64,000 nt of DNA from Anaerolineae bacterium. Lineage in GTDB: Bacteria; Chloroflexota; Anaerolineae; J102. Under the pieces are notes generated by a model. The model was not told the DNA's origin. It saw only the letters and a program-made list of their open reading frames with translations, and did not search any database. The stretch spans positions 5,147 through 69,146 of the forward strand of contig JALXCB010000046.1 of the NCBI GenBank assembly GCA_026991225.1, in the 5' to 3' direction. Positions 1-64,000 of the stretch are shown here, one piece after another; the first letter of the stretch is position 1, and the number at the start of each line of letters is the position of its first letter. A program made the position numbers and the translations under genes.

Positions 1-543
1 ATCTCATGGATGGCTTCTTCGCCCTCGCCCAGGAAAACGGCATCCAGGAAGGGCCACATAGGCTCGGGATTGGTCATGCCCGAACCGCCCGCCAGCACCA
101 GCGGGTGTTCGGGCGAGCGGTCGGCGCTGCGCAGGGGAATGCCGGCCAGGTCGAGGAGATTGAGGACGTTGGTATAGAGCTGTTCGTAGGGGATGGTGAC
201 GCCCAAAATATCGAATTGGGCCACGGGATGCCGGGTCTCCAGGCTGAAGAGGGGGATGCCCTCCTCCCGCATGATGCCTTCCATATCGATCCAGGGCAGG
301 AAGACGCGCTCAGCCAGCACATCCTCTCGCTTGTTGAGCGTATCGTAGAGGATGGCCAGACCCAGGTTGCTCATGCCCAGGTCGTAGATATCGGGGAAGG
401 CCAGGGCCACGTGGCTGCGCACGCCCGACCAATCCTTGCGCACGCTGTTCCATTCGCCGCCCACATAGCGGGCGGGCTGACGCACTTTGAGAAGCACGCG
501 GCTCAGGGCCTCGGTGATCTGTTCCGGGGTCGTGATGGTCATG
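1..543 (-). CDS. B12-binding/radical SAM family protein (TIGR03960-like), N-terminal part; gene truncated by the window edge
   Basis: Manual translation of the minus strand from ATG at 541-543 (SD GGAGAA 6 nt upstream) gives MTITTPEQITEALSRVLLKVRQPARYVGGEWNSVRKDWSG... The frame stays open to position 1. It is clearly paralogous to the N-terminus of the 573-aa radical SAM protein at 44940..46661. The listed + ORF 6..578 is its antisense artefact. Confidence 0.7.
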
Positions 544-784
544 TTGTTCTCCAATCTCGCTTACCGACGGGAAGGTAGGGATGGATTAGGATTAGGATTG
601 GCGAATGTCGACGCACAATCCTGACCCTGATCCCAATCCTGCTCACCTTCCGCCGGGCAGGATTCGAACCTGCATGGGATGAATTGAGGTAGCTTTTTAT
701 TGTATCACACCCCCACGCGCCCGAAAAATTGCCTCCCCCCTCGCATTCGAGTAAAATAGTTGCCGTTGCGTTGAAAAAGCGTTG

Positions 785-935
785 GTAAACCGGGAAGCCG
801 GTAGACCAGTAGACCGGGCGGGGCGAATCGGCCTGGTTTCCCTGATTTCCTGGTTTACCGGTTTACGGGGGTACGCAGCCCGCCATTTTCATCCATCGCG
901 ACGCGAGCTCGCCCGCCCCGGACTTGCACTGAACA
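785..935. repeat. Family B palindromic element, copy B1
   Basis: AAACCGGGAAGCCGGTAGACCAGTAGACCGG...CCTGGTTTCCCTGATTTCCTGGTTTACCGGTTT + GCAGCCCGCCATTTTCATCC tail. Confidence 0.8.
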
Positions 936-958
936 CTGAATACTGATTACTGAAAACC
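925..958. repeat. Family E (ACTGATTACTGA / AGTAATCAGT motif) copy E1
   Basis: GCACTGAACACTGAATACTGATTACTGAAAACC. Confidence 0.55.
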
Positions 959-994
959 TGGCCCCTTGTACGAGGGATCGCCAACGGAGGAACA

Positions 995-2395
995 ATGAAA
1001 AAGTACCATATCTGGACCATCGGCTGCCAGATGAATGTGGCCGATTCCACCCACGTCGGCGCGGAACTGGAAAAACTGGACTATGAGCCCACCGCGGACG
1101 TGGATGAAGCGGATATCGTCGTGCTGAACACCTGCGTGGTGCGGCAGAGCGCCGAGAACAAAGCCCTGGGCAAACTGGGAGCCCTCAAGCCCTGGCGTCA
1201 GAGCAAACCCGACCGCACCCTGGCCCTCATGGGCTGCCTCGTAGGCGTGAAACCCTCGCCCAGGCTACTACGCGCCTATCCCTGGGTGGACGTGTTCATG
1301 GGCCCAAGCGAGGCCAAACCCCTGGTCGACCACATCAAAAACCGCATGACCGCGGAGGAATTGCGCCGCCTGGAGGAGCGCCAGATCGCGCTGCGCCATC
1401 GCTTGCAAGATGAAGCCTATCCCATCGCTTCCCTCAAGCATCTTTCGCTGACGGGCGAACCGCCCGTGGCCGCGTATGTGCCCGTGGTCTACGGCTGCTC
1501 CCACGCATGCACCTTCTGCATCATTCCCTACCGTCGTGGCGTGGAACGTAGCCGCCCGCTGGATGAGATCGTGGCCGAGGTGCGGGGACTGGTCGCCCAA
1601 GGCGTGCGGGAAGTCACCCTGCTGGGGCAGATCGTCGACCGCTATGGCTACGACTTCCCCGACCGCCGCCCGAATCTGGTGAATCTGTTGGAGGCGGTGC
1701 ACGAGGTCGAGGGGTTGTGGCGCATCCGCTTCCTCACCGGGCATCCCAGCTACATGAGCGACGATCTATTGCGGACCGTGGCCCGGCTGCCCAAAGTCAT
1801 GCCCCACATCGAGGTTCCCATCCAGGCCGGGGATGATGAGATGCTGGCCCGGATGAAGCGGGGCTACACCGCGGACGACTACCGCCGCCTGGTGCATCGC
1901 ATCCGCGAAATCATCCCCGACGTCGCTATTCACACCGATATCATCGTCGGTTTCCCGGGCGAAACCGAGGCCCAATTCCAACGCACTTACGACATCCTGG
2001 AGGAATTGCGGCTGGAGAAGGTGCACATCGCCCGCTACAGCCCCCGGCCCGGCACCGTCAGCGCCCGCCGCATGGTCGACGACGTGCCCGAGGCGGAGAA
2101 AAAGCGCCGCCACCAACTTCTCGAGGCCCAACACGAGCGCATTAGCCGCGAGCTCAACCGCCGCTGGCTCCATCAGACGGTGGAAGTGTTGGTGGAGGAC
2201 TTGCACAAAGGCAAATGGCGCGGGCGCACGCCCCAGAACCGGCTCGTCTTCTTCGAAGATGATCGGGACCTGCGCGGGCGGCTGATGGAGGTCGCCATCA
2301 CCTGGACGGGCCCATGGAGCATGCAGGGCGTGGCCGCGGATCGCCTGGCCGAGGAGCGGGAGGTTCCCGTGGGCGTCGTTGTTGGAGGGCGGTAA
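995..2395 (+). CDS. miaB: tRNA methylthiotransferase (MiaB family: radical SAM with UPF0004 N-domain and C-terminal TRAM domain)
   Basis: 466 aa. N-terminal ...WTIGCQMNVADS... MTTase cysteine motif. Radical SAM motif CSHACTFC. C-terminal TRAM-like region. GGAGG-like SD before the ATG. Confidence 0.8.
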   Translation: MKKYHIWTIGCQMNVADSTHVGAELEKLDYEPTADVDEADIVVLNTCVVRQSAENKALGKLGALKPWRQSKPDRTLALMGCLVGVKPSPRLLRAYPWVDVFMGPSEAKPLVDHIKNRMTAEELRRLEERQIALRHRLQDEAYPIASLKHLSLTGEPPVAAYVPVVYGCSHACTFCIIPYRRGVERSRPLDEIVAEVRGLVAQGVREVTLLGQIVDRYGYDFPDRRPNLVNLLEAVHEVEGLWRIRFLTGHPSYMSDDLLRTVARLPKVMPHIEVPIQAGDDEMLARMKRGYTADDYRRLVHRIREIIPDVAIHTDIIVGFPGETEAQFQRTYDILEELRLEKVHIARYSPRPGTVSARRMVDDVPEAEKKRRHQLLEAQHERISRELNRRWLHQTVEVLVEDLHKGKWRGRTPQNRLVFFEDDRDLRGRLMEVAITWTGPWSMQGVAADRLAEEREVPVGVVVGGR

Positions 2396-2439
2396 AAAAA
2401 AGGCGACACGAGCTATGGCTCGCTGATACGAAATGGGAA

Positions 2440-2520
2440 CGCTGATTTTCGCTGATGATTTTCACAGATTTTTTATCTGCGTTCATCCGTTTCAATCTGC
2501 GTCATCTGCGTTCCCTAATC
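2440..2520. repeat. Family D element, copy D1
   Basis: GCTGATTTTCGCTGATGATTTTCACAGATTTTTTATCTGCGTTCATCCGTTTCAATCTGCGTCATCTGCGTTCC. Confidence 0.7.
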
Positions 2521-2533
2521 CTATTTTCGGAAC

Positions 2534-2573
2534 AAAAAAGCCCCCCGCCGCGTGGCAGGGGGCTTGATTTTTG
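2534..2573. terminator. Bidirectional rho-independent terminator between convergent miaB and the LysM gene
   Basis: AAAAAA-GCCCCCC-loop-GGGGGC-TTGATTTTT. GC stem flanked by an A-run and a T-run. Confidence 0.6.
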
Positions 2574-2587
2574 GAGGGGAAGCGTTC

Positions 2588-4501
2588 TTACTGGGTGGGT
2601 AGCTTGATCACCTGGCCAGGACGGATCAACCGGGGATTCTCGATATGGTTGATGCGCCGCAATTCCTGCACGGTGGTGCCGTAGCGGAAGGCGATCTGGC
2701 TGAGGCTTTCGCCCCGGACGATGGTGTGCTCTTGCTGCTCCGTGTCGGTGTCGGTGGACTCTCGCTGGCGTTGATCGTCCTCGCGGGCTACAGAATCTTC
2801 ATCGGGAGCGGAGGCGACGTCGGTAGGAGCGCCCGCGTTGACCTGGGTGTTGTCCGCAGGGAGTGGATCATAATGAGCAGTGCTGACGCCGCAAGGCACC
2901 AGCAGCGGTTGGCCGATGAAGAGCAGGTTGGGGTTGGCGATGTTGTTGTTGGCCACCAGCCACTCCACCGAGGTGTCGAACTGGTCAGCAATGCGGGAGA
3001 TGTAGTCGCCCGGCTGCACGATGTAGGTGCAAACCTCAACAGGAGCCTGAGCGTCGTCGGATGCGCCGTCGCTGACCGAGGCGACGGAATCGCTGCTGCT
3101 ATCGGGATTGTAAGCGCCGCTGCCGCCAGAGGAATCCGCAGGCGGATCATCAGAGGACGCTGCGCCGGCAGTGTGGCAGGCTCGCAGTTCGACAGCGTCG
3201 AAATCGAAGTCGACCTCGCGTTCGGAGGTGGCCCACTTCTTCAGCCCCAGCAGGTACAGGCGAATCTCACTGGCCGGAGCCTGGAAGGTGGTGGAGAAGC
3301 TGGCGTAACCGCCAGGAGCTGTGCGCAGGTAGATGCCGGAGACGGGGATGCCGGACAGTATCTCAAGCTCGCTGACATCACTGATCTTGCCCGCATCACT
3401 GTTGACGCCCCAATAGGTTTCGTAACGCCAGGCGTCTTCATCGCTGTGATCCGCACGCTCCCGAATCATGGCCTTGACGCTGAGCTGATAAGTGCCGCCG
3501 GGATTCAGACCACTGACCTTCTGGTGGATGCCGATCCAGCGGTCGGGGTCGGTGGGCATGTAACCCTTGGAGTTGATCTCCAGCAGTTGGGCGTACTTGC
3601 CTTCCGCCACCACCGGGCCCCATTCTTCCTTGTAGTAGCCGTAATTGGCGCGGCCGCCGTTGTTGAACTTACCCCATTTCGTGGCGGTGCCATCGGCGTC
3701 GAACCCATCCTCGAAACCGGGGTTCTGCAACAGGTTGGGACCATCGCAAACCAGCTCGCCAGGAGCAGGTTGCGCCGTAGGCGCGACCGTAGGCGCAGGA
3801 GCCACCTCAGTAGGCGCCTGAGTGGGAATGGGAGCGGGGGCGGGGCCCTTCAGAGAGACGGTGTCAATATCGAAATCCACTTCCTTATACCAATCGCCCC
3901 ATTTCATCCGCCCGGCAATGAAGATCGTCAGCTTGTCGCCCTGGGCGGTCACATTCATCTTGACATTGTAATATTGGGTGGGATTCAGCCGATCCTGAAT
4001 GGGGCCCACATTGACTTCCTGCACCTGGGCGTCGGCCCAGTTCGTGCTGCCATTGTGGGTAAAGCCCACCAGCATGACGTATCGCCAGGGATCGCCGCCC
4101 TCGGCAAAATCGCTGGCCCGAATCATGCCGTTGAAGGAGAGGGTATAGGTTTGGCCAGGTGTGACGCTGACGGTTTGGTAAATGCCCGCCGTGCGGTTCT
4201 GGTCGCCACCGATCTCCTTGGTGTTGATCTCGATAAGCTGAGCATGTGCGCCCGTGGCGACGACCGGATCCCATGCGTCATCATAGAAGCCGTAGCCGCC
4301 TGCGCCGCCTGTATTGAAGCAGCCCCAGTCAACGCCGACCATGCCACAGCCATCGACCCTACGAAAACCATTCTCGAAATCGCCATTTTTGATCAATTCA
4401 CCATTGGAAGAACCTGCCAATGTGCTGACGATACCCGAAGCCAGCATGATTGCCAGAGCCACAGTGAGCGCGATGAAAAGCATGCGCTTATGTTTTTCCA
4501 C
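2588..4501 (-). CDS. Secreted protein with two tandem CBM4/9-like carbohydrate-binding modules and two C-terminal LysM domains
   Basis: 637 aa. N-terminal signal/TM segment. Two repeats of about 180 aa each start with the ...NGDFENGF / NPGFEDGF... CBM_4_9-type motif. Pro/Thr/Ala linkers. Two LysM-like segments at the C-terminus (YIVQPGDYISRIADQF..., HTIVRGESLSQIAFRYGTTVQEL...). SD GGAGGA before the ATG. Confidence 0.75.
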   Translation of the reverse strand: MEKHKRMLFIALTVALAIMLASGIVSTLAGSSNGELIKNGDFENGFRRVDGCGMVGVDWGCFNTGGAGGYGFYDDAWDPVVATGAHAQLIEINTKEIGGDQNRTAGIYQTVSVTPGQTYTLSFNGMIRASDFAEGGDPWRYVMLVGFTHNGSTNWADAQVQEVNVGPIQDRLNPTQYYNVKMNVTAQGDKLTIFIAGRMKWGDWYKEVDFDIDTVSLKGPAPAPIPTQAPTEVAPAPTVAPTAQPAPGELVCDGPNLLQNPGFEDGFDADGTATKWGKFNNGGRANYGYYKEEWGPVVAEGKYAQLLEINSKGYMPTDPDRWIGIHQKVSGLNPGGTYQLSVKAMIRERADHSDEDAWRYETYWGVNSDAGKISDVSELEILSGIPVSGIYLRTAPGGYASFSTTFQAPASEIRLYLLGLKKWATSEREVDFDFDAVELRACHTAGAASSDDPPADSSGGSGAYNPDSSSDSVASVSDGASDDAQAPVEVCTYIVQPGDYISRIADQFDTSVEWLVANNNIANPNLLFIGQPLLVPCGVSTAHYDPLPADNTQVNAGAPTDVASAPDEDSVAREDDQRQRESTDTDTEQQEHTIVRGESLSQIAFRYGTTVQELRRINHIENPRLIRPGQVIKLPTQ

Positions 4502-4575
4502 GATGCTCCTCCTGCAAACGAGAGCGAAAAAGGGAGGGGGGAGGGGGATAATGGATAAAATACACCATTGTAAGC

Positions 4576-4604
4576 ATTCTATCAGAGAACCCTCTCTGTG
4601 TCAA
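4576..4604 (-). promoter_or_regulatory. Near-consensus sigma-70 promoter for the LysM/CBM gene
   Basis: Minus strand reads TTGACA-N17-TAGAAT (-35 at about 4599-4604, -10 at about 4576-4581). This is about 70 nt upstream of the start codon, in an AT-rich spacer. Confidence 0.5.
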
Positions 4605-4858
4605 GTAAATCCTGTTGGTAATGAACGCGGATTTATAAAATTGCACAAAATTTAGAAATCGCGAAAACAAATCCAAATCGACGCGAACAGAAAATTTTCG
4701 ACGCGAACAAAGAAATTCGAATATTCCCCTGGAGGTTTTTGTTGGAAGGCGCGTCACATCATCATTGTCAACCTCGTTGTCCTTCGATAGAAGCCTTCCC
4801 ACTACACTCCTTAAGACGAAAAGCAATGGTAAAAGTTACGGGCGGAAGGCGCTCAACT

Positions 4859-5815
4859 TCATCCCAGCTCGAATAGCAAATCGGGCAGATCAGTGATATC
4901 CGGGGCCAGGGTGAGATGGTATGCCGGGGCGGATTCCACCAATCGCCGCAAGACATGCATGTGTGCGGGGATGGTTTCAGCATCCCAGTCCTCGATAGAC
5001 TGAGTCACCAGACGCTTGAGGGCGTCGAAACGAGGCATAGGAGCGATTTGGCATTGGAGAGCATCGGATGCGATATGGGGGAAAAGCAAAGCGGCGGGTC
5101 TCCCCCACTGTGCCCAGGGGTCAGGGTGGATGGCGTCGACCGGAAAGCTGATTTTCTCGCTGCCGTCGAGGACCTGACCTTCGGTCAGCAGGTGCGAAAG
5201 CCTGGGAAAACGGGCGATGCTGTCGGGATAGGCGCTGATCAGGCCGGGATAGGCGTGCAGGATGGGTTCATCCCCTGCCAGACGCACCAGAGGCGCGTCA
5301 TTGGCGATGAGACGAGCGCCGCGCATCAGCAGGCTGACGCCCGAAGTCGTCTTCCCTGCGCCCACATCGCCCAGCAGCACAAGGGCCCGCTCTCCCACGG
5401 CCGCAGCAAAGGCGTGGATGGGGAAATACCCCCGTCGGCGCAGCAAAGGCGTCATCGCCAGCAGGATCATATCCTCAAAGACGCCATAAGCCCGGATGGC
5501 CACCCTTGCCATCTCCCCGGCGATGGTTCCGCTCTCCAGATCGATATCGAAACGTCCCCATCCATGAAAGACTGTCACCAGACGCTCCCCCTCTCGGAAG
5601 TGCGCCACGTACGGGCCGGAGCTGATGCAGGGCAGGTCAGGAGCGACAATGGGCGCATCGGTGAACGTCAGAGCGAAGTGGATGGCGGGCGTATCGGGCA
5701 GGGTCGACGCCCGAAAAGATCGCCATTGGTCCGCCAGACGTCGGGCCGCGGCCTCGTCATCGACGCGGAAATGGATGGGAATGCGGTGCAGCAAATAAGT
5801 CTGGAGCTCGGTCAT
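4859..5815 (-). CDS. HPr kinase/phosphorylase C-domain-like (HprK-related) P-loop kinase
   Basis: 318 aa. ...LVLLGDVGAGKTTSGVSLLMRGARLIANDAPLV... matches the HprK_C Walker-A / L-x-x-R-G-x-x-L-[VI]-[AS]-D-D pattern. No HPr or PTS genes nearby. Confidence 0.6.
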   Translation of the reverse strand: MTELQTYLLHRIPIHFRVDDEAAARRLADQWRSFRASTLPDTPAIHFALTFTDAPIVAPDLPCISSGPYVAHFREGERLVTVFHGWGRFDIDLESGTIAGEMARVAIRAYGVFEDMILLAMTPLLRRRGYFPIHAFAAAVGERALVLLGDVGAGKTTSGVSLLMRGARLIANDAPLVRLAGDEPILHAYPGLISAYPDSIARFPRLSHLLTEGQVLDGSEKISFPVDAIHPDPWAQWGRPAALLFPHIASDALQCQIAPMPRFDALKRLVTQSIEDWDAETIPAHMHVLRRLVESAPAYHLTLAPDITDLPDLLFELG

Positions 5816-5821
5816 GGCGCA

Positions 5822-7093
5822 TCAGACACCGTCGCGCAGGAGGGGACAGGTCATGCAGTGGCCTCCGCCCCGGCCGCGCCCAAGTTCAAAGCCGTCGATC
5901 TCAAGCACGCGAATGCCCGCTCGGCGCATGGCTTGATTCGTGTATGTATTCTTGCGATAGGCGATGACCACGCCCGGCTCGATGGCGACGGTGTTATTCC
6001 CGTCATCCCACTGCTCCCGGGCCTGCTGATACTCATCCCCGCCCGTGGGAATCACCCGCAGCGACTTCACGCCCATGGCGTCGCGCACGGCTTCAAGAAA
6101 ATCGGCTTCGGGCGTGATATGGAACTGGCGCTCGTGGTCGCCCGGACGGATGCTGTACGCCCGGATAGCTCCCACCACCTTGGGATAGATGGTCACCGCG
6201 TCGACATCGAGCATGGTGAAGACGGTGTCCAGGTGCATGTGCGCCCGGTCGCGGGTCATGTGGGCGACAATGACCCGATCCACCGCGTCCGCGGCGAAAA
6301 GCCGGGCCGCGAGCTGTTCGATCATTTGCCCCGTGGTGCGTTGACTCATTCCCACCAGCAGGGTGCGATTGCCGATGGGCATGACGTCCCCGCCCTCGAT
6401 GCTGGCCCGGCCAAAAGTTTCGGCGTCGAACCGGCAACCATCCCCCTCCTCCAGCAACGGCATCCAGAACTCGAAAGACGCTTCTTGAAACATGGGATGA
6501 AAATGGTAGATCATCCCCACATTGTAAGATTCCAGGTGGCGGGCCTGATGATACATGGTGTTGATGCTGACGCCGTTGTAAATCCAGGAGGAGGAGTCGC
6601 GGGTAAACAGGGAATTGGGCAGGGGCGGGAGGATGAAAGCGTCGTCGGTCGCCGTGACGCCAACCAGGGAAGCGTGTCGAAACAAGTCGCTACCCCCGAG
6701 CTTCTTCGCCTCGCCTTTGGTCATGCCCCCAATGAGGTGCGTGGCCAGCGCGTCGGGGCTGAGCTCATGCAGCATGGCCCGCAGCGGCTCCACCAGGGCC
6801 GCGCCCACGGTGTGCGGGGTGATGACAAGACTGACAATGCGCCGTCGGGCTTCCTCGCTGGCCGCCAGGGTTTCAGTGAGCAGGTCAGCGAGATAGAAGA
6901 CCTGCACGCCCCAATCCCGCATGATTTGAACGAACGCGTCATGCTCCAACTGGGCGTGCTGCACCCAGATGACGTCATCGAAGAGCAGCTCATCGTGATT
7001 GGCGGGCGTGAGGCGCTGCAGGCTCAGATCGGGACGGTGCACCAGCACCTTGCGCAGCTTACCGATTTCAGAATATACGCCGAATTGAGGCAT
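5822..7093 (-). CDS. arcA: Arginine deiminase family protein (amidinotransferase superfamily)
   Basis: Translation from the internal ATG (MPQFGVYSEIGKLRKVLVHRP...) is a typical ADI N-terminus. C-terminal ...GRGGGHCMTCPLLRD carries the catalytic-Cys motif of arginine deiminase. Six bp upstream of the HprK-like gene. No arcB/arcC nearby. Confidence 0.75.
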   Translation of the reverse strand: MPQFGVYSEIGKLRKVLVHRPDLSLQRLTPANHDELLFDDVIWVQHAQLEHDAFVQIMRDWGVQVFYLADLLTETLAASEEARRRIVSLVITPHTVGAALVEPLRAMLHELSPDALATHLIGGMTKGEAKKLGGSDLFRHASLVGVTATDDAFILPPLPNSLFTRDSSSWIYNGVSINTMYHQARHLESYNVGMIYHFHPMFQEASFEFWMPLLEEGDGCRFDAETFGRASIEGGDVMPIGNRTLLVGMSQRTTGQMIEQLAARLFAADAVDRVIVAHMTRDRAHMHLDTVFTMLDVDAVTIYPKVVGAIRAYSIRPGDHERQFHITPEADFLEAVRDAMGVKSLRVIPTGGDEYQQAREQWDDGNNTVAIEPGVVIAYRKNTYTNQAMRRAGIRVLEIDGFELGRGRGGGHCMTCPLLRDGV

Positions 7094-7270
7094 CAAAAGC
7101 TTCCGAGGATAAAATGAAAGGACAGTGCTCATGATATCGCAGTTTCCACTGAATGCCAACTCGACTCATCATCCAGGGTGCGGCCTAATTTTTGGCAAAT
7201 CGCGTTGTCATCAGGAATTCGGTCATGCGGGCTCCCCCGGCGCTGAAGGATACTGTTGGTTTACCTGGAT

Positions 7271-7300
7271 GCGGCGGGGATGGCCCCCTCCCCGCCTTTT
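7271..7300 (+). terminator. Orphan plus-strand intrinsic-terminator-like hairpin in the arcA-hemH spacer
   Basis: GGCGGGGA-TGGCCCCC-TCCCCGCC followed by TTTTTA. No annotated plus-strand gene upstream. Confidence 0.35.
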
Positions 7301-7524
7301 TACGTCGAACTTCCCATGATTTTCAGCGAATCGCCCGTGAAAGGTGGGACTTCTGCGCGTTATTTCGTGATAAAACCCACCATTTTCCGAGTCCTCGTCG
7401 TGTTTCCCGGTAACCTACCCTTGTGAGGAAGCGCAGGGGTGGGGCGGCGTTGGCGGATCACTGCCTCTGCCGGCTTGTGCGGTTTTCACAGCTGCCAGCC
7501 CTCTTACCGTCAGGTTAACGACCG

Positions 7525-8700
7525 TCACGCCTTGGCCGAGGCCGCAACCATCCCCGCCATCGCAGTCACCCAATCATCCCGGTCGTTCAGGCAAGGGATG
7601 AGCTGGAAATGCTCCCCGCCCGCGTCCAGAAACGTCTCCCGACCCGCGATACCGATCTCCTCCAGAGTCTCCAGGCAATCGACCGTGAAGGAAGGGGTGA
7701 CCACGGCCAGGCGCTTCACGCCCACGCGGGCCAGACGCGCCAGCTCATCCGCGGTGGCGGGCTCCAGCCACTTGTCCCGCCCCAGGCGAGATTGGAAGGC
7801 CACCGAATACTGGTCGGGCCGCAACGCCAACGTTTGGGCCACAAGCCGCGTCGTGGTGAAGACCTGGTGGCGATAGCACACCGCATGGGCCGCGGCCGCC
7901 GTCGCGCAGCAGCCATCGCGCAGGCAGCCAGCGCCCCGCGGCGCGGTCTTATGTAAATGCCGCTCGGGGATGCCGTGATAGCTGAATAGCAGGTGAACGA
8001 AATCATTTGAGTCGAGGATGGGACGTATGCTGGCGGCCAGTGAGGCGATGTAGTCGGGATGATCATAATGGGGCGGGATGATGCGCAGCGTGTACTCCCC
8101 CACCTGCCGGGCAATGGCCTTCCTATCCGCCTGAGCCTGGGCCACGGCCCCCCGCAGCCAGCGCGTCGCGGCCCTGTCACCCGTCACCTTCACGCCGACC
8201 AGCTTCTCGAACTCCGCCAGCGTCTTCAACGCCAGGGTTTCGTAAGTGGACATGGCGTAGTGCGGGTACATGGGCAGAAGGATCACCTCCCCGCCCGGTT
8301 CGATGCGTCCCAACAACTTCTCCAGGCCCGACCGCACCGAGGGCTGGCCGTAGCGCATGGCCATGACCACGGGCATATTCAGTCGGGCCTCCAGCTTGGC
8401 CCGCACCCGGTCGGTGAGTGCGATCAGCGGCGAGCCATCCTCCCACCAAATGCTTTGATAGGCGCTGGCGGATTGGGCCGGGCGTTTGGGCAAGATGAAG
8501 CGTTTGACGATGAGCCAGCGCAGGGGATAGGGCATGTCGAGGATGCGTGAATCCATCAGGAATTCATCCAGATAGACCCGCACGTCCGCTTCGTCGGGCG
8601 AAGCTGGCGACCCAAGATTCGCCAAGATGACGCCGCGTAAATGTAACCGATTTGAATAAGCGGGCGTCTTATCGTCGGTTGGCGATAACGCTACATTCAT
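7525..8700 (-). CDS. hemH: Ferrochelatase (coproporphyrin ferrochelatase type)
   Basis: About 392 aa from the ATG at 8700 (MNVALSPTDDKTP...). Ferrochelatase core motifs and a C-terminal Cys-rich segment (CLRDGCC...C). The ORF track extends the N-terminus through an AT-rich AATGAATG-repeat region, probably spuriously. Confidence 0.85.
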   Translation of the reverse strand: MNVALSPTDDKTPAYSNRLHLRGVILANLGSPASPDEADVRVYLDEFLMDSRILDMPYPLRWLIVKRFILPKRPAQSASAYQSIWWEDGSPLIALTDRVRAKLEARLNMPVVMAMRYGQPSVRSGLEKLLGRIEPGGEVILLPMYPHYAMSTYETLALKTLAEFEKLVGVKVTGDRAATRWLRGAVAQAQADRKAIARQVGEYTLRIIPPHYDHPDYIASLAASIRPILDSNDFVHLLFSYHGIPERHLHKTAPRGAGCLRDGCCATAAAAHAVCYRHQVFTTTRLVAQTLALRPDQYSVAFQSRLGRDKWLEPATADELARLARVGVKRLAVVTPSFTVDCLETLEEIGIAGRETFLDAGGEHFQLIPCLNDRDDWVTAMAGMVAASAKA

Positions 8701-8920
8701 TTTCTTTCGTTTTGTTCTTTCATTCATTGCATTCATTTCATTCATTGCCATTGCCAACGCGTCAAAGCCAAAGACGATGAGGACGCGACCAGACAAAAGG
8801 TGAAAATAAAAGCCTTTTTCGCGTCGTCAGCTCTTCGCATCTTTGCGGCATGACATTTTTCGAGGCAGAATCAGACTGTCCTGGCAGTTGCCATTTCTCT
8901 CCAAAGGAGGTTCTTTCACA

Positions 8921-9466
8921 ATGAAAACATGGTTGACTGTTCTACTTGCCCTGATATTGCTTCTCCTGCCTCGGGCGTCCTTCGCCTGGGGAGGAGGGCC
9001 GGATTGGCAACAGATTCAGACAGACGCCAACAGGATTCATGAACAGGCCATCACGCTGGAAGATGAAGCCTTTCAAATGCGTCTGATGGCGCAGCAAGCC
9101 CGTGATATGGAGACGAATCCTGATATCATTCGCGATCTGGATGGCATCATTGCGGCAGCCAGAGATATCGAGCAGGACGCCGCAGCCATTGCGGTCACCG
9201 CGGATGACATCAACTACCGCATCGATCACTCGGAAGTCACCACGCTTTCTCTTGCAGAAGATATTGGTAAGATGGCGAACCGCATCCTGTGGACCGAAGG
9301 TCAGATCGGGATCATGTCGGACCGCATCGTGGTCAGCGAATTCCTCATCAGCGAGAGCGTCCTAACGCTGGTCCGCTCCATCCAGGAGACCAAGGACGCG
9401 ATGACGGTGAATACGCAGACCATTCAGTGGTATAACAGAGACATCCAACAGCAGCTCGTTTTTTAA
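8921..9466 (+). CDS. Secreted hypothetical protein (signal peptide, helical)
   Basis: SD AAGGAGG 10 nt before the ATG. MKTWLTVLLALILLLLPRASFA signal peptide. No recognisable domain. Directly upstream of the ECF sigma factor. Confidence 0.55.
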   Translation: MKTWLTVLLALILLLLPRASFAWGGGPDWQQIQTDANRIHEQAITLEDEAFQMRLMAQQARDMETNPDIIRDLDGIIAAARDIEQDAAAIAVTADDINYRIDHSEVTTLSLAEDIGKMANRILWTEGQIGIMSDRIVVSEFLISESVLTLVRSIQETKDAMTVNTQTIQWYNRDIQQQLVF

Positions 9467-9510
9467 CGACATTCTGCGGGCGGTTCCCGGGATAAACTCG
9501 GGGCCGCCCC

Positions 9511-10131
9511 ATGATGCATGCAACGAGGCCGTCTATGATGCCAACAAAGATGGATGATGTTCATGAACAGAAGCTCATCCAGGGGTTGAAAGCCCATGAA
9601 TCCTGGGCCTGTGAGGAGCTCATCGAGCGATTCGCGGATATGGTGTACCGCGTGTGCTATCGTATCCTGCAGAACCCCCAGGAGGCTGAAGACGCCATGC
9701 AGGAGACGTTCATTACGGTGTATCGCCGCATCGATAGTTTTCGCGGTGACGCGAAGTTGTCGAGCTGGCTCTACCGCGTGGCTACCAACATGGCGCTGAG
9801 CATGTTGCGCTCGAACATCCGAAAACAAGGCCGGGATCTGTCGCTGGAAAACGACGAGGACGATGAAAGGCCTCTGTCCGATGCGGAGGTCATCGTGCCC
9901 GAAACGTTCATCTTGCAACAAGAAAACCGCGCCCTGCTGGAACAAGGCCTGGAAGCTATGTCGCCCAAACTGCGGGCGGCGTTGATGCTCTATGAGATCG
10001 AAGGGTTTTCCATGAAAGAAACAGCCCAGGCATTGGGCGTTTCAGAGTCCGCCGCGAAGCTACGGGTTCACCGCGGACGCCAATTTCTGCAAAAGTATCT
10101 TGCACAGTATTACGAGGAGGTTATGACATGA
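9511..10131 (+). CDS. ECF-type RNA polymerase sigma factor (sigma-70 family)
   Basis: Sigma-70 region 2 (...FITVYRRIDSFRGDAKLSSWLYRVATN...) and region 4 (...EIEGFSMKETAQALGVSESAAKLRVHRGR...). The true start may be an internal Met (9535-9550). Confidence 0.8.
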   Translation: MMHATRPSMMPTKMDDVHEQKLIQGLKAHESWACEELIERFADMVYRVCYRILQNPQEAEDAMQETFITVYRRIDSFRGDAKLSSWLYRVATNMALSMLRSNIRKQGRDLSLENDEDDERPLSDAEVIVPETFILQQENRALLEQGLEAMSPKLRAALMLYEIEGFSMKETAQALGVSESAAKLRVHRGRQFLQKYLAQYYEEVMT

Positions 10132-10961
10132 ATCATCAACAGGCAAGCGCACTCGCTCCCGATTATGTGGACGGGCTTTTGGACGAAGCGCAGCGCGCAG
10201 ACTTCGAAGCGCATCTCCGGGAGTGTCCTGACTGTCAGGAATCGGTGGCTAGCTTTCGGGCCCTGCGCCAGACGCTGAGCAAAACGAAGGATATGGCTCT
10301 TTCCGACGAGGCCCGTCTGCGGCTTTATCAGCGTTTCAACGAGGAGCGGGCCCGCCGCGGGGAGAGTTTGCTACGCGTCCCCGCGGATCTGCTGGCCAGG
10401 GTGAAACCCAAGGCCGCGGCCACGCCTGAAGCGGCCAAAAAGCTGGCGGGCGGCGGCAAAGAGGCCACCCTGCTGGCCGCAGATAGCGGCGCGCACATGG
10501 CCCGATCCACCGGGCGAGGCGCCAAACGTTTTGGCGGCAAAATGAAGCGAAGCGCGAGCAACGCGGGGCGGCATCTGGTGGAAGTGGCCAGGGAGGCGGG
10601 CCGCACCGCCGCGAATGTGGGTCGCATCGTCACTGTGGAGAGTTATGAGGTGCTGCGAGAAGCGCCGCGGAGCAAAGGCAAGGCCCTGCTGGCTCCGCCC
10701 AAACTCATGGGCAAGGGCGTGAAAGCGGGCGCGCGCATGATGACCGGCACGGCGAAAGTTGCGGCCAAGAGCGCCAAAGGGGGGGCTGTCTTGATAAAGG
10801 ATGGGGCCAGCACGGCCGCGACGGGCATGCTCGAGAGCGCCCGCCTGGGCAAGGCCTTTGCCGAATCCACAGACAAGCTGGCCCAGGCCGGGGAGCAGAT
10901 GGCGCGCGGGGTCAAAGAGGCCGCCCGCACCGTGATCGAAGCCTCGGAAAGCGAGGATTAG
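10128..10961 (+). CDS. Putative anti-sigma factor with N-terminal zinc-finger (ZAS-like) motif and Lys/Ala-rich low-complexity C-terminus
   Basis: ATGA overlap with the sigma-factor stop. ...HLRECPDCQES... HxxxCxxC motif. No predicted TM helix. Confidence 0.6.
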   Translation: MNHQQASALAPDYVDGLLDEAQRADFEAHLRECPDCQESVASFRALRQTLSKTKDMALSDEARLRLYQRFNEERARRGESLLRVPADLLARVKPKAAATPEAAKKLAGGGKEATLLAADSGAHMARSTGRGAKRFGGKMKRSASNAGRHLVEVAREAGRTAANVGRIVTVESYEVLREAPRSKGKALLAPPKLMGKGVKAGARMMTGTAKVAAKSAKGGAVLIKDGASTAATGMLESARLGKAFAESTDKLAQAGEQMARGVKEAARTVIEASESED

Positions 10962-10999
10962 CGCCATAGCAATGGAAACTCGGCCCACTGGGCAGGAAA

Positions 11000-11160
11000 A
11001 TCTCTCACGCAAAAGCGTCAAGTCGTCAAGACAAGTTTGCAAGTCGCAGGTGGCGGGTGGCAGGTGACAGGCGGAAGGAAGCAAGTAGAGCTGCGCAAGC
11101 TGACTTGCCACCTGCCAACACTTCTTTTCCCCCTTGCGCCCTGGCGTCTTTGCATGAGAT
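11000..11160. repeat. Family G element, copy G1 (terminal inverted repeats; 3' TIR abuts the hemL stop)
   Basis: ATCTCTCACGCAAAAGCG...TTTGCAAGTCGCAGGTGGCGGGTGGCAGGTG...CTTGCCACCTGCC...CGTCTTTGCATGAGAT. Confidence 0.75.
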
Positions 11161-12449
11161 CAAATGGCGCGGAAGGTCCTGTGCGCGGCTTCGACGGTGG
11201 CGTCGATGACCGCATCGTCGTGGGCCAGGGACATGAAGCCGGCCTCGAATTGGGAGGGGGCGAGATAGACGCCCGCTTCCAGCATGGCCCGGAAGTAGCG
11301 GGCGAAGCGTGCCGTATCGCTGGCCGCAGCCGAATCCCAGTCGGTGACCGGGCCTTCGGTGAAGAAGGCGGCGAACATGGTACCCACTCGGGTCTGATAG
11401 ATGGGCACGCCCGCGGCCCGGGCCGCGTCGCCGATGCCCCGAGACAATCGCTCCGTCCGGGCCTCCAGCGTCTCCCACACACCCGGCTCCGTCAGCTTGC
11501 GCAGGGTGACGATGCCCGCGGTCATGGCCAGGGGGTTGCCGGAAAGGGTCCCGGCCTGATAGACCGACCCCACCGGCGCCACCATCTCCATGATCTCCCG
11601 CCGGCCGCCGTACGCGCCCACAGGCAGCCCCCCGCCGATGACCTTGCCCAGGCAGGTGAGGTCGGGCCGGATGCCGTAGAGGGTTTGCGCGCCGCCCGGA
11701 TGCACGCGAAAGCCGGTCATCACCTCATCGAAGATGAGCAGCGCGCCATGGGCCTGGGTTATCGCCTGCAGCCCCTGCAAAAAGCCCTCTGCCGGAGGCA
11801 CGACGCCCATATTCCCGGCCACGGGCTCCACGATGACCGCGGCGATCTCTTCGGGGAACGCGTCGAACAGCGCCCGCACCGAGTCCAGATCGTTGTAGCG
11901 GGCGACCAGGGTGTCCTGCACCATGGCCGGGGGCACGCCGGGCGAATCGGGCAGGCCCAACGTCGCCACGCCCGACCCTGCCTGCACCAGCAGCAAGTCG
12001 GCATGGCCGTGATAGCAGCCCTGGAATTTGATGATCTTGTGGCGGCCGGTGTAGGCCCGGGCCAGGCGCAGCGCGCTCATGGTGGCCTCGGTGCCCGAAT
12101 TGACGAAGCGCACCATCTCGATGTTGGGCATGAATTCGGTCACCAGCCGGGCCAACTCGATCTCCAGGGGCGAAGGAGCGCCGTAGCTGGTGCCCTTGCG
12201 AACCGCCTCGGTCAGGGCGTCGACCACGTCGGGATGGGCGTGGCCCAGGATGAGCGGGCCCCACGAGAGCACGTAATCGATGAAGCGGTTGCCGTCCACG
12301 TCGAACAGATAGGGCCCCTCGCCCCGCTCGATGAACAGGGGCTGGCCGCCCACCGACTTGAAGGCCCGCACGGGCGAATCCACCCCGCCGGGGAGCAGGC
12401 TTTGGGCCTGGGAAAAGAATTGTTGGGATCGGGTGGTGTTGAGAGTCAT
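11160..12449 (-). CDS. hemL: Glutamate-1-semialdehyde 2,1-aminomutase
   Basis: 429 aa with the classic HemL N-terminus (...[23 protein letters not shown]...) and a class-III aminotransferase fold. Confidence 0.9.
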
Positions 12450-12508
12450 AGTGCTGGATCAGGAGTGGGGTTGGCAAGTTATGACGACTAAGTTATAATG
12501 TTGAAACC

Positions 12509-12739
12509 GTGAAGGCGACGAACTATTTCATCAACAGCGTTTTGAAACGGCGTCCCTACTTGCGATGGGAATGGATCGAACGGGTAATAGCCCATCCGAT
12601 TCGCACCGAAACGCAACCAAACGGACGCATCCGCTTTTGGGGCTGGATTGAAGAAAGAGGAAAGTATTTGCGCGTTGTCACAGAAGCGGATGGAGAAACC
12701 GTTCACAATGCCTTTTTCGATCGTCGTTTCAAACCTTAG
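12509..12739 (+). CDS. DUF4258-family small protein (putative toxin of a DUF4258/DUF2283 pair)
   Basis: 76 aa, GTG start. Basic small protein immediately upstream of a DUF2283-like ORF. Confidence 0.5.
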   Translation: MKATNYFINSVLKRRPYLRWEWIERVIAHPIRTETQPNGRIRFWGWIEERGKYLRVVTEADGETVHNAFFDRRFKP

Positions 12740-12753
12740 CCAGGATTTGCATC

Positions 12754-12990
12754 ATGATCTTCGAGTATTTTCCAGATACGGACATGCTTTATATCCAATT
12801 GAACGAGGGCATCAGCGTGGAATCGGCAGAAATCGCTCCCGGCGTTGTCATCGATCTGGACGATCAGGGCAGCATCATTGGTATTGAAATCGAGGATGCC
12901 AGCGAGCGATTCAATTTGTCTCGACTGGAGCTGAAAGGACTCCCGCTGGCTGACCTCGTCGTTCGGGACAGGTTGCCTCAAGCGGCCTGA
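12754..12990 (+). CDS. DUF2283-family small protein (putative antitoxin partner)
   Basis: 78 aa. MIFEYFPDTDMLYIQL... is the characteristic DUF2283 N-terminus. Confidence 0.55.
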   Translation: MIFEYFPDTDMLYIQLNEGISVESAEIAPGVVIDLDDQGSIIGIEIEDASERFNLSRLELKGLPLADLVVRDRLPQAA

Positions 12991-13089
12991 GCAGGACCTT
13001 ATCGGACAATCCAACGGCTCGCCGATACGAACGGAAATGGGAATGCTGATGACACGGATGCTTCGCAACGCAGATTTCCGCAGATCTGT

Positions 13090-13290
13090 TCCGAAAATAG
13101 CGTTGGCCCTCCCTGCCAAAAGTCGCCATGCCAACGTTGGGCGAGGCTGCAACGGACGTGATGAGTAATGCGTAATCCGTGAGATCGTTACGCATCACGC
13201 ATTACGCATTACGTGCTTGGCTTCCCGCGCCGCCCTGGCCGCGAGACATTTTCATCGGTATCGGCGCGCCGCCGCGCATGGCGCCTTCGT
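13090..13290 (+). repeat. Family A MITE-like element, copy A1
   Basis: ...CCGAAAATAGCGTTGG...CCAACGTTGGGCGAGGCTGCAACGG + CGTGATGAGTAATGCGTAATCCGTGAG...CGCATCACGCATTACGCATTACG hairpin + GGCTTCCCGCGCCGCCCTGGCCGCG...TTTTCATCGGTATCGGC tail. Confidence 0.8.
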
Positions 13291-13365
13291 TCTGATTTTT
13301 TCTGCGTTCATCTGCTTGCATCCGCGTTCACCTGCGTTCTCTCATCCTGGCTTCGGAACAAGGAT
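13291..13365. repeat. Family D copy D2 (overlaps the last ~15 codons and stop of hemY)
   Basis: CTGATTTTTTCTGCGTTCATCTGCTTGCATCCGCGTTCACCTGCGTTCTCTC. A D-like fragment also sits at about 13060-13090. Confidence 0.7.
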
Positions 13366-14750
13366 TTCACCGCCATCTCGCCCGAATGGATGCAGTCGGG
13401 GATGCCGATGCCGTGGTAGGCGTTGCCAGCCAGGGCCAGGCCCGGCCAGCGCTCCAACCCGGCCAGGATGCGTCCCACCCGAGCGGGATGGCCCACGTTG
13501 TATTGGGGCATGGCCCGCGGCCAGATAAAGACGCGGTGAAGAAAGGGCTCAGCGGTGACGCCCAGGGTCAGGCGCAGCTCCTCCCGGGCGATGGCCAACA
13601 GCCCTTCTTCCGTCCAATCGATGGCGTCTTCCTGGCCCGCGCGGCCCACGAACACCCGCAGCAAGGCCATGCCTTCGGGCGCGCGGTGGGGAAATTTGGT
13701 AGAGGTCCAGGTGCAGGCCAGGGCTTTGCGCCCCTCCCGGCGGGGGATCACGTAGCCGTAGCCGTCCAGCGGGCGGGGGACGTCGGCCAGGCGGTAGGCC
13801 AGGGAGATGGTGGCCGTGGACGCGTAGGGGATGGCGTCCAGCAGGGAAGCGAGTTCAGGGTCGTGCGGGCGCAGCAGGCGGGCAGAGACGAACGCGGGCG
13901 CAGCCAGGATGAGTCGGTCAGCCTTCAACACTGCATACTGATTACTGAATACTGAATATTGGTGACTATCCTTTTTCAACTCCCTCACCTCCACACCCAA
14001 CCTCAACTCCGCCCCCAATTTACGCAACCTCACCACCAACGCCTCCACCAGCTCGGCCAGGCCCGTTTGCGGGGTGACGAACATGCTGCGGGAGCCGGGC
14101 GCGGCCCCGTTGCGCTTCATCCGCTCCCGTTTGGCGGCCAGCGCGCCCCGCACCAATCCCCCATGCTTCACCTCCAGGTCTCGCAGATAGGGGAAGGTGG
14201 CTTGCAGGCTGAGCTGGTCGCCATCGCCCGCGTAGATGCCGCTCATCAACGGCTCGATGAGCGCCTCATAAGCCTCCCGCCCCAGGCGACGGCCCACAAA
14301 CCGGCCCAGGCTCTCCTCCCCGGGCGACTTCGCGGGCGGCAGCAGGAAGTCGAGGCCCATGCGCAGCTTGCCAGGCCAGGAGATGAGCCCGGTGCGCAGC
14401 ATCCCCCCGAAATCAGTGGGGATCATCATGGTCAGACCGCCGGGCAGGGGATGCAGGCGGCCTTTGTGCAGGATGTAGGTGGCTTTCTGCTTGGGGTTGC
14501 TGCCATGCAGACGGTCGGCGACGCCCAGCTCTCGGGCCAGGGCCATGCCCCACGGCTTTATGGCGATGAAGGTGTCGGGCCCGCCTTCGATGACGAAGCC
14601 ATCCACCCGCTCGGTCGCGATCTTCCCGCCCCAGCGGTGGGCTTTTTCCAGCACGATGACCTCATCGGGCGGGTTTTGGGGCCGGGTGAGGGCGAAGTAG
14701 GCGGCGGAGAGGCCGGCGATGCCACCGCCGATGATGATGAGTCGAGTCAT
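13308..14750 (-). CDS. hemY: Protoporphyrinogen/coproporphyrinogen III oxidase (HemY/CgoX, FAD-dependent)
   Basis: 480 aa. N-terminal MTRLIIIGGGIAGLSAAY dinucleotide-binding motif. Amine-oxidase fold. It carries an in-frame E-family repeat copy (about 13929-13970). Its last ~15 codons plus the stop lie in a D-family repeat. Confidence 0.85.
   Translation of the reverse strand: MTRLIIIGGGIAGLSAAYFALTRPQNPPDEVIVLEKAHRWGGKIATERVDGFVIEGGPDTFIAIKPWGMALARELGVADRLHGSNPKQKATYILHKGRLHPLPGGLTMMIPTDFGGMLRTGLISWPGKLRMGLDFLLPPAKSPGEESLGRFVGRRLGREAYEALIEPLMSGIYAGDGDQLSLQATFPYLRDLEVKHGGLVRGALAAKRERMKRNGAAPGSRSMFVTPQTGLAELVEALVVRLRKLGAELRLGVEVRELKKDSHQYSVFSNQYAVLKADRLILAAPAFVSARLLRPHDPELASLLDAIPYASTATISLAYRLADVPRPLDGYGYVIPRREGRKALACTWTSTKFPHRAPEGMALLRVFVGRAGQEDAIDWTEEGLLAIAREELRLTLGVTAEPFLHRVFIWPRAMPQYNVGHPARVGRILAGLERWPGLALAGNAYHGIGIPDCIHSGEMAVKSLFRSQDERTQVNADASR
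13929..13970. repeat. Family E copy E2, in frame inside hemY
   Basis: ACTGCATACTGATTACTGAATACTGAATATTGGTGAC, translated on the minus strand as ...HQYSVFSNQYAV... Confidence 0.55.
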
Positions 14751-14764
14751 AGAGTGATCTTACG

Positions 14765-14840
14765 TTGAGTAATCAGTTATCAGTAAACAGTAATCAGTGG
14801 GGGCGCGGATGGATACTGATTACTGATCACTGTTTACTGA
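14765..14840. repeat. Family E copy E3 (palindrome between hemY start and hemE stop)
   Basis: GAGTAATCAGTTATCAGTAAACAGTAATCAGTG...CACTGATTACTGATCACTGTTTACTGATTAC. Confidence 0.7.
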
Positions 14841-15908
14841 TTACTTCCGGTTAAATTCATGGACCATTGCGACGACGGCCCGCACGTTCTCCACGGGCGT
14901 GTGCTGCAAGATGCCGTGGCCCAGGTTGAAGATGTGGCCCGGTCGACCCGCCGCGCGGGTCAACACGTCCCGCACCTGGTTTTCCAGCTCGGGCAGGGGG
15001 GCGAAGAGTGCGGTGGGATCGAGATTGCCCTGCACGGCCACGTCGTCGCCCAACAGCGCCCATCCTTCATCCAGAGGGATGCGCCAATCCAGGCCGATGA
15101 CATGCCCGCCCGCGGCCTTCATCTCCCCTAGCAGCGTGGTTGCGCCCACGCCGAAGTGGATGACGGGGACGTCGGCCCGGGCCATGAGGGTTTGTAGAAT
15201 CTGGCGGGAATAGGGCTGGACGAAACGGCGGTAATCCTGAGGATTCAGTGCGCCCACCCAGGAATCGAAGAGCTGCAAGGCCTGTGCGCCCGCGTCGGCT
15301 TGCGCCAGCAGATAATCGATGAGCACGGGCGTGAGTTTTTGCATGAGGGCGCGCCAGGCGGCGGGCTGCCCGTACATGAGCTTCTTGGTTTCGACGAAGT
15401 TGCGGGACGGCCCGCCCTCGATAATGTAGGCGGCCAGGGTGAAGGGCGCTCCTGCGAAACCGATGAGGGGAACGTCCCGACCATCCAACTCCGTCCGCAC
15501 CAGGCGGATGGCCTCGTACACATGCCCCAGGTCGGCCCGCACGTCCACTGGCCGGAGCGCGGCCACGTCGTCGGGCGAGCGCACGGGGTTGTGGATGACG
15601 GGCCCGCGGCCGGGGACGAATTCCAGCTTCAGGCCCATGGGCGGCAGGGGCAGGAGGATGTCGGCGAAGAGGATGGCCGCGTCCACGCCCAGGGTGTCCA
15701 CGGGCTGGAGGGTGATCTCGGCCGCGACCTCGGGCCGGGCGATCATCTCCAGGATGCTCTTGTGCTGGCGGCGGATGGCCTGGTATTCGGGCATGTAGCG
15801 CCCGGCCTGGCGCATGAACCAGACGGGCGTCGTGTCAGTAATCAGTCTTCGAGTGGCTCTCAGAAATCTCGATGTTGGCTCGTTAGTCATCATTGTCAGG
15901 GTTCTCAT
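14841..15908 (-). CDS. hemE: Uroporphyrinogen decarboxylase
   Basis: ...TPVWFMRQAGRYMPEY... is the canonical HemE N-terminal motif. Start may be Met6/Met7 of the listed ORF. Confidence 0.9.
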   Translation of the reverse strand: MRTLTMMTNEPTSRFLRATRRLITDTTPVWFMRQAGRYMPEYQAIRRQHKSILEMIARPEVAAEITLQPVDTLGVDAAILFADILLPLPPMGLKLEFVPGRGPVIHNPVRSPDDVAALRPVDVRADLGHVYEAIRLVRTELDGRDVPLIGFAGAPFTLAAYIIEGGPSRNFVETKKLMYGQPAAWRALMQKLTPVLIDYLLAQADAGAQALQLFDSWVGALNPQDYRRFVQPYSRQILQTLMARADVPVIHFGVGATTLLGEMKAAGGHVIGLDWRIPLDEGWALLGDDVAVQGNLDPTALFAPLPELENQVRDVLTRAAGRPGHIFNLGHGILQHTPVENVRAVVAMVHEFNRK

Positions 15909-15919
15909 TGGAAAAGTAA

Positions 15920-15974
15920 TCAGTCATCAGTCCAACGGTTTGTTCCTCACTGATTACTGCTTACTGATAACTGA
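15920..15974. repeat. Family E copy E4 (between hemE start and the rSAM stop)
   Basis: GAAAAGTAATCAGTCATCAGTCC...CACTGATTACTGCTTACTGATAACTGATTAC. Confidence 0.65.
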
Positions 15975-17129
15975 TTACTTCGCCTCGCGAAAGGCTTCAG
16001 GAACGTACACACACGCCGGGTCAGTTTCCAGATAATCGCCGGTGACGCCATAGGCCCGGCCGCGCTGGCCGCCGCACACGTCGCGGAATTCGCAGACGCC
16101 GCAGCGGCCCTTCAGTTTGTCGGGGTCCCGCAGGTCTTTGAATAAAGGATGGTTGCGATAGACCTCGACCACGTCATCTTTGCGGACGTTTCCGGCCACG
16201 ATGGGCAGGAAGCCGGAGGGTTCGATATTGCCGATGTGGGAGATGAAGAGGAAGCCATTGCCGTCGTTGACGCCTTTGGTGGGGCGGTTGAGGCCGTCCG
16301 CGTACTGGAAGCCCGCGCCCTGGAAGGCGATGGGCGCATCTTCGCCCAGTTCCTGGCGCTTGCGCTGGATGGCCACGCGGCGATACATGGGCGCGGCCGT
16401 GGCTTTGACGTCGAAAGGCGCTTCTTGGGCCAGGTCATACAGCCAATTGAAAATGCGCTCGTGCTCCTCGGGGGAGATCATCCAGTCGATCTGGCCCCGG
16501 CCCGTGGGCACCAGGAAGAAGACGGACCACTGCACCGCGCCCACCTCTTCGATGAAAGGCACCATCTCGGGCAGGATGTGGGCGTTGTGTTTGGCGACGG
16601 TGGTGTTCACCTGCACGCTCAGGCCCACGTCATGCGCCCGATGCAGGATGTCCATGGTGCGCTGCCAGGAGCCCGCCACCTTGCGGAAGTCGTCGTGGAT
16701 GGCGGGGCGGGGCGCATCCAGGCTAAGGGCGATGCGGCGGATGCCCGCGTCCCGGGCCTTTTGCAGCCGCTCTTTGGTGGGCAGAGCCGTGGCCGTGGGC
16801 GTCAGGGAGCAGCGCAGGCCCTTTTCAGTGGCGTAGGCGATGAGATCGAACAGGTCGCGGCGCATCATGGGGTCGCCGCCGGTGAAGATGAGGATGGGAT
16901 GGTTGCCGAACGCGGCCAGCCGATCGATGAGCTGAAAGCCTTCCTCGGTGGTGAGTTCCAGGGGATGGCGTTGGGGTTGGGCGTCGGCCCGGCAGTGGAC
17001 GCAGGCGTAGGCGCAGGCCCGGGTCACTTCCCAGGCGATGGTGAAGGGCGCTTTGTCGAAGTCCGCGTGCACCATGCGCCGGTCGTGGTAGGTGCGTTCG
17101 GCTGTGGCGGAGGGGGTGAGGTTGGACAT
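15975..17129 (-). CDS. Radical SAM/SPASM-domain protein, AhbD/NirJ-like, embedded in the heme operon
   Basis: 384 aa. CAYACVHC (CxxxCxxC). C-terminal Cys cluster ...KGRCGVCEFRDVCGG...DPACVY (SPASM-type auxiliary cluster motifs). Sits between hemB and hemE on the same strand. Confidence 0.7.
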   Translation of the reverse strand: MSNLTPSATAERTYHDRRMVHADFDKAPFTIAWEVTRACAYACVHCRADAQPQRHPLELTTEEGFQLIDRLAAFGNHPILIFTGGDPMMRRDLFDLIAYATEKGLRCSLTPTATALPTKERLQKARDAGIRRIALSLDAPRPAIHDDFRKVAGSWQRTMDILHRAHDVGLSVQVNTTVAKHNAHILPEMVPFIEEVGAVQWSVFFLVPTGRGQIDWMISPEEHERIFNWLYDLAQEAPFDVKATAAPMYRRVAIQRKRQELGEDAPIAFQGAGFQYADGLNRPTKGVNDGNGFLFISHIGNIEPSGFLPIVAGNVRKDDVVEVYRNHPLFKDLRDPDKLKGRCGVCEFRDVCGGQRGRAYGVTGDYLETDPACVYVPEAFREAK

Positions 17130-17263
17130 GGGAGGATTGGGATTGGGATTGGAAGATTCGTCTTTTGTGACACGGATGGAAGGAACACGGATGACATTCG
17201 ATTGATGCTATCATTAAGCCATTTTCCCATCCGTGTTTTCTTTTATCCGTGTTGCATGACCTT

Positions 17264-18334
17264 TTACAGCAATTTTGCGGCGTCCAGGGCGAAGTAGGTG
17301 AGGATGAGATCAGCGCCCGCGCGTTTGATGGCGAGCAGGCTCTCCAGCATGACGCGGGTCCCGTCGATCCAGCCGTTGGCGGCCGCGGCCTTGATCATGG
17401 CGTATTCGCCCGAGACCTGGTATGCGGCCAGGGGGAGCTTCACCTGCTCCTTGAGCTGCGCCAGGATGTCCAGGTAGAAGCTGGCGGGCTTGACCATGAT
17501 GATGTCCGCGCCTTCGGCGATGTCGATCTGCACCTCGCGCAGGGCCTCGCGGGCGTTGGCCGGGTCCATCTGATACTGGCTGCGGTCGCCGAATGCGGGC
17601 GGGCTTTCGGCCGCGTCGCGGAAGGGACCGTAGAGGGCGCTGGCGTACTTGGCCGCATAGCTCATGATGGGGATGTGTTCGAACCCGGCGTCATCCAGGC
17701 CCGAGCGGATAGCGCCCACCATACCGTCCATCATGCCGCTGGGCGCGACCATGTCCGCGCCGGCGCGAGCGTGGGTCACCGCGGCCCGGCTGATGTAATC
17801 CAGGGTGGGGTCGTTGAGGACGTAGCCCGTGGGGAGATTGGGGTTGTACGCGGGCTCGTCGGGCGTGTTGATGATCCCGCAATGCCCGTGATTGGTGTAT
17901 TCACACATGCAGATGTCGCTGACCACGACCAGGCCGGGCAGCGCCCGCTTCAAGGCCCGAATGGCTTCAGGGATGATGCCGTGAGGATCGTCATTTTCGC
18001 TGCCGTAGGGGTCCTTGTGTTCGGGAATGCCGAAGAGGATGACCGAGCGCACACCCAGACTCCACGCCCGCTCCGCTTCCTCGATCATCGTGTCGATGGA
18101 GAGCTGGAACTGGCCGGGCATGGAGGGAATGGGGTGACGAACGCCCTCGCCGTGGCGCACGAACAGGGGGTAGATGAAATCCTCGGGATGGAGATGGGTT
18201 TCCTGCACCATTTGCCGCAGCGCGGGGGAAAGGCGCAGGCGGCGAGGGCGGGCCAGGAGGGAGCGATGGCCGTTGCCGGGCCTCGATGACGTCACAGCTG
18301 TGGGCAGGATGGTGGGGAAAGAAGTTGCGCTCAT
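17264..18334 (-). CDS. hemB: Porphobilinogen synthase (delta-aminolevulinate dehydratase)
   Basis: Start taken at [10 protein letters not shown]... (ATG 18332-18334). ALAD family motifs. Overlaps the hemD stop region. Confidence 0.9.
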
Positions 18335-18372
18335 GATAAAAGTCCTTATGAGAGGAAACGAAAGATCGAAGA

Positions 18373-19158
18373 CTAAAGACTGACCGCCGGCTCTCCGAAC
18401 CAATCTCTCAATGCTGCGACCAGTCCTGGCGTGGTGTATTCTTCGGGCATGATGTCCACAGTCAGGCCCGCTTGCCGGGCTGCGTCCGCGGTGACGGGCC
18501 CGATGCAGGCGATGACCGCCCCGGCCAGGGCCTCTACGCCCAGGCCCGCCTCTCGCTCCAGGCGAATGAGGGTGTTGCGTACAGTGGAGGGACTGGTGAA
18601 TGTGATGGCGTCCACCAGTCCCGAGTGCAGAGCCGCGGGCAGATCCTCGCCCCCGCTCCCCAGCACGGTCTCATAGGCTGTGACCACGTCCACCCGCACA
18701 CCCCGGGCCCGCAGGCCGTCGGGCAGCACGTCCCGAGCCTGGGCGGCCCGCGGGAGCAGCACCCGCTGGCCCGCGGGAATGGGCAGCGCGGCCAGCAGAC
18801 TCTCCCCCACCGCTTTGGGCGGGATCAGGTCCACGTCCAGCCCCAGACGACGTTCGACGGCCCAGGCGGTGGCCGGGCCCACCGCGGCGATGTTCGGGCC
18901 GTGCAGCGCGTTTGGGGGCAATCCCAGCGCATCCAGGCGTCGGGCCACGGCCTCCACCGCATTGGCGCTGGTGAAGAGGAACCAGTCGTAGTCGCGGGCG
19001 TGGCGCAGGGCCACGTCCAGCGGGCCGGCGTCCGCGGGCGGTTGGATGGCGATGGCGGGATAAAGCAGGGTGCGGAAGCCTGCGGCCTCCAGCAGGGCCT
19101 TCAGTTCGTCCGCCTGGTGCGCGGTTCGGGTGATGACGATGGTGGGAGAAAAAGTCAT
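18373..19158 (-). CDS. hemD: Uroporphyrinogen-III synthase
   Basis: About 262 aa from the ATG at 19156-19158 ([28 protein letters not shown]...). HemD-like two-domain pattern. The listed longer ORF has an N-terminal extension without an SD. Confidence 0.7.
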
Positions 19159-19237
19159 GGTGAATGGTGAGAGATGATTTGACGGTCTCATGTCCATTAT
19201 GTTAGGATCAATGCAATCATTGTTCAGGAGATGCGCT

Positions 19238-19474
19238 ATGGCAGTTGAAGTCAAAACCGTCGAGATCCGAGACGCCAAAAAAGAGTTCCAGCGATGGCTC
19301 GCACTGGCGCAACAGGGCGTCGAGGTCATTGTCACCGATGAAGGCGAACCATTGGCTCGCATCTCAGCGGTTCGACCAAACGAGGGCCGCGTCGCTGGAC
19401 TGAACCGAGGTGAAATCAAAGCTGCCGAAGATTTCGATGAGCCGCTGCCAGAGTCCTATTGGATCGGGGAGTAA
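19238..19474 (+). CDS. Type II antitoxin (Phd/YefM/VapB-like)
   Basis: About 79 aa. MAVEVKTVEIRDAKKEFQRWLALAQQGVEVIVTDEGEPLARI... Stop TAA overlaps the ATG of the downstream PIN gene (GAGTAAATG). Confidence 0.6.
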   Translation: MAVEVKTVEIRDAKKEFQRWLALAQQGVEVIVTDEGEPLARISAVRPNEGRVAGLNRGEIKAAEDFDEPLPESYWIGE

Positions 19475-19876
19475 ATGCGCCTTCTGCTCGACACACACAT
19501 TTTTATCTGGTGGGCGGATGAGCCAGAACGTCTTGATGGACGGCTGCTCGACGCTCTGCTGAACGCTGAAAATGAATTGATTTTGAGTGTTGTCAGTCTT
19601 TGGGAAATGCAGATCAAAGCGCAATTGGGGAAATTAACGTTCCAAAGGCCGTTGAAGGAGCTCGTTCATTTACAACAAAGCGTCAACGGGTTGCAACTGC
19701 TTCCTGTAACGTCAAATCACGTGTTTTTGCTGGATGAACTGCCACTCATTCACAAGGATCCATTTGATCGGTTGATCATCGCTCAGGCGTTGGCGGAGAA
19801 TCTGATCCTCGTGAGTCACGATAGAGTATTCGAGGACTATCAGGTCCTCCTGTGGAAGCCCGATATGCAGGGATAA
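19475..19876 (+). CDS. vapC: PIN-domain ribonuclease toxin (VapC family)
   Basis: 133 aa. MRLLLDTHIFIWW...DPFDRLIIAQA...LVSHD carries PIN-domain acidic residues. Confidence 0.8.
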   Translation: MRLLLDTHIFIWWADEPERLDGRLLDALLNAENELILSVVSLWEMQIKAQLGKLTFQRPLKELVHLQQSVNGLQLLPVTSNHVFLLDELPLIHKDPFDRLIIAQALAENLILVSHDRVFEDYQVLLWKPDMQG

Positions 19877-19878
19877 AG

Positions 19879-20790
19879 TTAATCGGAAGTCGATAAGATT
19901 TCGACAGCGCCCTGGACAAGCGCCTCTTCCGCCAGGGCCCGGCCCAGCGCCAGGGGATCGTCGCCCGTCGCCTCCACGCGTAGCGTGCGGCGGCCATCGG
20001 GCGAGGCCACCAGCCCGGTGAGATGCAGGCCGGCATCGACAGGATGGGCGTATGCGGCCACGGGAATGGCGCAGCCGCCGCCCAATCCCGCCAGAAAGGC
20101 CCGCTCGGCCTGTGCGGCCGCCCGCGCGGCGGGATCTTCCACCGCGGCCAGCAGAGCCAGGGTGCGTTCATCGTCCGCCCGGCACTGCACGCCCAACACG
20201 CCCTGCCCCGGCGCAGGCAGCATGACGTCCAGGGGCAGATACTGCGTCACCGCGTCTTCCAGGCCCAACCGGGTGACCCCGGCCGCGGCCAGCACAATGG
20301 CGTCGTACTGGCCCTCCCGAGCCTTGCGGATGCGGGTGTCCACATTGCCGCGGATGGGTTTGACCGCCAGGTCGGGGCGATAGGCCAGCAGTTGGGCCTG
20401 ACGCCGGGGGCTGGAGGTGCCCACCACCGCGCCCGCGGGCAATGCATCCAGCGTGCGTCCCGCAGGGCAGATGAGCGCGTCTCGGGCGTCGGCCCGCGGG
20501 GGCGTGAGACCGATGGTGAGGCCGGGCGCATCCTCCACCGGCAGGTCTTTCAGGGAATGGACGGCCGCGTCCACCCGGCCCTCCCGCAAAGCCCGCTCCA
20601 GCTCTGCGGTGAAGAGCCCCTTGCCGCCGATGAGGGGCAGGGGCTTGTCCAGAATCCGGTCGCCTTGGGTGACGATGACCTGGATGTCGATGGTCAGGCC
20701 GGGATGCGCCGCCCGCAGCAGATCCGCGACGTAGTCGGTCTGCCAGCGGGCCAGTGCGGAGGGGCGGGTGGCGAAGGTGAGAGTGGGCAT
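19879..20790 (-). CDS. hemC: Hydroxymethylbilane synthase (porphobilinogen deaminase)
   Basis: Start at MPTLTFATRPSALARWQT... (ATG 20788-20790). ...GNVDTRIRK...QGVLGVQCRADDERTL... HemC motifs. Confidence 0.9.
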   Translation of the reverse strand: MPTLTFATRPSALARWQTDYVADLLRAAHPGLTIDIQVIVTQGDRILDKPLPLIGGKGLFTAELERALREGRVDAAVHSLKDLPVEDAPGLTIGLTPPRADARDALICPAGRTLDALPAGAVVGTSSPRRQAQLLAYRPDLAVKPIRGNVDTRIRKAREGQYDAIVLAAAGVTRLGLEDAVTQYLPLDVMLPAPGQGVLGVQCRADDERTLALLAAVEDPAARAAAQAERAFLAGLGGGCAIPVAAYAHPVDAGLHLTGLVASPDGRRTLRVEATGDDPLALGRALAEEALVQGAVEILSTSD

Positions 20791-20831
20791 GAGAGTGGAG
20801 ATTGGGATCAGGATAGGATGAGGGAACGTAG

Positions 20832-20972
20832 CCAGGTTGGCGCGGGAAGCCACTCCCGTAATGCGTGATGCGTAAGGAGCTCACGGATTACGCATTACGC
20901 ATCACGTCGGTTGCAGACTCGCCCACCGTGGGCTTCGAGTCATTTTTGCAAACCAACGCTATTTTCGGAGCA
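20832..20972 (-). repeat. Family A copy A2 (inverted orientation)
   Basis: Same modules in reverse complement. Its terminal CCGAAAATAGCGTTGG module supplies the hemA stop codon. Confidence 0.8.
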
Positions 20973-22224
20973 GATAGTCTTCCAGGGCGAAGAGGTCCTG
21001 AATGGCGCGGGCGTAGGGTTCGGCGTTGCCGCGGGCGGCCTGGGCCTTAAGCTGCAAGGTGGGTTCATGCAGGAGTTTGTTGACCAGCCGATGGGCGAGG
21101 CGGGTCATCTGATCGGCGACGATGGTATCATCGTGCGGAAGCTTGCGCAAGGCTTGTTCCAGCTCGGCCCGGGCCAGATCGTTGGCCTTGCGGCGCATGC
21201 CCACCAGCACCGGCAGCACTTGGCGGCTTCCCAGCCAGGCCATATAGCCATCCGCCGCCTCGGCGACCATGACTTCCACCTGAGGAATAGCGGCCTGCCG
21301 CTCCTCCAGGTTGTGCTGCACGATCTCCTGAATGTCATCCAGCACAAAAAGCTCCACGTGGGGAAGGCTCGCGACCGCGGGATCGATGGCGCGCGGCACG
21401 GAAAGATCCACCAGGATGAGAGGACGGGCCCGGCGGGGCGTCATGGCGGGCGTGATCAGGAAGCCGTCGCCCCCCGCGGCCACGATCACGGCGTCGGCCC
21501 AGCTCAGGCCATCTGGCAGTTGGCTGAGGGGGTGGGCAGTCGCCTGGACGCGGTCAGCCAGGGCCTGCGCCCGGGCCAGAGTGCGGTTGTAGATGCGGAT
21601 GCGGGCGTCGCTGAGCCCGGCCGCGTGCTTGGCCACCAGCGACCCCATCTCCCCCGCGCCCACGATGGCCAGACGCTTGCTCTGACTCAAGGCCGCATGA
21701 CCATCCACCCAGCGCATGACCACCGACCCGATGGAGACGGCGTTGCGGCTGATGGGGGTTTCGGTGCGGGCCCGCTTCCCCGTCTGAATGGCCGTGCGGA
21801 AGAGCTCGGCCAGTTGCGGGCCGATGGCGTGCACTTCCAGCCCCATCTCATAGGCATCCCGCACCTGGCCCAAAATCTGTGGTTCGCCCAGCACCATGGA
21901 ATCGAGCCCGCAGGCGACGCGGACCAGATGGTCGACGGCATCCCGCCCCTGCCAGACATACAGATAGCGTTGCAACTGGCTGGCGGAGAATCCCGTTCGG
22001 GCCTGGAAGAAGTCGCGGAGGAGGCCCATAGCCGCAGACGCGTCCGAGGCCGCCAGATACCACTCCGTACGATTGCAGGTGGAGAGGACGGCGGCCTCAT
22101 CGATGCTGGGGTGGGCCGTAAGTTGGATCAGGGCCTCTCGGGCAGCCTCGCCTTCGATGGCGAAGGCCTCGCGATGGGCCAGCGGCGTGGTGCGGTGGTT
22201 CAAGCCAAGGCAAAGGATCGTCAT
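20959..22224 (-). CDS. hemA: Glutamyl-tRNA reductase
   Basis: Start at MTILCLGLNHRTTPLAHREAFA... ...LSTCNRTEWY... catalytic Cys motif. NADPH-binding GAGEMG. Stop codon lies in the terminal module of an A-family repeat. Confidence 0.9.
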   Translation of the reverse strand: MTILCLGLNHRTTPLAHREAFAIEGEAAREALIQLTAHPSIDEAAVLSTCNRTEWYLAASDASAAMGLLRDFFQARTGFSASQLQRYLYVWQGRDAVDHLVRVACGLDSMVLGEPQILGQVRDAYEMGLEVHAIGPQLAELFRTAIQTGKRARTETPISRNAVSIGSVVMRWVDGHAALSQSKRLAIVGAGEMGSLVAKHAAGLSDARIRIYNRTLARAQALADRVQATAHPLSQLPDGLSWADAVIVAAGGDGFLITPAMTPRRARPLILVDLSVPRAIDPAVASLPHVELFVLDDIQEIVQHNLEERQAAIPQVEVMVAEAADGYMAWLGSRQVLPVLVGMRRKANDLARAELEQALRKLPHDDTIVADQMTRLAHRLVNKLLHEPTLQLKAQAARGNAEPYARAIQDLFALEDYLLRK

Positions 22225-22413
22225 AATCGACGCAGAAATCAGGAAGGGCGGTTCGGAATAGAAGTTAAGCAAACCTCATAATTTCTAAGTAAACCTTATC
22301 ACAGATTGCAATCGACGACCAAAAAATGTCTTCTCCAAAACCCCGAGAAAACAAAGAATGCGATGAATCCTACATTAAAAGTGGCTAAAAACCGAGGTGA
22401 AACACGCGCTCAA

Positions 22414-22441
22414 AGAAAAAGCCCGCCGAAAATCGGCGGGT
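22414..22441 (-). terminator. Rho-independent terminator downstream of the N-formylglutamate amidohydrolase gene
   Basis: Minus strand reads ACCCGCCGATTTTCGGCGGGC followed by TTTTTC. Confidence 0.6.
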
Positions 22442-22464
22442 GCTGAAGGAATGTGAGATTGGAA

Positions 22465-23349
22465 TCAAGAAGCACGGGACGCTTCTGCTGCCTCCTCCAA
22501 TCGCCAGTACAGGGCCTGGATGGCTTCCCAGACGGCCTCGCGCAGGGCTTCGATTTGTTCCATGTTGGGGGGCTGCGCGGGCGTGTCCTCATCCTGCCGC
22601 CCGACATACATGGCCCGGCTGACTTCGATCATGGCCCAGGGCTGCTGGCTCTCCATGCCATGCGCCTTCAGGTCCCAGCCGCCCCAATAGGGGCTGTTGA
22701 GCGCGACCGGGCCCGGCTCCGCCACCTCGCACAGCGAAGGGATGCGGTTCAGCCGCCGCCCCACTTCCTGCCCGAAGAATTGCAGATGGTCGGCGGGCAT
22801 GGTGGTGCGGGGGTAGCCGTTGCGCAGGTGGCCGCGGGCGTCGCCCAGGTTGGAGACGCAGCCGCGGGGGCGGATTTGTTGCGCCGGGTCGTATTTGCGG
22901 GGCCCGCGCGCGGCCATGCTGTGGGCGTCGATGACCAGCTTCACCTCCGGGTCGCGGGCGATGGCGGCCAGTTGTTCGTGCCAGGGATGCCAGTAGCGAT
23001 GCACCAGCTCCCGCTCTTCCGCCAAATCGGGATGCTGGCCGGGCTTGAAGATGGTCTGGCCGTAGCTGGTGACGTCTTTAATGACGCCATCGCCGATGCG
23101 CTTGAGCTGGCCGGGATCGTCGGGGCGATTGACGTCGATGAGGGCGCGGGCGTAGGGAAAGCGCACCCAGTGACGCACGCGGTCGCGGAAGTCGAAAATC
23201 AGGTCGGTGTAGACATCCGCTTCGTTGAAGATGTGATCTTCCCCGATGGCCAGCCGCCCCTCGAATTCGGGCGGGACAGCCAGCCCGGCGTGGGGAAGGA
23301 TGATGGCGATGGGGAGTTTGTCGTCTTGAATCGTCCGTGTTGCGCTCAT
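22465..23349 (-). CDS. N-formylglutamate amidohydrolase family protein (FGase)
   Basis: About 295 aa from the ATG at 23347-23349. ...PIAIILPHAGLAVPPEF...VIDAHSM... FGase-type motifs. Confidence 0.65.
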   Translation of the reverse strand: MSATRTIQDDKLPIAIILPHAGLAVPPEFEGRLAIGEDHIFNEADVYTDLIFDFRDRVRHWVRFPYARALIDVNRPDDPGQLKRIGDGVIKDVTSYGQTIFKPGQHPDLAEERELVHRYWHPWHEQLAAIARDPEVKLVIDAHSMAARGPRKYDPAQQIRPRGCVSNLGDARGHLRNGYPRTTMPADHLQFFGQEVGRRLNRIPSLCEVAEPGPVALNSPYWGGWDLKAHGMESQQPWAMIEVSRAMYVGRQDEDTPAQPPNMEQIEALREAVWEAIQALYWRLEEAAEASRAS

Positions 23350-23547
23350 GGTTCCATGCGACGCAAGGGGTGGGATATGAGAAAAGGTGCGACTTGACCG
23401 AAATGAGCTGGCATTCCGATAGGTCGCACCTGTTTTGTATACGAACAATCGAAGCCAATTGTTCCTCAACGTTCTTTTCAGGCGACACGGGCAGCAACCC
23501 GCCGTTACGGATGAAAACGCCCCGCGGCCGGGGCCGTGCAGGAAGCC

Positions 23548-23650
23548 AAGCACGTAATGCGTGATGCGTAACGATCTCACGTTTCACGTTTTCACGCATC
23601 ACGCCCGTTGCAGACTCGCCCAACCTTGGCTTTGCGAACCTTCAGCAACC
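23548..23650 (-). repeat. Family A copy A3 (inverted)
   Basis: GTAATGCGTGATGCGTAACGATCTCACG...CGCATCACGCCCGTTGCAGACTCGCCCAACCTTGG. Confidence 0.7.
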
Positions 23651-23666
23651 AGCGATCATTCGATTT

Positions 23667-24854
23667 TCATAGCAGCTCGATGGCCATAGCCACGGCCTCG
23701 CCGCCGCCCAGACAGAGCGCGGCCACGCCCCGCCGCCCGCCCGTCTGGCGCAGGGCGTAGATCAGGGTGGTGAGGACGCGGGCGCCGCTGGCTCCCAAAG
23801 GATGCCCCAGGGCGATGGCCCCGCCGTGGATATTGACCTTCTCCGGGTCTAGCCCCAGTTCGATGATGTTTTGCAGGGATTGGGCGGCGAAGGCTTCGTT
23901 CAGCTCGAACAGATCGACGTCGGCCAGGCTCCAGCCGATGCGGTCCATGAGGCGGCGGATGGCGTGGGGGGGCGCGGTGAAGACTTTGAGGGGCTCGACC
24001 GCGGCGTGGGTGTAGCCGATGATGCGGGCCAGGGGCGTCAGGCCATGGGCTTGAGCGTACTCGGGATGGGCGATAACCGTGGCGGCTGCGCCGTCGCTGA
24101 TAGGCGGCGCATTGCCCGCGGTGACCGTGCCCCCTTCCTCGAACGCGGGCCGCAGTCGAGCCAGGGCCTCCAGGCTCGTGTCCGGGCGGATGGGCTCATC
24201 CCGATCCACGACCACCTCCTTGCGCTTCTGTTTCACCGTGATGGGAACCATCTCATCTTTGAACAGCCCCTCCTCGGTGGCCCGAACCGCGCGCATGTGG
24301 CTCTGATAGGCGAACTGGTCCTGCATCTCGCGAGTGATGTTGAAAGTGCGGGCGATCCATTCCGCCTCGTTGCCCATGTGCAAGCCGTTGAAAGGATCGA
24401 TGAGGCCGTCATGCACGGTAGCGTCCAGCACCTCGCCATTGCCCAGGCGGTAGCCGAAGCGGGCTTTGGGCAGCATGTAGGGCCCCATGCTCATGGCCTC
24501 CATTCCCCCTGCCACATAGAGCCGACCATCGCCGGCGCGGATGGCGCTGGCCGCGAACATGACCGCGCGCAGGCCCGAACCGCACACCTTGTTCAGGGTG
24601 ACCGCGCCCACGCTCTCGGGCAGGCCGCCGAAGACGGCCGCCTGGCGGGCCGGGGCCTGGCCCGTGCCCGCGGGGATGACCTGCCCCATGAACACTTCCT
24701 CGACCTCGGCGGGATCAATGCCCGACCGTTCCACCACCGCCCGGATGACGTGCGCGCCCAGTTTGGGCGCAGGGATGTTGCTGAGCGCACCGCCCAACCG
24801 GCCGCCGGGCGTGCGGGCTGCGGCAAGGATGACAGGATAAATCGGTTGGTTCAT
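23667..24854 (-). CDS. Acetyl-CoA C-acetyltransferase (thiolase II)
   Basis: Start at [18 protein letters not shown]... Thiolase active-site regions (...NKVCGSGL..., ...[12 protein letters not shown]..., C-terminal ...[13 protein letters not shown]). Confidence 0.85.
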
Positions 24855-24867
24855 GACAAGGCTCCTG

Positions 24868-25065
24868 TTCCGAAAATAGCGTTGCATTGGTTTACAAAAA
24901 TAACTCGAAGCCCCCGTTGGGCGGGTCTGCTACAGACGTGATGCGTAATCCGTAATCCGTGAGGTCATTACGCATCACCCATTACGCATTACGTAGCTGG
25001 CTTCCCGCGCCGCCCTGGCCGCGGGGCGTTTTCATCGGTATCGGCAAACGTCGCTCGCGGCGCAT
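24868..25065 (+). repeat. Family A copy A4 (fills the whole thiolase-to-pdp spacer)
   Basis: All three modules present. Confidence 0.8.
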
Positions 25066-25070
25066 GAAAT

Positions 25071-26378
25071 TCATTCAATCGTCTTTTTAATCAACGCGGG
25101 CGGCGTCACGGGTTCATCGCTCCAGGCGTAGGCGGTCAGAAGCTCTTCGGCCGCGGCCCGGGCCTCGGCTTCGGTGCGGGCGTGGATGTCGCAGAGGACG
25201 TCGCCCGCATCCACCCGGTCGCCGATCTTCGCCCGCAGGACGACGCCCACGCGATGGTCGATGAGATCGCCCTTCTTCTCGCGGCCGCCGCCCAGCTTCA
25301 CCGTGACTTCGCCGAATGTGCGAGCGCGCACCTGGCTGAGATAGCCCGATTGAGGGGACGTCAGGGGCAGGACCACGGGCGCGGCGGCCAGGATGGCGTC
25401 GGGATCGTCGGCCACGCGAGGATCGCCGCCCTGATAGGCCACGAACATTTGGAATTTGCGCAACGCCCGGCCGCTGGCCAGGGCCTCTTCCACGCGGGAT
25501 CGCCCCTCCTCCACGCTGTCCACTCGCCCGCACATCTGCAATAGATGCGCGGCCTCGGTGAGGATGAGTTCGGTGAAATCGGCCGGGCCTTCGCCCTTGA
25601 GGGTGGCGATCGCCTCCTTCACCTCCAGCGCATTGCCCACGGCCAGGCCCAAAGGCTGATTCATGTCGGTGACCCGGGCCGCGACCTTGCGCCCGGACAG
25701 CTTGCCGATGGCGACCATAAGCCGGGCCAGCTCCACCGCGTCCTCCAGTATCTCCATGAACGCGCCATTGCCGGTTTTTACGTCAAGCAAAATCACGTCC
25801 GCGCCCGCGGCCAGCTTCTTCGACATGATGGAGGAGGCGATGAGGGCCATGCTGGGCACGGTCGCGGTCACATCGCGCAGTGCGTAAAGCTTCTTGTCCG
25901 CGGGAGCCAGTTCCGCGGTCTGCCCGGCCACGACGATGCCGATGTCGGCCAGTTGCTTCTTGAATTCCTCAATGGTCAGCTCCGCCCGCCAGCCGGGGAT
26001 GGATTCCAGCTTGTCCAGGGTGCCGCCCGAGAAGCCCAGTCCCCGGCCCGACATCTTGCCGATGGGCTGGCCCGCGGCCGCGACGATGGGCGCCAGGGCC
26101 AGGGTCACCTTGTCGCCCACGCCGCCGGTGGAATGCTTGTCCGCCACGGGCCTGACCACGTCGCTCAGGTCGAGGGTCTCGCCCGAATGGGCCATGCTCA
26201 GGGTGAGGTCGGTGACCTCGCGGTCGGTCATACCTCGTAACAGCACGGCCATGGCCCAGGCCGCGGCCTGGTAGTCGGGAATCTCGCCCCGCGTGTACCC
26301 CTGGATGAAGAAATCGATCTCCTCGGTGGTCAATTCCAGACCGTCTCGTTTTTTGGCGATGATATCGACAGCGCGCAT
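25071..26378 (-). CDS. pdp: Pyrimidine-nucleoside (thymidine) phosphorylase
   Basis: About 435 aa from the ATG at 26376-26378. ...[20 protein letters not shown]... and ...[13 protein letters not shown]... glycosyltransferase-family-3 motifs. Confidence 0.85.
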
Positions 26379-26404
26379 GGGAACTCCTGCTATGAAAATA
26401 GATT

Positions 26405-26562
26405 TGGAGGACGCAGATAACGCAGATTGAAACGGATGAACGCAGATGATAAAGAAAAAATCTGCGAAAATCATCTGCGAAAATCTGCATTGCGAAGCAT
26501 CCGTGTCATCTGCGCTCTCATTTTCATTGGTATTGGCGCGGGCTTGCCCGCCATCGGACTGC
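26405..26562. repeat. Family D copy D3
   Basis: GACGCAGATAACGCAGATTGAAACGGATGAACGCAGATGATAAAGAAAAAATCTGCGAAAATCATCTGCGAAAATCTGCATTGCGAAGCATCCGTGTCATCTGCGC. Confidence 0.75.
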
Positions 26563-26574
26563 TATAAAAATTGA

Positions 26575-26740
26575 TTTGGCAGACCGGGAAACCGGTAGAC
26601 CGGTAGACCAGTAAACCGGGTGGGGGAGCGAATCGGCCCGGTTTCCCTGGTTTCCTGGTTTACCGGGTTACGGGACTACGGGGCTACGCACCCCGCCATT
26701 TTCGTCCGTGTCGGCGAGCTTGCGCTTGGGCCGCCTGCGT
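26575..26740. repeat. Family B copy B2
   Basis: GACCGGGAAACCGGTAGACCGGTAGACCAGTAAACCGGG...CCCGGTTTCCCTGGTTTCCTGGTTTACCGGG + ACGCACCCCGCCATTTTCGTCC tail. Confidence 0.8.
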
Positions 26741-26900
26741 TGAAAATAACGTTGCGTTGGTTTGCAAAAAAGACTTGAAGCCCACGTTGGGCGAGCCTGC
26801 CACGGGCGTGATTCGTGAAGACGTGAAACGTGAGGGCTTTACGCATCACGCATCACGGTTCACGAATTCGGCTCCCCGCGCCAACGTGGCCGTTAACGTT
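26741..26900 (+). repeat. Family A copy A5
   Basis: GTTGAAAATAACGTTGCGTTGG...CCCACGTTGGGCGAGCCTGCCACGGGCGTGATTCGTGAAGACGTGAAACGTGAGG... Confidence 0.75.
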
Positions 26901-27027
26901 TTATTGCGTATTTGTCGCTCAAGTATACTGCAACCCGAGAGAAATCATAAAAACCGCGCCGCGCTTCAAGCGCAGACTTCGATTTGTAGATTCCCTCACA
27001 TTTGCATACAATAGGCGTCAATTCTCG

Positions 27028-27200
27028 TAACTACTAAGGTGTCGCCGCCACTTTTTGCCACGAAGACACGAAGAAAAGCGAAGGCGCGACGTATTTTTCT
27101 TTATTTTTCCTTCGTGTCTTCGAAAAACTTCGAGCCTTCGTGGCAAGACGTTTTCAGCGCCGAATCAGGCTGCCTGAGCAGTTACGCCGCCACCTTCCTC
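27028..27200 (+). repeat. Family C element, copy C1
   Basis: GTAACTACTAAGGTGTCGCCGCCACTTTTTGCCACGAAGACACGAAGAAAAGCGAAGGCGCGACGTATTTTTCTTTATTTTTCCTTCGTGTCTTCGAAAAACTTCGAGCCTTCGTGGC... is an imperfect long palindrome. Confidence 0.8.
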
Positions 27201-27224
27201 GCTCACAATCTTATAAGGTGACCC

Positions 27225-28769
27225 ATGCAGGATCATCTCGACAAACTCCGACAGCTCAAAGAAGAAGCGATGCAGGGGGGAGGAGAAGCCCGCATCGCCA
27301 GGCAGCACGCCGCGGGCAAGCTCACCGCGCGGGAGCGCATCCAGTTGCTGGTGGACGCGGGGAGTTTTCAGGAGTTGGGGATGTTCGTCAAGCACCAGAT
27401 CGGCGATTTCGGCATGGATCAGAAGCGCTATCCGGGAGATGGCGTGGTGACGGGCTTCGGGACCATCGACGGGCGTCAGGCCGCGGTCTACGCCCAGGAT
27501 TTCACCGTGCTGGGCGGGACGTTTTCGGAGATGCACGCCCGCAAGATCGTGGCCCTGCAGGACCTGGCTCTGGAAGCGGGCGTCCCCATCATCGGGTTGA
27601 TGGATTCGGGCGGGGCCCGCATTCAGGAGGGGATTCGCGGGCTGGCGGGCTATGGCGACATGTTCACACGCAACGTGCTCTCCTCGGGCGTCATCCCCCA
27701 GCTCTCGGTGATGATGGGCCCCTCGGCCGGGGGCTCCGTCTACGCACCGGCCCTGACCGACTTCGTGATCATGGTCAAAGACACCAGCTACATGTTCCTG
27801 ACCGGGCCCGACGTGGTGCAGGCTGTGACGGGCGAGACGGTCACCCCCGAGGAGCTGGGCGGGGCCATGGTGCACAATGTGCGCAGCGGGGTGGCTCATC
27901 TTTTGGCCGAAGATGAAGCGCACGCGTTGCGGATGGTGCGCCTGATCCTCAGCTATCTGCCCCAAAACAACACCGAGGACCCGCCCCACGCCCCCACCAA
28001 CGACCCGCCCGACCGTCAGGAGGAATCCCTGGCGCGCATCGTGCCCGCGGCTGAGGACCAGCCCTACGACGTGAAGGAGGTCATCCAGGCCGTGGTCGAT
28101 CTGGGCAGCTTCTTCGAGGTGCAGCCCTACTTCGCCCGTAACGCCGTGGTGGGCTTCGCCCGCATGGACGGGCATGTGGTCGGCATCGTCGCCAACCAGC
28201 CCTCCTTCCTGGCGGGCGTGCTAGACATCGACGCCAGCGATAAAATCGCACACTTCGTGCGGGTGTGCGACGCCTTCAACATCCCCATCCTCACCTTCGT
28301 GGACACGCCCGGATTCCTGCCCGGCGTCAACCAGGAGCACTACGGCGTCATCCGCCACGGGGCCAAGATCATCTACGCGTATGTCGAGGCCACCGTGCCC
28401 AAGATTTCCGTCATTCTACGCAAGGCCATGGGCGGCGCTTACATCGCCATGAGTTCCCGACGCATGCGCAGCGACCTGGCCCTGGCCTGGCCCACAGCCC
28501 AAGTCGCGGTCATGGGCGCGGAAGGCGCGGTGCGCATCCTCCATCGCAAGGACCTGGCGAAAGCGGAAGACCCGGCCCAACTGGAGGCCGAATTCGTGCA
28601 GGCGTATCGGGACGCCTTTTTCAACCCTTACATCGCCGCGGAGCTAGGCTTCATCGATGACGTCATCGACCCGCGCGAGACCCGGCCCAAGTTGATCAAG
28701 GCCCTGGCCTTTCTGCGCACGAAGGTGCAGCAAAACCCGCCCAAAAAGCATGGGTTGATGCCGGTATGA
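27225..28769 (+). CDS. Acyl-CoA carboxyltransferase subunit (methylmalonyl-CoA decarboxylase alpha / propionyl-CoA carboxylase beta-like)
   Basis: 514 aa. Carboxyltransferase N and C domains (...DGRQAAVYAQDFTVLGGTF..., ...PILTFVDTPGFLPG...). First gene of the decarboxylase operon. Confidence 0.85.
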   Translation: MQDHLDKLRQLKEEAMQGGGEARIARQHAAGKLTARERIQLLVDAGSFQELGMFVKHQIGDFGMDQKRYPGDGVVTGFGTIDGRQAAVYAQDFTVLGGTFSEMHARKIVALQDLALEAGVPIIGLMDSGGARIQEGIRGLAGYGDMFTRNVLSSGVIPQLSVMMGPSAGGSVYAPALTDFVIMVKDTSYMFLTGPDVVQAVTGETVTPEELGGAMVHNVRSGVAHLLAEDEAHALRMVRLILSYLPQNNTEDPPHAPTNDPPDRQEESLARIVPAAEDQPYDVKEVIQAVVDLGSFFEVQPYFARNAVVGFARMDGHVVGIVANQPSFLAGVLDIDASDKIAHFVRVCDAFNIPILTFVDTPGFLPGVNQEHYGVIRHGAKIIYAYVEATVPKISVILRKAMGGAYIAMSSRRMRSDLALAWPTAQVAVMGAEGAVRILHRKDLAKAEDPAQLEAEFVQAYRDAFFNPYIAAELGFIDDVIDPRETRPKLIKALAFLRTKVQQNPPKKHGLMPV

Positions 28770-29119
28770 TCGAAAATCTCCAGTTTGGCGCCCTGCTGAT
28801 GGTCGTGGGCATGACCATGGTGTTCATCATTCTGGCCATGCTTTGGGGGCTCATCGCCCTGTTCCAGCAGATCGACCGTCGCATGTTCGCCCGGGAGGAG
28901 GCCCGGAGGGCCCCCAAAACCGAGGAGCCGTCCCCCGAGCTGCTGGCGGCCATCGTCGTGGCCGTGCACCGCTATCGTCTGGAGGCCGCTCAGCCCGAGA
29001 GGGCGGGCCCGCGCGTGCCCAAACGCCTGAAGCCCTCCCAGGCGCGTTGGGTGGCCGTAGGACGGGCGTATCAGCTGCGGCAAAACCTCCCGCCGCGAGG
29101 GACAAGTGGCAGGAAGTGA
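28766..29119 (+). CDS. OadG-like small membrane subunit of Na+-translocating decarboxylase
   Basis: ATGA overlap with the upstream gene. MIENLQFGALLMVVGMTMVFIILAMLWGLIALF... single TM helix typical of OadG/MmdD. Confidence 0.6.
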   Translation: MIENLQFGALLMVVGMTMVFIILAMLWGLIALFQQIDRRMFAREEARRAPKTEEPSPELLAAIVVAVHRYRLEAAQPERAGPRVPKRLKPSQARWVAVGRAYQLRQNLPPRGTSGRK

Positions 29120-29171
29120 TCCATGATCTGTCCAACCGCGAATGCTTCCTCATCGAGATGGATGAAAATGG

Positions 29172-29262
29172 CAACCGGTAGACCGGAAAACCAGTAGACC
29201 GGGAAACCATGCGTAGACCGGCTATGCCAGGTCTACTGGTCTCCTGGTTTCCTGGGTTATCA
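29172..29262. repeat. Family B copy B3 (inside the decarboxylase operon gap)
   Basis: CCGGTAGACCGGAAAACCAGTAGACCGGGAAACC...GGTCTACTGGTCTCCTGGTTTCCTGGG. Confidence 0.75.
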
Positions 29263-29280
29263 AGAGCGTCTCCCTAAACT

Positions 29281-29335
29281 AAACGCATTTGGAAATCAGG
29301 TGTTTTCGGCCTCGGCCACCCGGAGCTGAAGCTCC
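29281..29335. repeat. Family F element, copy F1
   Basis: AAACGCATTTGGAAATCAGGTGTTTTCGGCCTCGGCCACCCGGAGCTGA. Confidence 0.65.
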
Positions 29336-29555
29336 GGGCTACGAAACGACGCCGGGTGAACCCGGCTTCCTGCGGCGAGCGACCTGCGCCATAGCCCCAT
29401 TGATGGGGCGTCGTTTTTAGCCCGCAGGTGAACCTGCGGGCGGCGGCGCGGCCAGAGAATCGCCTTTCACTGATGATCCAATGCGAACCAAAAGCCTTGG
29501 TTTCAATTTGCTTTCAGTTTAATTGCTGACTTTGACTCTTTCACCGTGAGCCCTT

Positions 29556-30050
29556 ATGAAAAGCTATACCATCACCATCGGCGACAAGACCCACATCATC
29601 GGCCTGCAAGAGCTGGACAATCCCGACCGCTTCCGCGTGCTGGCGGGCGGCCAGGTGTATGAGATCAAGGTTGTGGCCGTGGAGGAGAGCGACGCGGAGA
29701 TCCCCAGCATCGAGGTGATCCAGGCGGCGAAAGATCAGCCCGCGCTGGCCCACAAAGCGCCCGAACTCCTGCCCAAGGCCCCCTCCTCCAGGCCCCCCGA
29801 CCTGCCCGAACCGGAAGCTGCGGAGGAGCTCCCCGCCGAGGTGCGGGCGCCCATGCCCGGCGTCATCCTGGAGGTGAGCGTGACGCCCGGAACCCCGGTG
29901 CAGCGGGGCGATCAGCTCTTCGTGCTGGAAGCCATGAAGATGAAAAACCCCATTCGCTCCCCGCGGGATGGCGTGGTGGCGGAGGTGTTCGTACACGAGG
30001 GCCAGAATGTGAACTACGACGACCTGCTGCTGCGCTATCGGGAGGGCTGA
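29556..30050 (+). CDS. Biotin carboxyl carrier subunit (biotin/lipoyl attachment domain)
   Basis: 164 aa with a Pro/Ala linker and ...EAMKMKNPI... biotinyl-lysine motif. Confidence 0.8.
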   Translation: MKSYTITIGDKTHIIGLQELDNPDRFRVLAGGQVYEIKVVAVEESDAEIPSIEVIQAAKDQPALAHKAPELLPKAPSSRPPDLPEPEAAEELPAEVRAPMPGVILEVSVTPGTPVQRGDQLFVLEAMKMKNPIRSPRDGVVAEVFVHEGQNVNYDDLLLRYREG

Positions 30051-30051
30051 G

Positions 30052-31167
30052 ATGAACATCCTGGCGACCATCTTCGGAGGATTGCTCAGCATGACCTGGG
30101 GCCAGGCATTGATGATCGGGGTGGGGCTGCTGCTCATCTATCTGGCCATCGTCAAGGAATATGAACCGGTGCTGTTGCTGCCCATCGGCGCGGGCGCGGT
30201 GCTGGCCAACCTGCCCCTCTCGCCCGTGGTCGGCGAGGACGGCATCCTCAGCATCCTCTATCAGGCGGGCGTGGCCAACGAGCTCTTTCCCCTGCTCATC
30301 TTCGTGGGCATCGGGGCCATGACCGACTTCGGGCCGCTGCTGGAGCGGCCGCACATGCTGCTGTTGGGCGCGGCGGGCCAGTTCGGCATCTTCGGCACAC
30401 TGTTTCTGGCCCTGCTGCTCGGGTTCAATATCAATGAAGCCGCGTCCATCGGCATCATCGGCGCCATCGATGGGCCTACGTCCATCTATGTCAGCAATCT
30501 GCTGGCTCCTCACTTGCTGGGCCCCATCGCCGTGGTCGCTTACAGCTATATGTCCCTGGTGCCCATCATCCAGCCGCCCATCATGCGGGCGCTGATTAGC
30601 AAGAAGGAGCGGCGCATCCGCATGCCTTATAGCGAGAACCCGGTCAGCCGCCGCACCCGCATCCTCTTCCCCATCCTGGTAACCATCGTCGTGGGCATCC
30701 TCGTGCCCATGGCCATCCCCCTCATCGGCATGTTGATGCTGGGAAATCTGATGAAGGAGTCGGGCGTGGTACAGCGGCTGGTGGGCGCATCCGAGAACGA
30801 GATCGCCAATGTGGTCACCCTGTTTCTGGGGCTGGCCATTGGCGCCACCATGCAGGCGCAATACTTCCTGAAGCTGGACACCCTGCTCATCCTGGTGCTG
30901 GGCGTGTTCGCCTTCGGGCTGGACACTGCTGCGGGGTTGCTATTCGCCAAATTCCTGAACTGGGTCACCCGCGGCCCGCTGAATCCCCTCATCGGCGCGG
31001 CGGGCATCAGCGCCTTCCCCATGGCCGCGCGGGTGGTGCAGAAGGTGGCGCAGGAGGAGGACTTCGAGAATTTCCTGCTGATGCACGCGATGGGTGCCAA
31101 CACCGCGGGCCAGATCGCCAGCGTAGTGGCGGGCGGCGTGGTGCTGGCCTTGTTCGCCGGGCGATAG
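30052..31167 (+). CDS. Na+-transporting decarboxylase beta subunit (OadB/MmdB/GcdB family)
   Basis: 371 aa polytopic membrane protein, immediately after the biotin carrier gene. Confidence 0.85.
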   Translation: MNILATIFGGLLSMTWGQALMIGVGLLLIYLAIVKEYEPVLLLPIGAGAVLANLPLSPVVGEDGILSILYQAGVANELFPLLIFVGIGAMTDFGPLLERPHMLLLGAAGQFGIFGTLFLALLLGFNINEAASIGIIGAIDGPTSIYVSNLLAPHLLGPIAVVAYSYMSLVPIIQPPIMRALISKKERRIRMPYSENPVSRRTRILFPILVTIVVGILVPMAIPLIGMLMLGNLMKESGVVQRLVGASENEIANVVTLFLGLAIGATMQAQYFLKLDTLLILVLGVFAFGLDTAAGLLFAKFLNWVTRGPLNPLIGAAGISAFPMAARVVQKVAQEEDFENFLLMHAMGANTAGQIASVVAGGVVLALFAGR

Positions 31168-31184
31168 CGCAGGCTTTGAAAATC

Positions 31185-31329
31185 GATCTCACGCCAAGTC
31201 GCCAAGGCGCTAAGGCAGGTTTGCAAATATGCAGGTTTGTTTGCAGGTGGCAGGTCATACCGGGCGCACCTGCTACTTGCCACCTGCCACCTGATTTCCT
31301 TTGCGGCTCTTGCGTCTTTGCGTGAGATA
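31185..31329. repeat. Family G copy G2
   Basis: ATCTCACGCCAAGTCGCC...TTTGCAGGTGGCAGGTC...CACCTGCTACTTGCCACCTGCCACCTG...TTGCGTCTTTGCGTGAGAT. Confidence 0.75.
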
Positions 31330-31368
31330 TTCCGCCGTATCGGCGAGCCATCGCTCGCGCCGCCTGAA

Positions 31369-32916
31369 TCACCGATTGCGGCCGTAGCGCTCGTGGCTGG
31401 AGACCCAGTCGGTGGTGGAGATGGCCGCGGCCAGGGAGATCTCGCCCGCCAGCACGGTGGCGGCCACGATCTCGGCGAATTTCTTCACCTTGCCCTTGCC
31501 ATAGCATCCCAAAATCTCCAGGCATTCCCGCTGGGTGGGCAGGCCCGTGCCCCCGCCATAGGTGGCGACGATGAGGGAGGGGATGGTGATGGAGATGTAG
31601 AGGTCCTTTTCGGGCGTGAGTTCGGCGTAGAGGATGCCCGCGGAGCTCTCCGACACATTGGCCACGTCCTGGCCCGTGGCGATGAAGATGGCCGTGATGC
31701 CATTGGCCGAGTGCAGGCCGTTGTTGTTGGCCCCGGAGAGGATGGCGCCCACATTGGCCACGCCGTAGTGATAGGCCAGGCTTTCCGGCTCCACCCGCAT
31801 GTTCTGGATGAGCACGTCGCGGGGGATGGTGGCTTCGGCGATGACGCGCTTGCCGCGGGTGCGCATCACATTCACCTGCGAGGCCTTCTTGTCGGTGGCC
31901 AGATTCGATTCCAGATAGAAGCGGATGATATTGCCGGGATAATTGTCGATGATCCAGCTCGAAGCGGCGAAGGTGGCCCGCCCCACCATGTTCTGGCCGG
32001 CGGCGTCGCCCGTGGTGAAGTTGAAACGCAGATAGGCGAATTTGTTGGAGAGGTAGTAGTCGATGTAGATGAGTTTGGCCACGCTGGAGGTGGCCTCCGC
32101 TTCTTCTTTGACCTGATCAAAGTGCTCCTCCACCCACTTCACGAAGTCCCGGGCCTCGCGGGCGTTCTCGAAGACGAAGACAGGCGCGCGCTGCATGGCG
32201 TCGCCCACCACGGTGACCGTGGCCCCGCCTGACAGGTTCAGCACCTTCATGCCCCGATTGTAGGAGGCGACCAACGTGCCCTCGGTGGTGGCCAGAGGCA
32301 CATAAAACTCGCCTTGCGCGTATTCGCCATTCACCTGAATGGGCCCGGCAAACCCGATAGGCACCTGGGCCACGCCCGTGAAGTTCTCGATATTCCCCTG
32401 GGTGACGTGGGGATCGAAGGAATAGTGGATGATGTGCTTCAGCTTGACGCCCGACTTCTGCTCGATGAACTTCTGCCGGGCCTTGATGATCTCATCCGAA
32501 TAGTTGTCGATGGGATCGCGGGGGATGCGCTCGATCCTGGCGTCCTCCTCGCTGATGGCGTCTTCCACCTTGACCTTGAGCCGACCATATTTCTCCGCCT
32601 CGAATTCGAGCTCGATCTTGTGCTTGCCGGGGTCCAGGGGCGGGATATCCATGACGACTTCGATGACCTGACGCAGGGGGAAGAAAAGTGGGCGGGCCAT
32701 GAGTTCGGCCGGGGTGAGCACCGTGCCCTGTTCGTCCTCCACCTCCAGGACGATTTTATCCAGAGGCACGGGCTTGCCGTCGATTTTGATGCCGTGCAGA
32801 GCAAGCAGGGTGACGTCGGTGAGGCGGTTTTTGACTTTGAAGGCCACGCCTTCGCCCGAATTGCGCAGGCTGCCGAAAGTGTAGAGCTGTTTGAGTACGA
32901 GACTGGGAATACGCAT
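31369..32916 (-). CDS. Hydroxymethylglutaryl-CoA reductase (class I-like) with an extra N-terminal domain of about 125 aa
   Basis: Start at MRIPSLVLKQ... (ATG 32914-32916). ...VPLATTEGTLVASYNRG..., ...DAAGQNMV..., ...GTVGG... catalytic motifs. The N-terminal 125 aa are unrelated to HMGR. Confidence 0.8.
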   Translation of the reverse strand: MRIPSLVLKQLYTFGSLRNSGEGVAFKVKNRLTDVTLLALHGIKIDGKPVPLDKIVLEVEDEQGTVLTPAELMARPLFFPLRQVIEVVMDIPPLDPGKHKIELEFEAEKYGRLKVKVEDAISEEDARIERIPRDPIDNYSDEIIKARQKFIEQKSGVKLKHIIHYSFDPHVTQGNIENFTGVAQVPIGFAGPIQVNGEYAQGEFYVPLATTEGTLVASYNRGMKVLNLSGGATVTVVGDAMQRAPVFVFENAREARDFVKWVEEHFDQVKEEAEATSSVAKLIYIDYYLSNKFAYLRFNFTTGDAAGQNMVGRATFAASSWIIDNYPGNIIRFYLESNLATDKKASQVNVMRTRGKRVIAEATIPRDVLIQNMRVEPESLAYHYGVANVGAILSGANNNGLHSANGITAIFIATGQDVANVSESSAGILYAELTPEKDLYISITIPSLIVATYGGGTGLPTQRECLEILGCYGKGKVKKFAEIVAATVLAGEISLAAAISTTDWVSSHERYGRNR

Positions 32917-32954
32917 GGAAAAACTCCTTGGGGTTGGGTGGAGCGAATTGAGGA

Positions 32955-33062
32955 GAACCTGGTAGACCTGTAGGCCGGTAGCCCGCAAACCAGGAAACCA
33001 AGCGAAGACCCCTCAGATTACCGATCTACCGGTTTCCTGGTTCAACGGCTTCCTGGGTTATC
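32955..33062. repeat. Family B copy B4 (abuts the tsaC stop codon)
   Basis: CCTGGTAGACCTGTAGGCCGGTAGCCCGCAAACCAGGAAACC...CTACCGGTTTCCTGGTTCAACGGCTTCCTGGG. Confidence 0.75.
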
Positions 33063-33675
33063 GAGTCATTTTCAAGGCCTCCGCAATCTGCGGCCAGGTA
33101 ATGGGGCCGGGGCGCAGGATTTTAAGCGGTTCCGAGGTCAGATCGAGGATGGTGGAGGGCTGGCCGCCCGGCGCGCGGCCGCCGTCGACGATAATCGCCA
33201 CCCGGCCTTCGAGCTGGTCCCGGGCCTCCTCTGCGGTGAGGGTTGGGGGCTGGCCCGACAGGTTGGCGCTGGTAACGGCCAAAGGGCGGTCCACCGCTCG
33301 CAGAAGCGCCAGGGCCAGGGGATGATCGGGGATGCGCAGGGCCACGGTGTCGCCGCCCGCGGCCACGATGGGGGACAGGGCCTCGGTTTTGGGCAGAATG
33401 ATGGTGAGGGGCCCGGGCCAGAACGCCTCGGCCAGAGCCCAAAAACCGGGCAGGGGCCGGGCCACGTCCGTCGCCCGATCCGGCTCCGCCACCATGACGG
33501 GGATGGCCATGTGGCGAGGGCGGTTTTTGGCCGCGTAGATGCGGGTCACGGCCTCGGCGTTTTCGGCCAAAGCGGCCACGCCATAAACGGTGTCCGTGGG
33601 GAAGACGACGAGCTGGCCTCGCCGCAGCGCTTGCACGGCTTCGTCGAAGGCATCGGGCGGGATGACGCGAGTCAT
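33058..33675 (-). CDS. tsaC: L-threonylcarbamoyladenylate synthase (TsaC/YrdC/Sua5 family)
   Basis: 205 aa. ...VFPTDTVYGVAA... and ...TSANLSGQPP... YrdC motifs. Confidence 0.8.
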   Translation of the reverse strand: MTRVIPPDAFDEAVQALRRGQLVVFPTDTVYGVAALAENAEAVTRIYAAKNRPRHMAIPVMVAEPDRATDVARPLPGFWALAEAFWPGPLTIILPKTEALSPIVAAGGDTVALRIPDHPLALALLRAVDRPLAVTSANLSGQPPTLTAEEARDQLEGRVAIIVDGGRAPGGQPSTILDLTSEPLKILRPGPITWPQIAEALKMTR

Positions 33676-34077
33676 AAAACAGCGTTTTCAGTAATCAGTC
33701 GGGGCTTTACTGCAAAAAGGTTGCTAACAGCGAAGTACGCAGAGGACGCGGAGTTAAAAGATTGGACTCAGGGATGTTTTCTCTGCGAAACCTGATGATT
33801 TTCTCATGCGTTCTCAGCGCACTCTGCGGTGAAGTTGCTCTTTTCAGGAAAGCCGGTGAGCAGTATTCAGTGACGACCAGGCGATTGAGCGGCCACGCGA
33901 CTAATCCTAACATCTTGCACTGAAATCACAAAAACGCTTTTTCGACACCGTGTAATCTCTTCCCCAAATCTGGCCTGGCTTTCCCAAACGATCCCGGCCG
34001 AATTGTCCAAAAGCCGCGATACAGGCGATAATAACACTGAAAATGCAACCATATCACCCCGCTCTGAGAGGCAAATC

Positions 34078-34962
34078 ATGTCAACCTATCAACCCGGCAT
34101 TCTGGAACCCATCCCCAGTTTAGCCCGCTATCTCACTTTCGCCCTCAACCCCAACGAGCATCCTGCAGAAGCCCTGCAGCGTCTGGCCCAGGTCGCCGAC
34201 GGCGAGGAGATCGTCGTGGGCGTCGGCCTCTCCACCGTGCAGAAGCTGGGCGCGCACATCGAGGGACTGCGCCCGTTCCCCGTCATCGTGAACGCGGGCA
34301 TTGACATCCCGGCCACGCCCGCGGGTCTGTGGCTTTGGATTCGAGGCGAGGATCGCGGCGTCATCGTGCAGCATAGCCGTCATCTCGCCAAACTCCTGAC
34401 GCCCGCCTTCACCCTGACGCAAGTGGTGGACGCGTTCCGCTACGGCCCGGCCCGGGACCTGACCGGCTATGAGGACGGCACCGAAAATCCCACCGGCGAC
34501 GACGCCCTGGCAGCCGCCTTTGTCCAGGGACAGGGCGCGGGTCTGGATGGCTCCAGCTTCGTCGCTGCGCAGCAGTGGCTGCACGACCTGGACTATTTCG
34601 AATCCCTGCCGCCCGAGGCCCAGGACAACGTGTTCGGCCGCCGCAAGGTGGACAACGAGGAGATGGAGGACGCGCCGCCCTCGGCCCATGTCAAGCGCAC
34701 CGCTCAGGAAGATTTCGAACCCGAGGCTTTTGTGCTGCGCCGCTCCATGCCCTGGGCCGACGCCCACCATGAGGGTTTTTTCTTCGTGGCGTTCGGGCAT
34801 TCCCTGTACGCGTTCGAGGCCCAACTCAAGCGCATGGCGGGCCTGGATGACGGCATCGTGGACGGCGTGTTCACCTACTCCCGGCCCCTCACAGGCGCTT
34901 ATTTCTGGTGCCCGCCCATCCGCGATGGCAAACTGGACCTGCGGGCGCTGGGCCTTTCCTGA
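34078..34962 (+). CDS. Dyp-type peroxidase family protein
   Basis: About 294 aa. MSTYQPGIL... and ...GYEDGTENPTGDD... match the DyP GxxDG motif. ...EGFFFVAFGHSLYAF... Confidence 0.7.
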   Translation: MSTYQPGILEPIPSLARYLTFALNPNEHPAEALQRLAQVADGEEIVVGVGLSTVQKLGAHIEGLRPFPVIVNAGIDIPATPAGLWLWIRGEDRGVIVQHSRHLAKLLTPAFTLTQVVDAFRYGPARDLTGYEDGTENPTGDDALAAAFVQGQGAGLDGSSFVAAQQWLHDLDYFESLPPEAQDNVFGRRKVDNEEMEDAPPSAHVKRTAQEDFEPEAFVLRRSMPWADAHHEGFFFVAFGHSLYAFEAQLKRMAGLDDGIVDGVFTYSRPLTGAYFWCPPIRDGKLDLRALGLS

Positions 34963-35062
34963 TCGAAAAAAGAACGCAGATGACGCAGATTTGAACGGAT
35001 TGATGTGGATAAAAATCCGTGATTGTCCGCGATGCGAAGCATCTGCGGCATCAGCGTTCCCC
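34963..35062. repeat. Family D copy D4
   Basis: AACGCAGATGACGCAGATTTGAACGGATTGATGTGGATAAAAATCCGTGATTGTCCGCGATGCGAAGCATCTGCGGCATC. Confidence 0.7.
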
Positions 35063-35088
35063 ATCATCCCAAAATGGAGGATGTCTCC

Positions 35089-36438
35089 ATGACTGATGAC
35101 TTGACTTCTCACCTGGAACGCCTTCATCGTCCCATGACCGACGCCATCAAGGAGATGGTGCGCATCCCCAGCTACCTGGTCGAAGGCGGGGATGGCTATC
35201 CCTTTGGCCGTGCGGTGCACGAGGCCCTGCAAAAGGCTGTGGATATCGCCGCGGGCCTGGGCTTCCGCGCGTGGTACGACGGCGCGGGCTATTACGCTTG
35301 GGCCGAGATCGGCGAGGGGGATGCGCTGATCGGCGTGGTGGGGCATGTGGACGTGGTGCCGCCCGGCAATCCCGAATCCTGGATCACGCCTCCCTTCCAG
35401 CCCGATGAGCGGGATGGCAGGCTGTATGGGCGAGGAACGCAGGATGACAAAGGCCCGATGATGGCGGCGCTGTTCGCGGTGAAGGCGCTGATGGATGCGG
35501 GCGTGACCTTCCCCAAGCGAGTGCGCTTCATCTTTGGCGGGGATGAGGAGAACCACTGGCGGGGCATCGACCGCTATCTGGCGCGGGAGGAAGTTCCGAG
35601 CATGGGCTTCACGCCCGACGCGGAATTCCCCCTCATCTTCGCGGAAAAGCACATCCTGCAAGTGGAGCTGATGGGTCCAAATGAGGCTGCCGCGCCCGAG
35701 ATGGACCTGGGCACGGCTTTCAATGCGGTGCCGGGCGAGGCCCTTTACACCGGCCCGCATCAGGACGCGCTGGCCGCGAAGCTGGACGAACTGGGCTTCG
35801 AATATGAGCGGGTGGACGCGGGCATCCGCGTGTTGGGCCAGGCCGCCCACGCCTCCCTGCCCGAAAAGGGCGTCAACGCCATCGCCCGCCTGGCCATCGC
35901 CCTGGACGCCATCGGCTGCCAGGCCAGGACCATCCGCTTTCTGGCCCAGACCGCGGGCATGGATTACCACGCGAAGGCCATCTTCGGGCGGGTGGAGGAC
36001 GAGGTCTCGGGCAAACTCACCTTCAACGTGGGCAAACTTATCATCACGCCCGAAGAGGAGCGCCTGGGTATCGACATGCGCATCCCCGTCACCGCGGACG
36101 TGGCTCAGGTAACAGCGAAGCTGCAGGAGGCAGCGAGCAAGTTCGGGCTGAGCTACCATGAGCGGGCCTCCATGCCCGCGCTTTACGTGCCCCTGGACCA
36201 TCCCTTGGTGAACACGCTGCTGGCGGTGTACCGCGAGGTGACGGGCGATGAGGACGCGCAGCCCATCGCTATCGGCGGGGGCACCTACGCCCGGGCCATG
36301 CCCAACTGCGTGGCCTACGGTCCCAACTTCCCCGGCCGCCCCGAGACCGCACATCAGGCGAACGAGTATGTCATCCTGGAAGACCTGTATCGGGCGATGG
36401 CGGTGTACGCGGAGGCGATTTATCGGTTGACGCGGTAA
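35089..36438 (+). CDS. M20-family dipeptidase (Sapep/PepV-like)
   Basis: GGAGG 8 nt before ATG (MTDDLTSH...). ...GVVGHVDVVPPG... and ...GTQDDKGPMMAAL... M20 metal-binding motifs. Alternative start at 35074. Confidence 0.7.
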   Translation: MTDDLTSHLERLHRPMTDAIKEMVRIPSYLVEGGDGYPFGRAVHEALQKAVDIAAGLGFRAWYDGAGYYAWAEIGEGDALIGVVGHVDVVPPGNPESWITPPFQPDERDGRLYGRGTQDDKGPMMAALFAVKALMDAGVTFPKRVRFIFGGDEENHWRGIDRYLAREEVPSMGFTPDAEFPLIFAEKHILQVELMGPNEAAAPEMDLGTAFNAVPGEALYTGPHQDALAAKLDELGFEYERVDAGIRVLGQAAHASLPEKGVNAIARLAIALDAIGCQARTIRFLAQTAGMDYHAKAIFGRVEDEVSGKLTFNVGKLIITPEEERLGIDMRIPVTADVAQVTAKLQEAASKFGLSYHERASMPALYVPLDHPLVNTLLAVYREVTGDEDAQPIAIGGGTYARAMPNCVAYGPNFPGRPETAHQANEYVILEDLYRAMAVYAEAIYRLTR

Positions 36439-39400
36439 ACCACCACCTCCCCCGCCACATCCAGAAAACACACCACCGCCCGCGGGGTCACATCCAACAA
36501 TGCGCGCACCGCCTCGGCATAGCGCCGCACCTGTTCGTCGTAGCCCTTCTCGGCGATAATCGCCTCCATCTCCGCCCGGTCCCGCGCCCGATCCGTCTTG
36601 AAATCCACCAGGGTCCAGTCCTCGCCCGTGCGGTAGAGCAGGTCGATGGTCCCGCGGGCGGGGACGCCGTCGGGATCGAGATAGGCGTAAGGGACTTCGT
36701 GCAGGCGCTGGTCCGCGGCCTGAATCTCGGCCCACAGGGCGCTCGCAGCCAGGTTGCGCAGCAGACGCCGGGTCCGCCACAGCGCGTTGCGGATCATGCC
36801 GGGGTCGCTGAGGCCCAACCCCCGGGCGCTGGCCTCCAGCCAGGCGTCGAAGTTGGGCGCGTCGGGCATACGCTCCAGCTCGATGGCCCGATGCGCGAGC
36901 TTGCCCACCATCCACGCCGGGGCCCAGGCCCGCGCGCCCTCGGGCGGGAAGATGCGCCACACCCGGCGCTCGGGCTCCTGCTCCCGCTGGCGCGCGTCCT
37001 CATCCAGCGCGTCCTCGACCGGCTCGAAAGGCGCCAGCAGCTTGGGTTGGAAGGGCGGGGGGGCGAGGGCGTCGGTCTCGGGCGTGTACGTTCGCCGGGG
37101 CGCGGCCGCGTCCTCCACCCGCACGCATCGCACCGGCGCGCCCGCCATCCCCAAACGACAAATCTGCTCCCCCGCACCCTCCGCCTGGACGAAGGCATCC
37201 AGCTCCGGCAAAGCCAGCTTCAGCCATCGATACCAGCCGCCTTTGTTCCATCGCCCCACCACGCCATTGAGGATCAGGTGATCTTCGGCCCGGGTGGCGG
37301 CCACATAGAACAGCCGCTTGTCCTCGGCCTCCTCCTTGCGGGCCTCCATCCGTTGCAGAAGCTGATAAAACGCGGGTTTGGCTTCGTTTTCCGAGGACGA
37401 AGGGACCTTCCAGGCCATCCAGCCATCCGCGATGACCACGCCGCGGCCTCTTCGCGGAGCATAAGTGATATCGCCCAGCACGACGATGGGGAACTCCAGG
37501 CCCTTGGCCCGATGCACGGTCATGATCTGCACCGCGCCCTCGGCCACCACGGGCGCTTCGCCCTCGCGCACGTCCGCATCCCGGGCCAGATCGATCCACT
37601 CCAGGAACGAGGCCATGTGCACCAGGCCCGCGGCCTGCACATCGGCCAGGAGCTTGTTCACGTTGCGCACGGCCCGGCTTTGCCCCGCCCCGGCCAGAAT
37701 GGCCAGATAATCGGTCTCGTCCACATAGCCCTTGAGCAGGTCGGCCACGGGCGCGCGGCCCGCCATGCCGTGCAGCCGGGTTAGGAGCTCGCGGGCGAAC
37801 GTCAGGCGGGGGAGTTCGTCCGGAGGAAAGTCGTGGGGTGGGGTTTGGACGGCTGTCCACAAATCGTGACGTTTGACGTTTGACGTTTGACGAAGCCGCT
37901 CCCGATGCCGGGCGAGATGATAGAGCGCGACGTCGCTCAGGCCCAGACCGGGCGACCGCAAGGCCCCGACCAGGGCGACGTCGTCGGTGGGGTCGGCCGC
38001 AGCCCGCATGACGTTGGTCAGATCGCGGATCTCCGGGCGCTGGAAGAAGCCCCGCCCGGCTAGAGTGAGAAAAGGCACGCCCGCCGCGTCCAGCGCGTCC
38101 TCATACGCGGCGAAGCTGGTCGCCGCCCGGCAGAGGATGGCCGCGTCGCCGGGGGCGTAGCCCTGGTCGAACAACGCAATCAGCCGGTTGACCGCGGCCC
38201 GGGCCGCAATGGGCATGGCCTCCCCCTTGTTCCCCGCGGCCAACTGCACCTCGATGAAGGCGTCGGAGGCGATGCGGGGCGCGCGGTCGCGGGCGGACGT
38301 CAGCGGGGCGAACGCGGCTTCCCAATCATAGCGGGCCCGCCCCAACACCGGCTCCAGCAGGTCGTTGAGGCCATCGACCAGACGGGCGTGGGCGCGGTAG
38401 GTGGCGTTCAACCGGGCCACGCGCTTGCCCGCGGCCTCGAAGTCCCCCTCGGTGCGGGTGAACACCGCCACCTCTGCGCCGCGAAAGCGGTAGATGGACT
38501 GCTTGGCGTCGCCCACGAGAAAACGCACGCCCCGCCCGCCGTCCAGCAGTTCCAGCAGCCGGGCCTGGCGGGCGTTGGTGTCCTGGAATTCATCCACCAG
38601 CAGGGCCTGCACCTCTTCCCGCCAGCGCCGCCGCACCGAGGGATGATCCTCCAGCAGGCTCACGGCGCGGGTTTCCAGATCGTCGAAATCCAGAGCGTGG
38701 GCCTCGCCCTTGCGGGCCTCGTAAATGGCGAAGGCTTGCAGGGCCACGGCCCGCAGCGCCGCCAGCGCCCGGGCCGAGCGCGCGTCCTCCTCGTTCAGCC
38801 CCATGCTCAACCATGCGTTCTCCTTGCCGAAGAAGGGTTCGCGCAACGTTTTGAGCGCTTGCTGGATGGCGGTTTTCCCCTCGGGCCAGGCCTTTGCCGT
38901 CCCCACTCTGCTGTAATTTTTGATGCCAGCCAACAGGGCTGCGGCCCGCCGAAGCGCGTCGGCGTCCTGTCGATCCGACAGCCATTGCAGAGCTTCCCGA
39001 GCCGTCTGCACCAACATGGACAACTTATCGGATGGAACTCGGATGCGGGCTTGTTCTATCGCCGCGCGGGCGGCCTGCCAGTCGGGATCCGCCACGATCT
39101 CCTCCAGCCGCGCCCGCTGCATCCGGGCCAATTCGGTCTCCCACGCGGCCAGCAGGGCATCCGGATGATGGGGCATGGACGCTAGCAGCGCCCGCGCATC
39201 CACCCCCTGCTGCAACAATGCCGACAAAGCCCCGCGCACCTCGCTTTCCCCCACCTGTGCGAACAATCCGGCCAGTTCCGCCTGATTCGCTGCCCAAAAC
39301 AGGGCGTCTTCCACCGCCTCACGCTTCAGCAGGGCCATGCGCCCCTCTTCGATGACCTGAAAATCGGGATCGACCCGGGCCTCGACAGGGTGGGCGCGCA

Positions 39401-39749
39401 GGATCTCCTGGCAGAGGCTGTGGATGGTGCTGATGCGGGCCGCGTCGAGCTGCGAGGCGATGGCGTGCCAGCGTTCCCGTTCCGCGGGCTCCAGATCGGG
39501 GCGGGCGAGATAGGCCCACACCTGCTCGCGGATGCGCTTGCGCATCTCGCGGGCGGCCTTGCGGGTGAAGGTGATGGCCACGATGCCCCGCAGGGGCAGC
39601 CCTGCGGCCAGCAGGGCCAGAAAACGGGCAGTAAGGGCCCAGGTCTTGCCCGCGCCCGCGCCTGCGGTCACCAGCACATCGGTGGGGCCGAACGCGGCCC
39701 GGGTCTGGGCCTCGCTCAGCGTCAGGGATTGGAGGATGGGATGATGCAT
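36420..39749 (-). CDS. UvrD/AddA-type superfamily-1 helicase fused to a C-terminal PD-(D/E)XK nuclease domain
   Basis: 1109 aa. Walker A TAGAGAGKT. UvrD motifs. C-terminal ...GTIDLLYRTGEDWTLVDFKTD... AddA/AddB-type nuclease motif. No partner subunit adjacent. Contains an in-frame A-family repeat fragment at about 37858-37895. Confidence 0.8.
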   Translation of the reverse strand: MHHPILQSLTLSEAQTRAAFGPTDVLVTAGAGAGKTWALTARFLALLAAGLPLRGIVAITFTRKAAREMRKRIREQVWAYLARPDLEPAERERWHAIASQLDAARISTIHSLCQEILRAHPVEARVDPDFQVIEEGRMALLKREAVEDALFWAANQAELAGLFAQVGESEVRGALSALLQQGVDARALLASMPHHPDALLAAWETELARMQRARLEEIVADPDWQAARAAIEQARIRVPSDKLSMLVQTAREALQWLSDRQDADALRRAAALLAGIKNYSRVGTAKAWPEGKTAIQQALKTLREPFFGKENAWLSMGLNEEDARSARALAALRAVALQAFAIYEARKGEAHALDFDDLETRAVSLLEDHPSVRRRWREEVQALLVDEFQDTNARQARLLELLDGGRGVRFLVGDAKQSIYRFRGAEVAVFTRTEGDFEAAGKRVARLNATYRAHARLVDGLNDLLEPVLGRARYDWEAAFAPLTSARDRAPRIASDAFIEVQLAAGNKGEAMPIAARAAVNRLIALFDQGYAPGDAAILCRAATSFAAYEDALDAAGVPFLTLAGRGFFQRPEIRDLTNVMRAAADPTDDVALVGALRSPGLGLSDVALYHLARHRERLRQTSNVKRHDLWTAVQTPPHDFPPDELPRLTFARELLTRLHGMAGRAPVADLLKGYVDETDYLAILAGAGQSRAVRNVNKLLADVQAAGLVHMASFLEWIDLARDADVREGEAPVVAEGAVQIMTVHRAKGLEFPIVVLGDITYAPRRGRGVVIADGWMAWKVPSSSENEAKPAFYQLLQRMEARKEEAEDKRLFYVAATRAEDHLILNGVVGRWNKGGWYRWLKLALPELDAFVQAEGAGEQICRLGMAGAPVRCVRVEDAAAPRRTYTPETDALAPPPFQPKLLAPFEPVEDALDEDARQREQEPERRVWRIFPPEGARAWAPAWMVGKLAHRAIELERMPDAPNFDAWLEASARGLGLSDPGMIRNALWRTRRLLRNLAASALWAEIQAADQRLHEVPYAYLDPDGVPARGTIDLLYRTGEDWTLVDFKTDRARDRAEMEAIIAEKGYDEQVRRYAEAVRALLDVTPRAVVCFLDVAGEVVVYRVNR

Positions 39750-39760
39750 CGAGTGCGGCG

Positions 39761-42700
39761 TCAGCGTCGGATCAGCGGCATGTAGAGCAACCGAAACGCG
39801 GGCGTGGGCGTCGGGGTGGGCGTGGGCCGCGGATTGAGAGTGAAATCCACCAGGAGCTTGGGGCGCTGCGCGGGCTCGCCGTTGTAGTCGCTGCTATACG
39901 CCGTGATATAGCGTTGGTCCGACACCCCCGTGAGGAGGATGCCGTAATTTTCCTCGGGATGGTCGCGCCAATAGGCCACCGCGTCGCTGATATCCCACAT
40001 GAGCCAGGAGTTGGCCGGGCTGTCGGGGATGGCGAGGACATCCAGCGCCTGGGGATCGTAGTCCACGCCCGGCTGCAATGCGCCCGGCTTGCCCCAGGTC
40101 GCGCCGGCATCCGCCTGATACCAGGTGGCGACATCGGGATTCCAGGGACGCAGCAGGCGATAGGCCGCGATCTTGAAGTCAGGACGGACATTGCTGACGC
40201 GCACATAAAGCGCCAACCGGGCCCCGGTGACCGTGGCGTCGTCAAGCAATCCGGGCATGTCGAAACGAAGCAGTGTGTTGCTGTACGCCCGTTCCCAGCC
40301 ATAGAGCACCTGTATAATCTCGTCGTTGCCATGAATCACGCGGCCATCCTCGCCCCAAATCGTGATGAAGGTGTCGGTGGCGCCATGATAGTCGTTGAGG
40401 CCATTTTGCAAGGCCAACGTGTCGCCCATCAGCCGAATCGTTCCCCAGATGGCGGGATTGCCCAACAAACGGCGATCCTCCATCATCAGGGTGTGACTCG
40501 CGCCCGGCCCGTCATGGTCCGCCAGTTCGATATTTATCCCCATGCTGTCATCCTGGGCGAAGGCGTCGCGACCCAGCCATGCCGCGGGGATGCCCAATTC
40601 GACGATCCAGCCCGTCTCACTACGCCCGACCGCGTGGGCGATGGCGGCGTTGGCCTCGGGCGAACCCGCGTCGAAGTCGCCATTCGCGGTCACGCTCAGC
40701 AGCAGATCGCCCTCGTTGCCCCAAATGTCATCGTCGAGGCCATCCAGCGCAAACCGCACGCCATCTTCCGGCCCAACGATGTCATCCGTAATCTCGGCCA
40801 TGAGGTAGAGCGCGTCCTCGGTCCAGCGGCTGTAGAAATTGGCCGAGAGTTGTTCGGGCGTGGGAGAGGGCTCGTCGCCCAGGACAGCGCTGGCGTTCTC
40901 GGCGTCGAGATAGAGCGCGCCGCCGTAGCGCCAATCCCAGATAGCTCCATCCACGGTGATGGGCGTCGACTGGGTGAGGCTGCCCAGATCGCGCCCGGGC
41001 CCGCGAAACCGCAGGATTTCACCGGCGTAGGTGGTGGCGAACCCGATTTTATCTTTGAAAAAGGCGATATCTGTGATGAGGGCGGATGTGGGGGCGTCCA
41101 CCTTTCGCCAGGTCGCGCCGCCGGTGTCGGTGTAGAGCAACGCGCCATCCTCGCCGCCCACCCAGCCGCGGCGGCTGCCCAGCATGGTGATGGTGTAAAG
41201 CGGGGGCGTGTCCGGAGGCAAGGATTGGGCGTAGCCGGGGTCTTCATTGCTCTGGGCGAAGAAAATCACGCCCGTATTGGGCAGGCATCGCTCCTCCGCC
41301 TTGTACCATGAACACCCTGCCAGCCAGCCCATATCCACGCCGCCATCCTGGTTTACATCCAGCGTCTCCACCCCAAAGAAAAACAGGCCCGCGTGCTCGG
41401 TGTAAGGCATCAACCGCTGCCAGCTCTTGCCCGCGTTGGTAGTAAAGCGATGCCCAAGATTCCGTTGGGCCGTCCAGCCTTCGTAGACGCTGGCCATAGC
41501 AATCTCCACATTGGCCGTGTTCCCTTCCACGCCGCTTTGCTTCCAGGTCTGTCCCCCATCGGTGGTGTAGAACATGGAGGGATTGGCGGCAGCATGACCG
41601 TTCATGGCGTCCACCATGTCCACGTCATACAGCCAGGGCCATTGCGCGCCGGGCGGATTCTGCCATTCCCAGGTGTCGCCGCCATCATGGGTCACATAAA
41701 GAATACCTGGATTGCTCGGCGATTGCCCTGCGATCCAGCAGTCGTTCACAGTGGGGCAGGAGATGCCCGAGATGATAGGCGATGTGGGGAATCTGCTGGT
41801 GAAATGACGCCAATGCCAGGTCTCGCCGCCGTCCAGAGAACGGCCGATGGCGCCGCCTGATCCCACCACGAACGCCACATCCTGACTGGGGGCCGCAGCC
41901 TCGTGCAAGATAGGATGCAGGCCGTAATCGCCCGCGACCGGCTCAAACGTCACGCCATCCTGACTGTGGGTGATGAAGAACGCCGCCGAATTCGCGTCCT
42001 TGACCGCGCCCGCGGCCCAGACGTTATCGCCGCCTCCGCTGAACACCGCCCACACATCCCTGGCGTCCTGGCTGAGAGCCGTTTGCACGGTCCAGTTTTG
42101 CCCGTCCGGGTTGGTGGCGATGACGCCATTGGCGCCACCCAGCACGCCGAAGCCGTCCCCCATGTGGATAGTGAGGATATCGGTGGCCAGCGCGCCGCCA
42201 TCCTTGCTGACCGTGATCTTCGTCCAGGTCTGGCCGCCATCGTCCGTACGATAGAGATTGCCCGCCTGTCCAGCCACATAGCCCGTATCCGCATCGGTGA
42301 AGAAAAGAGCGTTGATGCGGGCCCAGGCCGGGAAAGCGCCCGCGATGGAGGTCCAATGCGCTCCGCCGTCGGTCGTCTTTAGAAGCGCGCCTTTCTCTCC
42401 GGCGGCAAAGCCTGTTTGCGCATCCAGAAATTGCACCGCGTAGAGGGGGCCCGACGCGCCGCTGGATTGAGCCGACCAGGTCAGTCCGCCATCAGCGCTG
42501 TGGAGGATCACGCCGCCATCGCCCACAGCCCAGGCCCGACCATCGTCCAGCAGCCACACATCGTGTAGGTTCGCTCCGGTGGGCGAGGACGCGGCATCCC
42601 AGGAGAGGCCGCGATCCGTCGAACGATAGACCGCGCCCTGCGCGCCCACGGCCAGCGCCAGTCCCTCCCCATTCATGCTGACGCCTTCCAGGTCCTTCGC

Positions 42701-42979
42701 GGGGGAAAGGATTTCCTGATGCCAGGTTTCTCCCTGGTTTCGCGTGGTGAGCACGAGTCCTTCCTCGCCCACGGCGATGCAATCGCTCGCATTAGCGCAA
42801 TCGAAATCGAAGATCGCGCCCGATCCCCGCCAGATGCGCGCCCAGGAGCCGCCGGCGGCGTTGGGTGCGTCGGGCGCGTGGGCGGGGCGGGCGTCCGGAG
42901 CCGCCTGAACGTAGGGAAGCAGGGAAAACATGAGGGAGAGAAAAGCAATGGCTGAGAAGGCGAGCAGGTATTTTTTCAT
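39761..42979 (-). CDS. Large secreted BNR/Asp-box repeat beta-propeller protein with a C-terminal accessory domain and Pro-Thr linker
   Basis: About 1072 aa from the ATG at 42977-42979 (MKKYLLAFSAIAFLSLMFSLLPYVQA signal peptide). At least 10 S/T-x-D-G-G-x-T-W BNR motifs. PRPTPTPTPTP linker near the C-terminus. Confidence 0.7.
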   Translation of the reverse strand: MKKYLLAFSAIAFLSLMFSLLPYVQAAPDARPAHAPDAPNAAGGSWARIWRGSGAIFDFDCANASDCIAVGEEGLVLTTRNQGETWHQEILSPAKDLEGVSMNGEGLALAVGAQGAVYRSTDRGLSWDAASSPTGANLHDVWLLDDGRAWAVGDGGVILHSADGGLTWSAQSSGASGPLYAVQFLDAQTGFAAGEKGALLKTTDGGAHWTSIAGAFPAWARINALFFTDADTGYVAGQAGNLYRTDDGGQTWTKITVSKDGGALATDILTIHMGDGFGVLGGANGVIATNPDGQNWTVQTALSQDARDVWAVFSGGGDNVWAAGAVKDANSAAFFITHSQDGVTFEPVAGDYGLHPILHEAAAPSQDVAFVVGSGGAIGRSLDGGETWHWRHFTSRFPTSPIISGISCPTVNDCWIAGQSPSNPGILYVTHDGGDTWEWQNPPGAQWPWLYDVDMVDAMNGHAAANPSMFYTTDGGQTWKQSGVEGNTANVEIAMASVYEGWTAQRNLGHRFTTNAGKSWQRLMPYTEHAGLFFFGVETLDVNQDGGVDMGWLAGCSWYKAEERCLPNTGVIFFAQSNEDPGYAQSLPPDTPPLYTITMLGSRRGWVGGEDGALLYTDTGGATWRKVDAPTSALITDIAFFKDKIGFATTYAGEILRFRGPGRDLGSLTQSTPITVDGAIWDWRYGGALYLDAENASAVLGDEPSPTPEQLSANFYSRWTEDALYLMAEITDDIVGPEDGVRFALDGLDDDIWGNEGDLLLSVTANGDFDAGSPEANAAIAHAVGRSETGWIVELGIPAAWLGRDAFAQDDSMGINIELADHDGPGASHTLMMEDRRLLGNPAIWGTIRLMGDTLALQNGLNDYHGATDTFITIWGEDGRVIHGNDEIIQVLYGWERAYSNTLLRFDMPGLLDDATVTGARLALYVRVSNVRPDFKIAAYRLLRPWNPDVATWYQADAGATWGKPGALQPGVDYDPQALDVLAIPDSPANSWLMWDISDAVAYWRDHPEENYGILLTGVSDQRYITAYSSDYNGEPAQRPKLLVDFTLNPRPTPTPTPTPAFRLLYMPLIRR

Positions 42980-42984
42980 GCGGA

Positions 42985-43160
42985 TTTCCTTGTAAGATGT
43001 AACTGCTAACGTACTGGACTTTAGGCCGCCAAAAGCCACGAAGGCTCGAAGTTTTTCGAAGATACGAAGGAAACATAAAGAAAAATACGTCGTGCCTTCG
43101 CTTTTCTTCGTGTCTTCGTGGCAAAAAGTGGCGGCGACACCTTAGTAGTTACTGTAAGAT
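42985..43160 (-). repeat. Family C copy C2 (inverted; abuts the BNR gene start)
   Basis: Reverse complement of C1 with more than 85% identity. Confidence 0.8.
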
Positions 43161-43298
43161 TGAATGAAGCGGATCCGATCGACCGAACGACCAGACGACC
43201 AGACGACCGCGCGTCGAAAAGCCGGGCAAAAATAACAAGAACTCCTCGGAAACGCAAATTCCCCGCCGCGTTTCATTCCCGGCTTGATGACAATTTTT

Positions 43299-44243
43299 TC
43301 ATTCCCGCCCAAACAGCCAATCCAGAAACGAGCGCTTCTTCCTCGGCTCGGGCGTTGTCGCCGTCTCAGAAGCGGGTGCGGGGGGCGTCGCCGAGTCGGA
43401 TGGGGAGGGTTCAGGCGCGGGCATGGGCGTTTGGGCGGCCGCGGGCGCAGGGGGTCGGGCCTGAGGCGCGGGCGGGGAAGGCGTTGGCGTTGGAGTGGAA
43501 GCAGGCGCAGGGGCGGGCGGATAAGGAGGCTGGTAAGGAATCGCTGCCGCAGGGAAAACAGGTTGGCGCTGACTGCGCACCAGATCATCCAGTTGGCGCT
43601 GCAATTGAAACATGTACGCCTCCATCTGCCGCATCCGCTCCCGCTCATCCTCCCGATAGCGCTCCATCTCCCGTTTCATCTCGAAAATGCGCCGCTCGGT
43701 CTCCACCATGCGCTCCCGCAGACGTTTGTTCTCTTCCTTGAGATTCATGTTGTCCTGAATCACAATGCTCAGCAATTCCCGCTCGGTCTGCTGTCCCGTG
43801 ATGATCATTTGCTGGCTGCCCGATAGCGTCGAGATCATCTGCGCCATCATCCTTCCCAGATCCGCGGCATCCTCCCCCAACACCATCTCGCCTGCTTCCT
43901 CGCCCCGGGCGGGCTCCTCCGCCCTGACCGACCCGCCTTCCTCCTCGACCTCGCCTTCCACGACGGTCACCTCGGGTTCGAAATTTATCTCCAGCATCGC
44001 CGCCACCTGGTCGAAGGTGAGGCCCTGGCTGAGAAGGGTTTTGCAGCGGGCGAGCACGGCCAGGTCCTCGGGCGTGTAGCGGCGATGCCCGCGCGTCCCA
44101 TCGGCCGGGCGCAAGCCATGGGCCTGGGGCGACAGAAACGCGGCAAAGCGCCGCGACCATCGTCGCAGGGTGGACGCGGGAATGCCGAGGCGCTGGGCGG
44201 CCTCGGCGGGTCGGATCAAGGCGTCGTCTTCAGAGGACATCAA
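43299..44243 (-). CDS. MerR-family transcriptional regulator with coiled-coil and Pro-rich C-terminal region
   Basis: N-terminal ...AAQRLGIPASTLRRWSRRF... HTH. Long charged coiled-coil. PAPAP-rich tail. Confidence 0.7.
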   Translation of the reverse strand: MMSSEDDALIRPAEAAQRLGIPASTLRRWSRRFAAFLSPQAHGLRPADGTRGHRRYTPEDLAVLARCKTLLSQGLTFDQVAAMLEINFEPEVTVVEGEVEEEGGSVRAEEPARGEEAGEMVLGEDAADLGRMMAQMISTLSGSQQMIITGQQTERELLSIVIQDNMNLKEENKRLRERMVETERRIFEMKREMERYREDERERMRQMEAYMFQLQRQLDDLVRSQRQPVFPAAAIPYQPPYPPAPAPASTPTPTPSPPAPQARPPAPAAAQTPMPAPEPSPSDSATPPAPASETATTPEPRKKRSFLDWLFGRE

Positions 44244-44249
44244 CGGCTT

Positions 44250-44440
44250 CGCGTTCGTCTACAAAAGCTACTCGAAACCCACATTGGGCGAGGCTGCAAT
44301 GGGCGTAAAACGTCAAACGTGAAACGTCATGTCCTCACGCATCACGTTTCACTTGTCACGTCATCGGCTTCCCGAGCCGCTCTGGCCACAAGGCTTTTTT
44401 ATTCGTATCGGTGATCTCTCGCTCGCGTAGCCCGGTTTCG
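44250..44440 (+). repeat. Family A copy A6
   Basis: ...CCCACATTGGGCGAGGCTGCAATGGGCGTAAAACGTCAAACGTGAAACGTCATG...GGCTTCCCGAGCCGCTCTGGCCACA...TTATTCGTATCGGTG. Confidence 0.75.
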
Positions 44441-44448
44441 CGATGGGG

Positions 44449-44820
44449 TCAGGGAATCACCCGATAATCGGCGTCGATGACGTCCTCATTGGAGGAAGTC
44501 TTGGCTTTGGGCGCGTCGTCGGCCGGAGCCGTCGCGCCCTGCGCGGCCTGACGATACCTGGCCACGATGTCGTCGGGCGTGAGCATGATCATCAACTGGG
44601 AGAGCAAGAGCAATACCGCCGCGTCGTCCAGTTGCCCGAAACCGAGCAACACGTCGGGGATGACGTCGACGGGCGAGATCAGATAAATCAGCCCGATGAT
44701 GGGAATGCCATAGCGTACCAGGGCGCTGACGGATGGATCGCGGAAGAGCTGCCAGGAGAGCTTGAGATGGTCCAATAATTGGATGAAAGTAGATGCGTTG
44801 GTTTGGGTTTGTTGGGTCAT
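44449..44820 (-). CDS. DUF1232-family small membrane protein
   Basis: 123 aa. ...IPIIGLIYLISPVDVIPDVLLGFGQLDD... is typical of DUF1232/YkvA. Confidence 0.55.
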   Translation of the reverse strand: MTQQTQTNASTFIQLLDHLKLSWQLFRDPSVSALVRYGIPIIGLIYLISPVDVIPDVLLGFGQLDDAAVLLLLSQLMIMLTPDDIVARYRQAAQGATAPADDAPKAKTSSNEDVIDADYRVIP

Positions 44821-44939
44821 GAAACGAATACCTCTGAGCGTAGATGACAGAACTCATCCACCTATACGCCGATCATCATACCATGGTTTCAGGTCCCCGA
44901 CAAGGAAATCGCTCACGTGACCGAAATTCTGTGGTCGAA

Positions 44940-46661
44940 TCACCGTTTGACTGCGAGCTTGAGGAGTTTGTCCGGCTGAAAGCGATAAGCCCAGGCGGGA
45001 TCACAGACGCCGCACGTGAGGCAGCCAGCGCTGTCGGGCGGGCAGTGGGGCCCCAGGCGAGCCTGTTGGGCCAACCGCCATTCATAGCGGAAGAACGTCG
45101 GCTTCACCCCGCTTTCCACGATCTCCCAGGGCAGCGGCTGATCCAGAGACAGTTCGCCCAGGTAGGCGTCCCGTTCCAGGCCGTGGCGGGCCATGGTTTC
45201 CCAGAAGTCGCGCACGCTGAGGCGGGGAATGTCGAGAATGACGTCCGCCATGCGACGGTCGCCGCGGGCGAGCGCGGCCTGCACCTCGGCCCAGGCGGGC
45301 GAATCGGCCCGCACTGCGATGCGATGCCGCCCCAGCTTGCGCATGATGAAGCTCTGGCGCTTCTTGAGGGTGCGGGCGGGGGTCATGGGCATCCACTGGA
45401 AGGGCGTGTGGGCCTTGGGCACGAAGGGCGTGGCGTTCATGGCGATGCGGCGTTTGAAGACGCCCCGGGCCTTGAGCACGAACTCGACCAGCGCCTCGAT
45501 ATCCTCCTGTTCCTCAGTGGGATGCCCGATCATGAAATAGAACTTGATTTGCGGGAAGTCCAGCTCCGCGGCCAGGGCCACGGCCTCCAGCAATTGCTCC
45601 TCGGTCTGGGTCTTGGCGATGACGTCGCGCAGCCGGGCGGAGCCCGCTTCGGGCGCGATGGTCAGGGTCTGCGCGCCGCTGGCCCGCAGGGCTTCCACCA
45701 GGGGCCGGGAGATAGGATCGACCCGCATGGAGGAGGCGCTGAGCTTCGCTCCTAGCTCCACCAGGGCAGGGGCCAGCTCGTCGATCTGCGAATGGTCGGA
45801 GACCGCAGCGGAGATGAGCCCTATGCGGTCGGTATGCTTCAGCCCTTGCTTCGCCCAATCCAGCAGCAGGTCCATGGGCAGTTCGCGCGGCGGGCGGTAG
45901 ACGTACCCTGCCAGGCAGAAACGGCAGCCCCGGCCGCAGCCGCGGGCGATCTCCATAAGGTGCATGCCGCGGAACTCGGTCTCGGGCGTGTAGAGGCTGC
46001 TGATGGGGGGAAACAGGCTTTGGTCGCGCACCCACAGCCGTTCGATCTTGCGGGGCGAGTCACCCTGTTCGGCGATGGGGGGAACCAGGGCGGGGACGTA
46101 GACGCCCGGCATCTTGTCCAGCTCGGCCAGGAGCTCGGCGCGGGGCGCGTCGATGGCCCGGCGGAACAGGTCCACCAGGTCGGCCAGGATCTCCTCGCCC
46201 TCGCCGATGACGATGGCATCGAAGATGGGAGCCATGGGCTCGGGATTCATGGTCACGCCCGGGCCGCCGGCGATGATCAGGGGCCAGGATGCGTCCCGGT
46301 CCCGGGCCAGAGGCGGCACGCCCGCCTGCCGCAGCATCTCCACCACGTTGAAGAAATCCATCTCATAGGAGATAGTGAAGGCCCATACGTCCACCTCATC
46401 CACGCGGCGGCCCGATTCCAGGGTGAGCAAGGGGCGTCGGGCCTCGTAGCCGCCCTTGTCCCAGAAGACGCGCTCACACACCACGTCGGGAAAGGCGTTG
46501 AAGCCGCGGTAGATTACCTGCAGAGCCAGAGAGCTCATGCCGACGTAGTACGCGTTGGGGAAGGCCAGGGCGACGACCAGTCGCCCGCCCCAATCCTTAT
46601 GAATGGCGCCGATTTCTTGGTCTAACAGCGCCTGTTGGGATGCGCGGATTTTCCAGGACAT
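44940..46661 (-). CDS. B12-binding-domain radical SAM family protein (TIGR03960-like)
   Basis: 573 aa. Radical SAM motif CGRGCRFC. Paralogous N-terminus to the truncated gene at 1..543. Confidence 0.75.
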   Translation of the reverse strand: MSWKIRASQQALLDQEIGAIHKDWGGRLVVALAFPNAYYVGMSSLALQVIYRGFNAFPDVVCERVFWDKGGYEARRPLLTLESGRRVDEVDVWAFTISYEMDFFNVVEMLRQAGVPPLARDRDASWPLIIAGGPGVTMNPEPMAPIFDAIVIGEGEEILADLVDLFRRAIDAPRAELLAELDKMPGVYVPALVPPIAEQGDSPRKIERLWVRDQSLFPPISSLYTPETEFRGMHLMEIARGCGRGCRFCLAGYVYRPPRELPMDLLLDWAKQGLKHTDRIGLISAAVSDHSQIDELAPALVELGAKLSASSMRVDPISRPLVEALRASGAQTLTIAPEAGSARLRDVIAKTQTEEQLLEAVALAAELDFPQIKFYFMIGHPTEEQEDIEALVEFVLKARGVFKRRIAMNATPFVPKAHTPFQWMPMTPARTLKKRQSFIMRKLGRHRIAVRADSPAWAEVQAALARGDRRMADVILDIPRLSVRDFWETMARHGLERDAYLGELSLDQPLPWEIVESGVKPTFFRYEWRLAQQARLGPHCPPDSAGCLTCGVCDPAWAYRFQPDKLLKLAVKR

Positions 46662-46662
46662 A

Positions 46663-46692
46663 TACAGTGTTCAGTGTTTAGTGTTCAGCTAT
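46663..46692. repeat. Family E-related fragment E6 (CAGTGTTCAGTG variant)
   Basis: ACAGTGTTCAGTGTTTAGTGTTCAGC. Related to the reverse complement of E1. Confidence 0.4.
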
Positions 46693-46985
46693 ATATTTCT
46701 TCGCGCATTCTGTCTTCATCGTTACATTTTGGCGCTGGTTGACTGACAAAAGTCTGTGGTCTTTCCTTTCGGTGGCATGGCCCCCCTCCAACCTTCCTCC
46801 CGAGCTACGCTCAGGGGGAGGCCATCCGATTCTGCAAAACCTTCCCCAAGAGACCCTGGGGAGGGGGCAAAAGGGACGCGGCAAACGCATATGCAACGTT
46901 TTGTCAGTCACTCAGCGTTTTGGTGTTTTGTAATGGGTAGGATAAGATGATACTGAACCGTCCTACTTGTCTTCTGGAGGATAGC

Positions 46986-48428
46986 ATGGCCCGGAAACCT
47001 TTGTCCAATGTGGACGCCGCCTGGCTGCGCATGGATGATCCCACCAACCTGATGATGATCACCGGTTTCTTCGAATTCGCGGGGCCGGTGGATTTCGAAC
47101 GACTGCGGGCCACCATCGATATCCGGCTGGTGCAACGCTGGTCGCGCTTTCGTCAGCGCGTGCGGGAATCAAAGCTGTCTTTACGCGGGCCTTATTGGGA
47201 AGACGATCCCTATTTCGATATCGACAACCATGTCTTCCGCATCGGGCTGCCTTCGCCCGGGGACGAGGCGGCGCTGAAGGAGATGATCAGCAAGCTAGCC
47301 AGCCGCCCGCTGGACAAAACCAAGCCGCTATGGGAATTCCATCTCATCGAGAACCTTCAGGGGGGCGGCTCGTTTCTGGTGGCCCGGTTGCATCACGCCA
47401 TCGCCGACGGCATCGCGCTCATGTCGGTTCTGATGACGCTGTGCGATGTGGACGCGGATGCGCCCTGGCCGGAACCGGAGCCGGAGGAGGCGCATCAGCG
47501 CCGCGGGCGTCAGGTGCGATCCCTGTTCCCGCCCGCCGCTGCCTTCTTTGCGGCAGGCCGGGCCGTGGCCGATGAGGGCAAGCTCATGTTGCTGAACCCA
47601 ACCCACGCCATGAAGCGGGCGGGCCAGGCTAAGGCGTTCATGGAGCGTCTGGCTCGATTGACGCTGCTGCCCCCCGACACCCGCACCATCTTCAAGGGCA
47701 AACTGGGGCGGAAGAAGGTGGTGGCCTGGACTGCGGATATGCCGCTGGCGGATGTGAAGCGCGTCAAGAACACCTTCAAGGTCACCGTGAACGATGTGCT
47801 CATGGCCGCGGTCGCGGGCGGGCTGCGCCGCTATCTGGTTTATCGGGGTGAGCGGGTGTATAAGAGCCTTAGCGTGCGGGCCATGGTGCCGGTCAATCTC
47901 CGTCCCCTGGAAGAAGCGGCCAAACTGGGGAATCACTTCGGATTGGTGGTGCTCTCGCTGCCTGTCGGGATCGAAAATCCCCTGGAACGGATGATGGAAG
48001 TCAAACGGCGGATGGACGATCTGAAGAATTCGCCCGAGGCCGTGGTGGGCTACACGCTGCTGGAGGCCATGGGCATGTCGCCCACGGAGATCGAGAAGCT
48101 GGCGGTGCGGTTCTTCGCCATGAAATCGACTCTGGTGCTCACCAATGTGCCTGGTCCCCGGCAGAAGCTCTATTTCGCGGGCAGCCCCATCGAGCGCATC
48201 ATGTTCTGGGTGCCGCAATCGGGTCGGTTGGGCATGGGCGTCAGCATCTTCAGCTACGCGGGCATGGTCAATGTGGGCGTGATGACCGATTACGGACTTG
48301 TGCCCGACCCCGAACAGATCGCCCGTTTCATCGAGGAGGATTTCGCGGAGATGCTGGCCCTTACCAATGAAATCCGGGGCGAGTCATCGAAGCCCGAGAC
48401 AGTGGAGGCGGAGCCGGTGGTGGAATAG
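46986..48428 (+). CDS. Wax ester synthase/diacylglycerol acyltransferase (WS/DGAT family)
   Basis: Start at MARKPLSNVDAAWLRMDDPTN... Catalytic HHAIADG (HHxxxDG) motif. Confidence 0.8.
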   Translation: MARKPLSNVDAAWLRMDDPTNLMMITGFFEFAGPVDFERLRATIDIRLVQRWSRFRQRVRESKLSLRGPYWEDDPYFDIDNHVFRIGLPSPGDEAALKEMISKLASRPLDKTKPLWEFHLIENLQGGGSFLVARLHHAIADGIALMSVLMTLCDVDADAPWPEPEPEEAHQRRGRQVRSLFPPAAAFFAAGRAVADEGKLMLLNPTHAMKRAGQAKAFMERLARLTLLPPDTRTIFKGKLGRKKVVAWTADMPLADVKRVKNTFKVTVNDVLMAAVAGGLRRYLVYRGERVYKSLSVRAMVPVNLRPLEEAAKLGNHFGLVVLSLPVGIENPLERMMEVKRRMDDLKNSPEAVVGYTLLEAMGMSPTEIEKLAVRFFAMKSTLVLTNVPGPRQKLYFAGSPIERIMFWVPQSGRLGMGVSIFSYAGMVNVGVMTDYGLVPDPEQIARFIEEDFAEMLALTNEIRGESSKPETVEAEPVVE

Positions 48429-48454
48429 ACGCGCAAAGGCTGGTCTCTGAATGG

Positions 48455-48612
48455 ATGTAACTGCCTAAGGTCGCGCCGCCGCTTTTTGCCACGAAGATAC
48501 GAAGAAAACGAAGGCACAACGTATTTTTTATTTTATCCCTTCGTGTCTTCGAAAAACTTCGAGCCTTCGTGGCTTTTGGCGGCCTAAAGTCCAGTACGTT
48601 AGCAGTTACGAA
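48455..48612 (+). repeat. Family C copy C3
   Basis: TAAGGTCGCGCCGCCGCTTTTTGCCACGAAGATACGAAGAAAACGAAGGCACAACG...CGAGCCTTCGTGGCTTTTGGCGGCCTAAAG. Confidence 0.8.
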
Positions 48613-48616
48613 TGGA

Positions 48617-48949
48617 TCAGAAAATAGCGGTTTCGAGCAGATCCGATTGTTGGGAATAATGATCGCTCACGAATTGATGGATCAGATCATACGCCTGGAC
48701 GATCTTCTCGTTGCTCAGCTCATAATAGACGTTGAGCCCTTCCCGGCGGGTGCGCACTACGCCCTTTGTCCGCATCAACCGCAAATGCCGCGAGATGGAT
48801 GACTGCGGCAGGGCCATCTCCTCCACCAATTCACTGACGGTTTTCTCGCCCATTCGCAGATGGTCGATGATCTCCAGGCGCACGGGGTGAGTCAACGCCT
48901 GGCAGATCTCTGCATGGATGTGATAAACATCCTTGTCCTTGATACCCAT
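48617..48949 (-). CDS. ArsR/SmtB-family transcriptional regulator
   Basis: 110 aa. ...CQALTHPVRLEIIDHLRMGEKTVSELVE... winged-helix ArsR signature. Confidence 0.8.
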   Translation of the reverse strand: MGIKDKDVYHIHAEICQALTHPVRLEIIDHLRMGEKTVSELVEEMALPQSSISRHLRLMRTKGVVRTRREGLNVYYELSNEKIVQAYDLIHQFVSDHYSQQSDLLETAIF

Positions 48950-49069
48950 CGGACCTCCTTTGGCGTTGTGTGTGGTCGTGTGTGTGGCATGGGATGGAAA
49001 AGATTTCCTATGCGTCTCTCATCATACCTGATAACCGAAGAAATCCGAAATGATCCAGATCATTTGCCT

Positions 49070-49128
49070 AACCCAAACGTATTTTGAAATCAGGTGCTTT
49101 CGGCCTCGGCCACCCGGAGCTGATGAAC
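49070..49128. repeat. Family F copy F2
   Basis: AACCCAAACGTATTTTGAAATCAGGTGCTTTCGGCCTCGGCCACCCGGAGCTGA. Confidence 0.65.
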
Positions 49129-49171
49129 GTTTACAAAACAATCCGGTAATAGAATGAGGCCTATGACCCGT

Positions 49172-50143
49172 TTAATTTGTAAAACTCCATAAGCATTGCT
49201 TCTTCAGCCAGGCCATCCATCTTTGCCAGAGCCCCGCATTCGAGGCCTCTCGCCTCTCAGCCGCTTGCTGCGCCTGCATTTTTTGCAAATAGGCCTGGGC
49301 CTGCACATAGCCCGTGTGCATGAGCTCCTCTGTGTGGCTGAAATCCCAGACGGGCACCATTTCCCGATAGCGGAATCGCCAATGATGCACGGGAATGCCG
49401 CTGGCCTCAGCCAGGGCCAGTTCCATGGCCACCTGTCGATGCTCCACCGAAGTAAGGAGCTTGTCGAGAAAAGGTGAGAAACCATGGGCGTCGGGATCGG
49501 AAGGGCGAGGATCAAACAGATCCAGGGCGATGATCTCCGTTGCCCCCAACCGGATCGCTGGCTCAACCGGTAAATTGCTCAAAGCTCCGCCATCCATCAG
49601 CCATTCCTTCCCCAGACGCAAGGGTGGAATCCAGGGCGGGATGGCCGAAGAGGCCATGACGCCATCCAAAATCCGGTCTTCGGGATGTACGCCGAAGATA
49701 TAAGGCTCATAACGGTTCAGATCAGTGGCGATGCAGTAGAGCCGGGGATGGGAAAAATCGTCGAAGCGCAAGTCGGGCGTCAGGCCGTTACGGATATAGA
49801 ATGCCCGCATCTCTTGACGATATTTTTCGCTGCCCATGCGATTGACTACGGTGCGCAACGCCAGCTTGAGATAATCCCCCGAAAGCAAGTGAGCATCTTT
49901 CGCGTCCAGCCAGGCCCGTTCCAAACGCTCAAGCCCCTCGGTCGAAAGTCCATTGATGGTTACCATGGCGGCGTTCACCGCGCCGATGGAAGTCCCCACG
50001 AGCATATCAGGCTGGATGCCCGCTTCCAGCAATATGCGCAACGCTCCCACTTGCATGGCGCCCCGCGCGCCTCCACCCCCCAGCACAAATGCGAGTTTGC
50101 GCGGTGATTCGGATGAGGATGCACGTCGATTGGGAGATAACAT
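49172..50143 (-). CDS. Patatin-like phospholipase
   Basis: 323 aa. GGGARG oxyanion motif and GTSIG nucleophile motif. DGG near the C-terminal catalytic Asp. Confidence 0.8.
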   Translation of the reverse strand: MLSPNRRASSSESPRKLAFVLGGGGARGAMQVGALRILLEAGIQPDMLVGTSIGAVNAAMVTINGLSTEGLERLERAWLDAKDAHLLSGDYLKLALRTVVNRMGSEKYRQEMRAFYIRNGLTPDLRFDDFSHPRLYCIATDLNRYEPYIFGVHPEDRILDGVMASSAIPPWIPPLRLGKEWLMDGGALSNLPVEPAIRLGATEIIALDLFDPRPSDPDAHGFSPFLDKLLTSVEHRQVAMELALAEASGIPVHHWRFRYREMVPVWDFSHTEELMHTGYVQAQAYLQKMQAQQAAERREASNAGLWQRWMAWLKKQCLWSFTN

Positions 50144-50428
50144 ATCGAAGCTCCCTGAATGGCGGTCTAGACGATCTTATTGTTCCACAAACTACTCACA
50201 AAACCAAACCGGGCGTCATGATCGGGTGTATCCCAATTTTTGGCAGACCTCCGGGAGGTGGCGTTAAACGCTTCATTTTGCCCCAAACCCTGTCGCCACC
50301 TCCCGGAGGTCATCTGCGGCGCCAATTATCTGGGACGCACCCGTCATGCTCCGCATTTGGCGTTCGTGAGAGGCCCACATTACAATGCAAGGACCTGGAA
50401 TCCACTCGCTCATCACCCGGAACAAACC

Positions 50429-51562
50429 ATGATCACCCTGCGAAAACTCCATGTTCTGGACGCCAAAGACGTCAAGGCGTGGATCGAACTCCCCTATCGG
50501 ATTTATGAAAACGCCCCCATGTGGGTTCCGCAATTGGAATCGGACGCCAAATTCCAATTGAATCGGGAAAAGAACCCTTTTTTCATCTACGGGCACGCTG
50601 ATTTCTTTATCGCCGAGAAAAATGGCATCCCGGCCGGGCGCATTGCCGTGCTCGAGAATCGCAGATTGAACCATTGGCGCAAAGAACGCACAGCCTTCTT
50701 TTATCTATTCGAGTGCATCGAATCCTTTGACGTGGCAGAGGCGCTGTTCGATCAGGCCTACGAGTGGGCGCAGCGTCGGGGATTGAACCAGCTCATTGGC
50801 CCCAAAGGGTTTCTGACCATCGATGCCGTGGGCATGTTGGCGCAAGGCTTCGATCGATTTCCGGCCATGGGCATGGCCTGGAATTTCCCGTATTATGTCG
50901 AATTCATGGAGCGCCTGGGGTTCGAGAAGGAGACCGACTACACCTCAGGCTGGATTCCTGTCGATTTTCCTGTGCCGGACAAAATTTTTCGGATTGCGGA
51001 ACGGGTGGAGCAGCGCTATGGTTATCGGGCCGCGTCTTATCGCAGCAAGAAGGAACTGCTTCCCATCGTCGACAAGGTCATCGACACGTACAACCAATCT
51101 TTTACCCAAAACTGGGAATTTGCACCGATCTCGGACAGTGAAGCGAAGGTGTTGGCGCACAAAATCCTCAGCGTCATCGATGATCCAACCTTGCCGCAGG
51201 TGGTTTGGAAGGATGATGAGGTCGTGGGCTTTATCCTCGCTTATCCCGATATCAACCGCACCATCAAGAAAATCGAGGGAAAGTTGTGGCCTCTGGGGTG
51301 GTGGCGTTTGATGCGAGCGTTCAAACAGACGCGATGGCTCGATCTGAACGGTATCGGCGTCTTGCCCCAGCACCGTGGCCGCGGCGTCGATGCGCTGCTC
51401 ATTGCCTCGTTATGGCGGGCGGTGCACAACTCGGATCGACCTTACGAATTCGCCGAGCTGTGCCAGATCAATGAAAAGAACACGGTGATGCAGCAGGAGA
51501 TGGCGGCGTTTGGCGTCAGTTTCGACAAACGCCACCGCATCTTCAAGAAGACCCTCGCCTGA
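50429..51562 (+). CDS. GNAT-superfamily (FemAB/COG3146-like) putative acyltransferase
   Basis: About 377 aa from the ATG at 50429. Weak GNAT-like C-terminal half (...GIGVLPQHRGRGVDALL...). Family assignment is uncertain. Confidence 0.4.
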   Translation: MITLRKLHVLDAKDVKAWIELPYRIYENAPMWVPQLESDAKFQLNREKNPFFIYGHADFFIAEKNGIPAGRIAVLENRRLNHWRKERTAFFYLFECIESFDVAEALFDQAYEWAQRRGLNQLIGPKGFLTIDAVGMLAQGFDRFPAMGMAWNFPYYVEFMERLGFEKETDYTSGWIPVDFPVPDKIFRIAERVEQRYGYRAASYRSKKELLPIVDKVIDTYNQSFTQNWEFAPISDSEAKVLAHKILSVIDDPTLPQVVWKDDEVVGFILAYPDINRTIKKIEGKLWPLGWWRLMRAFKQTRWLDLNGIGVLPQHRGRGVDALLIASLWRAVHNSDRPYEFAELCQINEKNTVMQQEMAAFGVSFDKRHRIFKKTLA

Positions 51563-51586
51563 AACACCCGCCCGGAACACTGAACG

Positions 51587-52894
51587 CTACACTTTCCGCC
51601 GGATCAGCGCCCGCTGGCTGAACAGCAGCTCGGCGACGATGACCGCCATGTAGAAGATGCCGATCTGGTACAGACTCTTGGGTTCGTGCCGCCACAGATA
51701 GCCCATGAGTACGACCCACGACCCCGCGGCCAACGCCAGGCCCAGACCCGGCGCCCAGACATTGGCCTCGATGATGCGACGCAGCCGGATGGCCGAGAGA
51801 TTGATGGCGATGAAGATGAGCAGGAAGGTGGAGCTGGCGAAGGAGGAAATGATGGTCAGATCCGCGATATTGACGAAGACCAGGGTCACCAGGGAGATGG
51901 CCACCAGGCTCACCCAGGGCACGGGCTTGGTGCGGGCGGTGTAGCTGAAGGCTTTGGGCAGCTCTTCTTCCTGAGCCATGACCATGCCCAAGCGGGCCGT
52001 GCCGAACAGGGTTGCGTTGATGGCCGAGGACGTGGAGAGCAGCGCGCCCAGGCCGATGAGCAGGAAGCCGAATTCGCCCAGCGCGGGTTTGGCCGCCACG
52101 GCCAGGGCGTATTCCTTGTATTTGTTAATCTCCTCGGGGGTGAGATTCCCCACCGCCACCAGGGCCACGCCAATGTAGATAGCCGTAGTGATCAAGATCG
52201 AGATGAAGATGCCCCGACTCAAATTGCGTTGGGGGTCTTTCATCTCGTTCACCGCATTGGGGATGAGCTCGAAGCCCTCGTAAGCCACGAAAATCAGCGC
52301 CGCGCCCATAATCAGCCCCACAACGCCCTTGTTGAGCACCGGGAGCAGGCGATCCGATTGGATCGTCATCAGGCCTGCCGCGGCGAAGAGGGCCAGGATC
52401 GCCACCTTCACCCCCACCAAAATCAGCTCTGTCGTTCCCGACGCCTTGACGCCATACAGATTGACGCCCAAAAAGATGAGCAGCACCAGGGACGCGAGGG
52501 CGTGCTGCATCAGGGGTGTATTCAGCTTGTCACCCAACATGGCCGCGCCATACGCGCCAAAGGTGTAGGAGTACAGCCCCATCGTCCCGATATACCCCAC
52601 CAGCAGCAACCAGCCGCCGATCCCCGCCACATTGCGTTGCTTGAACGCCCGCTCCAGATAGGTGAAACTGCCGCCATCCGAGCGGAAGTGCAGGCCCAGG
52701 CGGGTGTAACTGTATCCGGTCAGCAGGGCGATGACACCGCCGAAGGCGAAGGCCAGGGGCGCGGCGTGGCCCGACACCAGGGCCGACAGCCCCAGCACCG
52801 AGAAGATGCCGCCCCCCACCATGCCGCCCACGCCCAGGGCGACGAGTTCGGCAAGAGAAAGCTGTTCGGTTGTCGATTGCGTTTGCGTCGTCAT
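51587..52894 (-). CDS. APC-family amino acid permease
   Basis: 435 aa, about 12 TM segments. N-terminal ...LVALGVGGMVGGGIF... APC signature. Confidence 0.8.
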   Translation of the reverse strand: MTTQTQSTTEQLSLAELVALGVGGMVGGGIFSVLGLSALVSGHAAPLAFAFGGVIALLTGYSYTRLGLHFRSDGGSFTYLERAFKQRNVAGIGGWLLLVGYIGTMGLYSYTFGAYGAAMLGDKLNTPLMQHALASLVLLIFLGVNLYGVKASGTTELILVGVKVAILALFAAAGLMTIQSDRLLPVLNKGVVGLIMGAALIFVAYEGFELIPNAVNEMKDPQRNLSRGIFISILITTAIYIGVALVAVGNLTPEEINKYKEYALAVAAKPALGEFGFLLIGLGALLSTSSAINATLFGTARLGMVMAQEEELPKAFSYTARTKPVPWVSLVAISLVTLVFVNIADLTIISSFASSTFLLIFIAINLSAIRLRRIIEANVWAPGLGLALAAGSWVVLMGYLWRHEPKSLYQIGIFYMAVIVAELLFSQRALIRRKV

Positions 52895-52927
52895 GCGGTG
52901 CTCCTTGGGTGAGAGATGAGAGAAAAT

Positions 52928-52986
52928 GACGATGGACGATGGCGCTAAGCCTTATCGTCCACCGTCCATCGTCTATCGTCTGTTTT
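52928..52986 (-). terminator. Hairpin terminator immediately downstream of the P-type ATPase gene
   Basis: GACGATGGACGATGG...CCACCGTCCATCGTC inverted repeat followed by a U-rich tract on the minus strand. Confidence 0.45.
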
Positions 52987-55628
52987 CAAACCAGCTTCCT
53001 CAGCGCGCCCATGGTGGTCTTGCTGGCCAGATAAGCCTGACCGCGGCGGCTGCGCAGCCATTTGTAGGTCAGCATCTTTACCGCGTCGTTGAACACGAAC
53101 CAGGTGAGAGCATAGGCCCACATCAGCAGGCCCAGCTTCCAGCCGATGGGTTCCATGAACCAACCATAGACTGCAAACAGCGTGCCGATCACACGGGTGC
53201 TGAAGGTGGCTCCAAACAGAATCCAGGAAGGATAAGGCTTCTTCCAGAACCAGTCATCGATGCGGGTGTTGTAAATCGTGCCGTGCCCGGCAATCACCAG
53301 TTTAGCGAAAAACAACGATTGGATCAACGGCCTGGGCAGGTGCAGTTGCATCATGATGAAAAACAGCAGAAAGGAGGAGATGACGCCCGCAATGCCCAGC
53401 ATGGTGGAAATGGTGAGCATCTCTCGCATATCCCAACGCACAGGCTTCTTGTCCACCTTCGTGTTATCGTAGGCGATGGACATGATGGGGATATCGTTGA
53501 GCAGGGCCAGGATGATGATCATCAGGGCGGTGACAGGATAGAAATTGAAGACCACAATGCTCAACGTCATGAAGAAGATGACCCGCAGGGTCTCGGCCAC
53601 GCGGAAGGTGGCGTAGCTCTTCATGCGCTCGAAGATGCTGCGGGAGAGTTTGACCGCGTCGTTGATGACGGCCAGACCGGGCGTGGTGAGAATGATATCC
53701 GCGGCGGAGCGGGCCGCGTCGGTGGCGTTGGCCACGGCGATGCCGCAGTCCGCTTTCTTCAGCGCCGGCGCATCGTTGACGCCATCGCCGGTCATGGCCA
53801 CGATGTGATCCGCCTTTTGTAGGGCCTTGACGATGAGGAACTTGTCCTCGGGCACCACCTCGGCGAAAATCTCGGTCTGCTCGATCTTCTCGATGATCTC
53901 CGATTCATGGACGCTGACCAGGCCCTTGCTCAGGTTCTGCGTGTCGAAGCTCTCTTCGACCTCTTTCACCACCTCTTCCGCGAATTTGCGGGCCGCGTCC
54001 GTATCCGCGTCGGGGTGCAACTTCTTGTAGATGGCTTCGGCCAGGATTTCAGTGAGCAGGATGACGCCCTCGTTTTTGCTGCTGCGCAGCTCTTTGGAGC
54101 GCATGGCCGGGCCCGTCAGCCCCAACATGCGCCCGATCTCCCGGGCGATGGCGATATTGTCCCCGGTGATCATCTTCACCCGCACGCCGTGGGCGCGCAG
54201 GTCCTCGATGACGGCCTTGGAGTCGGGCCGCGGCGGGTCCAGCATGGGGATGAGGCCGATGAGCTCCACCTGATCGCCCACCTTTTTGGCCACGGCAAGG
54301 GTGCGATACCCTTTGCTGGCGAAATCGTCCACCATCTTCTCCAGCTTTGCCACCTGGTCTTCGGGCAATTTGGCCATCTCGATGACCACCTGCGGCGCGC
54401 CCTTGATGGCGACAAAGGTCTCATCACCGCGCCTGATAACCGCCTCGGTGCGCTTGCGAATGGGATCGAAGGGCGTGAAGTGGGTTTGCTCGTACTCCTT
54501 CCAATCCAGATCAGGATATTTTTGCTTCAGATAGTTGTAAATGGCCATGTCGATGGGGTCCTGGTTTTCCAGTCTGGAAGCCAGCACGCCCATCAGCAGC
54601 AACTCCCGCTCGTCATGCCCATCGAAGACCGTGGGCTGGGTCACCTGCAGCTTGTTCTGGGTAAGCGTGCCCGTCTTGTCGCTGCACAGCACATCCACGC
54701 CCGCCAGCTCCTCGATGGCCACCAGACGGCTGACGATGGCCTGCCGCTTGGCCAGATTCAGCGCTCCCACGGCCATGACCACCGACAACACCGCGGGCAT
54801 GGCCACAGGAATGGCCGCCACCGTCAGCACCAGGGCGAAACGGATCAACTCCAGAACCTCCTCGCCCCGATAAATTCCCACCATGACGATGAGGATCACC
54901 AGCGCCAGGGTGAGCAGGATGAGGTAATCTCCTACCTGAATCACCATCTTCTGGAAGTGGCTGCTCTCCTCCTGCTGGGCCTGGGCCACCAGCGACGCCA
55001 CCTGCGAGAAATTGGTGTTCATGCCGGTGTTCACCACCACGGCCAGCATCTCGCCCTGCTTGACGATGGTGTTGGAGTATGCCACGTCGCCCGGCTTCTT
55101 GCTCACGGGCAGGGATTCACCGGTCAACGCAGACTGATCCACCTGAATGTAATCGCCCTGGATCAATTTCACATCCGCAGGAATGATGTCGCCGATCTTG
55201 AGTTTGATGATGTCGCCCGGCACCAGCTCTTTGGCCGGGATGGTCTTGAACTCGCCATCCCGCAGCACAATGGCCTGCTGAGCCAGCTTCTGCTTCAATG
55301 ATTTCAACGCGCTCAACGCCCGCCCTTCCTGATAGAAGTCCAGCCCGGCGTTGACCAGCAGCATGATGATAATGATGATGAAATCTTCCCATTTCTTGAC
55401 CGCGGCGGAGAGGATGGCCGCCACCTCGATCATCCAGGGAATCGGGCCCCAAAAACGACGAAAGATGCGGTGCCACAGGGGCTCCTCCTTTTCTTCGATG
55501 GCGTTGGGGCCATAGTGCTGCAAGCGGTTGCGGGCATCTTCCGAGCTGAGGCCCTTTTGCGGGTCGGTTCCCAGCTCCCTCAGGGTTTCTTCAATGGATT
55601 GGTTTTTGTATGCGTCGGTTTTCTTCAT
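52986..55628 (-). CDS. P-type ATPase, type III (plasma-membrane H+-ATPase / MgtA-like)
   Basis: 880 aa. DKTGTLT phosphorylation site, TGES, GDGVNDAPAL. N-terminal cation-ATPase domain. Confidence 0.85.
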   Translation of the reverse strand: MKKTDAYKNQSIEETLRELGTDPQKGLSSEDARNRLQHYGPNAIEEKEEPLWHRIFRRFWGPIPWMIEVAAILSAAVKKWEDFIIIIIMLLVNAGLDFYQEGRALSALKSLKQKLAQQAIVLRDGEFKTIPAKELVPGDIIKLKIGDIIPADVKLIQGDYIQVDQSALTGESLPVSKKPGDVAYSNTIVKQGEMLAVVVNTGMNTNFSQVASLVAQAQQEESSHFQKMVIQVGDYLILLTLALVILIVMVGIYRGEEVLELIRFALVLTVAAIPVAMPAVLSVVMAVGALNLAKRQAIVSRLVAIEELAGVDVLCSDKTGTLTQNKLQVTQPTVFDGHDERELLLMGVLASRLENQDPIDMAIYNYLKQKYPDLDWKEYEQTHFTPFDPIRKRTEAVIRRGDETFVAIKGAPQVVIEMAKLPEDQVAKLEKMVDDFASKGYRTLAVAKKVGDQVELIGLIPMLDPPRPDSKAVIEDLRAHGVRVKMITGDNIAIAREIGRMLGLTGPAMRSKELRSSKNEGVILLTEILAEAIYKKLHPDADTDAARKFAEEVVKEVEESFDTQNLSKGLVSVHESEIIEKIEQTEIFAEVVPEDKFLIVKALQKADHIVAMTGDGVNDAPALKKADCGIAVANATDAARSAADIILTTPGLAVINDAVKLSRSIFERMKSYATFRVAETLRVIFFMTLSIVVFNFYPVTALMIIILALLNDIPIMSIAYDNTKVDKKPVRWDMREMLTISTMLGIAGVISSFLLFFIMMQLHLPRPLIQSLFFAKLVIAGHGTIYNTRIDDWFWKKPYPSWILFGATFSTRVIGTLFAVYGWFMEPIGWKLGLLMWAYALTWFVFNDAVKMLTYKWLRSRRGQAYLASKTTMGALRKLV

Positions 55629-55723
55629 GGATCATTCCTCCGGGGACAGCCTTTTCCTTTATTCTCACTTTCGCCAATGGATTTCGCAGTGACTTTCGTC
55701 ACGGCCGATGAAAAAGCCCCTGC

Positions 55724-56815
55724 TTACATCGCCCCAAAACCAAAACGCATGCCATACAGCAGGATGGCGATCGCCAACGCCGTGAAGCCCATTGCCAGGA
55801 ACGTGATGGTGAAGGTAAAGGGCGCTTGGGTTTGGCTGTCTGCCAGATAGAACTTGTAAGCGATCAGATTCGCCAGGGATGCGACGAGACTCCCAAAGCC
55901 GCCGGCATTGACGCCCCACAGCAACGCCTGCCAGTGAGGCGTAAACTCGGCGAACAAGAGGGCCGCGGGCACATTGCTGATGAACTGACTTGTCAGGGCA
56001 GATAGCAAAAAGATATGTCCGGCTTGGTGCAATTCAGCCGTCAACACCTGTCTCACATTGTCCGTGATCCCGAAAAAGAAAAGGAAAGTGACCAGAATCG
56101 CATAATCCACCCGCAAAGCCCGCCTGTCCAATGCGACCGCGGCCAGAATCACCAGCAAAACAATGAACAATGGCAGCACGTGCAGGATAGCGAGGATGAG
56201 GATGAGGAAAAGACCCCCAAATCCCCAGGCAATTCGGCGGATGGCGGGCAGAGATGTCCCAGCGGCAGCGCTGTTTTCCGTCTTCGCGATCAAAGCGGCG
56301 CCAGCCAGCAGTGCGAGGAATGTCAGCGAAAAGGGAGCAATGGCCGCCATAAAAGTCCAGGGAGGAATCTGATAGTGCCAGTAGAGGTACAGATTCTGCG
56401 GATTGCCGAAGGGCGTCAACGCAGACCCGGCGTTCGCGGCCAATGCTTCCAGGATTACGAGGATGTCCTTGCGCCTGATTTGTAGAGATAGCGTCAGGGG
56501 TACCATCACCACCAGGGCCGCGTCATTGGTCACCAGCATCGCCAGGAAAAACGTTCCCAGCACCAGTTTCAGGGGAATGGCCCGACCTTGCTCGATCCGG
56601 CGGGCGATATTGGCGATGAGACCGCTCTCTTGCAGCCCTTTCACCGTTACAAACAGGGCGAAAAGGATGAGAAGCACGCCCAGCTCATCTTCCGAAAAGC
56701 GCGGCAGACGCATGGTCAGCAGCGAAGTCAGGGCCAGGCCGACGCCCGATGCAATCAGCAGCCACTCTTTCAACACAAAATCGATAAAGCCGCACTTTTC
56801 TCGCAATTCGGTCAT
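55724..56815 (-). CDS. ArsB/NhaD-superfamily anion/cation permease
   Basis: About 364 aa from the ATG at 56813-56815. Polytopic membrane protein. The listed ORF extends 39 codons upstream from a GTG. Confidence 0.55.
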   Translation of the reverse strand: MTELREKCGFIDFVLKEWLLIASGVGLALTSLLTMRLPRFSEDELGVLLILFALFVTVKGLQESGLIANIARRIEQGRAIPLKLVLGTFFLAMLVTNDAALVVMVPLTLSLQIRRKDILVILEALAANAGSALTPFGNPQNLYLYWHYQIPPWTFMAAIAPFSLTFLALLAGAALIAKTENSAAAGTSLPAIRRIAWGFGGLFLILILAILHVLPLFIVLLVILAAVALDRRALRVDYAILVTFLFFFGITDNVRQVLTAELHQAGHIFLLSALTSQFISNVPAALLFAEFTPHWQALLWGVNAGGFGSLVASLANLIAYKFYLADSQTQAPFTFTITFLAMGFTALAIAILLYGMRFGFGAM

Positions 56816-57121
56816 GGGAGGAAGGTTATCCGCCGTTGTTGATGGTCTAAAGGACAGCTTTTCGTAAATAAGTTTCGGTTTTGAAACGGCATTCCGACGA
56901 CCGAAGGGAGGAGCGGAATCATGCGGATTCACTCTCTTCCTGACCAGGTTGAGGTGGGCGATATGACACGGTTATCATACATCCTCCCCCCGCTTTAATC
57001 ATATAAGGAATCTAACCCGAAGGGCGCTTTGCTCCCTCGGAATGCAGCATGGTGGGATTCATCGAAAACAAGTTGGCAGACAGCGAGTCGCAAGTTTTCT
57101 ATGCAGCGCAACCTGCCACCC

Positions 57122-58300
57122 CTATCGCCAGATATCCGCGTAAGGGAACTCGCCACGCAGAAGCTTGCCTTCCGCGAAGCGGGAAAAGGCGAAGGGGCGG
57201 ATATCCACGGTGTGGGGCTCGCCATCCACCATCCATTCGGCCATGCACAGGCCCACGGCGGGCCCGATCTTGAAGCCCGTGCCGCTATGCCCGCAATCCA
57301 GCCAGAAGCCCTCGGGCCCGGCCGGGCCCAGGATGGCGCGCTGATCGTCAGACAGGCCATCGTAGCCGGTGTGGGCGCTGTGCAGCGAACCCTCTTCCAT
57401 GACGGGAATGCGGCGGCAGATGTGCTCCACGGCTCGCTCCACATAGCCAGGATGCGCATGATCCGCGTCGCTGTCCGGGTCTTCGCCCAAGGGGTTGCCC
57501 TTCTCCAGCCCTACCAGGGTGAGGCCGCCCTGCTCGGGTCGGAAATACATTTCGTTGATGTCGTCGATGACGGTGGGATGGCTGGGCCCGATGACTTTCG
57601 GGCGGCGGATGAACATGACGTCGTGGCTCCAGGTGGTCATGGGCAACTCCAGGCCCACCATGTGCCCGATGCGATCCGCCCATGCACCCGCTGCATTCAC
57701 CACGGCGGCCGCATGAAATTCGGCTCCGTCCGCGGCTTTCACCCCCAGCACCCGGCTGCCGTCGGAGCTGGTGAGCACATCGGCCACCTGCACGCCCGTC
57801 TTCAAGCCTGCGCCCCGCTCGCGGGCCGCGTTCATCAGGCTCATGGCCGTGGCGGGCGGGTCTGCGTAGCCTGACTCAGGCTCGTATGCAGCCACATTGA
57901 AGTCCTCGGTGAGCATATAAGGCGCCAGGCGCTTGACGTCGTCCGGAGTCACCAGCAGGGTGGGAATGCCGATCTCCTGCTGCACTCGCACATTGGCCCG
58001 CAGGTTGTCCTCATATTCGGGCTGCACGAACCGCAAAAATCCCGTGCGCACGAATCCGCAATCGCCGCCTACCATCTCCTCCCAATTGCGGAAATACTGA
58101 AACGACTGCCACACCAGCTCCGACTCCAGTCGCAGGTCATAGTGCATGCGCACCAGACCGCTGGAGCGCCCGGTTGCGCCCGCGGCCACGAATTTCTTTT
58201 CCAGCACCAGGACTTGCACTCCGCGCTGCGCCAGATGGAAGGCCAGGCTGGCGCCGTGAATGCCGCCGCCAATGATGATGACGTCCGTTGTTTGAGTCAT
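57122..58300 (-). CDS. FAD-dependent oxidoreductase (DAO family; sarcosine/glycine oxidase-like)
   Basis: Start at MTQTTDVIIIGGGIHGASLAFHLA... (dinucleotide-binding motif). Confidence 0.75.
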   Translation of the reverse strand: MTQTTDVIIIGGGIHGASLAFHLAQRGVQVLVLEKKFVAAGATGRSSGLVRMHYDLRLESELVWQSFQYFRNWEEMVGGDCGFVRTGFLRFVQPEYEDNLRANVRVQQEIGIPTLLVTPDDVKRLAPYMLTEDFNVAAYEPESGYADPPATAMSLMNAARERGAGLKTGVQVADVLTSSDGSRVLGVKAADGAEFHAAAVVNAAGAWADRIGHMVGLELPMTTWSHDVMFIRRPKVIGPSHPTVIDDINEMYFRPEQGGLTLVGLEKGNPLGEDPDSDADHAHPGYVERAVEHICRRIPVMEEGSLHSAHTGYDGLSDDQRAILGPAGPEGFWLDCGHSGTGFKIGPAVGLCMAEWMVDGEPHTVDIRPFAFSRFAEGKLLRGEFPYADIWR

Positions 58301-58374
58301 GAACCGCCTCCTGAGTTCGAGTGAGAGAAAGCAACTACTCACGTAGCGAGGTCAAAAACCACAAAGACACGACG

Positions 58375-58475
58375 ACACGAAGCGCGAAGGGGAAAAGTGG
58401 CAGGTAGCAGGTGGCAAGTGGCGGATGAAAAACGTCGCTGCCAGAAGAACTTGCCGCTTGCAACTTGCAAACCTG
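58375..58475. repeat. Family G copy G3 (partial/rearranged)
   Basis: GTGGCAGGTAGCAGGTGGCAAGTGGCGG...CTTGCCGCTTGCAACTTGCAAACCTGC. Confidence 0.6.
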
Positions 58476-58489
58476 CATTCTTTTCGTCC

Positions 58490-58590
58490 CCTCCCCTGAG
58501 CGTAGCTTGGGGGAGCCGGAGGGGGTCGAGCCTTCGTGGCAAGGCGTTTTCGAGGTCGAATCAGGTTACCTGAGCAGTTACAGAGAAATG
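58490..58590 (+). repeat. Family C partial copy C4
   Basis: ...GTCGAGCCTTCGTGGCAAGGCGTTTTCGAGGTCGAATCAGGTTACCTGAGCAGTTAC matches the 3' half of C1. Confidence 0.6.
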
Positions 58591-58842
58591 GAAAATTGCG
58601 CTATGTGGACTTTACCACTGGTCGGGTTGCGGGTCAAGAGAAGGACGGGCATTACGCCATCCTCGACACCCGCACCAGCGGCGTCATCTTCGGCCAGTTC
58701 ACCGAGGCCGCGGGTGAAGAGGCGCTGGAGATGACGATGGCCTGATGCGGTGACCTGACAGGTCCCATCCCGCGTCCTCGTCCCGTCGGGTCCGCCCGCA
58801 AGCGCGATGGAGAAGGGACGCGAACAGGCGCATGGGGACCTG

Positions 58843-60033
58843 TCAGGTCTGGCAAAACGCGGACAACCATGCTTCCAGGCCCGCGGCCCGACACTCCCAA
58901 CTGAGGCGGGGCGCTGCAGCGAAAACCGCCCGGCTGAGGCGGCCGCGAGCCGATGCGTCCGTCAGCAGAAGCTGGAGCCGGGCGATCAACGTGTCCTCGT
59001 TCGGGGCGGGCTCCCCGCCCGCCTCGCGCACCAGCGCGCCATACTCCCCCACATCCAACGTCAGCGAGGGGACGCCCTGCGCCAGACAGTCGAGCGCCCT
59101 GGCCGGGCTTTTGGCCTGGACCAGGGGCTTTTTGTTGGGCAGGAAGAGGCAGACCGCAGCTGAGCGGATGGTCTGGACATAGCGGTCGGGGGGGAGCCAG
59201 CCCAAGATGCGGGCGTTGGGCACGGGGAAGGGGGGACGCCAGCCGCCCGCGATGAGCAATTCGGCCTGGGGGACGCGGGCGCTCACCTGTGCCCAGACGC
59301 GGGTCAGCATCCCCGCATCCGCATCATGCCCGCGCGTAAGCAGGAGCGCGTGCGGGAGGTTGGCTTCCACCGGGGCGCGGGTCGCCGCGGGTGTGAGACC
59401 GTTGGGAAGATAGTAAGGCATGGGAGAAGGAAAGCGCTTCAGCGCGTCCGCACGGCCCAAGACCTCGGAGGTCCGCTGAGACCTCCGAGGTCTCCATGGC
59501 GACCAATGGGCCTGCAGAAAGCGGGAGGCGACGGTAACGCCCATGGCGTCGCGGATGAGCTCGCGCTCCTGGCGGGTCAGCAGTCGGGCGAGAAGCCGAT
59601 TCCGCCCCGTTTCCTCCATCCAGGCCACTTCCAGATCATCCACATCCACCACCACCCGCCTGTCCCGCCGCATCCACCAGCGCCCGACCCAGCCCGCATA
59701 GCCCAACCCCTTGCTCACGATCAACGCGTCCGGCCCAAACGCCTCCACCTCCCGCCGCAGTCGTCCCAAAAGCGCCGGATACGCTCCCCGCCACCCCACT
59801 CCCAGCTCCGGCGTCATCACCTTCACCGCCTCCGCTCCCCACGGTCCGCCCTCCGACTTCTGACCTCTGACCCCTGCCCCCTGACCTCTGACTTCCTCGG
59901 GGCAATCCCACGCCGGGATGAGCAGCGCGGTCCCATGCCCGCGGGCGGCCAGGGCTCGGGCCAGCGGCAGCAGCCGACTACCCACGGTCCCCCGTCGGCA
60001 GCGTCCGAATGGAGCAAGAATGAGGAAACGCAT
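58843..60033 (-). CDS. Glycosyltransferase (GT-B fold, GT1/GT4-like)
   Basis: 396 aa. Carries two in-frame palindromic/direct-repeat DNA segments at about 59455-59500 and about 59850-59905. Confidence 0.6.
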   Translation of the reverse strand: MRFLILAPFGRCRRGTVGSRLLPLARALAARGHGTALLIPAWDCPEEVRGQGAGVRGQKSEGGPWGAEAVKVMTPELGVGWRGAYPALLGRLRREVEAFGPDALIVSKGLGYAGWVGRWWMRRDRRVVVDVDDLEVAWMEETGRNRLLARLLTRQERELIRDAMGVTVASRFLQAHWSPWRPRRSQRTSEVLGRADALKRFPSPMPYYLPNGLTPAATRAPVEANLPHALLLTRGHDADAGMLTRVWAQVSARVPQAELLIAGGWRPPFPVPNARILGWLPPDRYVQTIRSAAVCLFLPNKKPLVQAKSPARALDCLAQGVPSLTLDVGEYGALVREAGGEPAPNEDTLIARLQLLLTDASARGRLSRAVFAAAPRLSWECRAAGLEAWLSAFCQT

Positions 60034-60080
60034 GGTCCCTCACCGCTGGATACCGCGGGCGGCAAGTCCGATTGCGCACA

Positions 60081-61928
60081 TCACTCCACCGTCACGCTCT
60101 TGGCCAGATTGCGGGGCTGGTCCACGTCCGCACCCCGCCACACCGCGATGTGATAGGCGAAAAGCTGGAGAGGAACCACGGTGAGGATGGGCAGCAACCA
60201 GGGCGACGCCTCGGGCACGACGATGAGGTCATCGGCCTTCTCGGCGATGACGCGGTCGCCCGGATTCACCATAGCGATGACTTTGCCCCGCCGGGCCTTC
60301 ACCTGCTCCACCTGACTCACCATCTTCTCGTAAACGCCATCGCGCGGGGCCAGCGCCACAGTGGGCATGGTCTCGTCGATGAGGGCGATGGGCCCGTGCT
60401 TCATCTCCCCCGCGGGATACCCCTCCGCATGGATATAGCTGATCTCCTTCAACTTCAGCGCCCCCTCCAGGGCGATGGGATATTGCAATCCCCGGCCCAG
60501 ATAGAGGAAATCCTCGTAGTTGGCGTAGGCAATGCCCAACTTACGGATTTCCTCATCCCTGGCCAGCACGTCTCCCAGCTTTTGCGGCAGCAACGCCAGC
60601 TCGTGCGCCAGCGCCAGCGACGCGTCCTGGTCCAGCAGGCCCCGCTGTTGGGCCAGGAACATGGCCAGGAGGAGCTGGTCTACCACGGACGAGGTGAACG
60701 CTTTGGTGCTGGCCACGCCGATCTCGGGCCCGGCCTGCATGTAGATGACGCCATCGGCCACGCGCGCGGCCTGCGACCCCACCGCGTTGACGATGGAGAG
60801 CAGGAACGCGCGCTGGCGGCGGGCCTCCTCCATCGCGGCCAGGGTGTCCACCGTCTCGCCCGACTGGGTGATGGCGATGAACAGGGTGCGGTCGTCCAAG
60901 ATGGGCTCCCGATAGCGGTATTCGGAGCCGTAATCCACCTCCACGGGCAGGCGGGCCAGGCGTTCGATATAGAACTTGCCCATCAGGCCCGAGTAGTAGG
61001 ACGTGCCGCAGGCCACGATGGTCACCCGGTCGATGCGTTGGACGATCTCGGGCGTGAGGTTGGCTCCGGGCAGGGTGACCTCGCCCGTGACGAAGTCGAT
61101 GCGCCCGCGGATCGTATCGGTGAGCGCGTTGGGCTGGTCGAAGATCTCCTTTTGCATGAAGTGGCGGTAGGGCCCTTTGGCCGCGGACACCGGGTCCCAG
61201 GGGATGGCGATGATCTCCTTGCCGGGGATGGGCTCGCCCTCCAGCGTACTGAAGGCCGCGCCCTCGCGGGTGACCACAGCCATCTCCCGATTTTCGAGGA
61301 AGGACATGCGCCGGGTGTGTTCGAGGATAGCAGGGATATCGGAGGCCAGGAACATTTCGTCCTCGCCGTGCCCCACGACCACCGCGCCCGCGTTACCCAG
61401 GCGGGCGGCGATGAGCCGGTCGGGCTCGTAGGTGCTGAGAACGACCACCGCGGACGGGCCATGCAACAGGCTTAGCGCCCGCCTCACCGCCTCTTCCAGG
61501 TCCTCGGTCTGGGTGAATTCCCGGTGGATGAGCTGGACGATGACCTCGGTGTCGGTGTCCGAGGCGAATTCGTATCCCTGGCTCATCAACTCCTCTCGCA
61601 GGGGCAGGAAGTTCTCCACGATGCCGTTCTGCACCACGACGATGCGCCCGTCTTTGGCCCGGTGGGGATGGGCGTTGTAGGCGGTGGGCGGGCCGTGGGT
61701 GGCCCATCGCGTGTGTCCGATGCCGATATGCCCGTTGGTGGGCGCTTCGGCCACGCGCTGACGCAGGTTGCTGAGCTTGCCCGCGTCCCGGCGGATCTCG
61801 ATCTCGTTCCGGTTGTTGATGATGGCCAGGCCCGCGGAATCGTACCCGCGGTATTCCAGCCGTTGTAAGCCTTCGAGGATGATGGGGGTGGCCTCTCTCG
61901 GTCCGATATAACCAACAATGCCGCACAT
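60081..61928 (-). CDS. glmS: Glutamine--fructose-6-phosphate aminotransferase (isomerising)
   Basis: Start at MCGIVGYIG (N-terminal Cys nucleophile). Two SIS domains. C-terminal ...KSVTVE. Confidence 0.92.
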   Translation of the reverse strand: MCGIVGYIGPREATPIILEGLQRLEYRGYDSAGLAIINNRNEIEIRRDAGKLSNLRQRVAEAPTNGHIGIGHTRWATHGPPTAYNAHPHRAKDGRIVVVQNGIVENFLPLREELMSQGYEFASDTDTEVIVQLIHREFTQTEDLEEAVRRALSLLHGPSAVVVLSTYEPDRLIAARLGNAGAVVVGHGEDEMFLASDIPAILEHTRRMSFLENREMAVVTREGAAFSTLEGEPIPGKEIIAIPWDPVSAAKGPYRHFMQKEIFDQPNALTDTIRGRIDFVTGEVTLPGANLTPEIVQRIDRVTIVACGTSYYSGLMGKFYIERLARLPVEVDYGSEYRYREPILDDRTLFIAITQSGETVDTLAAMEEARRQRAFLLSIVNAVGSQAARVADGVIYMQAGPEIGVASTKAFTSSVVDQLLLAMFLAQQRGLLDQDASLALAHELALLPQKLGDVLARDEEIRKLGIAYANYEDFLYLGRGLQYPIALEGALKLKEISYIHAEGYPAGEMKHGPIALIDETMPTVALAPRDGVYEKMVSQVEQVKARRGKVIAMVNPGDRVIAEKADDLIVVPEASPWLLPILTVVPLQLFAYHIAVWRGADVDQPRNLAKSVTVE

Positions 61929-61944
61929 GGAAGTGGCTCCTTGT

Positions 61945-62075
61945 TCGGAAAACAGTGTGATTTGCAAACGCTCGCCAGCCCAACGTTGGGCGAGGCGACA
62001 ACGGGCGTCAAACATCAAACATCATGCGTCATGTCCTGACGTTTGACGAAGTCGGTTTGCCGCGCGAACGCGGGG
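61945..62075 (+). repeat. Family A copy A7 (inside the glmS leader, between ribozyme and start codon)
   Basis: GCTCGCCAGCCCAACGTTGGGCGAGGCGACAACGGGCGTCAAACATCAAACATCATGCGTCATGTCCTGACGTTTGACGAAGTCGG. Confidence 0.75.
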
Positions 62076-62104
62076 AAACGCCCGTGCAGGCGCGACCGGG
62101 GTCC

Positions 62105-62335
62105 TGGATCTTGACTTCTGCCACTGCCCCTTCCCTTGTCCCGCGGTCGCCCGTGGGCTTTCGGGTGAGACTTTGCGCGTTCCCATGACGTCCGGTGGTG
62201 GCTGCACCGGGAAGGCATCCGCCGATCTCTCGATTTTCCCACTGGCCCGAGCCAGGGTTAGGCCGCCCTTGCGGACGACAACCTTCTCCTCGTCAACTGC
62301 GCCGCCCCTTGCGGGCGCAGTCCAGGCGCTGCGTC
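62105..62335 (-). ncRNA. glmS ribozyme (GlcN6P-responsive self-cleaving riboswitch) in the glmS 5' leader
   Basis: The minus strand reads AGCGCCUGGACUGCGCC...GACGAGGAGAAGGUUGUCG...CGGCGGAUGCCUUCCCGGUGCAGCC... These align with the B. subtilis glmS ribozyme core (AGCGCCAGAACU..., CACGAGGAGGAGGUUAUCG, CGGCGGAUGCCUCCCGGCUG). The 3' boundary is approximate. Confidence 0.7.
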
Positions 62336-62679
62336 ATGGTGGTTGGGAACGTAGGTTACATGTTCGGGTCAGGCCATAAACAAGCCTCCATTCAGTAGTG
62401 AAGAGTAAAGATTAGCATCTTATCAGTGACATTTTAGCCCGCTGAGCTAAAAGTTACACAGAGCTCACAGAGCTGCTTTGGAGCTTCACAGAGATTCATT
62501 GATTATTTTTTCTCTGTGTAACTCTGTGTTCCTTCCTGGTTCCAGCCTGTCCGGGTTAGGATTGAGGATAGGAGGATTATAGAGGAAGGACGGGGGATTG
62601 GCAAACCGCATCGCGTCCGTATGACAGGCTATTGGCCTGGTAGGCCGAGAACGGGGCAGTGAGCGCCCCCAGCTCCGGT

Positions 62680-62725
62680 TTCCCGGTCTACCGGTCTTCG
62701 GGTTTCCTGGTTTCCCCATCCTGTT
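62680..62725. repeat. Family B partial copy B5 (overlaps the histidine kinase C-terminus)
   Basis: CCGGTTTCCCGGTCTACCGGTCTTCGGGTTTCCTGGTTTCCCC. Confidence 0.6.
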
Positions 62726-63980
62726 TTCCAGGCAACGTGAACCAGAAGCGCGCGCCCTGGCCCGGTTCACTCGCCACGCCGATCTCGCCGCCGTGGGCCT
62801 CGACGATGCGTTTGGCGATGGCCAGGCCCAGGCCCGACCCGCCCGTGGCGTGGCTACGCGACTTCTCGCCCCGATAGAACTGGTCGAAAATGTAGGGGAG
62901 GTCGTCGGCCGCGATGCCCTCGCCCGTATCGATAACCTCCACCAGCGTGACTGACCCCTGCCGTCGGGCCTGCACCCGCATGTCGCCGCCCGTGGGCGTG
63001 TGACGGATTGCGTTGGCGATGAGATTCGCCAGCACCCGCTCGATCTTCTGTACATCCACCCGCACCAGGTCGGGACCAGCCGCCGAGTGGCCCGAAAGCG
63101 CCACGCCCTGGCGCGCAGCCGCCTCCGCGAAGCGGTTAACCGTGTCCGAAATGAGGTCGTTCAGATCCACCGGCTGCAAACTCAGCTCCAGCGCGCCCGC
63201 GTCGAACTGGGCCAGGTCGAAGAGATCGTCGATGAGCAGGGAGAGGGATTGGATATCCCGCTGGGCTGTGCGCAGATAGCGCTGCTGCATAGCCGGTTCC
63301 TCCACCAGGCCGTCGGCCAGGGCTTCAATCAGGGCCTGGATGGAGGCCAGGGGTGTGCGCAGGTCGTGGCCCGCCCAGGCGATGAGATTGCGCCGCATTT
63401 GGTCTAACTCCCGCTGCTTGCGGTCGGCTTCTTGCAGGCGCTGGGCCATGAGATTGAAAGTGCGGGCCAGCTCCGTCACCTCGTTGGAGCCCCGCTCCGG
63501 CGCCCGCACGTCGTAACGTCCGCGGGCGATGGCTCGGGCCGCGTCGTTCAGCTCCCGAATGTAATCGGCCACTGCGGTGGCGAAGAAATATCCCAGCGAC
63601 ATGGCAATGCCCCCGGCGAAGATGAGCAGCACCGTGGCCAGAAGCAAATCGTGTGCGCTGGCGAACATGAGCCGGGCCGTGAGCCACACGTTGAGAAAGG
63701 TGAGGATGCTGGCCAGGGCGTAGCCGCCCATGAGCAGCCAGCTAATGTGCGGGGCCTTCTGGGCCAGGCCCGTGCGGTAGGCCACATACCCGGCCAGGAT
63801 GGAGATGCCCGCGGTGATGCTCAGGAACAGCGCCATGGCCCGAAAATCGGCCACGGGCGGCTGCATGAGGAGCCAAAACAGCCCCAGGGCGATGATCATC
63901 GTCAGGATCACGCCCGCGATGAAGCGCAGGGTCAGGGAGGTCGAACGGGTGTGGGTGGAGGTAGTGAGGGTAGAGTGCAT
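62688..63980 (-). CDS. Sensor histidine kinase (2 TM + HAMP + HisKA + HATPase_c)
   Basis: 430 aa. ...[14 protein letters not shown]... H-box. ...[19 protein letters not shown]... G2 box. The C-terminal ~13 codons overlap a B-family repeat half-site. Confidence 0.85.
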
Positions 63981-64000
63981 GGCTGGTAAGAAGTATTCAG

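Follow-up and report, generated by a model that had tools for sequence, protein, structure and literature searches.

What fills the spacers between the genes of this Anaerolineae bacterium? The window, a contiguous stretch of 64,000 nt, holds recurring palindromic elements that the sequence-only reading had sorted into at least seven families (A to G) of MITE-like repeats, with about 30 copies saturating the spacers at extreme density. We found that the window is a piece of housekeeping chromosome whose intergenic DNA is made of two different kinds of repeats and that units of the second kind, found where genes begin or end, undergo rapid reshuffling from one close relative to another. The reading that we favor, with a probability of about 0.55, is that MITEs moved by an IS66-type transposase stand beside mosaic head-hairpin-tail units that are spread and reshaped by recombination, conversion, and slippage.

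The inventory, summed by hand from the listed parts, came to ∼35 repeated elements, mostly palindromic, which cover ∼4.7 kb or roughly half of the 8.6-8.7 kb of noncoding DNA (Table 1). All named families were recovered where they had been placed, far above chance, and each was multicopy, intergenic, and present in both orientations, as proposed. The suggested self-alignment agreed: by self-BLAST of the window, 4.9 kb was repeated, 2.9 kb of it in noncoding DNA. The family A core matched the window 7 times (0.02 expected by chance), the family B octamer GGTAGACC 15 times at 5 loci (0.04 expected), family D (GCAGATG) 6 times (0.06 expected), and family E (ACTGATT) 15 times at 4 loci (0 expected); families C, F, and G were picked up as repeat families by a repeat search. 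Tandem tracts of period 7-8 lay in the noncoding 13.7% of the window in 33 of 37 cases (binomial p about 1e-24), and most hairpins folded better than shuffled sequence (z of -2.5 to -7.3 as DNA). Low-complexity noise or an assembly artifact might be suspected from some B-type and G-type tracts, which fold no better than their shuffles, and from the tendency of repeats to be collapsed in MAG assemblies. However, motif counts of 6-15 against at most 0.06 expected, identical elements in five independent same-species assemblies (99.7-99.97% identical), and the same families in several other MAGs and metagenome contigs leave this explanation practically no weight; the shuffle controls and the independent assemblies rule it out. 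Matches in the A-core scan cluster in Anaerolineae MAGs, and thiolase homologues of the window gene carry the names Caldilineales or Caldilineae, in line with an uncultured member of the Caldilineales as the source.

Table 1. Repeated elements and tracts of the window, in order of position (z, DNA fold against shuffled sequence)
Position	Strand	Feature	Evidence
575..650		GGATTAG-type repeat hairpin, divergent region upstream of radical-SAM gene	TRF period 6; z = -3.4
761..925	+	B unit: head-like GCGTTGAAAAAGCG, GGTAGACC/GGTTTCC octamer hairpin, tail CCATTTTCATCC and GC hairpin	Repeat and motif search
927..958	+	CACTGAA/ACTGATT heptamer tract, 4 copies, ∼35 nt upstream of MiaB-like start codon	TRF, motif search
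2415..2535	-	D unit reversed: reversed tail, GCAGATG-type repeats, reversed head CTATTTTCGGAACA	Repeat and motif search
10990..11161	+	G unit, degenerate: ATCTCACGC...GCATGAGA outer arms around GCAGGTG heptamers	Self-BLAST, TRF; weak fold, z = -1.1
13020..13085	-	Truncated D unit, reversed, adjoining next unit's head	Repeat and motif search
13086..13290	+	A unit, full length: head, CGTAATG/CGTGATG hairpin, tail, junction hairpin	nhmmer E = 6e-60
13296..13361	+	TCTGCGTTCA repeat tract (D-type arm), overlaps hemY 3' end	TRF, motif search
13930-13962		E tract inside hemY coding region	
14763..14845		E hairpin, AGTAATC/ACTGATT heptamer arms, hemE-hemY spacer; 3' arm stops ∼20 nt before hemY start codon	z = -7.3
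15912..15979		E hairpin, radical-SAM gene-hemE spacer; repeats end directly upstream of hemE start codon	z = -3.2
17130..17263		GGATTG tract and ACACGGATG-type hairpin, hemB-radical-SAM gene spacer	TRF; z = -5.1
20815..20973	-	A unit without tail (A20908); head supplies hemA stop codon TAG	Core match, family A profile
23476..23675	-	A unit, full length; thiolase stop codon within head	Family A profile, L082 comparison
24865..25071	+	A unit filling entire PYNP (pyrimidine-nucleoside phosphorylase)-thiolase spacer; reversed head adjoins thiolase ribosome-binding site	
26387..26558	+	D unit, first of three-unit array; reversed head adjoins PYNP ribosome-binding site	
26559..26734	+	B unit, second of three-unit array	
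26735..26934	+	A unit, third of three-unit array	
27027..27185	+	C-type MITE, 3' part variant, without TSD	Alignment, L082 comparison
29153..29264	+	B-type octamer hairpin after head-like GATGAAAATGG, in oxaloacetate-decarboxylase operon	z = -4.4
29265..29522	+	F module, multi-hairpin repeated element	95% identical to L076 over 241 nt (29283-29522)
31173..31368	+	G unit: head GCTTTGAAAATCG, long hairpin ATCTCACGC...GCGTGAGAT around GCAGGTG heptamers, tail CCGTATCGGCGAGC...	z = -6.2
32955..33065		B-type (GGTTTCC) hairpin, HMG-CoA reductase-Sua5 spacer	Repeat and motif search
34963..35022	+	D-type GCAGATG fragment filling Dyp peroxidase-M20 peptidase spacer	Repeat search
42999..43152	-	C MITE, TIRs and perfect 8-bp TSD (TGTAAGAT, + strand)	Alignment, TIR-pair TSD scoring
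43175..43209		CCGAACGA octamer tract	TRF
44228..44438	+	A unit, CGTCAAA/CGTGAAA subtype; head lost at MerR gene start	Core match, family A profile
46662..46690		CAGTGTT heptamer tract directly upstream of radical-SAM gene start	TRF
48457..48609	+	C MITE, TIRs and perfect 8-bp TSD (GAATGGAT)	Alignment
49053..49123	+	Partial F module, 5' 71 nt	Repeat search
52925..52985		GACGATG heptamer hairpin, P-type ATPase-permease spacer	TRF; z = -4.4
58331..58581	+	Second MITE, C-like TIRs, 7-of-8 TSD (AGAGAAA)	Alignment, TSD scoring, fold
61942..62073	+	Partial A unit between glmS ribozyme and glmS ribosome-binding site; reversed head adjoins latter	Core match, profile
62440..62535		CACAGAG-type repeat hairpin	TRF; z = -2.5
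62650..62742	-	B-type octamer tract at histidine kinase gene start	Repeat and motif search; fold not significant

Of the seven families called MITEs, one earned the name: family C, with its relative at 58331-58581, comprises genuine MITEs of ∼155-250 bp, with terminal inverted repeats (TIRs) of 11-14 nt, GTAACTRCTAA(S)GT, and 8-bp target duplications (TSDs) in alignment. Scoring TIR pairs at all loci examined gave nine perfect 8-bp TSDs and one 7-of-8; the copy at 48457 carries a tenth perfect TSD, read by eye. A MITE copy inside the F module of locus L076, at ACGCATTT, provides a filled site to set against the empty F modules of the window. The main relative, L082 (thiolase identity 97%, nucleotide identity 93-96%), lacks the copy at 27027 and has 13 unrelated nucleotides there; its site does not count as cleanly empty. 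The 58331 element contains a nested heptamer hairpin of the GCAGGTG type (58395-58480), which is missing from the copies in L016 and L009. The enzyme moving these MITEs in trans would be a DDE transposase, most likely an IS66-type one, to judge from just two features, the GTAA ends and the length of the TSD. IS66 inverted repeats begin GTAAGCG and are associated with 8-bp direct repeats (PMC11946415); family C ends likewise begin GTAA and have 8-bp duplications, although the agreement is limited to the first 4 nt of the TIR.

One head module and one tail module are common to families A, B, D, and G, which are thus variants of a single architecture. A unit runs from the head, CTGYTNYGAAAATAG, through a variable region to the tail, ATTTTCATCGGTATCGG, followed by a small GC hairpin, variable in sequence with its pairing kept, that leads straight into the next head. 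The variable region consists of tandem 7-8-nt repeats, usually pairing into a hairpin of 70-150 nt, and it is such internal hairpin arms that had been taken for TIRs in A, B, D, E, and G. Both the head and the tail motif occur repeatedly where 0 are expected by chance; from head to tail the distance varies between 84 and 431 nt, but the tail-to-head distance is constant at 35-38 nt in most junctions (44 nt in one). The units are co-oriented and form tandem arrays, directly readable in L016, L022, L015, L032, and L076, in which some cassettes have a different heptamer type in each arm and others are wholly nonpalindromic. Solitary units have the head core directly repeated at both ends. Family A is represented by ∼45 copies, 25 of them full length and many in tandem. 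L016 and L022 carry the cassette type of 17130..17263 flanked by a head and a tail, and L085 carries that of 52925..52985 in the same setting. Family F belongs to a ∼240-nt module (29283-29522), an interior module of the head-tail unit type whose stems vary in sequence and keep their pairing, with a weak Rfam match to Acido-Lenti-1 (28.6 bits vs. a gathering score of 37). The E hairpins of the window have neither head nor tail, and the MITE label is not supported for them either.

Tail and head together form a 52-nt junction hairpin, J, with conserved outer boxes and an inner stem that occurs in at least eight different sequences, each retaining 5-6 bp; 37 of 47 inner stems are more stable than the mean of their own shuffles. 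In family A, the head-to-tail strand folds better in 27 of 30 copies, a bias that probably goes back to a single inherited trait (CGTGA opposite TTACG) and is therefore not independent evidence for a single-strand function.

Comparisons between relatives, covering a few dozen loci of 2-17 kb, revealed that gains and losses of whole units fall precisely between two head repeats. L082 lacks the D and B units of the three-unit array (26387..26734), with a clean break between two reversed heads, and also lacks A20908. At the PYNP-thiolase site, it has half a B-type cassette in place of the A unit, with the same reversed head beside GGAGCCTTGTCATG. The A units at 23476..23675 and 26735..26934 are present in L082, the latter with its interior changed in concert; flanks of such orthologous units are 87-93% identical and interiors only 60-65%, CGTGA having become CGTCA and TCACG having become TGACG in each repeat of both arms. 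In the PYNP-thiolase spacer of the window, L084, and L085, a reversed tail follows the stop codon and a reversed head precedes the ribosome-binding site; L082 keeps the reversed head, and L087 and L058 keep only a tail relic in unit-free spacers of 55-75 nt. The spacer of the oxaloacetate-decarboxylase operon hairpin measures 66 nt in L084. Such differences in presence and unit number between close relatives show rapid turnover; no element differences were found among the strains 99.7-99.97% identical. Head and tail are syntenic at the PYNP-thiolase and thiolase-FGase sites at thiolase identities of 91%-100%, with relics at 87%. The syntenic conservation that had been named as evidence against mobile insertion thus applies in part, to heads and tails that persist at orthologous sites while the interior changes.

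Are all seven families nevertheless ordinary MITEs, deletion derivatives of DDE transposons moved in trans with the palindromic arms as TIRs? Family C and the 58331 element fit this fully, and the copy number, intergenic location, both orientations, and presence or absence between relatives would suit it throughout. However, A, B, D, and G end in a direct head repeat, no TSDs were seen at their ends, their arrays are co-oriented with a fixed junction, some cassettes are nonpalindromic, and at orthologous sites the interiors change between heads and tails that persist. The transposase-coding copy that was to be looked for was not found either: the 64-kb window contains no transposase, RAYT, or recombinase gene, and ∼30 element-rich loci yielded no multi-locus transposase-like ORF family and no integrase or HUH gene. 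For A, B, D, and G, the MITE label is contradicted by their lack of TIRs and TSDs, and as an account of all seven families we regard it as very unlikely.

An alternative built on the junction would make J a recombination site that acts as folded single-stranded DNA, with the variable hairpins as noncoding cassettes that a site-specific recombinase or an HUH enzyme would insert and excise at the head core. The model is integron attC, an imperfect palindrome between variable cassettes, with conserved outer boxes, an inner stem that varies with its pairing kept, and cassette boundaries inside the site. By analogy of mechanism, J also splits cassette arrays as a constant imperfect palindrome with conserved boxes and a variable paired stem, units come and go exactly at head cores, different cassettes occupy one site beside the same head, and solitary units repeat the head core at both ends. 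Unlike integron cassettes, those studied here are noncoding hairpins, and their arrays, scattered over hundreds of gene borders along the chromosome with no single platform, lack an integrase, an attI site, and a Pc promoter. Homologous recombination between 15-nt heads would explain the same data without a dedicated enzyme, and we judge the attC-like alternative improbable.

In the scheme we favor for the head-hairpin-tail units, arrays would grow and shrink as the 15-nt head repeats recombine or slip against each other, and interiors would be swapped by gene conversion among dispersed copies, for which head and tail provide the homology arms. Slipped-strand duplication could lengthen one hairpin arm, with its period of 7-8 nt, and the added repeats would then be copied into the facing arm. 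The weakest step is how a unit first reaches a new site; this probably involves a single-strand, hairpin-recognizing enzyme, either HUH/RAYT-like or a recombinase, since the lack of TIRs and TSDs speaks against a DDE transposase. Every polymorphic site has a head- or tail-like remnant in the relative and no insertion into a virgin site was seen, so this class is only putatively mobile.

The units take up entire spacers, beginning at the stop codon and reaching the ribosome-binding site. Of 66 heads, 13 include the stop codon of an upstream ORF, and 11 are located 6-27 nt ahead of a start codon that belongs to the opposite strand. Terminator-like hairpins at tails number 16 (7.2 expected): the GC hairpin is followed by TTTTCAT, and the reversed hairpin by a T run. 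Together with the syntenic heads and tails, the stems of J and the F module that vary and keep pairing, and the stable element content of near-identical strains, these features could mean that the units are resident functional punctuation and not mobile DNA (bidirectional terminators, mRNA 3'-end stabilizers, RNA-processing sites, or protein-binding arrays), kept at gene borders by selection and homogenized by gene conversion. Yet the T runs are only 4 T long, sigma-70-like promoters were not detected, and both orientations occur in one operon: relative to the PYNP-thiolase-FGase genes, A23605 runs in the sense direction and A24915 in the antisense direction. Genomes only ∼5% apart also differ in how many units they have and in the type of cassette, and L087 and L058 manage with unit-free spacers. 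We regard the punctuation reading as unlikely; under the recombination scheme, hairpin and T-run ends may serve as terminators or mRNA stabilizers as a side effect.

How do these elements compare with known repeat systems? BIMEs are mosaic clusters of REPs in Escherichia coli and its relatives, intergenic and often inside operons at gene 3' ends, in which REP palindromes of 20-40 nt alternate in orientation. Like the units of the window, they combine palindromes with conserved linker motifs and vary in unit number, and they are species specific and differ between close strains. Unlike BIMEs, the window units are co-oriented, their hairpins are 70-150 nt long and built of 7-8-nt repeats, the conserved part is the 52-nt junction hairpin, and there is neither a RAYT gene nor a GTAG-type REP head in the window. 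The STRR of cyanobacteria are intergenic tandem heptamer repeats. TAACTGA repeats of Beggiatoaceae, cyanobacteria, and Bacteroidetes are tandem 7-nt units, almost exclusively intergenic but occasionally inside ORFs, and often just upstream of start codons without a canonical ribosome-binding site (PMC4679880). The window tracts are intergenic too, and the family E units (ACTGATT, ACTGATA) are of the TAACTGA/TTACTGA type; however, a window tract usually has a complementary partner with which it forms a long hairpin, the unit sequences are many and different, most tracts lie within head-tail units, and Chloroflexota are not among the reported hosts (PMC4679880). In the accessible part of their description, the SNRs of Deinococcus radiodurans number dozens to hundreds of short intergenic repeats of at least nine types; they are credited with an "unusual, mosaic structure" and occur in one species while missing from a close relative (PMC1978522). 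Shortness, intergenic location, several types, and mosaicism are thus shared, as far as that part goes; the phylum is another one, heptamer hairpins and a head/tail junction do not figure in that part, and the comparison is one of descriptions. The A-core pattern scan matched no Deinococcus genome. The E. coli BIMEs, the mosaic SNRs of Deinococcus, and the heptamer repeats of cyanobacteria or Beggiatoa are the closest analogues of the repeats described here.

The intergenic repeats of this window, described from the sequence alone as at least seven families of MITE-like elements, are confirmed as repeats. Self-BLAST detected 4.9 kb of repeated sequence in the window, with 2.9 kb of this in the ∼8.6 kb of noncoding DNA. 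Motif counts were compared with dinucleotide shuffles (family A, 7 vs. 0.02; B, 15 vs. 0.04; D, 6 vs. 0.06; E, 15 vs. 0), and families C, F, and G were recovered as repeat families in a repeat search of the window. Most elements folded into hairpins better than shuffled sequences, and TRF detected 37 tandem tracts of period 7–8, of which 33 lie in the noncoding 13.7% of the window (p ∼1e-24). The inventory comprises ∼35 elements and ∼4.7 kb, about half of the intergenic DNA. The MITE assignment itself held for family C and for the element at 58331, which have terminal inverted repeats (TIRs) and target-site duplications (TSDs), whereas families A, B, D, and G have neither. We conclude that the window holds one real MITE family plus a dominant mosaic system of head-hairpin-tail units that is apparently undescribed; in the literature, we found no report of such repeats in Anaerolineae or Caldilineae.

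The unit architecture is clearest in family A, whose copies align across ∼200 nt. Using nhmmer, we collected ∼45 copies from the window and the other element-bearing loci, 25 of them full length. A units start with the head CTGYTNYGAAAATAG and end with the tail ATTTTCATCGGTATCGG, after which come a small GC hairpin and CGCCTG. The B, D, and G hairpins and other cassettes (ACACGGATG, GACGATG, and the “CGTCATTTCGAGGGAGCG” type) lie between this same head and tail, with head-to-tail distances of 84 to 431 nt across loci. Some cassettes are nonpalindromic and combine arms of two different heptamer types (in loci L032 and L076), so that each arm acts as a module that can be exchanged. Within each array, heads and tails alternate along one strand, and the tail hairpin with its CGCCTG continues directly into the next head, the tail-to-head distance being 35–38 nt in nearly every junction and 44 nt in one. 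Because the tail runs into the next head, the two form a ∼52-nt junction hairpin, J (TTTTCAT...ATGAAAA). Its inner stem occurs as at least eight self-complementary sequences, including CGAGC/GCTCG, CGAAC/GTTCG, CGCGC/GCGCG, GGAC/GTCC, TGAGC/GCTCA, and GCGGGC/GCCCGC. J was folded sequence by sequence (among 27 J sequences, the two variants are offset from each other by one alignment column), and 37 of 47 J sequences were more stable than their shuffle mean.

In the A, B, D, and G units, the head motif CTGYTNYGAA recurs as a direct repeat at both ends, and the inverted repeats are the arms of the internal hairpin. No flanking duplication beyond the head motif was found among the 25 full-length A copies, 24 of which have 45-nt flanks on both sides. 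We also considered the head and tail as imperfect TIRs, but the likeness of CCGAAAAT to CCGATGAAAA is too weak, and direct repeats describe the ends better.

Family F is an interior module of such a unit in locus L001, where the head is at 3079 and the tail at 3455. The F module contains four to five GC hairpins, two of them with GTGA loops in the window copy, and its copies differ by changes that preserve pairing (CCCGCAGG/CCTGCGGG vs. CCCGGAGG/CCTCCGGG; GCCCCA..TGGGGC vs. GCCCCC..GGGGGC). It has the look of an independent structured element. In a search of the window against Rfam 15, only the glmS ribozyme passed its gathering score, and no repeat family was matched; E-value scans of 10900–13400 and 26300–31400 returned only a subthreshold Acido-Lenti-1 match in the F module and a spurious miRNA match.

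Coordinates of features in the window and in other loci
Feature	Locus	Position	Strand	Detail
Heme-biosynthesis operon, hemL to hemA	window	11160–22272	minus	
Two small ORFs	window	12509–12990	plus	76 aa, no Pfam match; 78 aa, DUF2283
D and A units	window	13020–13290		
hemY (protoporphyrinogen oxidase)	window	13308–14750	minus	
ACTGAAT/ACTGATT tract in hemY	window	13930–13962		4.1 copies
Strain-variable segment	window	19462–19925		
Strain-variable segment	L077	10930–11195		
PIN-domain toxin gene	window	19475–19876	plus	between hemD and hemC
hemC, longest ORF	window	19879–20853		
FGase, longest ORF	window	22465–23580		
PYNP, longest ORF	window	25071–26474		
Array with D and B units	window	26387–26934		
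F module	window	29283–29522		
Acido-Lenti-1 match	window	29319–29367		28.6 bits vs. 37
F module	L076	16164–16404		
F module	L076	3047–3178		
F module	L001	3196–3365		
Family C copy	L076	16405–16557		
Family C copy with nested insert	L019	1350–1660		
TGACGTT tract	window	37867–37892		×3.7, AddA-like helicase
58331 MITE	window	58331–58581		
CCTCTGA tract	window	59850–59892		×6.1, glycosyltransferase
glmS, longest ORF	window	60081–62018		
Partial A unit	window	61942–62073		
glmS ribozyme	window	62165–62341	minus	41.3 bits vs. gathering score 37
Head-like GGGCGAAAATAGCGTATACT	L058	841–900		upstream of PYNP, sense orientation

Family C and the 58331 element are noncoding elements of 142–311 bp, under the ∼500 bp expected of a MITE, and are multicopy: the window has 4 copies, and other loci have at least 12. 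An alignment of family C copies that included the flanking sequence revealed TIRs with sharp ends (GTAACTRCTAASGT ... ACSTTAGYAGTTAC) and 8-bp direct repeats outside them: ATCTTACA and GAATGGAT in the window and GAATGATC, CTTTCCCC, and ACGCATTT in locus L076. An automatic scan for TIR pairs in the window and collected loci found perfect 8-bp TSDs in nine distinct copies; the copy at 48457, read by eye, is the tenth, and 7 of 8 bases match in the L019 copy and, after a one-base shift, in the 58331 element. Filled and empty sites could also be compared: one of the L076 copies (16405–16557) interrupts an F module at ACGCATTT, where the F copies of the window are uninterrupted. The copy at 27027 is atypical, having a different 3′ part and no TSD, and the relative L082 lacks it, with 13 unrelated bases there that do not make a clean empty site. 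The 58331 element has the same TIRs as family C and a nested GCAGGTG-type hairpin, which its copies in L016 and L009 lack, and the L019 copy of family C carries a ∼160-nt nested insert, a CACGGAG/CTCCGTG heptamer hairpin in its central loop. These cases show that such hairpins also arise within other elements. No autonomous partner sharing the C TIRs was found in the window or collected loci. GTAA-starting ends and 8-bp duplications, the published signature of IS66 (PMC11946415), are common to family C, and this gives a lead to a partner of IS66 type. The family C MITE is a well-defined mobile element for Chloroflexota.

The DNA that hosts these repeats has 62% GC and ordinary housekeeping gene content. 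In addition to the heme operon, it encodes N-formylglutamate amidohydrolase (FGase), a thiolase, pyrimidine-nucleoside phosphorylase (PYNP), an oxaloacetate-decarboxylase/carboxyltransferase operon, an AddA-like helicase, and glmS behind a glmS ribozyme. By exact-protein look-ups, this sequence was located in five independently made assemblies at 99.7–99.97% identity, two of which are NCBI metagenome-assembled genomes (MAGs; GCA_027029385.1 and GCA_054007015.1); for the hemE protein, such a look-up returned no exact match. The closest named thiolase homologs are from Caldilineales or Caldilineae, and a scan of 185,579 species genomes matched the family A core mainly to Anaerolineae MAGs and to no Deinococcus. 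An origin in Deinococcus, with its SNRs, was suggested by the GC content and the glmS ribozyme but was rejected on taxonomic grounds, as the genome scan and protein names indicate Anaerolineae/Caldilineales. The sole strain-level structural difference found is at the PIN-domain toxin gene within the heme operon: in the 99.8%-identical MAG contig JALVGU010000828, a different 265-nt segment with a 77-aa ORF replaces this region. The two small plus-strand ORFs amid the minus-strand heme genes, directly upstream of a D and an A unit, look like a pair of toxin-antitoxin type.

Units occupy gene borders and fill the spacers completely. The head provides the stop codons of hemA (TAG) and the thiolase (TGA), and the ribosome-binding sites (GGAG) of the thiolase, PYNP, and glmS are fused to the reversed head, which ends in ...CAG. 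Of 66 heads in all loci, 13 include the stop codon of an upstream ORF, and 11 are situated 6–27 nt ahead of an opposite-strand start codon. In 20700–29600, tails have 16 terminator-like GC hairpins with TTTTCAT behind them, against 7.2 expected. A role of the units in termination or mRNA stability is our conjecture. One A copy in sense orientation (A23605) and one in antisense (A24915) within a single operon make a strictly sense-strand RNA role unlikely. The reversed head (TATTTT) was considered as a promoter and set aside, a consensus scan of 20700–29600 giving 0 sigma-70-like sites. In 27 of 30 family A copies, the head-to-tail strand is the one that folds better, but this asymmetry is given little weight because one recurrent G.T position, probably inherited, accounts for it; we downgraded it accordingly as a sign of RNA or single-strand DNA function.

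The units also affect gene annotation. Longest-ORF starts of FGase, PYNP, hemC, and glmS reach into repeat units, and called genes of related contigs place the real starts further inside (FGase, 294 aa; PYNP, 26378; glmS, 61928, with MCGIVGY). The repeats inflate naive ORF calls. Between the glmS ribozyme and the glmS ribosome-binding site, a partial A unit makes the leader ∼130 nt longer.

To follow the units through time, we used relatives obtained with their flanks by a thiolase search: L082 (97% amino acid and 93–96% nucleotide identity), L084 (92%), and L085 (91%). L087 (87% thiolase identity) and L058 (83% PYNP identity), which share the same spacer, complete the series. Units are gained or lost at head repeats. 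L082 lacks the D and B units of the array at 26387–26934, the break falling cleanly between the reversed heads TATTTTCAACGCAGG and TATTTTCATAGCAGGAG. It also lacks the A copy A20908, whose remnants there are a head-like CTGCGTTGAAA and a few bases from the end of the unit. Interiors are replaced or change in concert. In the PYNP-thiolase spacer, L082 has half a B-type cassette instead of the A unit, adjoining the same reversed head and ribosome-binding site. Two orthologous A units are 87–93% identical to L082 in their flanks and 60–65% in their interiors, where CGTGA is replaced by CGTCA in all heptamers of one arm and TCACG by TGACG in the other. Heads and tails, in turn, persist: at this site, L084 and L085 have the tail, reversed, behind the stop codon and the head, likewise reversed, ahead of the ribosome-binding site, with other interiors between them. 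This sharing indicates that head and tail are long-term residents there. In L087 and L058, the spacer measures 55 nt and retains only a tail-like relic, and no units were found in L058 or in the more distant loci L059–L071. The head-like motif upstream of PYNP in L058 could be chance, a relic, or a hint of likeness between the head and a native promoter-region motif. L028 was dropped as an orthologous locus because it is a contig from Burkholderiaceae (70% GC) whose pattern match, in coding DNA, arose by chance. Unit number and interior turn over at ∼5% divergence and not at ≤0.3%.

Several processes may contribute to this turnover. Unit number would change when the 15-nt heads recombine unequally or slip against one another, and gene conversion between dispersed copies, guided by head and tail homology, would swap interiors. 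Both heptamer subtypes are present in the window, the A copies A44282 and A61984 being of the CGTCAAA type. The 7–8-nt periodic hairpins could be produced by slipped-strand duplication copied to the opposite arm. Given the hairpin-rich ends and the absence of TIRs and TSDs, units would reach new sites by a single-strand or site-specific route more probably than through a DDE transposase. No virgin-site insertion of a unit was seen in the loci compared. Pfam identified no transposase or recombinase among 50 window ORFs (47 genes and three extra calls); clustering the ORFs of 31 element-rich loci and the window gave ABC ATPases as the only multilocus family and no transposase; and viral contigs scanned with the J and C cores gave chance matches only, with no extended similarity. 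A further idea, which we regard as improbable, is that the head/J system represents a new single-strand DNA recombination or “cassette” mechanism (attC- or HUH-like) that installs and exchanges heptamer hairpins chromosome-wide at gene borders and that the 7–8-nt hairpins come from a dedicated process common to the cyanobacterial and Beggiatoaceae heptamer repeats. If true, it would give a common enzyme-driven origin to a repeat class found in several phyla of filamentous bacteria.

If the pattern is genome-wide, the intergenic DNA of this Caldilineales lineage would consist almost entirely of modular repeats touching stop codons and ribosome-binding sites, and this repeat system would change at the pace of ∼5% nucleotide divergence. 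It would offer a clean natural case for the origin, spread, and homogenization of BIME/SNR-type mosaic repeats, a question as old as the description of REPs and Deinococcus SNRs. In practice, such repeats break MAG assemblies and mislead start-codon calling (several ORFs here are overextended), and they could serve as strain markers.

Escherichia coli BIMEs are mosaic, arrayed, and located at gene ends, with short units in alternating orientation that depend on RAYT. The units described here share with REPs/BIMEs the mosaic palindromic clusters, conserved linker motifs, and variable unit number. In contrast to the alternating orientation of BIMEs, each array that we read keeps head and tail on one strand, and instead of 20–40-nt GC-rich palindromes with a 5′ tetranucleotide, the units contain variable hairpins of 70–150 nt made of 7–8-nt repeats. 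Only the J inner stem is of REP size, and it lacks the GTAG head; no RAYT gene (IS200/IS605-like Y1 transposase) was found in the 64 kb and ∼30 loci. The arrays also differ from integrons (IntI, attI, and a single platform), as they are scattered over many gene borders and the window contains no integrase. The SNRs of Deinococcus radiodurans are mosaic repeats, and the units can be likened to them from the description of their mosaic structure (PMC1978522). With the STRR/TAACTGA heptamer repeats, the window shares tandem 7-nt units in intergenic DNA, and ACTGATT tracts precede the MiaB, hemY, and hemE starts. TAACTGA repeats occur in Beggiatoaceae, cyanobacteria, and Bacteroidetes just before start codons and occasionally within ORFs (PMC4679880); family E has the same unit type and the same siting. 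Within hemY, a heptamer tract encodes ..HQYSVFSNQYAV.., a peptide that, aligned to PDB 3i6d, falls in a variable strand region with no length change, and other in-ORF tracts lie in the helicase and a glycosyltransferase gene. The closest analogs of the mosaic units are E. coli BIMEs, D. radiodurans SNRs, and the cyanobacterial and Beggiatoaceae heptamer repeats, and the system would connect BIME/SNR-type repeats with these unexplained heptamer repeats.

Follow-up and report, generated by a model that had tools for sequence, protein, structure and literature searches.

An HprK-like kinase encoded downstream of arginine deiminase in Chloroflexota is related to kinases of lasso-peptide clusters

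Introduction

HprK/P is a metabolite-sensing regulatory kinase whose Walker A motif, GxxGxGK[ST], is followed by an acidic catalytic motif. To the same P-loop superfamily belong PadeK, ThcoK and PsmK (from clusters for lasso peptides of the paeninodin/pseudomycoidin type) and LppK (from that of the LPP RiPP), proteins of around 320 aa in whose clusters an NTP_transf_5 nucleotidyltransferase is common. Characterised HprK-like kinases of such clusters phosphorylate a serine of the precursor peptide (PMC8498205; PMC13381572). Arginine deiminase (ADI) is exemplified by P. aeruginosa ArcA (structures 1RXX, 2A9G and 2ACI), which is encoded in an arcDABC operon. The guanidino-modifying superfamily also takes in peptidyl-arginine deiminases, and the deiminase that acts in citrulassin biosynthesis, encoded away from its own lasso cluster, has been described as one of these (a PAD) and not as an ADI (PMC8498205).

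Here we analyse a locus where an ADI gene and an HprK-like kinase gene are direct neighbours. It lies in a 64-kb stretch of DNA from an Anaerolineae bacterium; by the window we mean this whole stretch. The ADI is equal in length to P. aeruginosa ArcA and shares all of its catalytic and substrate-binding residues, whereas its gene lies outside an arcDABC operon and has the kinase gene 3' of it. The citrulassin PAD shares with it broad guanidino-group-modifying chemistry but is of a separate family, the window enzyme having retained the site for the free amino acid. As for the kinase, it resembles PadeK, ThcoK, PsmK and LppK in superfamily and in size, but has no RiPP neighbour, appears to be joined in one operon to a gene of primary metabolism, and has a strongly diverged N-domain.

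Results

Layout of the locus

Both genes are on the minus strand, the ADI gene running from 7093 to 5822 and the kinase gene from 5815 to 4859, stop codons included. The ADI gene encodes a protein of 423 aa that begins MPQFGVY and continues to GGGHCMTCPLLRDGV, with TGA as stop codon; its start at 7093 is backed by the start ATGCCnCAnTTyGG, which is invariant across 8 orthologous loci. The kinase gene encodes 318 aa and starts, as previously claimed, 6 bp after the ADI gene, the spacer (5816..5821, minus strand) reading tgcgcc. A promoter-like site, TTGGCA-17-TATCAT (7131..7159, minus strand), lies some 38 bp 5' of the ADI start, and no promoter-like or terminator-like site was found between the two genes, which probably form a two-gene transcription unit.

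The 430-bp spacer upstream of the pair contains no conserved ORF. Across the upstream spacers of 8 loci, conservation is confined to a -10 box resembling TGnTATCAT/TGTATGAT, and a search for regulatory RNAs or leaders gave no Rfam match at E <= 1. Small ORFs are present in neither spacer in conserved or precursor-like form, in keeping with the earlier note, which saw no precursor-like small ORF upstream. The same note had entertained a secreted target as a possible substrate and had placed the pair next to the gene of a secreted LysM/CBM protein. This gene has a strong promoter of its own, is missing from several ADI-kinase loci while adjoining the pair in several others, and also occurs beside ADI where the kinase is absent; we therefore rejected it as a conserved partner.

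The deiminase is of the ArcA type

That the first gene encodes a member of the arginine deiminase family, as had been suggested, is borne out by its scores against Pfam ADI (PF02274; 393.1 bits, cutoff 22.8) and NCBIfam NF002381 (526.6 bits, cutoff 414), although it falls narrowly below the stricter equivalog model TIGR01078 (463.1 versus 489.1 bits). At E <= 0.01 the only family models matched are ADI and, weakly, DDAH; no membership of the PAD family emerged from this profile search. The alignment with P. aeruginosa ADI (1RXX) covers the full length of the protein (E = 1.5e-120) and pairs N160, F163, D166, R185, E233, R252, H287, D289, R408 and C413 with N160, F163, D166, R185, E224, R243, H278, D280, R401 and C406, respectively. 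Cys413, which together with His412 is encoded at 5855..5860 (minus strand) within the motif GGGHCMTCP, is thus the counterpart of the catalytic Cys406. Aligned with 1RXX/2ACI, the window enzyme keeps the entire catalytic Cys/His/Asp/Glu set along with all residues that bind the alpha-carboxylate and alpha-amino groups of free L-arginine, roles established by the published P. aeruginosa structures. ADIs from other phyla, Actinomycetota among them, are 62-66% identical to it. Its sequence marks it as a canonical arginine deiminase (ArcA-type, EC 3.5.3.6), predicted to act on free arginine. Its score against NF002381, the free-arginine residues, these relatives and the occurrence of close kin without the kinase (see below) argue against a peptide-modifying enzyme, and hence against its earlier interpretation as a peptide tailoring enzyme.

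Partners of the classical pathways are missing from the window

Among ORFs of at least 300 aa, the window holds no arcB (OTCase), no arcC (carbamate kinase), no PTS/HPr gene and no lasso or other RiPP gene, which agrees with the original observation that the ADI pathway and the PTS have no further representatives here. Nor does the window contain an Arg/Orn antiporter, a classical arcABC(D) operon or any Pfam domain of HPr, PTS or CcpA. Looking beyond it, we found arcB and arcC adjacent to ADI in none of the seven ADI contexts examined; in one locus (L014) an OTCase gene lies 9 kb from the ADI-kinase pair, consistent with a classical pathway whose genes are dispersed. Neither in the window nor in the flanks of the ADI-linked loci did we find a substrate peptide, an RRE or another RiPP gene, and the window kinase is not surrounded by a cluster with an RRE/PqqD, leader peptidase, cyclase or NTP-transferase gene.

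The pair recurs across Chloroflexota, and the deiminase also occurs without the kinase

Gene-neighbourhood conservation had been proposed as a check, and the pair does recur in many Chloroflexota, at no fewer than 10 non-redundant loci, with outer flanks that vary from locus to locus; GCA_027016405.1 and GCA_012962505.1 are among the MAGs that have it. Wherever a kinase at least 53% identical to that of the window has upstream DNA available, ADI is immediately upstream, so that the adjacency cannot be put down to chance. At one extreme the two genes overlap by 11 nt, at the other they are about 30 bp apart. Within these loci the ADI is far more conserved (78-96% identity) than the kinase (53-76%).

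The kinase is, at the same time, dispensable for ADI. At L061 an ADI gene whose product is 86% identical to that of the window is followed directly by the LysM gene, with no trace of a kinase in between, and the kinase is likewise missing beside ADIs of 76% (L066), 70% (L063) and 68% (L062) identity. We found no ADI residue specific to kinase-linked ADIs: one candidate signature, H278, split 9 linked from 10 unlinked ADIs and failed after 35 more had been added, because linked ADIs also have Q or R at this position.

The kinase belongs to an uncurated family with the PEPCK/HprK fold

The 318-aa protein is made up of an N-domain (residues 1-110, approximately) and a nucleotide-binding domain (approximately 111-318), and its ORF bears GDVGAGKTT (residues 149-157) and RGARLIANDAPL. 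In the Walker A motif, or P-loop, G149-D-V-G-A-G-K155-T-T157 (5345..5371, minus strand), residues G149, G152, A153, G154, K155 and T157 are invariant across 32 kinase sequences. When aligned with HprK/P of L. casei (1JB1), GDVGAGKT falls on GDSGVGKS, and N172-D173 (5297..5302, minus strand), a putative catalytic or Mg site invariant in all three clades described below, falls on the DD of 'LIADD'. Besides Walker A and N172-D173, all kinase clades retain H134, R126-R128, K221 and W277-D278.

The earlier description of this protein as HPr-kinase C-domain-like stands as far as these motifs go, whereas the family model itself is not reached (Hpr_kinase_C, 19 bits against a gathering score of 33.3). 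HprK/P and the window kinase superpose over only 130-150 residues or so, profile search found no match to Hpr_kinase_N, TIGR00679 gives at most 34 bits (cutoff 240) in relatives of the kinase, and the window locus offers no HPr, PTS or CcpA context. Against models with a cutoff of 200 bits the window kinase scores 33 (HprK_rel_A) and 19 (HprK_rel_B), HprK_rel_A being weak (31-60 bits) across the family. The RiPP-tailoring kinase models TIGR04352, TIGR04355 and ScmC were not matched above cutoff in any clade or in 10 distant representatives; ScmC, which in NCBIfam denotes a SynChlorMet cassette protein, is only weakly related to the kinase. ATP-dependent PEP carboxykinase resembles the kinase in fold only: the latter is 13% identical, about 200 residues shorter and thus no full-size two-domain PEPCK, shows no match to Pfam PEPCK, and has nothing about it that points to oxaloacetate/PEP chemistry. 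The kinase is instead a member of an uncurated Chloroflexota family with the PEPCK/HprK fold that comprises at least 217 clusters at 50% identity and of which, to our knowledge, no member has been characterised.

Relatives of the kinase fall into three genomic contexts

Homologues sort by identity to the window kinase: those immediately downstream of ADI are 53-76% identical, those downstream of pyrD 44-50%, and those in lasso-peptide clusters 35-43%, the latter over the full length. An independent metagenome scan reproduces this three-way split by identity band. In a neighbour-joining tree of 50 sequences, the ADI-linked clade is nested beside the pyrD-linked one, with the lasso-linked sequences as the sister group of the two. 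Dozens of Chloroflexota loci of this last kind carry, by Pfam, the adjoining genes PqqD (B1), Transglut_core3 (B2) and Asn_synthase (the lasso cyclase), often with NTP_transf_5, as in the clusters of PadeK and its kin, and B12 radical SAM genes as well. The proposed relationship to RiPP-tailoring HprK-like kinases therefore holds at the level of these homologues, weak as the matches to the models are, and by homology lasso-peptide-cluster kinases appear to be the nearest relatives whose role can be inferred. Between the ADI-linked and lasso-linked clades the catalytic domain is 47% identical and the N-terminal domain only 24%, so that the substrate may differ in kind. From none of the 14 MAGs with an ADI-linked or pyrD-linked kinase did we recover a second, lasso-linked copy.

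At several of the pyrD-linked loci, pyrD and the kinase gene are separated by a gene of methyltransferase-like or RidA-like type. Two further kinds of setting away from lasso clusters were seen, one with OmpR-type regulators (L046 and L047) and one with a PP2C Ser/Thr phosphatase gene directly upstream of a clade-B kinase (L025). PP2C was considered as a recurrent neighbour and rejected, L025 being the only such case.

Discussion

The reading that we favour, and to which we would give about an even chance of being right, is that a stand-alone deiminase is accompanied by a hitch-hiking kinase of RiPP-tailoring lineage, whose target would be a serine in some peptide or protein from another part of the genome. 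The ADI would be a canonical cytoplasmic enzyme hydrolysing free L-arginine to citrulline and ammonia, and would stand alone in these Chloroflexota, with arcB and arcC dispersed elsewhere or absent. The second gene would encode an active P-loop serine kinase, HprK-like and of the PEPCK-fold lineage, whose other members with a role readable from context are presumably lasso-cluster tailoring enzymes. One branch of this lineage would have left the clusters and joined, first or alternately, the 3' ends of the housekeeping genes pyrD and ADI, to be expressed through read-through and translational coupling from the promoter of the upstream gene. By homology, the kinase would move a phosphate from ATP to the Ser hydroxyl of its distant target, with arginine, citrulline and the deiminase itself not among its targets. 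That the sister clade is attached to pyrD, and not to ADI, speaks against a reaction peculiar to arginine or citrulline, and a function independent of the partner accounts more simply for the different partners of the two clades; the other settings outside lasso clusters (L025, L046 and L047) also favour this reading. We infer that the kinase is not functionally coupled to the gene that it follows. Against the favoured reading count the failure to find a substrate peptide or RiPP gene, the lack of a lasso-linked copy among the 14 MAGs, the divergence of the N-terminal domain and the weakness of the matches to HprK_rel_A.

Such coupling has, nonetheless, arguments on its side. Modelled on HprK/P, the kinase might serve the upstream enzyme, ADI in the window and PyrD in the sister clade, as its dedicated regulator or partner, for instance by phosphorylating a serine or by forming a complex. 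The junctions are tight, many of them overlapping, which hints at coupled translation and at equimolar amounts of the two proteins, the ADI-kinase pair travels as a unit through varied neighbourhoods, and the phosphatase gene at L025 would fit protein phosphorylation. That the junction is kept in at least 10 lineages despite reshuffled flanks may be due to selection for expressing the kinase together with ADI and not just to dependence on the ADI promoter; that ADI and PyrD are both on the carbamoyl-phosphate branch of arginine/pyrimidine metabolism may not be coincidence. Yet the 86% and 76% identical ADIs do without the kinase, no residue peculiar to linked ADIs came to light, the pyrD junction is interrupted by another gene in several loci, and the target would have had to change from PyrD to ADI from one sister clade to the other, which is not parsimonious; together these points make us regard a dedicated regulator as rather unlikely. 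Unlikely, too, is a broader scenario in which a RiPP-tailoring HprK-like lineage has been domesticated into the primary metabolism of Chloroflexota; translationally coupled to ADI or PyrD, it would act on or with that enzyme, or on its ureido product, and would thereby give the carbamoyl-phosphate node a new step, regulatory or linked to energy, in organisms where ADI has no arcB/arcC neighbours.

Might the kinase act on a small molecule instead? A PEPCK-like two-domain protein, it could phosphorylate, or use ATP on, a metabolite connected with the upstream enzyme, such as citrulline or another ureido or hydroxy-acid compound, in a non-classical route that replaces arcB/arcC and serves arginine catabolism or energy conservation. 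Arginine synthetase, a P-loop enzyme of an unrelated family that couples arginine/citrulline interconversion to ATP, demonstrates that such chemistry is possible (PMC11032458), and arcB and arcC are wanting beside ADI in all seven contexts. However, citrulline and orotate offer no hydroxyl of the type that the kinase family phosphorylates, the closest relatives by sequence are peptide-cluster kinases, Pfam PEPCK is unmatched, ADI manages without the kinase, the sister clade follows pyrD, and the OTCase at L014 speaks for a dispersed classical pathway; we judge a metabolite kinase very improbable. We give scarcely any credence to the original proposal that deiminase and kinase jointly modify one peptide or protein, possibly the LysM/CBM protein, to yield a citrullinated and phosphorylated product. 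The kinship with lasso-cluster kinases, the peptidyl-arginine deiminases in the wider superfamily (PMC8498205) and the LysM gene beside several pairs would all suit it, but the ADI passes an arginine deiminase model with every free-arginine-binding residue retained, is far better conserved than the kinase and is found alone in its kin; precursor ORF, RRE, protease and exporter are lacking, the spacers conserve nothing beyond the -10-like box, and the LysM gene has a promoter of its own and is not conserved with the pair. By eye, moreover, the N-termini of ADI and kinase do not look like signal peptides, while the proposed target is secreted. Nothing shows that the ADI and the kinase share a substrate.

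If the kinase is an orphan tailoring enzyme, it adds an uncurated family of those 217 or more clusters and implies that RiPP-type HprK-like kinases are not confined to biosynthetic clusters but can also be attached to housekeeping genes; an HprK-like kinase alone would then be no marker of a RiPP locus, a point of caution for genome miners. Should coupling to ADI or PyrD prove true, this would be one of few documented cases in which a tailoring enzyme of secondary metabolism has been enlisted into core nitrogen metabolism, to regulate or to extend it, and could explain how the stand-alone ADIs of Chloroflexota work.

Some minor observations concern other loci. A lasso precursor was sought in the Chloroflexota lasso loci with a motif heuristic and all-against-all clustering of small ORFs, which returned only shadow frames of PqqD. 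A 21-aa ORF lies upstream of the NTP-transferase gene at L010.

An ordinary arginine deiminase in tandem with a kinase

The deiminase gene and the HprK-like gene of the earlier note lie head-to-tail on the minus strand: an arginine deiminase (ADI) ORF of 423 aa (7093->5822; MPQFGVYSEIGKLRKVLVH to GRGRGGGHCMTCPLLRDGV, TGA stop) and, after a 6-bp spacer behind the ADI stop, a 318-aa ORF (5815->4859) that holds LLGDVGAGKTTSGVSLLMRGARLIANDAPL. We take the ATG at 7093 to be the true ADI start because ATGCCnCAnTTyGGnGT is the sole conserved block there in eight orthologous loci. A promoter-like TTGGCA-17-TATCAT stands upstream of ADI (7159..7131), no promoter-like or terminator-like site is found in the window sequence between the two genes, and the LysM/CBM gene downstream of the pair (4501->2588) has its own near-consensus promoter, TTGACA-17-TAGAAT. 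This placement suggests that ADI and kinase are likely co-transcribed, and the LysM gene separately.

The deiminase is an enzyme of an already known kind in an unremarkable stand-alone arrangement. It is well matched by Pfam ADI (393 bits) and NCBIfam NF002381 (526.6 bits, cutoff 414), falls slightly short of the strict arcA equivalog (463 vs 489), and is 62-66% identical to ADIs of Actinomycetota and other phyla. The solved P. aeruginosa enzyme aligns with it end to end (E = 1.5e-120), and all ten residues compared are kept: window N160, F163, D166, R185, E233, R252, H287, D289, R408 and C413 correspond to N160, F163, D166, R185, E224, R243, H278, D280, R401 and C406. They take in the catalytic nucleophile and base, along with arginines and an asparagine that presumably bind free L-arginine by its alpha-carboxylate and alpha-amino group, as in the P. 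aeruginosa structures. Neither family models, alignment nor residues give an indication of peptidyl-arginine as a probable substrate. The suggestion that this deiminase modifies a peptide in the manner of citrulassins thus finds no support in its canonical residues and models, and the citrulassin enzyme is a PAD, of a family other than ADI (PMC8498205).

No adjacent arcB or arcC occurs in the ADI contexts examined, one of which (L014, another Chloroflexota locus) has an OTCase 9 kb away. The missing ADI-pathway and PTS partners had been correctly noticed: the 64-kb window contains no OTCase, carbamate kinase, PTS/HPr, PqqD, B2 (Transglut_core3) or lasso cyclase.

A new branch of HprK-like kinases

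The 318-aa product belongs to an uncurated family of HprK-like kinases with a PEPCK-like fold. Its own match to Pfam Hpr_kinase_C stays below threshold (19 bits, E = 1e-3), but of 32 relatives 31 match this model. A family profile searched against the PDB finds L. casei HprK/P (E = 8.5e-5), aligning GDiGaGKtt with GDSGVGKS and LiaND with LIADD, and an AlphaFold model built from 32 homologues reaches a pLDDT of 93.5 and a pTM of 0.90. NCBIfam matches are weak, to HprK-related kinase A (33 bits, cutoff 200) and B, with ScmC weakly matched in relatives. The protein falls below the curated thresholds of HprK/P, HprK_rel_A, HprK_rel_B and ScmC, so it is filed under none of these; within the HprK-like superfamily it represents a branch that is new and uncurated. 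All database copies are named 'hypothetical protein'. HMMER, run exhaustively over 1.84 billion representatives, returned 217 clusters with E <= 1e-30, 2,140 with E <= 1e-10 and 12,656 with E <= 1e-3, among which the ADI-linked and pyrD-linked kinases appear to collapse to two representatives.

Three neighbourhoods, one kinase family

We compared 46 genome loci (all Chloroflexota MAGs), 66 metagenome loci and several exact-match contigs, scoring flanks by tblastn. Where the kinase is 53-76% identical to the window protein (at least 10 non-redundant versions), ADI lies immediately upstream wherever upstream DNA exists, and the junction varies between an 11-nt overlap and a spacer of about 30 bp. 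Beyond the pair the flanks vary: the window has heme genes and LysM, L007 and L065 share an LbH/GNAT/DUF692 set, and L014 has OAD genes along with a ferredoxin-type gene. Kinases at 44-50% identity lie downstream of pyrK-pyrD, mostly upstream of clpS. Those at 35-43% are divergent from adjoining PqqD, Transglut_core3 and Asn_synthase genes, the lasso B1/B2/C core by Pfam labels, frequently accompanied by a B12 radical SAM protein, DUF5693 and an NTP_transf_5 nucleotidyltransferase; this bears out the kinship with RiPP tailoring that had been proposed. In a neighbour-joining tree of 50 sequences the ADI-linked kinases form one clade beside the pyrD-linked ones, both sister to the lasso-linked. 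A few kinases have other settings: one lies behind a PP2C phosphatase (L025), some beside OmpR-type regulators and some with the NTP-transferase alone.

HprK-like kinases in lasso and LPP clusters phosphorylate a precursor-peptide serine (PMC8498205; PMC13381572). Walker A, N172-D173, H134, R126-128, K221 and W277-D278 are conserved in all three clades, and by homology and context the window kinase most probably works like these enzymes. ADI-linked and lasso-linked clades share 47% identity in the catalytic domain and 24% in the N-domain, which in a PEPCK-like architecture would help form the substrate cleft, so the substrate may have changed from that of the lasso-linked relatives.

What the kinase might do

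The ADI-kinase pair is conserved, not obligate. ADI homologues occur without the kinase in L061 (86% identical), where the LysM promoter region directly follows the ADI stop with no kinase remnant, and in L066 (76%); more distant Chloroflexota ADIs (68-70%) likewise lack it. In the same loci ADI is 78-96% conserved vs 53-76% for the kinase, and a comparison of linked and unlinked ADIs found no ADI residue that tracks kinase presence.

One might suppose that the kinase regulates or partners with the enzyme encoded upstream: the ADI-kinase junction survives rearrangements, and ADI and PyrD both sit on the carbamoyl-phosphate branch. However, sister clades differ in partner (pyrD vs ADI), and the kinase has been lost while ADI was kept, which makes such a link unlikely. 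A partner-independent role is favoured by the partner switch, by the orphan settings of other family members and by the persistence of ADI where the kinase is gone. ADI would then be a stand-alone free-arginine deiminase, and the kinase an active serine kinase of a RiPP-tailoring lineage, expressed from the promoter of the upstream gene, whose peptide or protein substrate is encoded at another locus; we give this orphan-kinase reading roughly even chances. Joint tailoring of one substrate by both enzymes, as the earlier note envisaged, is very improbable, the ADI being of the ordinary free-arginine type and occurring without the kinase, and we think it equally doubtful that the kinase acts on a small molecule. 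We found no paper linking HprK-like kinases to arginine deiminase, and the finding is of modest interest unless the coupling proves functional.

Further observations

An apparently undescribed, elaborated Chloroflexota lasso cluster is widespread (L010, L028, L043, L081, L085, L109 and about 40 other loci). Its order is PqqD-B2-(gap)-cyclase divergent from the HprK-like kinase, then a convergent B12-binding radical SAM gene, DUF5693 and an NTP_transf_5 nucleotidyltransferase gene; no precursor peptide was identifiable in these loci, and we found no paper describing them. In L025 alone (4256-6972 for both genes), a 556-aa PP2C-type Ser/Thr phosphatase (PP2C_2, 66.6 bits) lies 63 bp upstream of a pyrD-clade kinase (44% identical) on the same strand, and the two look like a kinase/phosphatase pair. 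Some pyrD-linked loci have an additional gene between pyrD and kinase, by motif a putative SAM-methyltransferase-like ORF in L020 (4077-4928) and RidA/YjgF-like ones in L022 (4160-4615) and L074 (5597-5998).

Upstream of the LysM/CBM promoter (4604..4576), window 4655-4715 (-) carries two exact TGTTCGCGTCGA copies 20 bp apart (4678-4689, 4698-4709), and a third copy, TTGTTTTCGCGA, which is degenerate, stands shortly before the promoter; the same pattern precedes the LysM orthologue of L061 (about 10560-10640), and the repeats may be an operator. Divergently upstream of ADI, three lineages (L007 6195-8366, L061 6219-8645, L065 1063-1791) encode an LbH/hexapeptide transferase, a GNAT acetyltransferase and an MbnB/TglH/ChrH (DUF692) protein; a CHAD protein is encoded close by. 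RiPP modification is a known role of DUF692 enzymes; the set is absent from the window. There, a strong terminator-like hairpin (7273-7296, +; 8 pairs, 7 G-C, then TTTTT) points in the direction of plus-strand transcription; the genes on either side of its spacer are all minus-strand.

The window's heme biosynthesis cluster (7525-20853, -) comprises ferrochelatase, hemL, protoporphyrinogen oxidase-like, hemE, radical SAM (15975-17129), hemB, hemD and hemC genes, interrupted by a plus-strand unit (8843-10961) that encodes an unknown protein of 207 aa together with an ECF sigma factor and its neighbour, a zf-HC2 anti-sigma factor; L004 has the heme genes in a different order, plus glutamyl-tRNA reductase. 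A 456-aa ORF at 20911-22281 (+), with no Pfam match and a third-position GC of 0.70, below that of neighbouring genes, may be spurious or an unknown gene. In the window, 20 kb separate ADI from the carboxyltransferase, biotin-carrier and OAD-beta (Na+-decarboxylase) genes (27225-31167); in L014 these genes (1410-4940) are directly upstream of the ADI-kinase pair, which illustrates how its flanks have been reshuffled.

Follow-up and report, generated by a model that had tools for sequence, protein, structure and literature searches.

A haem-synthesis operon of an uncultured Anaerolineae bacterium with a putative AhbD-type enzyme and without hemQ or a CpfC-type hemH

The haem-synthesis operon of an uncultured Anaerolineae (Chloroflexota) bacterium was analyzed in a window of 64 kb, i.e. 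the whole stretch of DNA under study. It comprises, on the minus strand, hemA, hemC, hemD, hemB, a radical SAM gene, hemE, hemY and hemL; hemH lies 2.4 kb beyond this run on the same strand. Its family and motifs mark the radical SAM protein as an AhbD-type enzyme, a putative O2-independent coproheme decarboxylase. We consider it probable, though far from assured, that this enzyme ends haem b synthesis from coproheme in an operon devoid of both chdC (hemQ) and a CpfC-type hemH, with a diderm-type HemH supplying the coproheme. Such a hybrid route, suggested by the first-pass annotation, is not new, since reviews already place AhbD at the end of the coproporphyrin pathway in some bacteria and report that ahbD colocalizes with hemY, hemH and hemQ (PMC7242693, PMC10548856, PMC13564367). 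The system of the window is a further example of this known arrangement, one in which the only iron-inserting enzyme nearby is not of the type usual for the coproporphyrin route.

Gene identities in the window were obtained by Pfam and NCBIfam scans (Table 1), which gave the same hem gene content and positions as the first-pass annotation. Two open reading frames are over-extended at their N-terminus: in the listed hemD frame (348 aa, to 19419) the HEM4 domain begins at residue 104 and homologues measure 252-260 aa, and the hemB frame reaches 18403 for homologues of 339-351 aa. None of hemN, hemF, hemG, hemJ and ahbA-C was found by the scans among the window genes. The lack of hemQ, previously noticed for the cluster, extends to all 64 kb: the Chlor_dismutase/HemQ domain is present in no gene of the window, tblastn with one HemQ from a related Anaerolineae bacterium gave a best E of 1 on the window, and a HemQ profile, used with filters off, reached no better than E 1.4 on its six frames. 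The genes located between hemL and hemH comprise a sigma factor, its neighbouring anti-sigma factor and a conserved hypothetical gene; a gene of 181-191 aa occupies the spot equivalent to the latter in two related contigs (L001 and L087).

Table 1. Features of the haem-synthesis operon and its surroundings (positions in the window)
Feature	Position	Strand	Evidence
hemH, ferrochelatase, E. coli/diderm type	7525..8700	-	Pfam Ferrochelatase 290 bits, two stretches
Conserved hypothetical, between sigma factor gene and hemH	8843..9466	+	no Pfam match
ECF sigma factor	9511..10131	+	Pfam Sigma70_r2, Sigma70_r4_2; place kept in L001, L087
zf-HC2 anti-sigma factor	10128..10961	+	Pfam zf-HC2; place kept in L001, L087
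hemL, glutamate-1-semialdehyde aminomutase	11160..12449	-	NCBIfam TIGR00713 641 bits
76-aa ORF upstream of DUF2283 gene	12509..12739	+	no Pfam match at E <=0.5
DUF2283 gene	12754..12990	+	Pfam DUF2283 64 bits; in hemY-hemL spacer
hemY, HemY-type porphyrinogen oxidase, probably CgoX	13308..14750	-	Pfam Amino_oxidase; TIGR00562
hemE, uroporphyrinogen decarboxylase	14841..15908	-	Pfam URO-D 431 bits
AhbD-like radical SAM enzyme, TIGR04053 family, 384 aa	15975..17129	-	NCBIfam TIGR04053 469.9 bits
hemB, porphobilinogen synthase	17264..~18283, start approximate	-	Pfam ALAD 487 bits
hemD, uroporphyrinogen-III synthase	18373..~19158	-	Pfam HEM4
Phd/YefM-like antitoxin, weak match	19238..19474	+	Pfam PhdYeFM_antitox 24 bits, below 29.8 cut-off
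PIN-domain (VapC-like) toxin	19475..19876	+	Pfam PIN 67 bits
hemC, porphobilinogen deaminase	19879..20853	-	Pfam Porphobil_deam, Porphobil_deamC
hemA, glutamyl-tRNA reductase	20959..22272	-	Pfam GlutR_N, Shikimate_DH, GlutR_dimer

The radical SAM protein matches the NCBIfam family TIGR04053 over nearly the whole profile (residues 23-377 on positions 2-366 of 366) with a score above the curated cut-off of 395 bits. The second-best model is TIGR04545, that of AhbD, the enzyme of the sirohaem-dependent pathway in Methanosarcina barkeri and Desulfovibrio vulgaris, with a full-length alignment at 359.3 bits. This score misses the AhbD equivalog cut-off of 500 bits, which counts against the reading we favour. 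The models of NirJ, AhbC, PqqE and mycofactocin maturases all score far lower: 239 bits for NirJ2, 167 for NirJ1 and 154 for NirJ (cut-offs of 500-650), 106-118 bits for PqqE and MftC. The resemblance to AhbD, rather than to NirJ, PqqE or HemW, is supported. TIGR04053 is the bacterial sister group of the haem synthase AhbD of archaea and sulfate reducers. The earlier description as a radical SAM/SPASM protein is right for the first term and not for the second: Pfam detects the Radical_SAM domain only, with no match to SPASM, and the C-terminal half has only four cysteines, C343, C346, C352 and C373 (CX2CX5CX20C), short of the full SPASM motif. Together with C39, C43 and C46 (CX3CX2C) they make seven cysteines, six of which do not vary among 45 family members at 37-84% identity, C39 being nearly invariant. 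According to Fix et al. 2023 (PMC10452713), CX3CX2C and CX2CX5CX20-38C are common to all AhbDs; both motifs are found in the window protein, with a C-terminal spacing of X20. The full eight-cysteine SPASM motif, associated with two auxiliary clusters in the AhbD subgroup of methanogens and sulfate reducers, is absent: the four AuxI cysteines present there are missing, so one auxiliary cluster is expected. AuxI cysteines are likewise missing in the AhbDs of non-methanogenic archaea (PMC10452713).

Most likely, the enzyme would complete haem b synthesis and need neither O2 nor H2O2 to do so. The [4Fe-4S] cluster held by CX3CX2C would cleave S-adenosylmethionine, and a 5'-deoxyadenosyl radical would take hydrogen from the propionates 2 and 4 of coproheme, and these would lose CO2 to become vinyl groups; the electron left over would exit via the single C-terminal auxiliary cluster. 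In such a scheme HemY would yield coproporphyrin III, which the diderm-type HemH would have to turn into coproheme. ChdC/HemQ accomplishes the step attributed here to the radical SAM enzyme and is encoded next to it in related operons, but its fold and chemistry are unrelated (chlorite-dismutase family, H2O2-requiring); reviews describe it as aerobic and H2O2-requiring. The TIGR04053-type AhbD has been proposed as its O2-independent alternative (PMC13564367, PMC10114771). A point against the favoured reading is the prudent wording of the literature examined, which treats this role as no more than a possibility: AhbD-like enzymes of coproporphyrin-pathway bacteria "might be responsible" (PMC10114771), and the anaerobic enzyme is still termed unknown in PMC10965808.

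The neighbourhoods of more distant members of the family were considered with respect to the substrate. The same family occurs in Gram-positive bacteria (Bacillaceae, Actinomycetota) with the same proposed role, and this "AhbD" of Gram-positive coproporphyrin-pathway bacteria was reportedly noted in the genomics of the Dailey group and in later reviews. The Bacillaceae members are 50-55% identical to the window protein, and that of Bacillus rhizoplanae scores 544 bits on TIGR04053, compared to 470 bits in the window. Bacillaceae use the coproporphyrin pathway. The gene is isolated in the Bacillaceae loci fetched, where 10 kb around it contain no hem gene, and according to published work the genomes concerned possess chdC and cpfC, whereas the window gene is a fixed member of an operon that contains neither chdC nor cpfC. 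In 12 loci of Dehalococcoidia, Actinomycetota, Armatimonadota and Poribacteria, a TIGR04053 member 56-62% identical to that of the window comes directly after a paralogue, for which the best model is AhbC in both loci scanned (557 and 451 bits, below the cut-off of 650). The product of AhbC is coproheme. These positions, directly after ahbC-like genes or alone in Bacillaceae, support coproheme as the substrate of the family, and AhbD itself catalyzes the reaction presumed here, from coproheme to haem b. The sirohaem context of AhbD (ahbA, ahbB, ahbC) differs from that of the window, where the radical SAM gene belongs to a hemE/hemY operon instead.

Closer relatives were found within Anaerolineae, where the radical SAM gene is located inside the hem operon in each of 25 informative GTDB species representatives as well as in 49 contigs from metagenomes (copies 73-90% identical to that of the window). 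It always follows hemB, and over dozens of species it keeps its site, with either hemE or hemQ on the other side. When hemQ is present, i.e. in 10 of the 25 representatives, it comes directly after the radical SAM gene, and it lies just downstream in 49/49 contigs. The idea that the radical SAM gene sits in the place of HemQ is therefore abandoned; adjacency of the two genes agrees with what a pair of isoenzymes serving the same step would show. The full-type operon reads hemA-hemC-hemD-hemB, radical SAM gene, hemQ, hemE, in some cases two DUF4491 genes, CpfC-type hemH, hemY and hemL. The window shows the same order minus hemQ, the DUF4491 pair and the CpfC-type hemH, and adds a linked diderm-type hemH and two cassettes. 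Identities between the window and operons of the full type are 73-82% for the radical SAM protein, 66% for HemE and 60% for HemY (the last two with contig L004). Operons without hemQ are the majority (15/25), and the CpfC-type hemH is also missing from all 12 of those with enough flanking sequence: hemQ and the Listeria/Bacillus-type CpfC are present or absent together across the lineage. Radical SAM proteins from hemQ-less clusters are 73-84% identical to that of the window and, in identity clustering, are interleaved with those of hemQ-containing clusters without forming a separate clade. Nothing in these comparisons suggests a functional change of the protein between the two kinds of clusters.

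The alternative that best survives is a redundancy of two isoenzymes: chdC, and probably a CpfC-type hemH too, would be present elsewhere in the genome, the radical SAM enzyme would be a low-oxygen alternative and the diderm-type HemH a second ferrochelatase. We hold this to be a possible but distinctly less probable situation. Co-occurrence of the radical SAM gene and hemQ is common, as seen from the operons and contigs counted above. Besides, hemQ can be found apart from the operon, as one clear stand-alone locus among 80 related contigs (L163) and as a detached hemQ-hemE-hemH-hemY block (L159), and our search for it covered 64 kb of the genome. On the other side, of the related hemQ loci whose upstream sequence is informative (69), 66 belong to the hem operon, where hemQ comes after hemA, hemB or the radical SAM gene. 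The joint absence of hemQ and CpfC from the hemQ-less operons points to a loss of the pair rather than to the relocation of one gene. In addition, a different ferrochelatase is physically linked to the operon in the three contigs examined from the window's clade (the window, L001 and L087). For the radical SAM enzyme to be the sole decarboxylase, hemQ would have to be absent from the genome as a whole.

The first-pass annotation had assigned HemY and HemH to the CgoX/CpfC branch. For HemH this assignment does not hold: the protein is 38% identical to HemH of E. coli versus 26% to the CpfC-type HemH of L004, and it has no significant match among solved CpfCs, for which the HemH from a related cluster gives E 4e-63. 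Of the solved structures, human ferrochelatase comes closest to the window protein, though with an E of only 7e-10. The protein has two insertions, one with four cysteines, the other clade-specific and ~24-26 residues long, and a full-length identical protein of 391 aa is on record (P0271). Ferrochelatases 49-51% identical to it have hemF directly after them or ~3 kb away, hemF being a gene of the protoporphyrin pathway. As HemH is not of the CpfC type, assignment to the coproporphyrin branch comes from HemY and the radical SAM gene only. HemY is probably CgoX: its best solved relative is 3I6D, which we take to be HemY of Bacillus subtilis (316 bits versus 268 for 2IVD, the PgoX of Myxococcus), and it is 60% identical to the HemY of clusters with hemQ and CpfC. 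Characterized HemY enzymes are known to use O2, so the route may not be fully anaerobic.

The kinship of HemH with a clade linked to hemF bears on the preferred reading, for if HemH takes protoporphyrin only, no coproheme would be formed. The steps might then follow another order, in which the radical SAM enzyme would act before iron insertion, on coproporphyrinogen III (like CgdH/HemN) or on coproporphyrin III, HemY would produce protoporphyrin IX and HemH would be a protoporphyrin ferrochelatase. We find this unlikely. Besides the relationships of HemH, it is consistent with the disappearance of chdC and of the CpfC-type hemH, both signature genes of the pathway, from the operon; moreover, with neither hemN nor hemF in the window, the radical SAM gene is the sole candidate decarboxylase of the cluster. 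CgdH/HemN, the O2-independent coproporphyrinogen III dehydrogenase, likewise uses radical SAM chemistry to turn two propionates into vinyls and replaces an O2-dependent enzyme under anaerobic conditions, but it belongs to another subfamily and its substrate is the metal-free coproporphyrinogen; neither a HemN_C domain nor a HemN-family match was reported by Pfam and NCBIfam for the window protein. The high identity of the radical SAM enzyme to copies that adjoin hemQ and CpfC in sister operons argues against this order, as does the position of more distant members after genes whose product would be coproheme. A switch to a metal-free, reduced substrate is improbable with so little sequence change, and the literature examined mentions no activity of AhbD on anything but coproheme. 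We likewise give little credit to the wider form of this reading, in which, after loss of the ChdC and CpfC pair in the lineage, the AhbD-like enzyme would decarboxylate metal-free coproporphyrinogen III or coproporphyrin III and the diderm ferrochelatase would insert iron last. If true, this order would be a further variant of terminal haem synthesis, so far undescribed. Finally, it is very improbable that the radical SAM protein has no part in the last haem b step, being a NirJ-type haem d1 enzyme or a SPASM peptide/cofactor maturase merely located in the operon: the shared radical SAM fold, a remote resemblance to NirJ, PqqE and the mycofactocin maturases, and the lack of a functional name for TIGR04053 at NCBI would allow it, but the scores on those models are low, the window scans found no nir, precursor-peptide or pqq genes nearby, and the position between hemB and hemE or hemQ is conserved.

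The hem cluster is interrupted, as had been reported, by two low-GC cassettes resembling toxin-antitoxin systems, both on the plus strand within the minus-strand operon. The first lies between hemD and hemC and corresponds to the VapBC-type pair announced earlier, with a PIN toxin and a small antitoxin gene upstream in the same orientation, the family match of the latter being weak. The two frames abut directly, and the toxin gene ends 2 bp before the stop codon of hemC. The second, in the hemY-hemL spacer, had been described as a DUF4258/DUF2283 pair; DUF2283 was found, and the DUF4258 label was dropped for the 76-aa frame, which has no Pfam match even at E 0.5. GC content is 51% in the PIN cassette versus 65-70% in the hem genes, and the hemY-hemL spacer measures 858 bp at 53% GC in the window versus 27 bp in L087. 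Both cassettes are missing from the equivalent operons of L087 and L002, whose radical SAM proteins are respectively 94% and 84% identical to that of the window. They are recent foreign insertions that split the operon.

Genes of the window, whose GC content is about 60%, were chosen by GC3 bias and then confirmed with Pfam and NCBIfam. These scans bore out both the gene list and the coordinates of the first-pass annotation for the hem operon, which are collected in the table. The longest hemD ORF (18373-19419, minus strand) extends about 260 bp upstream of the probable start and into the antitoxin gene of an inserted cassette (19190-19474, plus strand); this is an artefact of ORF calling at high GC and no true overlap. 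The operon had been said to carry an AhbD-like radical SAM gene and no hemQ, and this holds for the entire 64-kb window: Chlor_dismutase had no match among the 45 window genes picked by GC3 and the extra small ORFs scanned, tblastn of the window, queried with a HemQ of a related operon in Anaerolineae, gave nothing better than E = 1, and a ten-sequence Anaerolineae HemQ profile run against the six frames with filters off gave a best E of 1.4. Nor were hemN, hemF, hemG, hemJ or ahbA-C found within the window. DyP-type peroxidases and ChdC belong to one structural superfamily; the DyP-type peroxidase of the window (34003-34962, plus strand) was considered as a ChdC substitute and rejected, since the HemQ profile finds no similarity in it and its gene lies 12 kb from the operon.

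Genes of the haem operon and its flank, with positions in the window
Feature	Position	Strand	Basis	Remark
hemA	20959-22272	-	GC3 bias, Pfam/NCBIfam	
hemC	19879-20853	-	GC3 bias, Pfam/NCBIfam	
hemD	18373 to about 19158	-	GC3 bias, Pfam/NCBIfam	
hemB	17264 to about 18283	-	GC3 bias, Pfam/NCBIfam	
radical SAM gene	15975-17129	-	GC3 bias, Pfam/NCBIfam	384 aa
hemE	14841-15908	-	GC3 bias, Pfam/NCBIfam	
hemY	13308-14750	-	GC3 bias, Pfam/NCBIfam	
hemL	11160-12449	-	GC3 bias, Pfam/NCBIfam	
anti-sigma factor (zf-HC2), ECF sigma factor, hypothetical protein	8843-10961	+		three genes between hemL and hemH
hemH	7525-8700	-		beyond the sigma-factor trio

The radical SAM protein matched best the NCBIfam family TIGR04053 (469.9 bits, cut-off 395), to which NCBI assigns no function and whose name was not found as a term in the literature searched. 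The AhbD haem b synthase model came second with 359.3 bits, under its cut-off of 500; the NirJ2, AhbC, NirJ1, NirJ, mycofactocin and PqqE models reached 239 bits at most, and Pfam reported the Radical_SAM domain alone. A search for a close solved structure found none. The homologues closest to the protein, at 78-100% identity, are encoded in metagenome-assembled genomes, the named ones being Anaerolineales or Chloroflexi; NCBI labels them "TIGR04053 family" and JGI sometimes "AdoMet-dependent heme synthase". The protein contains a CX3CX2C motif (C39, C43, C46) and a C-terminal CX2CX5CX20C motif (C343, C346, C352, C373), and among 45 family members (37-84% identity) all seven cysteines are invariant except C39, which is nearly so. 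A CX3CX2C motif and a C-terminal motif of the CX2CX5CX20-38C type are conserved in all AhbDs, and four extra cysteines for a second auxiliary cluster are present only in those of methanogens and sulfate reducers (Fix et al. 2023, PMC10452713). With both AhbD-wide motifs, the protein thus resembles the AhbDs of non-methanogenic archaea that have a single auxiliary cluster.

To place the operon among its relatives, species-representative genomes were scanned with a family alignment, narrower than the 45-member one, which was too diverse for locus search, and 80 loci were annotated by tblastn. In the Anaerolineae loci examined the radical SAM gene always follows hemA-C-D-B. The full layout, first found in two relatives (L004 and L005), continues with hemQ, hemE, (two DUF4491 genes), hemH, hemY and hemL; a second layout is without hemQ and hemH, and a third, that of the window, is without hemQ, hemH and DUF4491. 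Directly after the radical SAM gene, hemQ was present in 10 and absent in 15 of the 25 informative species. Where enough flank was available, all 7 operons with hemQ and none of the 12 without it contained an in-operon hemH. The HemQ encoded in these relatives matches solved coproheme decarboxylases, and the HemH matches the solved CpfCs of Listeria and Bacillus (E 4e-63), clearly the coproporphyrin ferrochelatase type by homology. In the reverse direction, JGI metagenomes scanned with a HemQ alignment gave 69 loci with informative upstream sequence: the radical SAM gene was upstream of hemQ in 49 (directly in 48), hemB was directly followed by hemQ in 15, which lack the radical SAM gene and make up a fourth layout (e.g. 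L104, L124, L128, L135, L152, L156, L160), hemA preceded hemQ in 2, and non-hem genes did so in 3, one of which (L163) is a truly stand-alone hemQ. The radical SAM gene had been described as taking the place of hemQ; it is instead found next to hemQ where a locus has both genes, either of which may be missing, so that the lineage shows each of the four possible combinations of these decarboxylase genes. Average-linkage clustering of the radical SAM proteins on identity, which is to be read qualitatively, did not separate those of hemQ-less operons into a group of their own, and three proteins from hemQ-containing operons (L116, L027, L117; 80-82% identical to that of the window) clustered beside the window's clade. 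Therefore hemQ and cpfC were lost or gained several times while the radical SAM enzyme stayed visibly unchanged.

The DUF4491 pair, hydrophobic by eye, comes after hemE and before hemH or hemY in many related loci (13030-13792 in L004); it is found in most related Anaerolineae haem operons and not in the layout of the window. Two hemQ-less operons, L014 (13287-13931) and L019 (13025-13690), have a gene coding for 214-221 aa in the gap that separates DUF4491 from hemY. This gap of about 1 kb was considered as the site of a hidden ferrochelatase; its ORF has by eye a helix-turn-helix-like N-terminus and is no ferrochelatase.

Outside Anaerolineae, family members 56-62% identical were found in Dehalococcoidia, Actinomycetota, Armatimonadota and Poribacteria. 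At 12 loci (L038-L043, L046, L051, L053, L057, L059, L065) the TIGR04053 member directly follows a paralogue about 30% identical, whose best model was AhbC in both loci scanned (557 and 451 bits, under the cut-off of 650). The product of AhbC is coproheme, and these pairs therefore point to coproheme as the probable substrate of the family. In Solirubrobacterales (L048, L050, L075) the radical SAM gene adjoins a divergent hemE-hemH-hemY block, and in Bacillaceae the family gene stands alone, the Bacillus rhizoplanae member scoring 544 bits on TIGR04053. A CcmF-type haem lyase gene was seen near the pair of L039. One Paenibacillaceae locus (L060, 8142-12250) has two tandem TIGR04053-type copies, with identities of 56% and 55% to the window protein, and a more distant paralogue just upstream on the opposite strand.

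The ferrochelatase of the window is of another kind than that of the hemQ-containing operons. It is 22-26% identical to their CpfC-type HemH and does not match solved CpfCs significantly, human ferrochelatase being the closest of the solved proteins (E 7e-10); to E. coli K-12 HemH it is 38% identical, with the motifs LANLG[ST]P and SYHGIP in common. Its homologues form two groups, one a small Anaerolineae clade (67-82% identity) and the other made up of ferrochelatases about 50% identical, which occur in Anaerolineales, Caldilineales, Calditrichota, Zixibacteria and Marinilabilia. In the latter group hemH is directly followed by hemF in a Calditrichia genome and lies about 3 kb from hemF in another; these are protoporphyrin-pathway contexts, three more contexts being uninformative. 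Because of the E. coli-like identity, the missing CpfC match and the hemF contexts of relatives, the assignment of HemH to CpfC in the first-pass annotation is unsupported. The Listeria CpfC residues that bind propionates 2 and 4 (T14, Y46, S53, Y124) were rejected as a discriminator, since an alignment inspected by eye showed the window HemH and other ferrochelatases to be alike at the corresponding positions. After SYHGIP the window HemH has a four-cysteine insertion, C-x4-CC-x9-C, which is not in E. coli HemH and is common to homologues from Anaerolineales, Calditrichota, Marinilabilia and one further Anaerolineae genome. Some bacterial ferrochelatases are described as binding a [2Fe-2S] cluster through such an internal segment. 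The window's small clade has an additional insertion of about 24-26 residues upstream of it. Physical linkage between the operon and the diderm-type hemH is seen in the window and in two relatives of its own clade (L001, L087). As for HemY, the solved structure closest to it is 3I6D (Bacillus subtilis HemY), and its identity to the HemY of operons with hemQ and CpfC is 60%. In a published phylogeny Chloroflexota HemY falls in a branch supposed by the authors to be CgoX (PMC10740692). The window HemY thus leans toward CgoX, not decisively.

By its family placement and its AhbD motifs, and because its genes neighbour hemQ in sister operons and pair with ahbC-like genes, the radical SAM family is best read as a putative bacterial AhbD-type, O2-independent coproheme decarboxylase. 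The enzyme would then be the sole predicted coproheme decarboxylase encoded in the operon of this lineage, and the linked diderm-type HemH would have to provide coproheme; the substrate, the oxygen independence and the role of HemH are all inferred. A hybrid route with an O2-independent last step, as proposed earlier, is partly supported: it keeps its AhbD-type enzyme, loses the CpfC identity of HemH, and was already known in principle. The main competing explanation, rather unlikely in our view, places hemQ and cpfC elsewhere in the genome, as the stand-alone metagenome hemQ would allow, and would make the locus ordinary. Less probable still, the enzyme could act before iron insertion and feed a protoporphyrin ferrochelatase, a scheme consistent with the type of HemH and at odds with a coproheme substrate. 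An unrelated function of the enzyme is very improbable.

Haem synthesis without O2 in coproporphyrin-pathway bacteria is settled only in part: CgoN was shown in 2024 to be an O2-independent oxidase, in a paper that describes the decarboxylase of the anaerobic route as "yet unknown" (PMC10965808). For this last step reviews name AhbD or "AhbD-like" enzymes on genomic grounds only: ahbD colocalises with hemY/hemH/hemQ or with ahbA/B/C (2023 review, PMC10548856), and an AhbD-like enzyme "might be responsible" (Layer 2022, PMC10114771). AhbD in the coproporphyrin pathway is thus established genomically, and biochemical proof for a bacterium with that pathway was not found in the literature searched. 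The operon and its relatives offer natural test cases, with the same enzyme beside ChdC, without ChdC, and behind AhbC, and with the ChdC-less form linked to the "wrong" type of ferrochelatase. They bear on two questions: is the AhbD-like family truly what decarboxylates coproheme anaerobically, and can the type of pathway be predicted from the type of ferrochelatase? The feature worth follow-up is that chdC and cpfC were lost together while the AhbD-like gene was kept beside a protoporphyrin-type ferrochelatase.

Two small plus-strand cassettes split the operon. The first, in the hemD-hemC gap, has a weak Phd/YefM-like antitoxin directly followed by a PIN toxin (67 bits); the second, between hemL and hemY, has a 76-aa ORF followed by a DUF2283 gene (64 bits). 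Of the two toxin-antitoxin modules annotated there, VapBC and DUF4258/DUF2283, the PIN toxin pair and DUF2283 were recovered, and the DUF4258 label was not, the 76-aa ORF having zero Pfam matches even at E 0.5. The cassettes have a GC content of 51-53% vs 65-70% in the hem genes. At the same two sites the spacers of L087 (GCA_054045925.1; 94% identity in the radical SAM protein) measure just 76 and 27 bp, and both cassettes are absent from the operon of L002 (84% identical). The cassettes are recent foreign insertions.

The sigma-factor trio, opposite in strand to hemL and hemH, is kept in L001 and L087 and may couple a stress response to the synthesis of haem or porphyrins. Elsewhere in the window a thiolase gene (23667-24887) is followed farther on, within 27225-32988, by a Na+-translocating decarboxylase-like set of carboxyltransferase, OAD gamma, biotin carrier and OAD beta, and by an HMG-CoA reductase with N-terminal domain.
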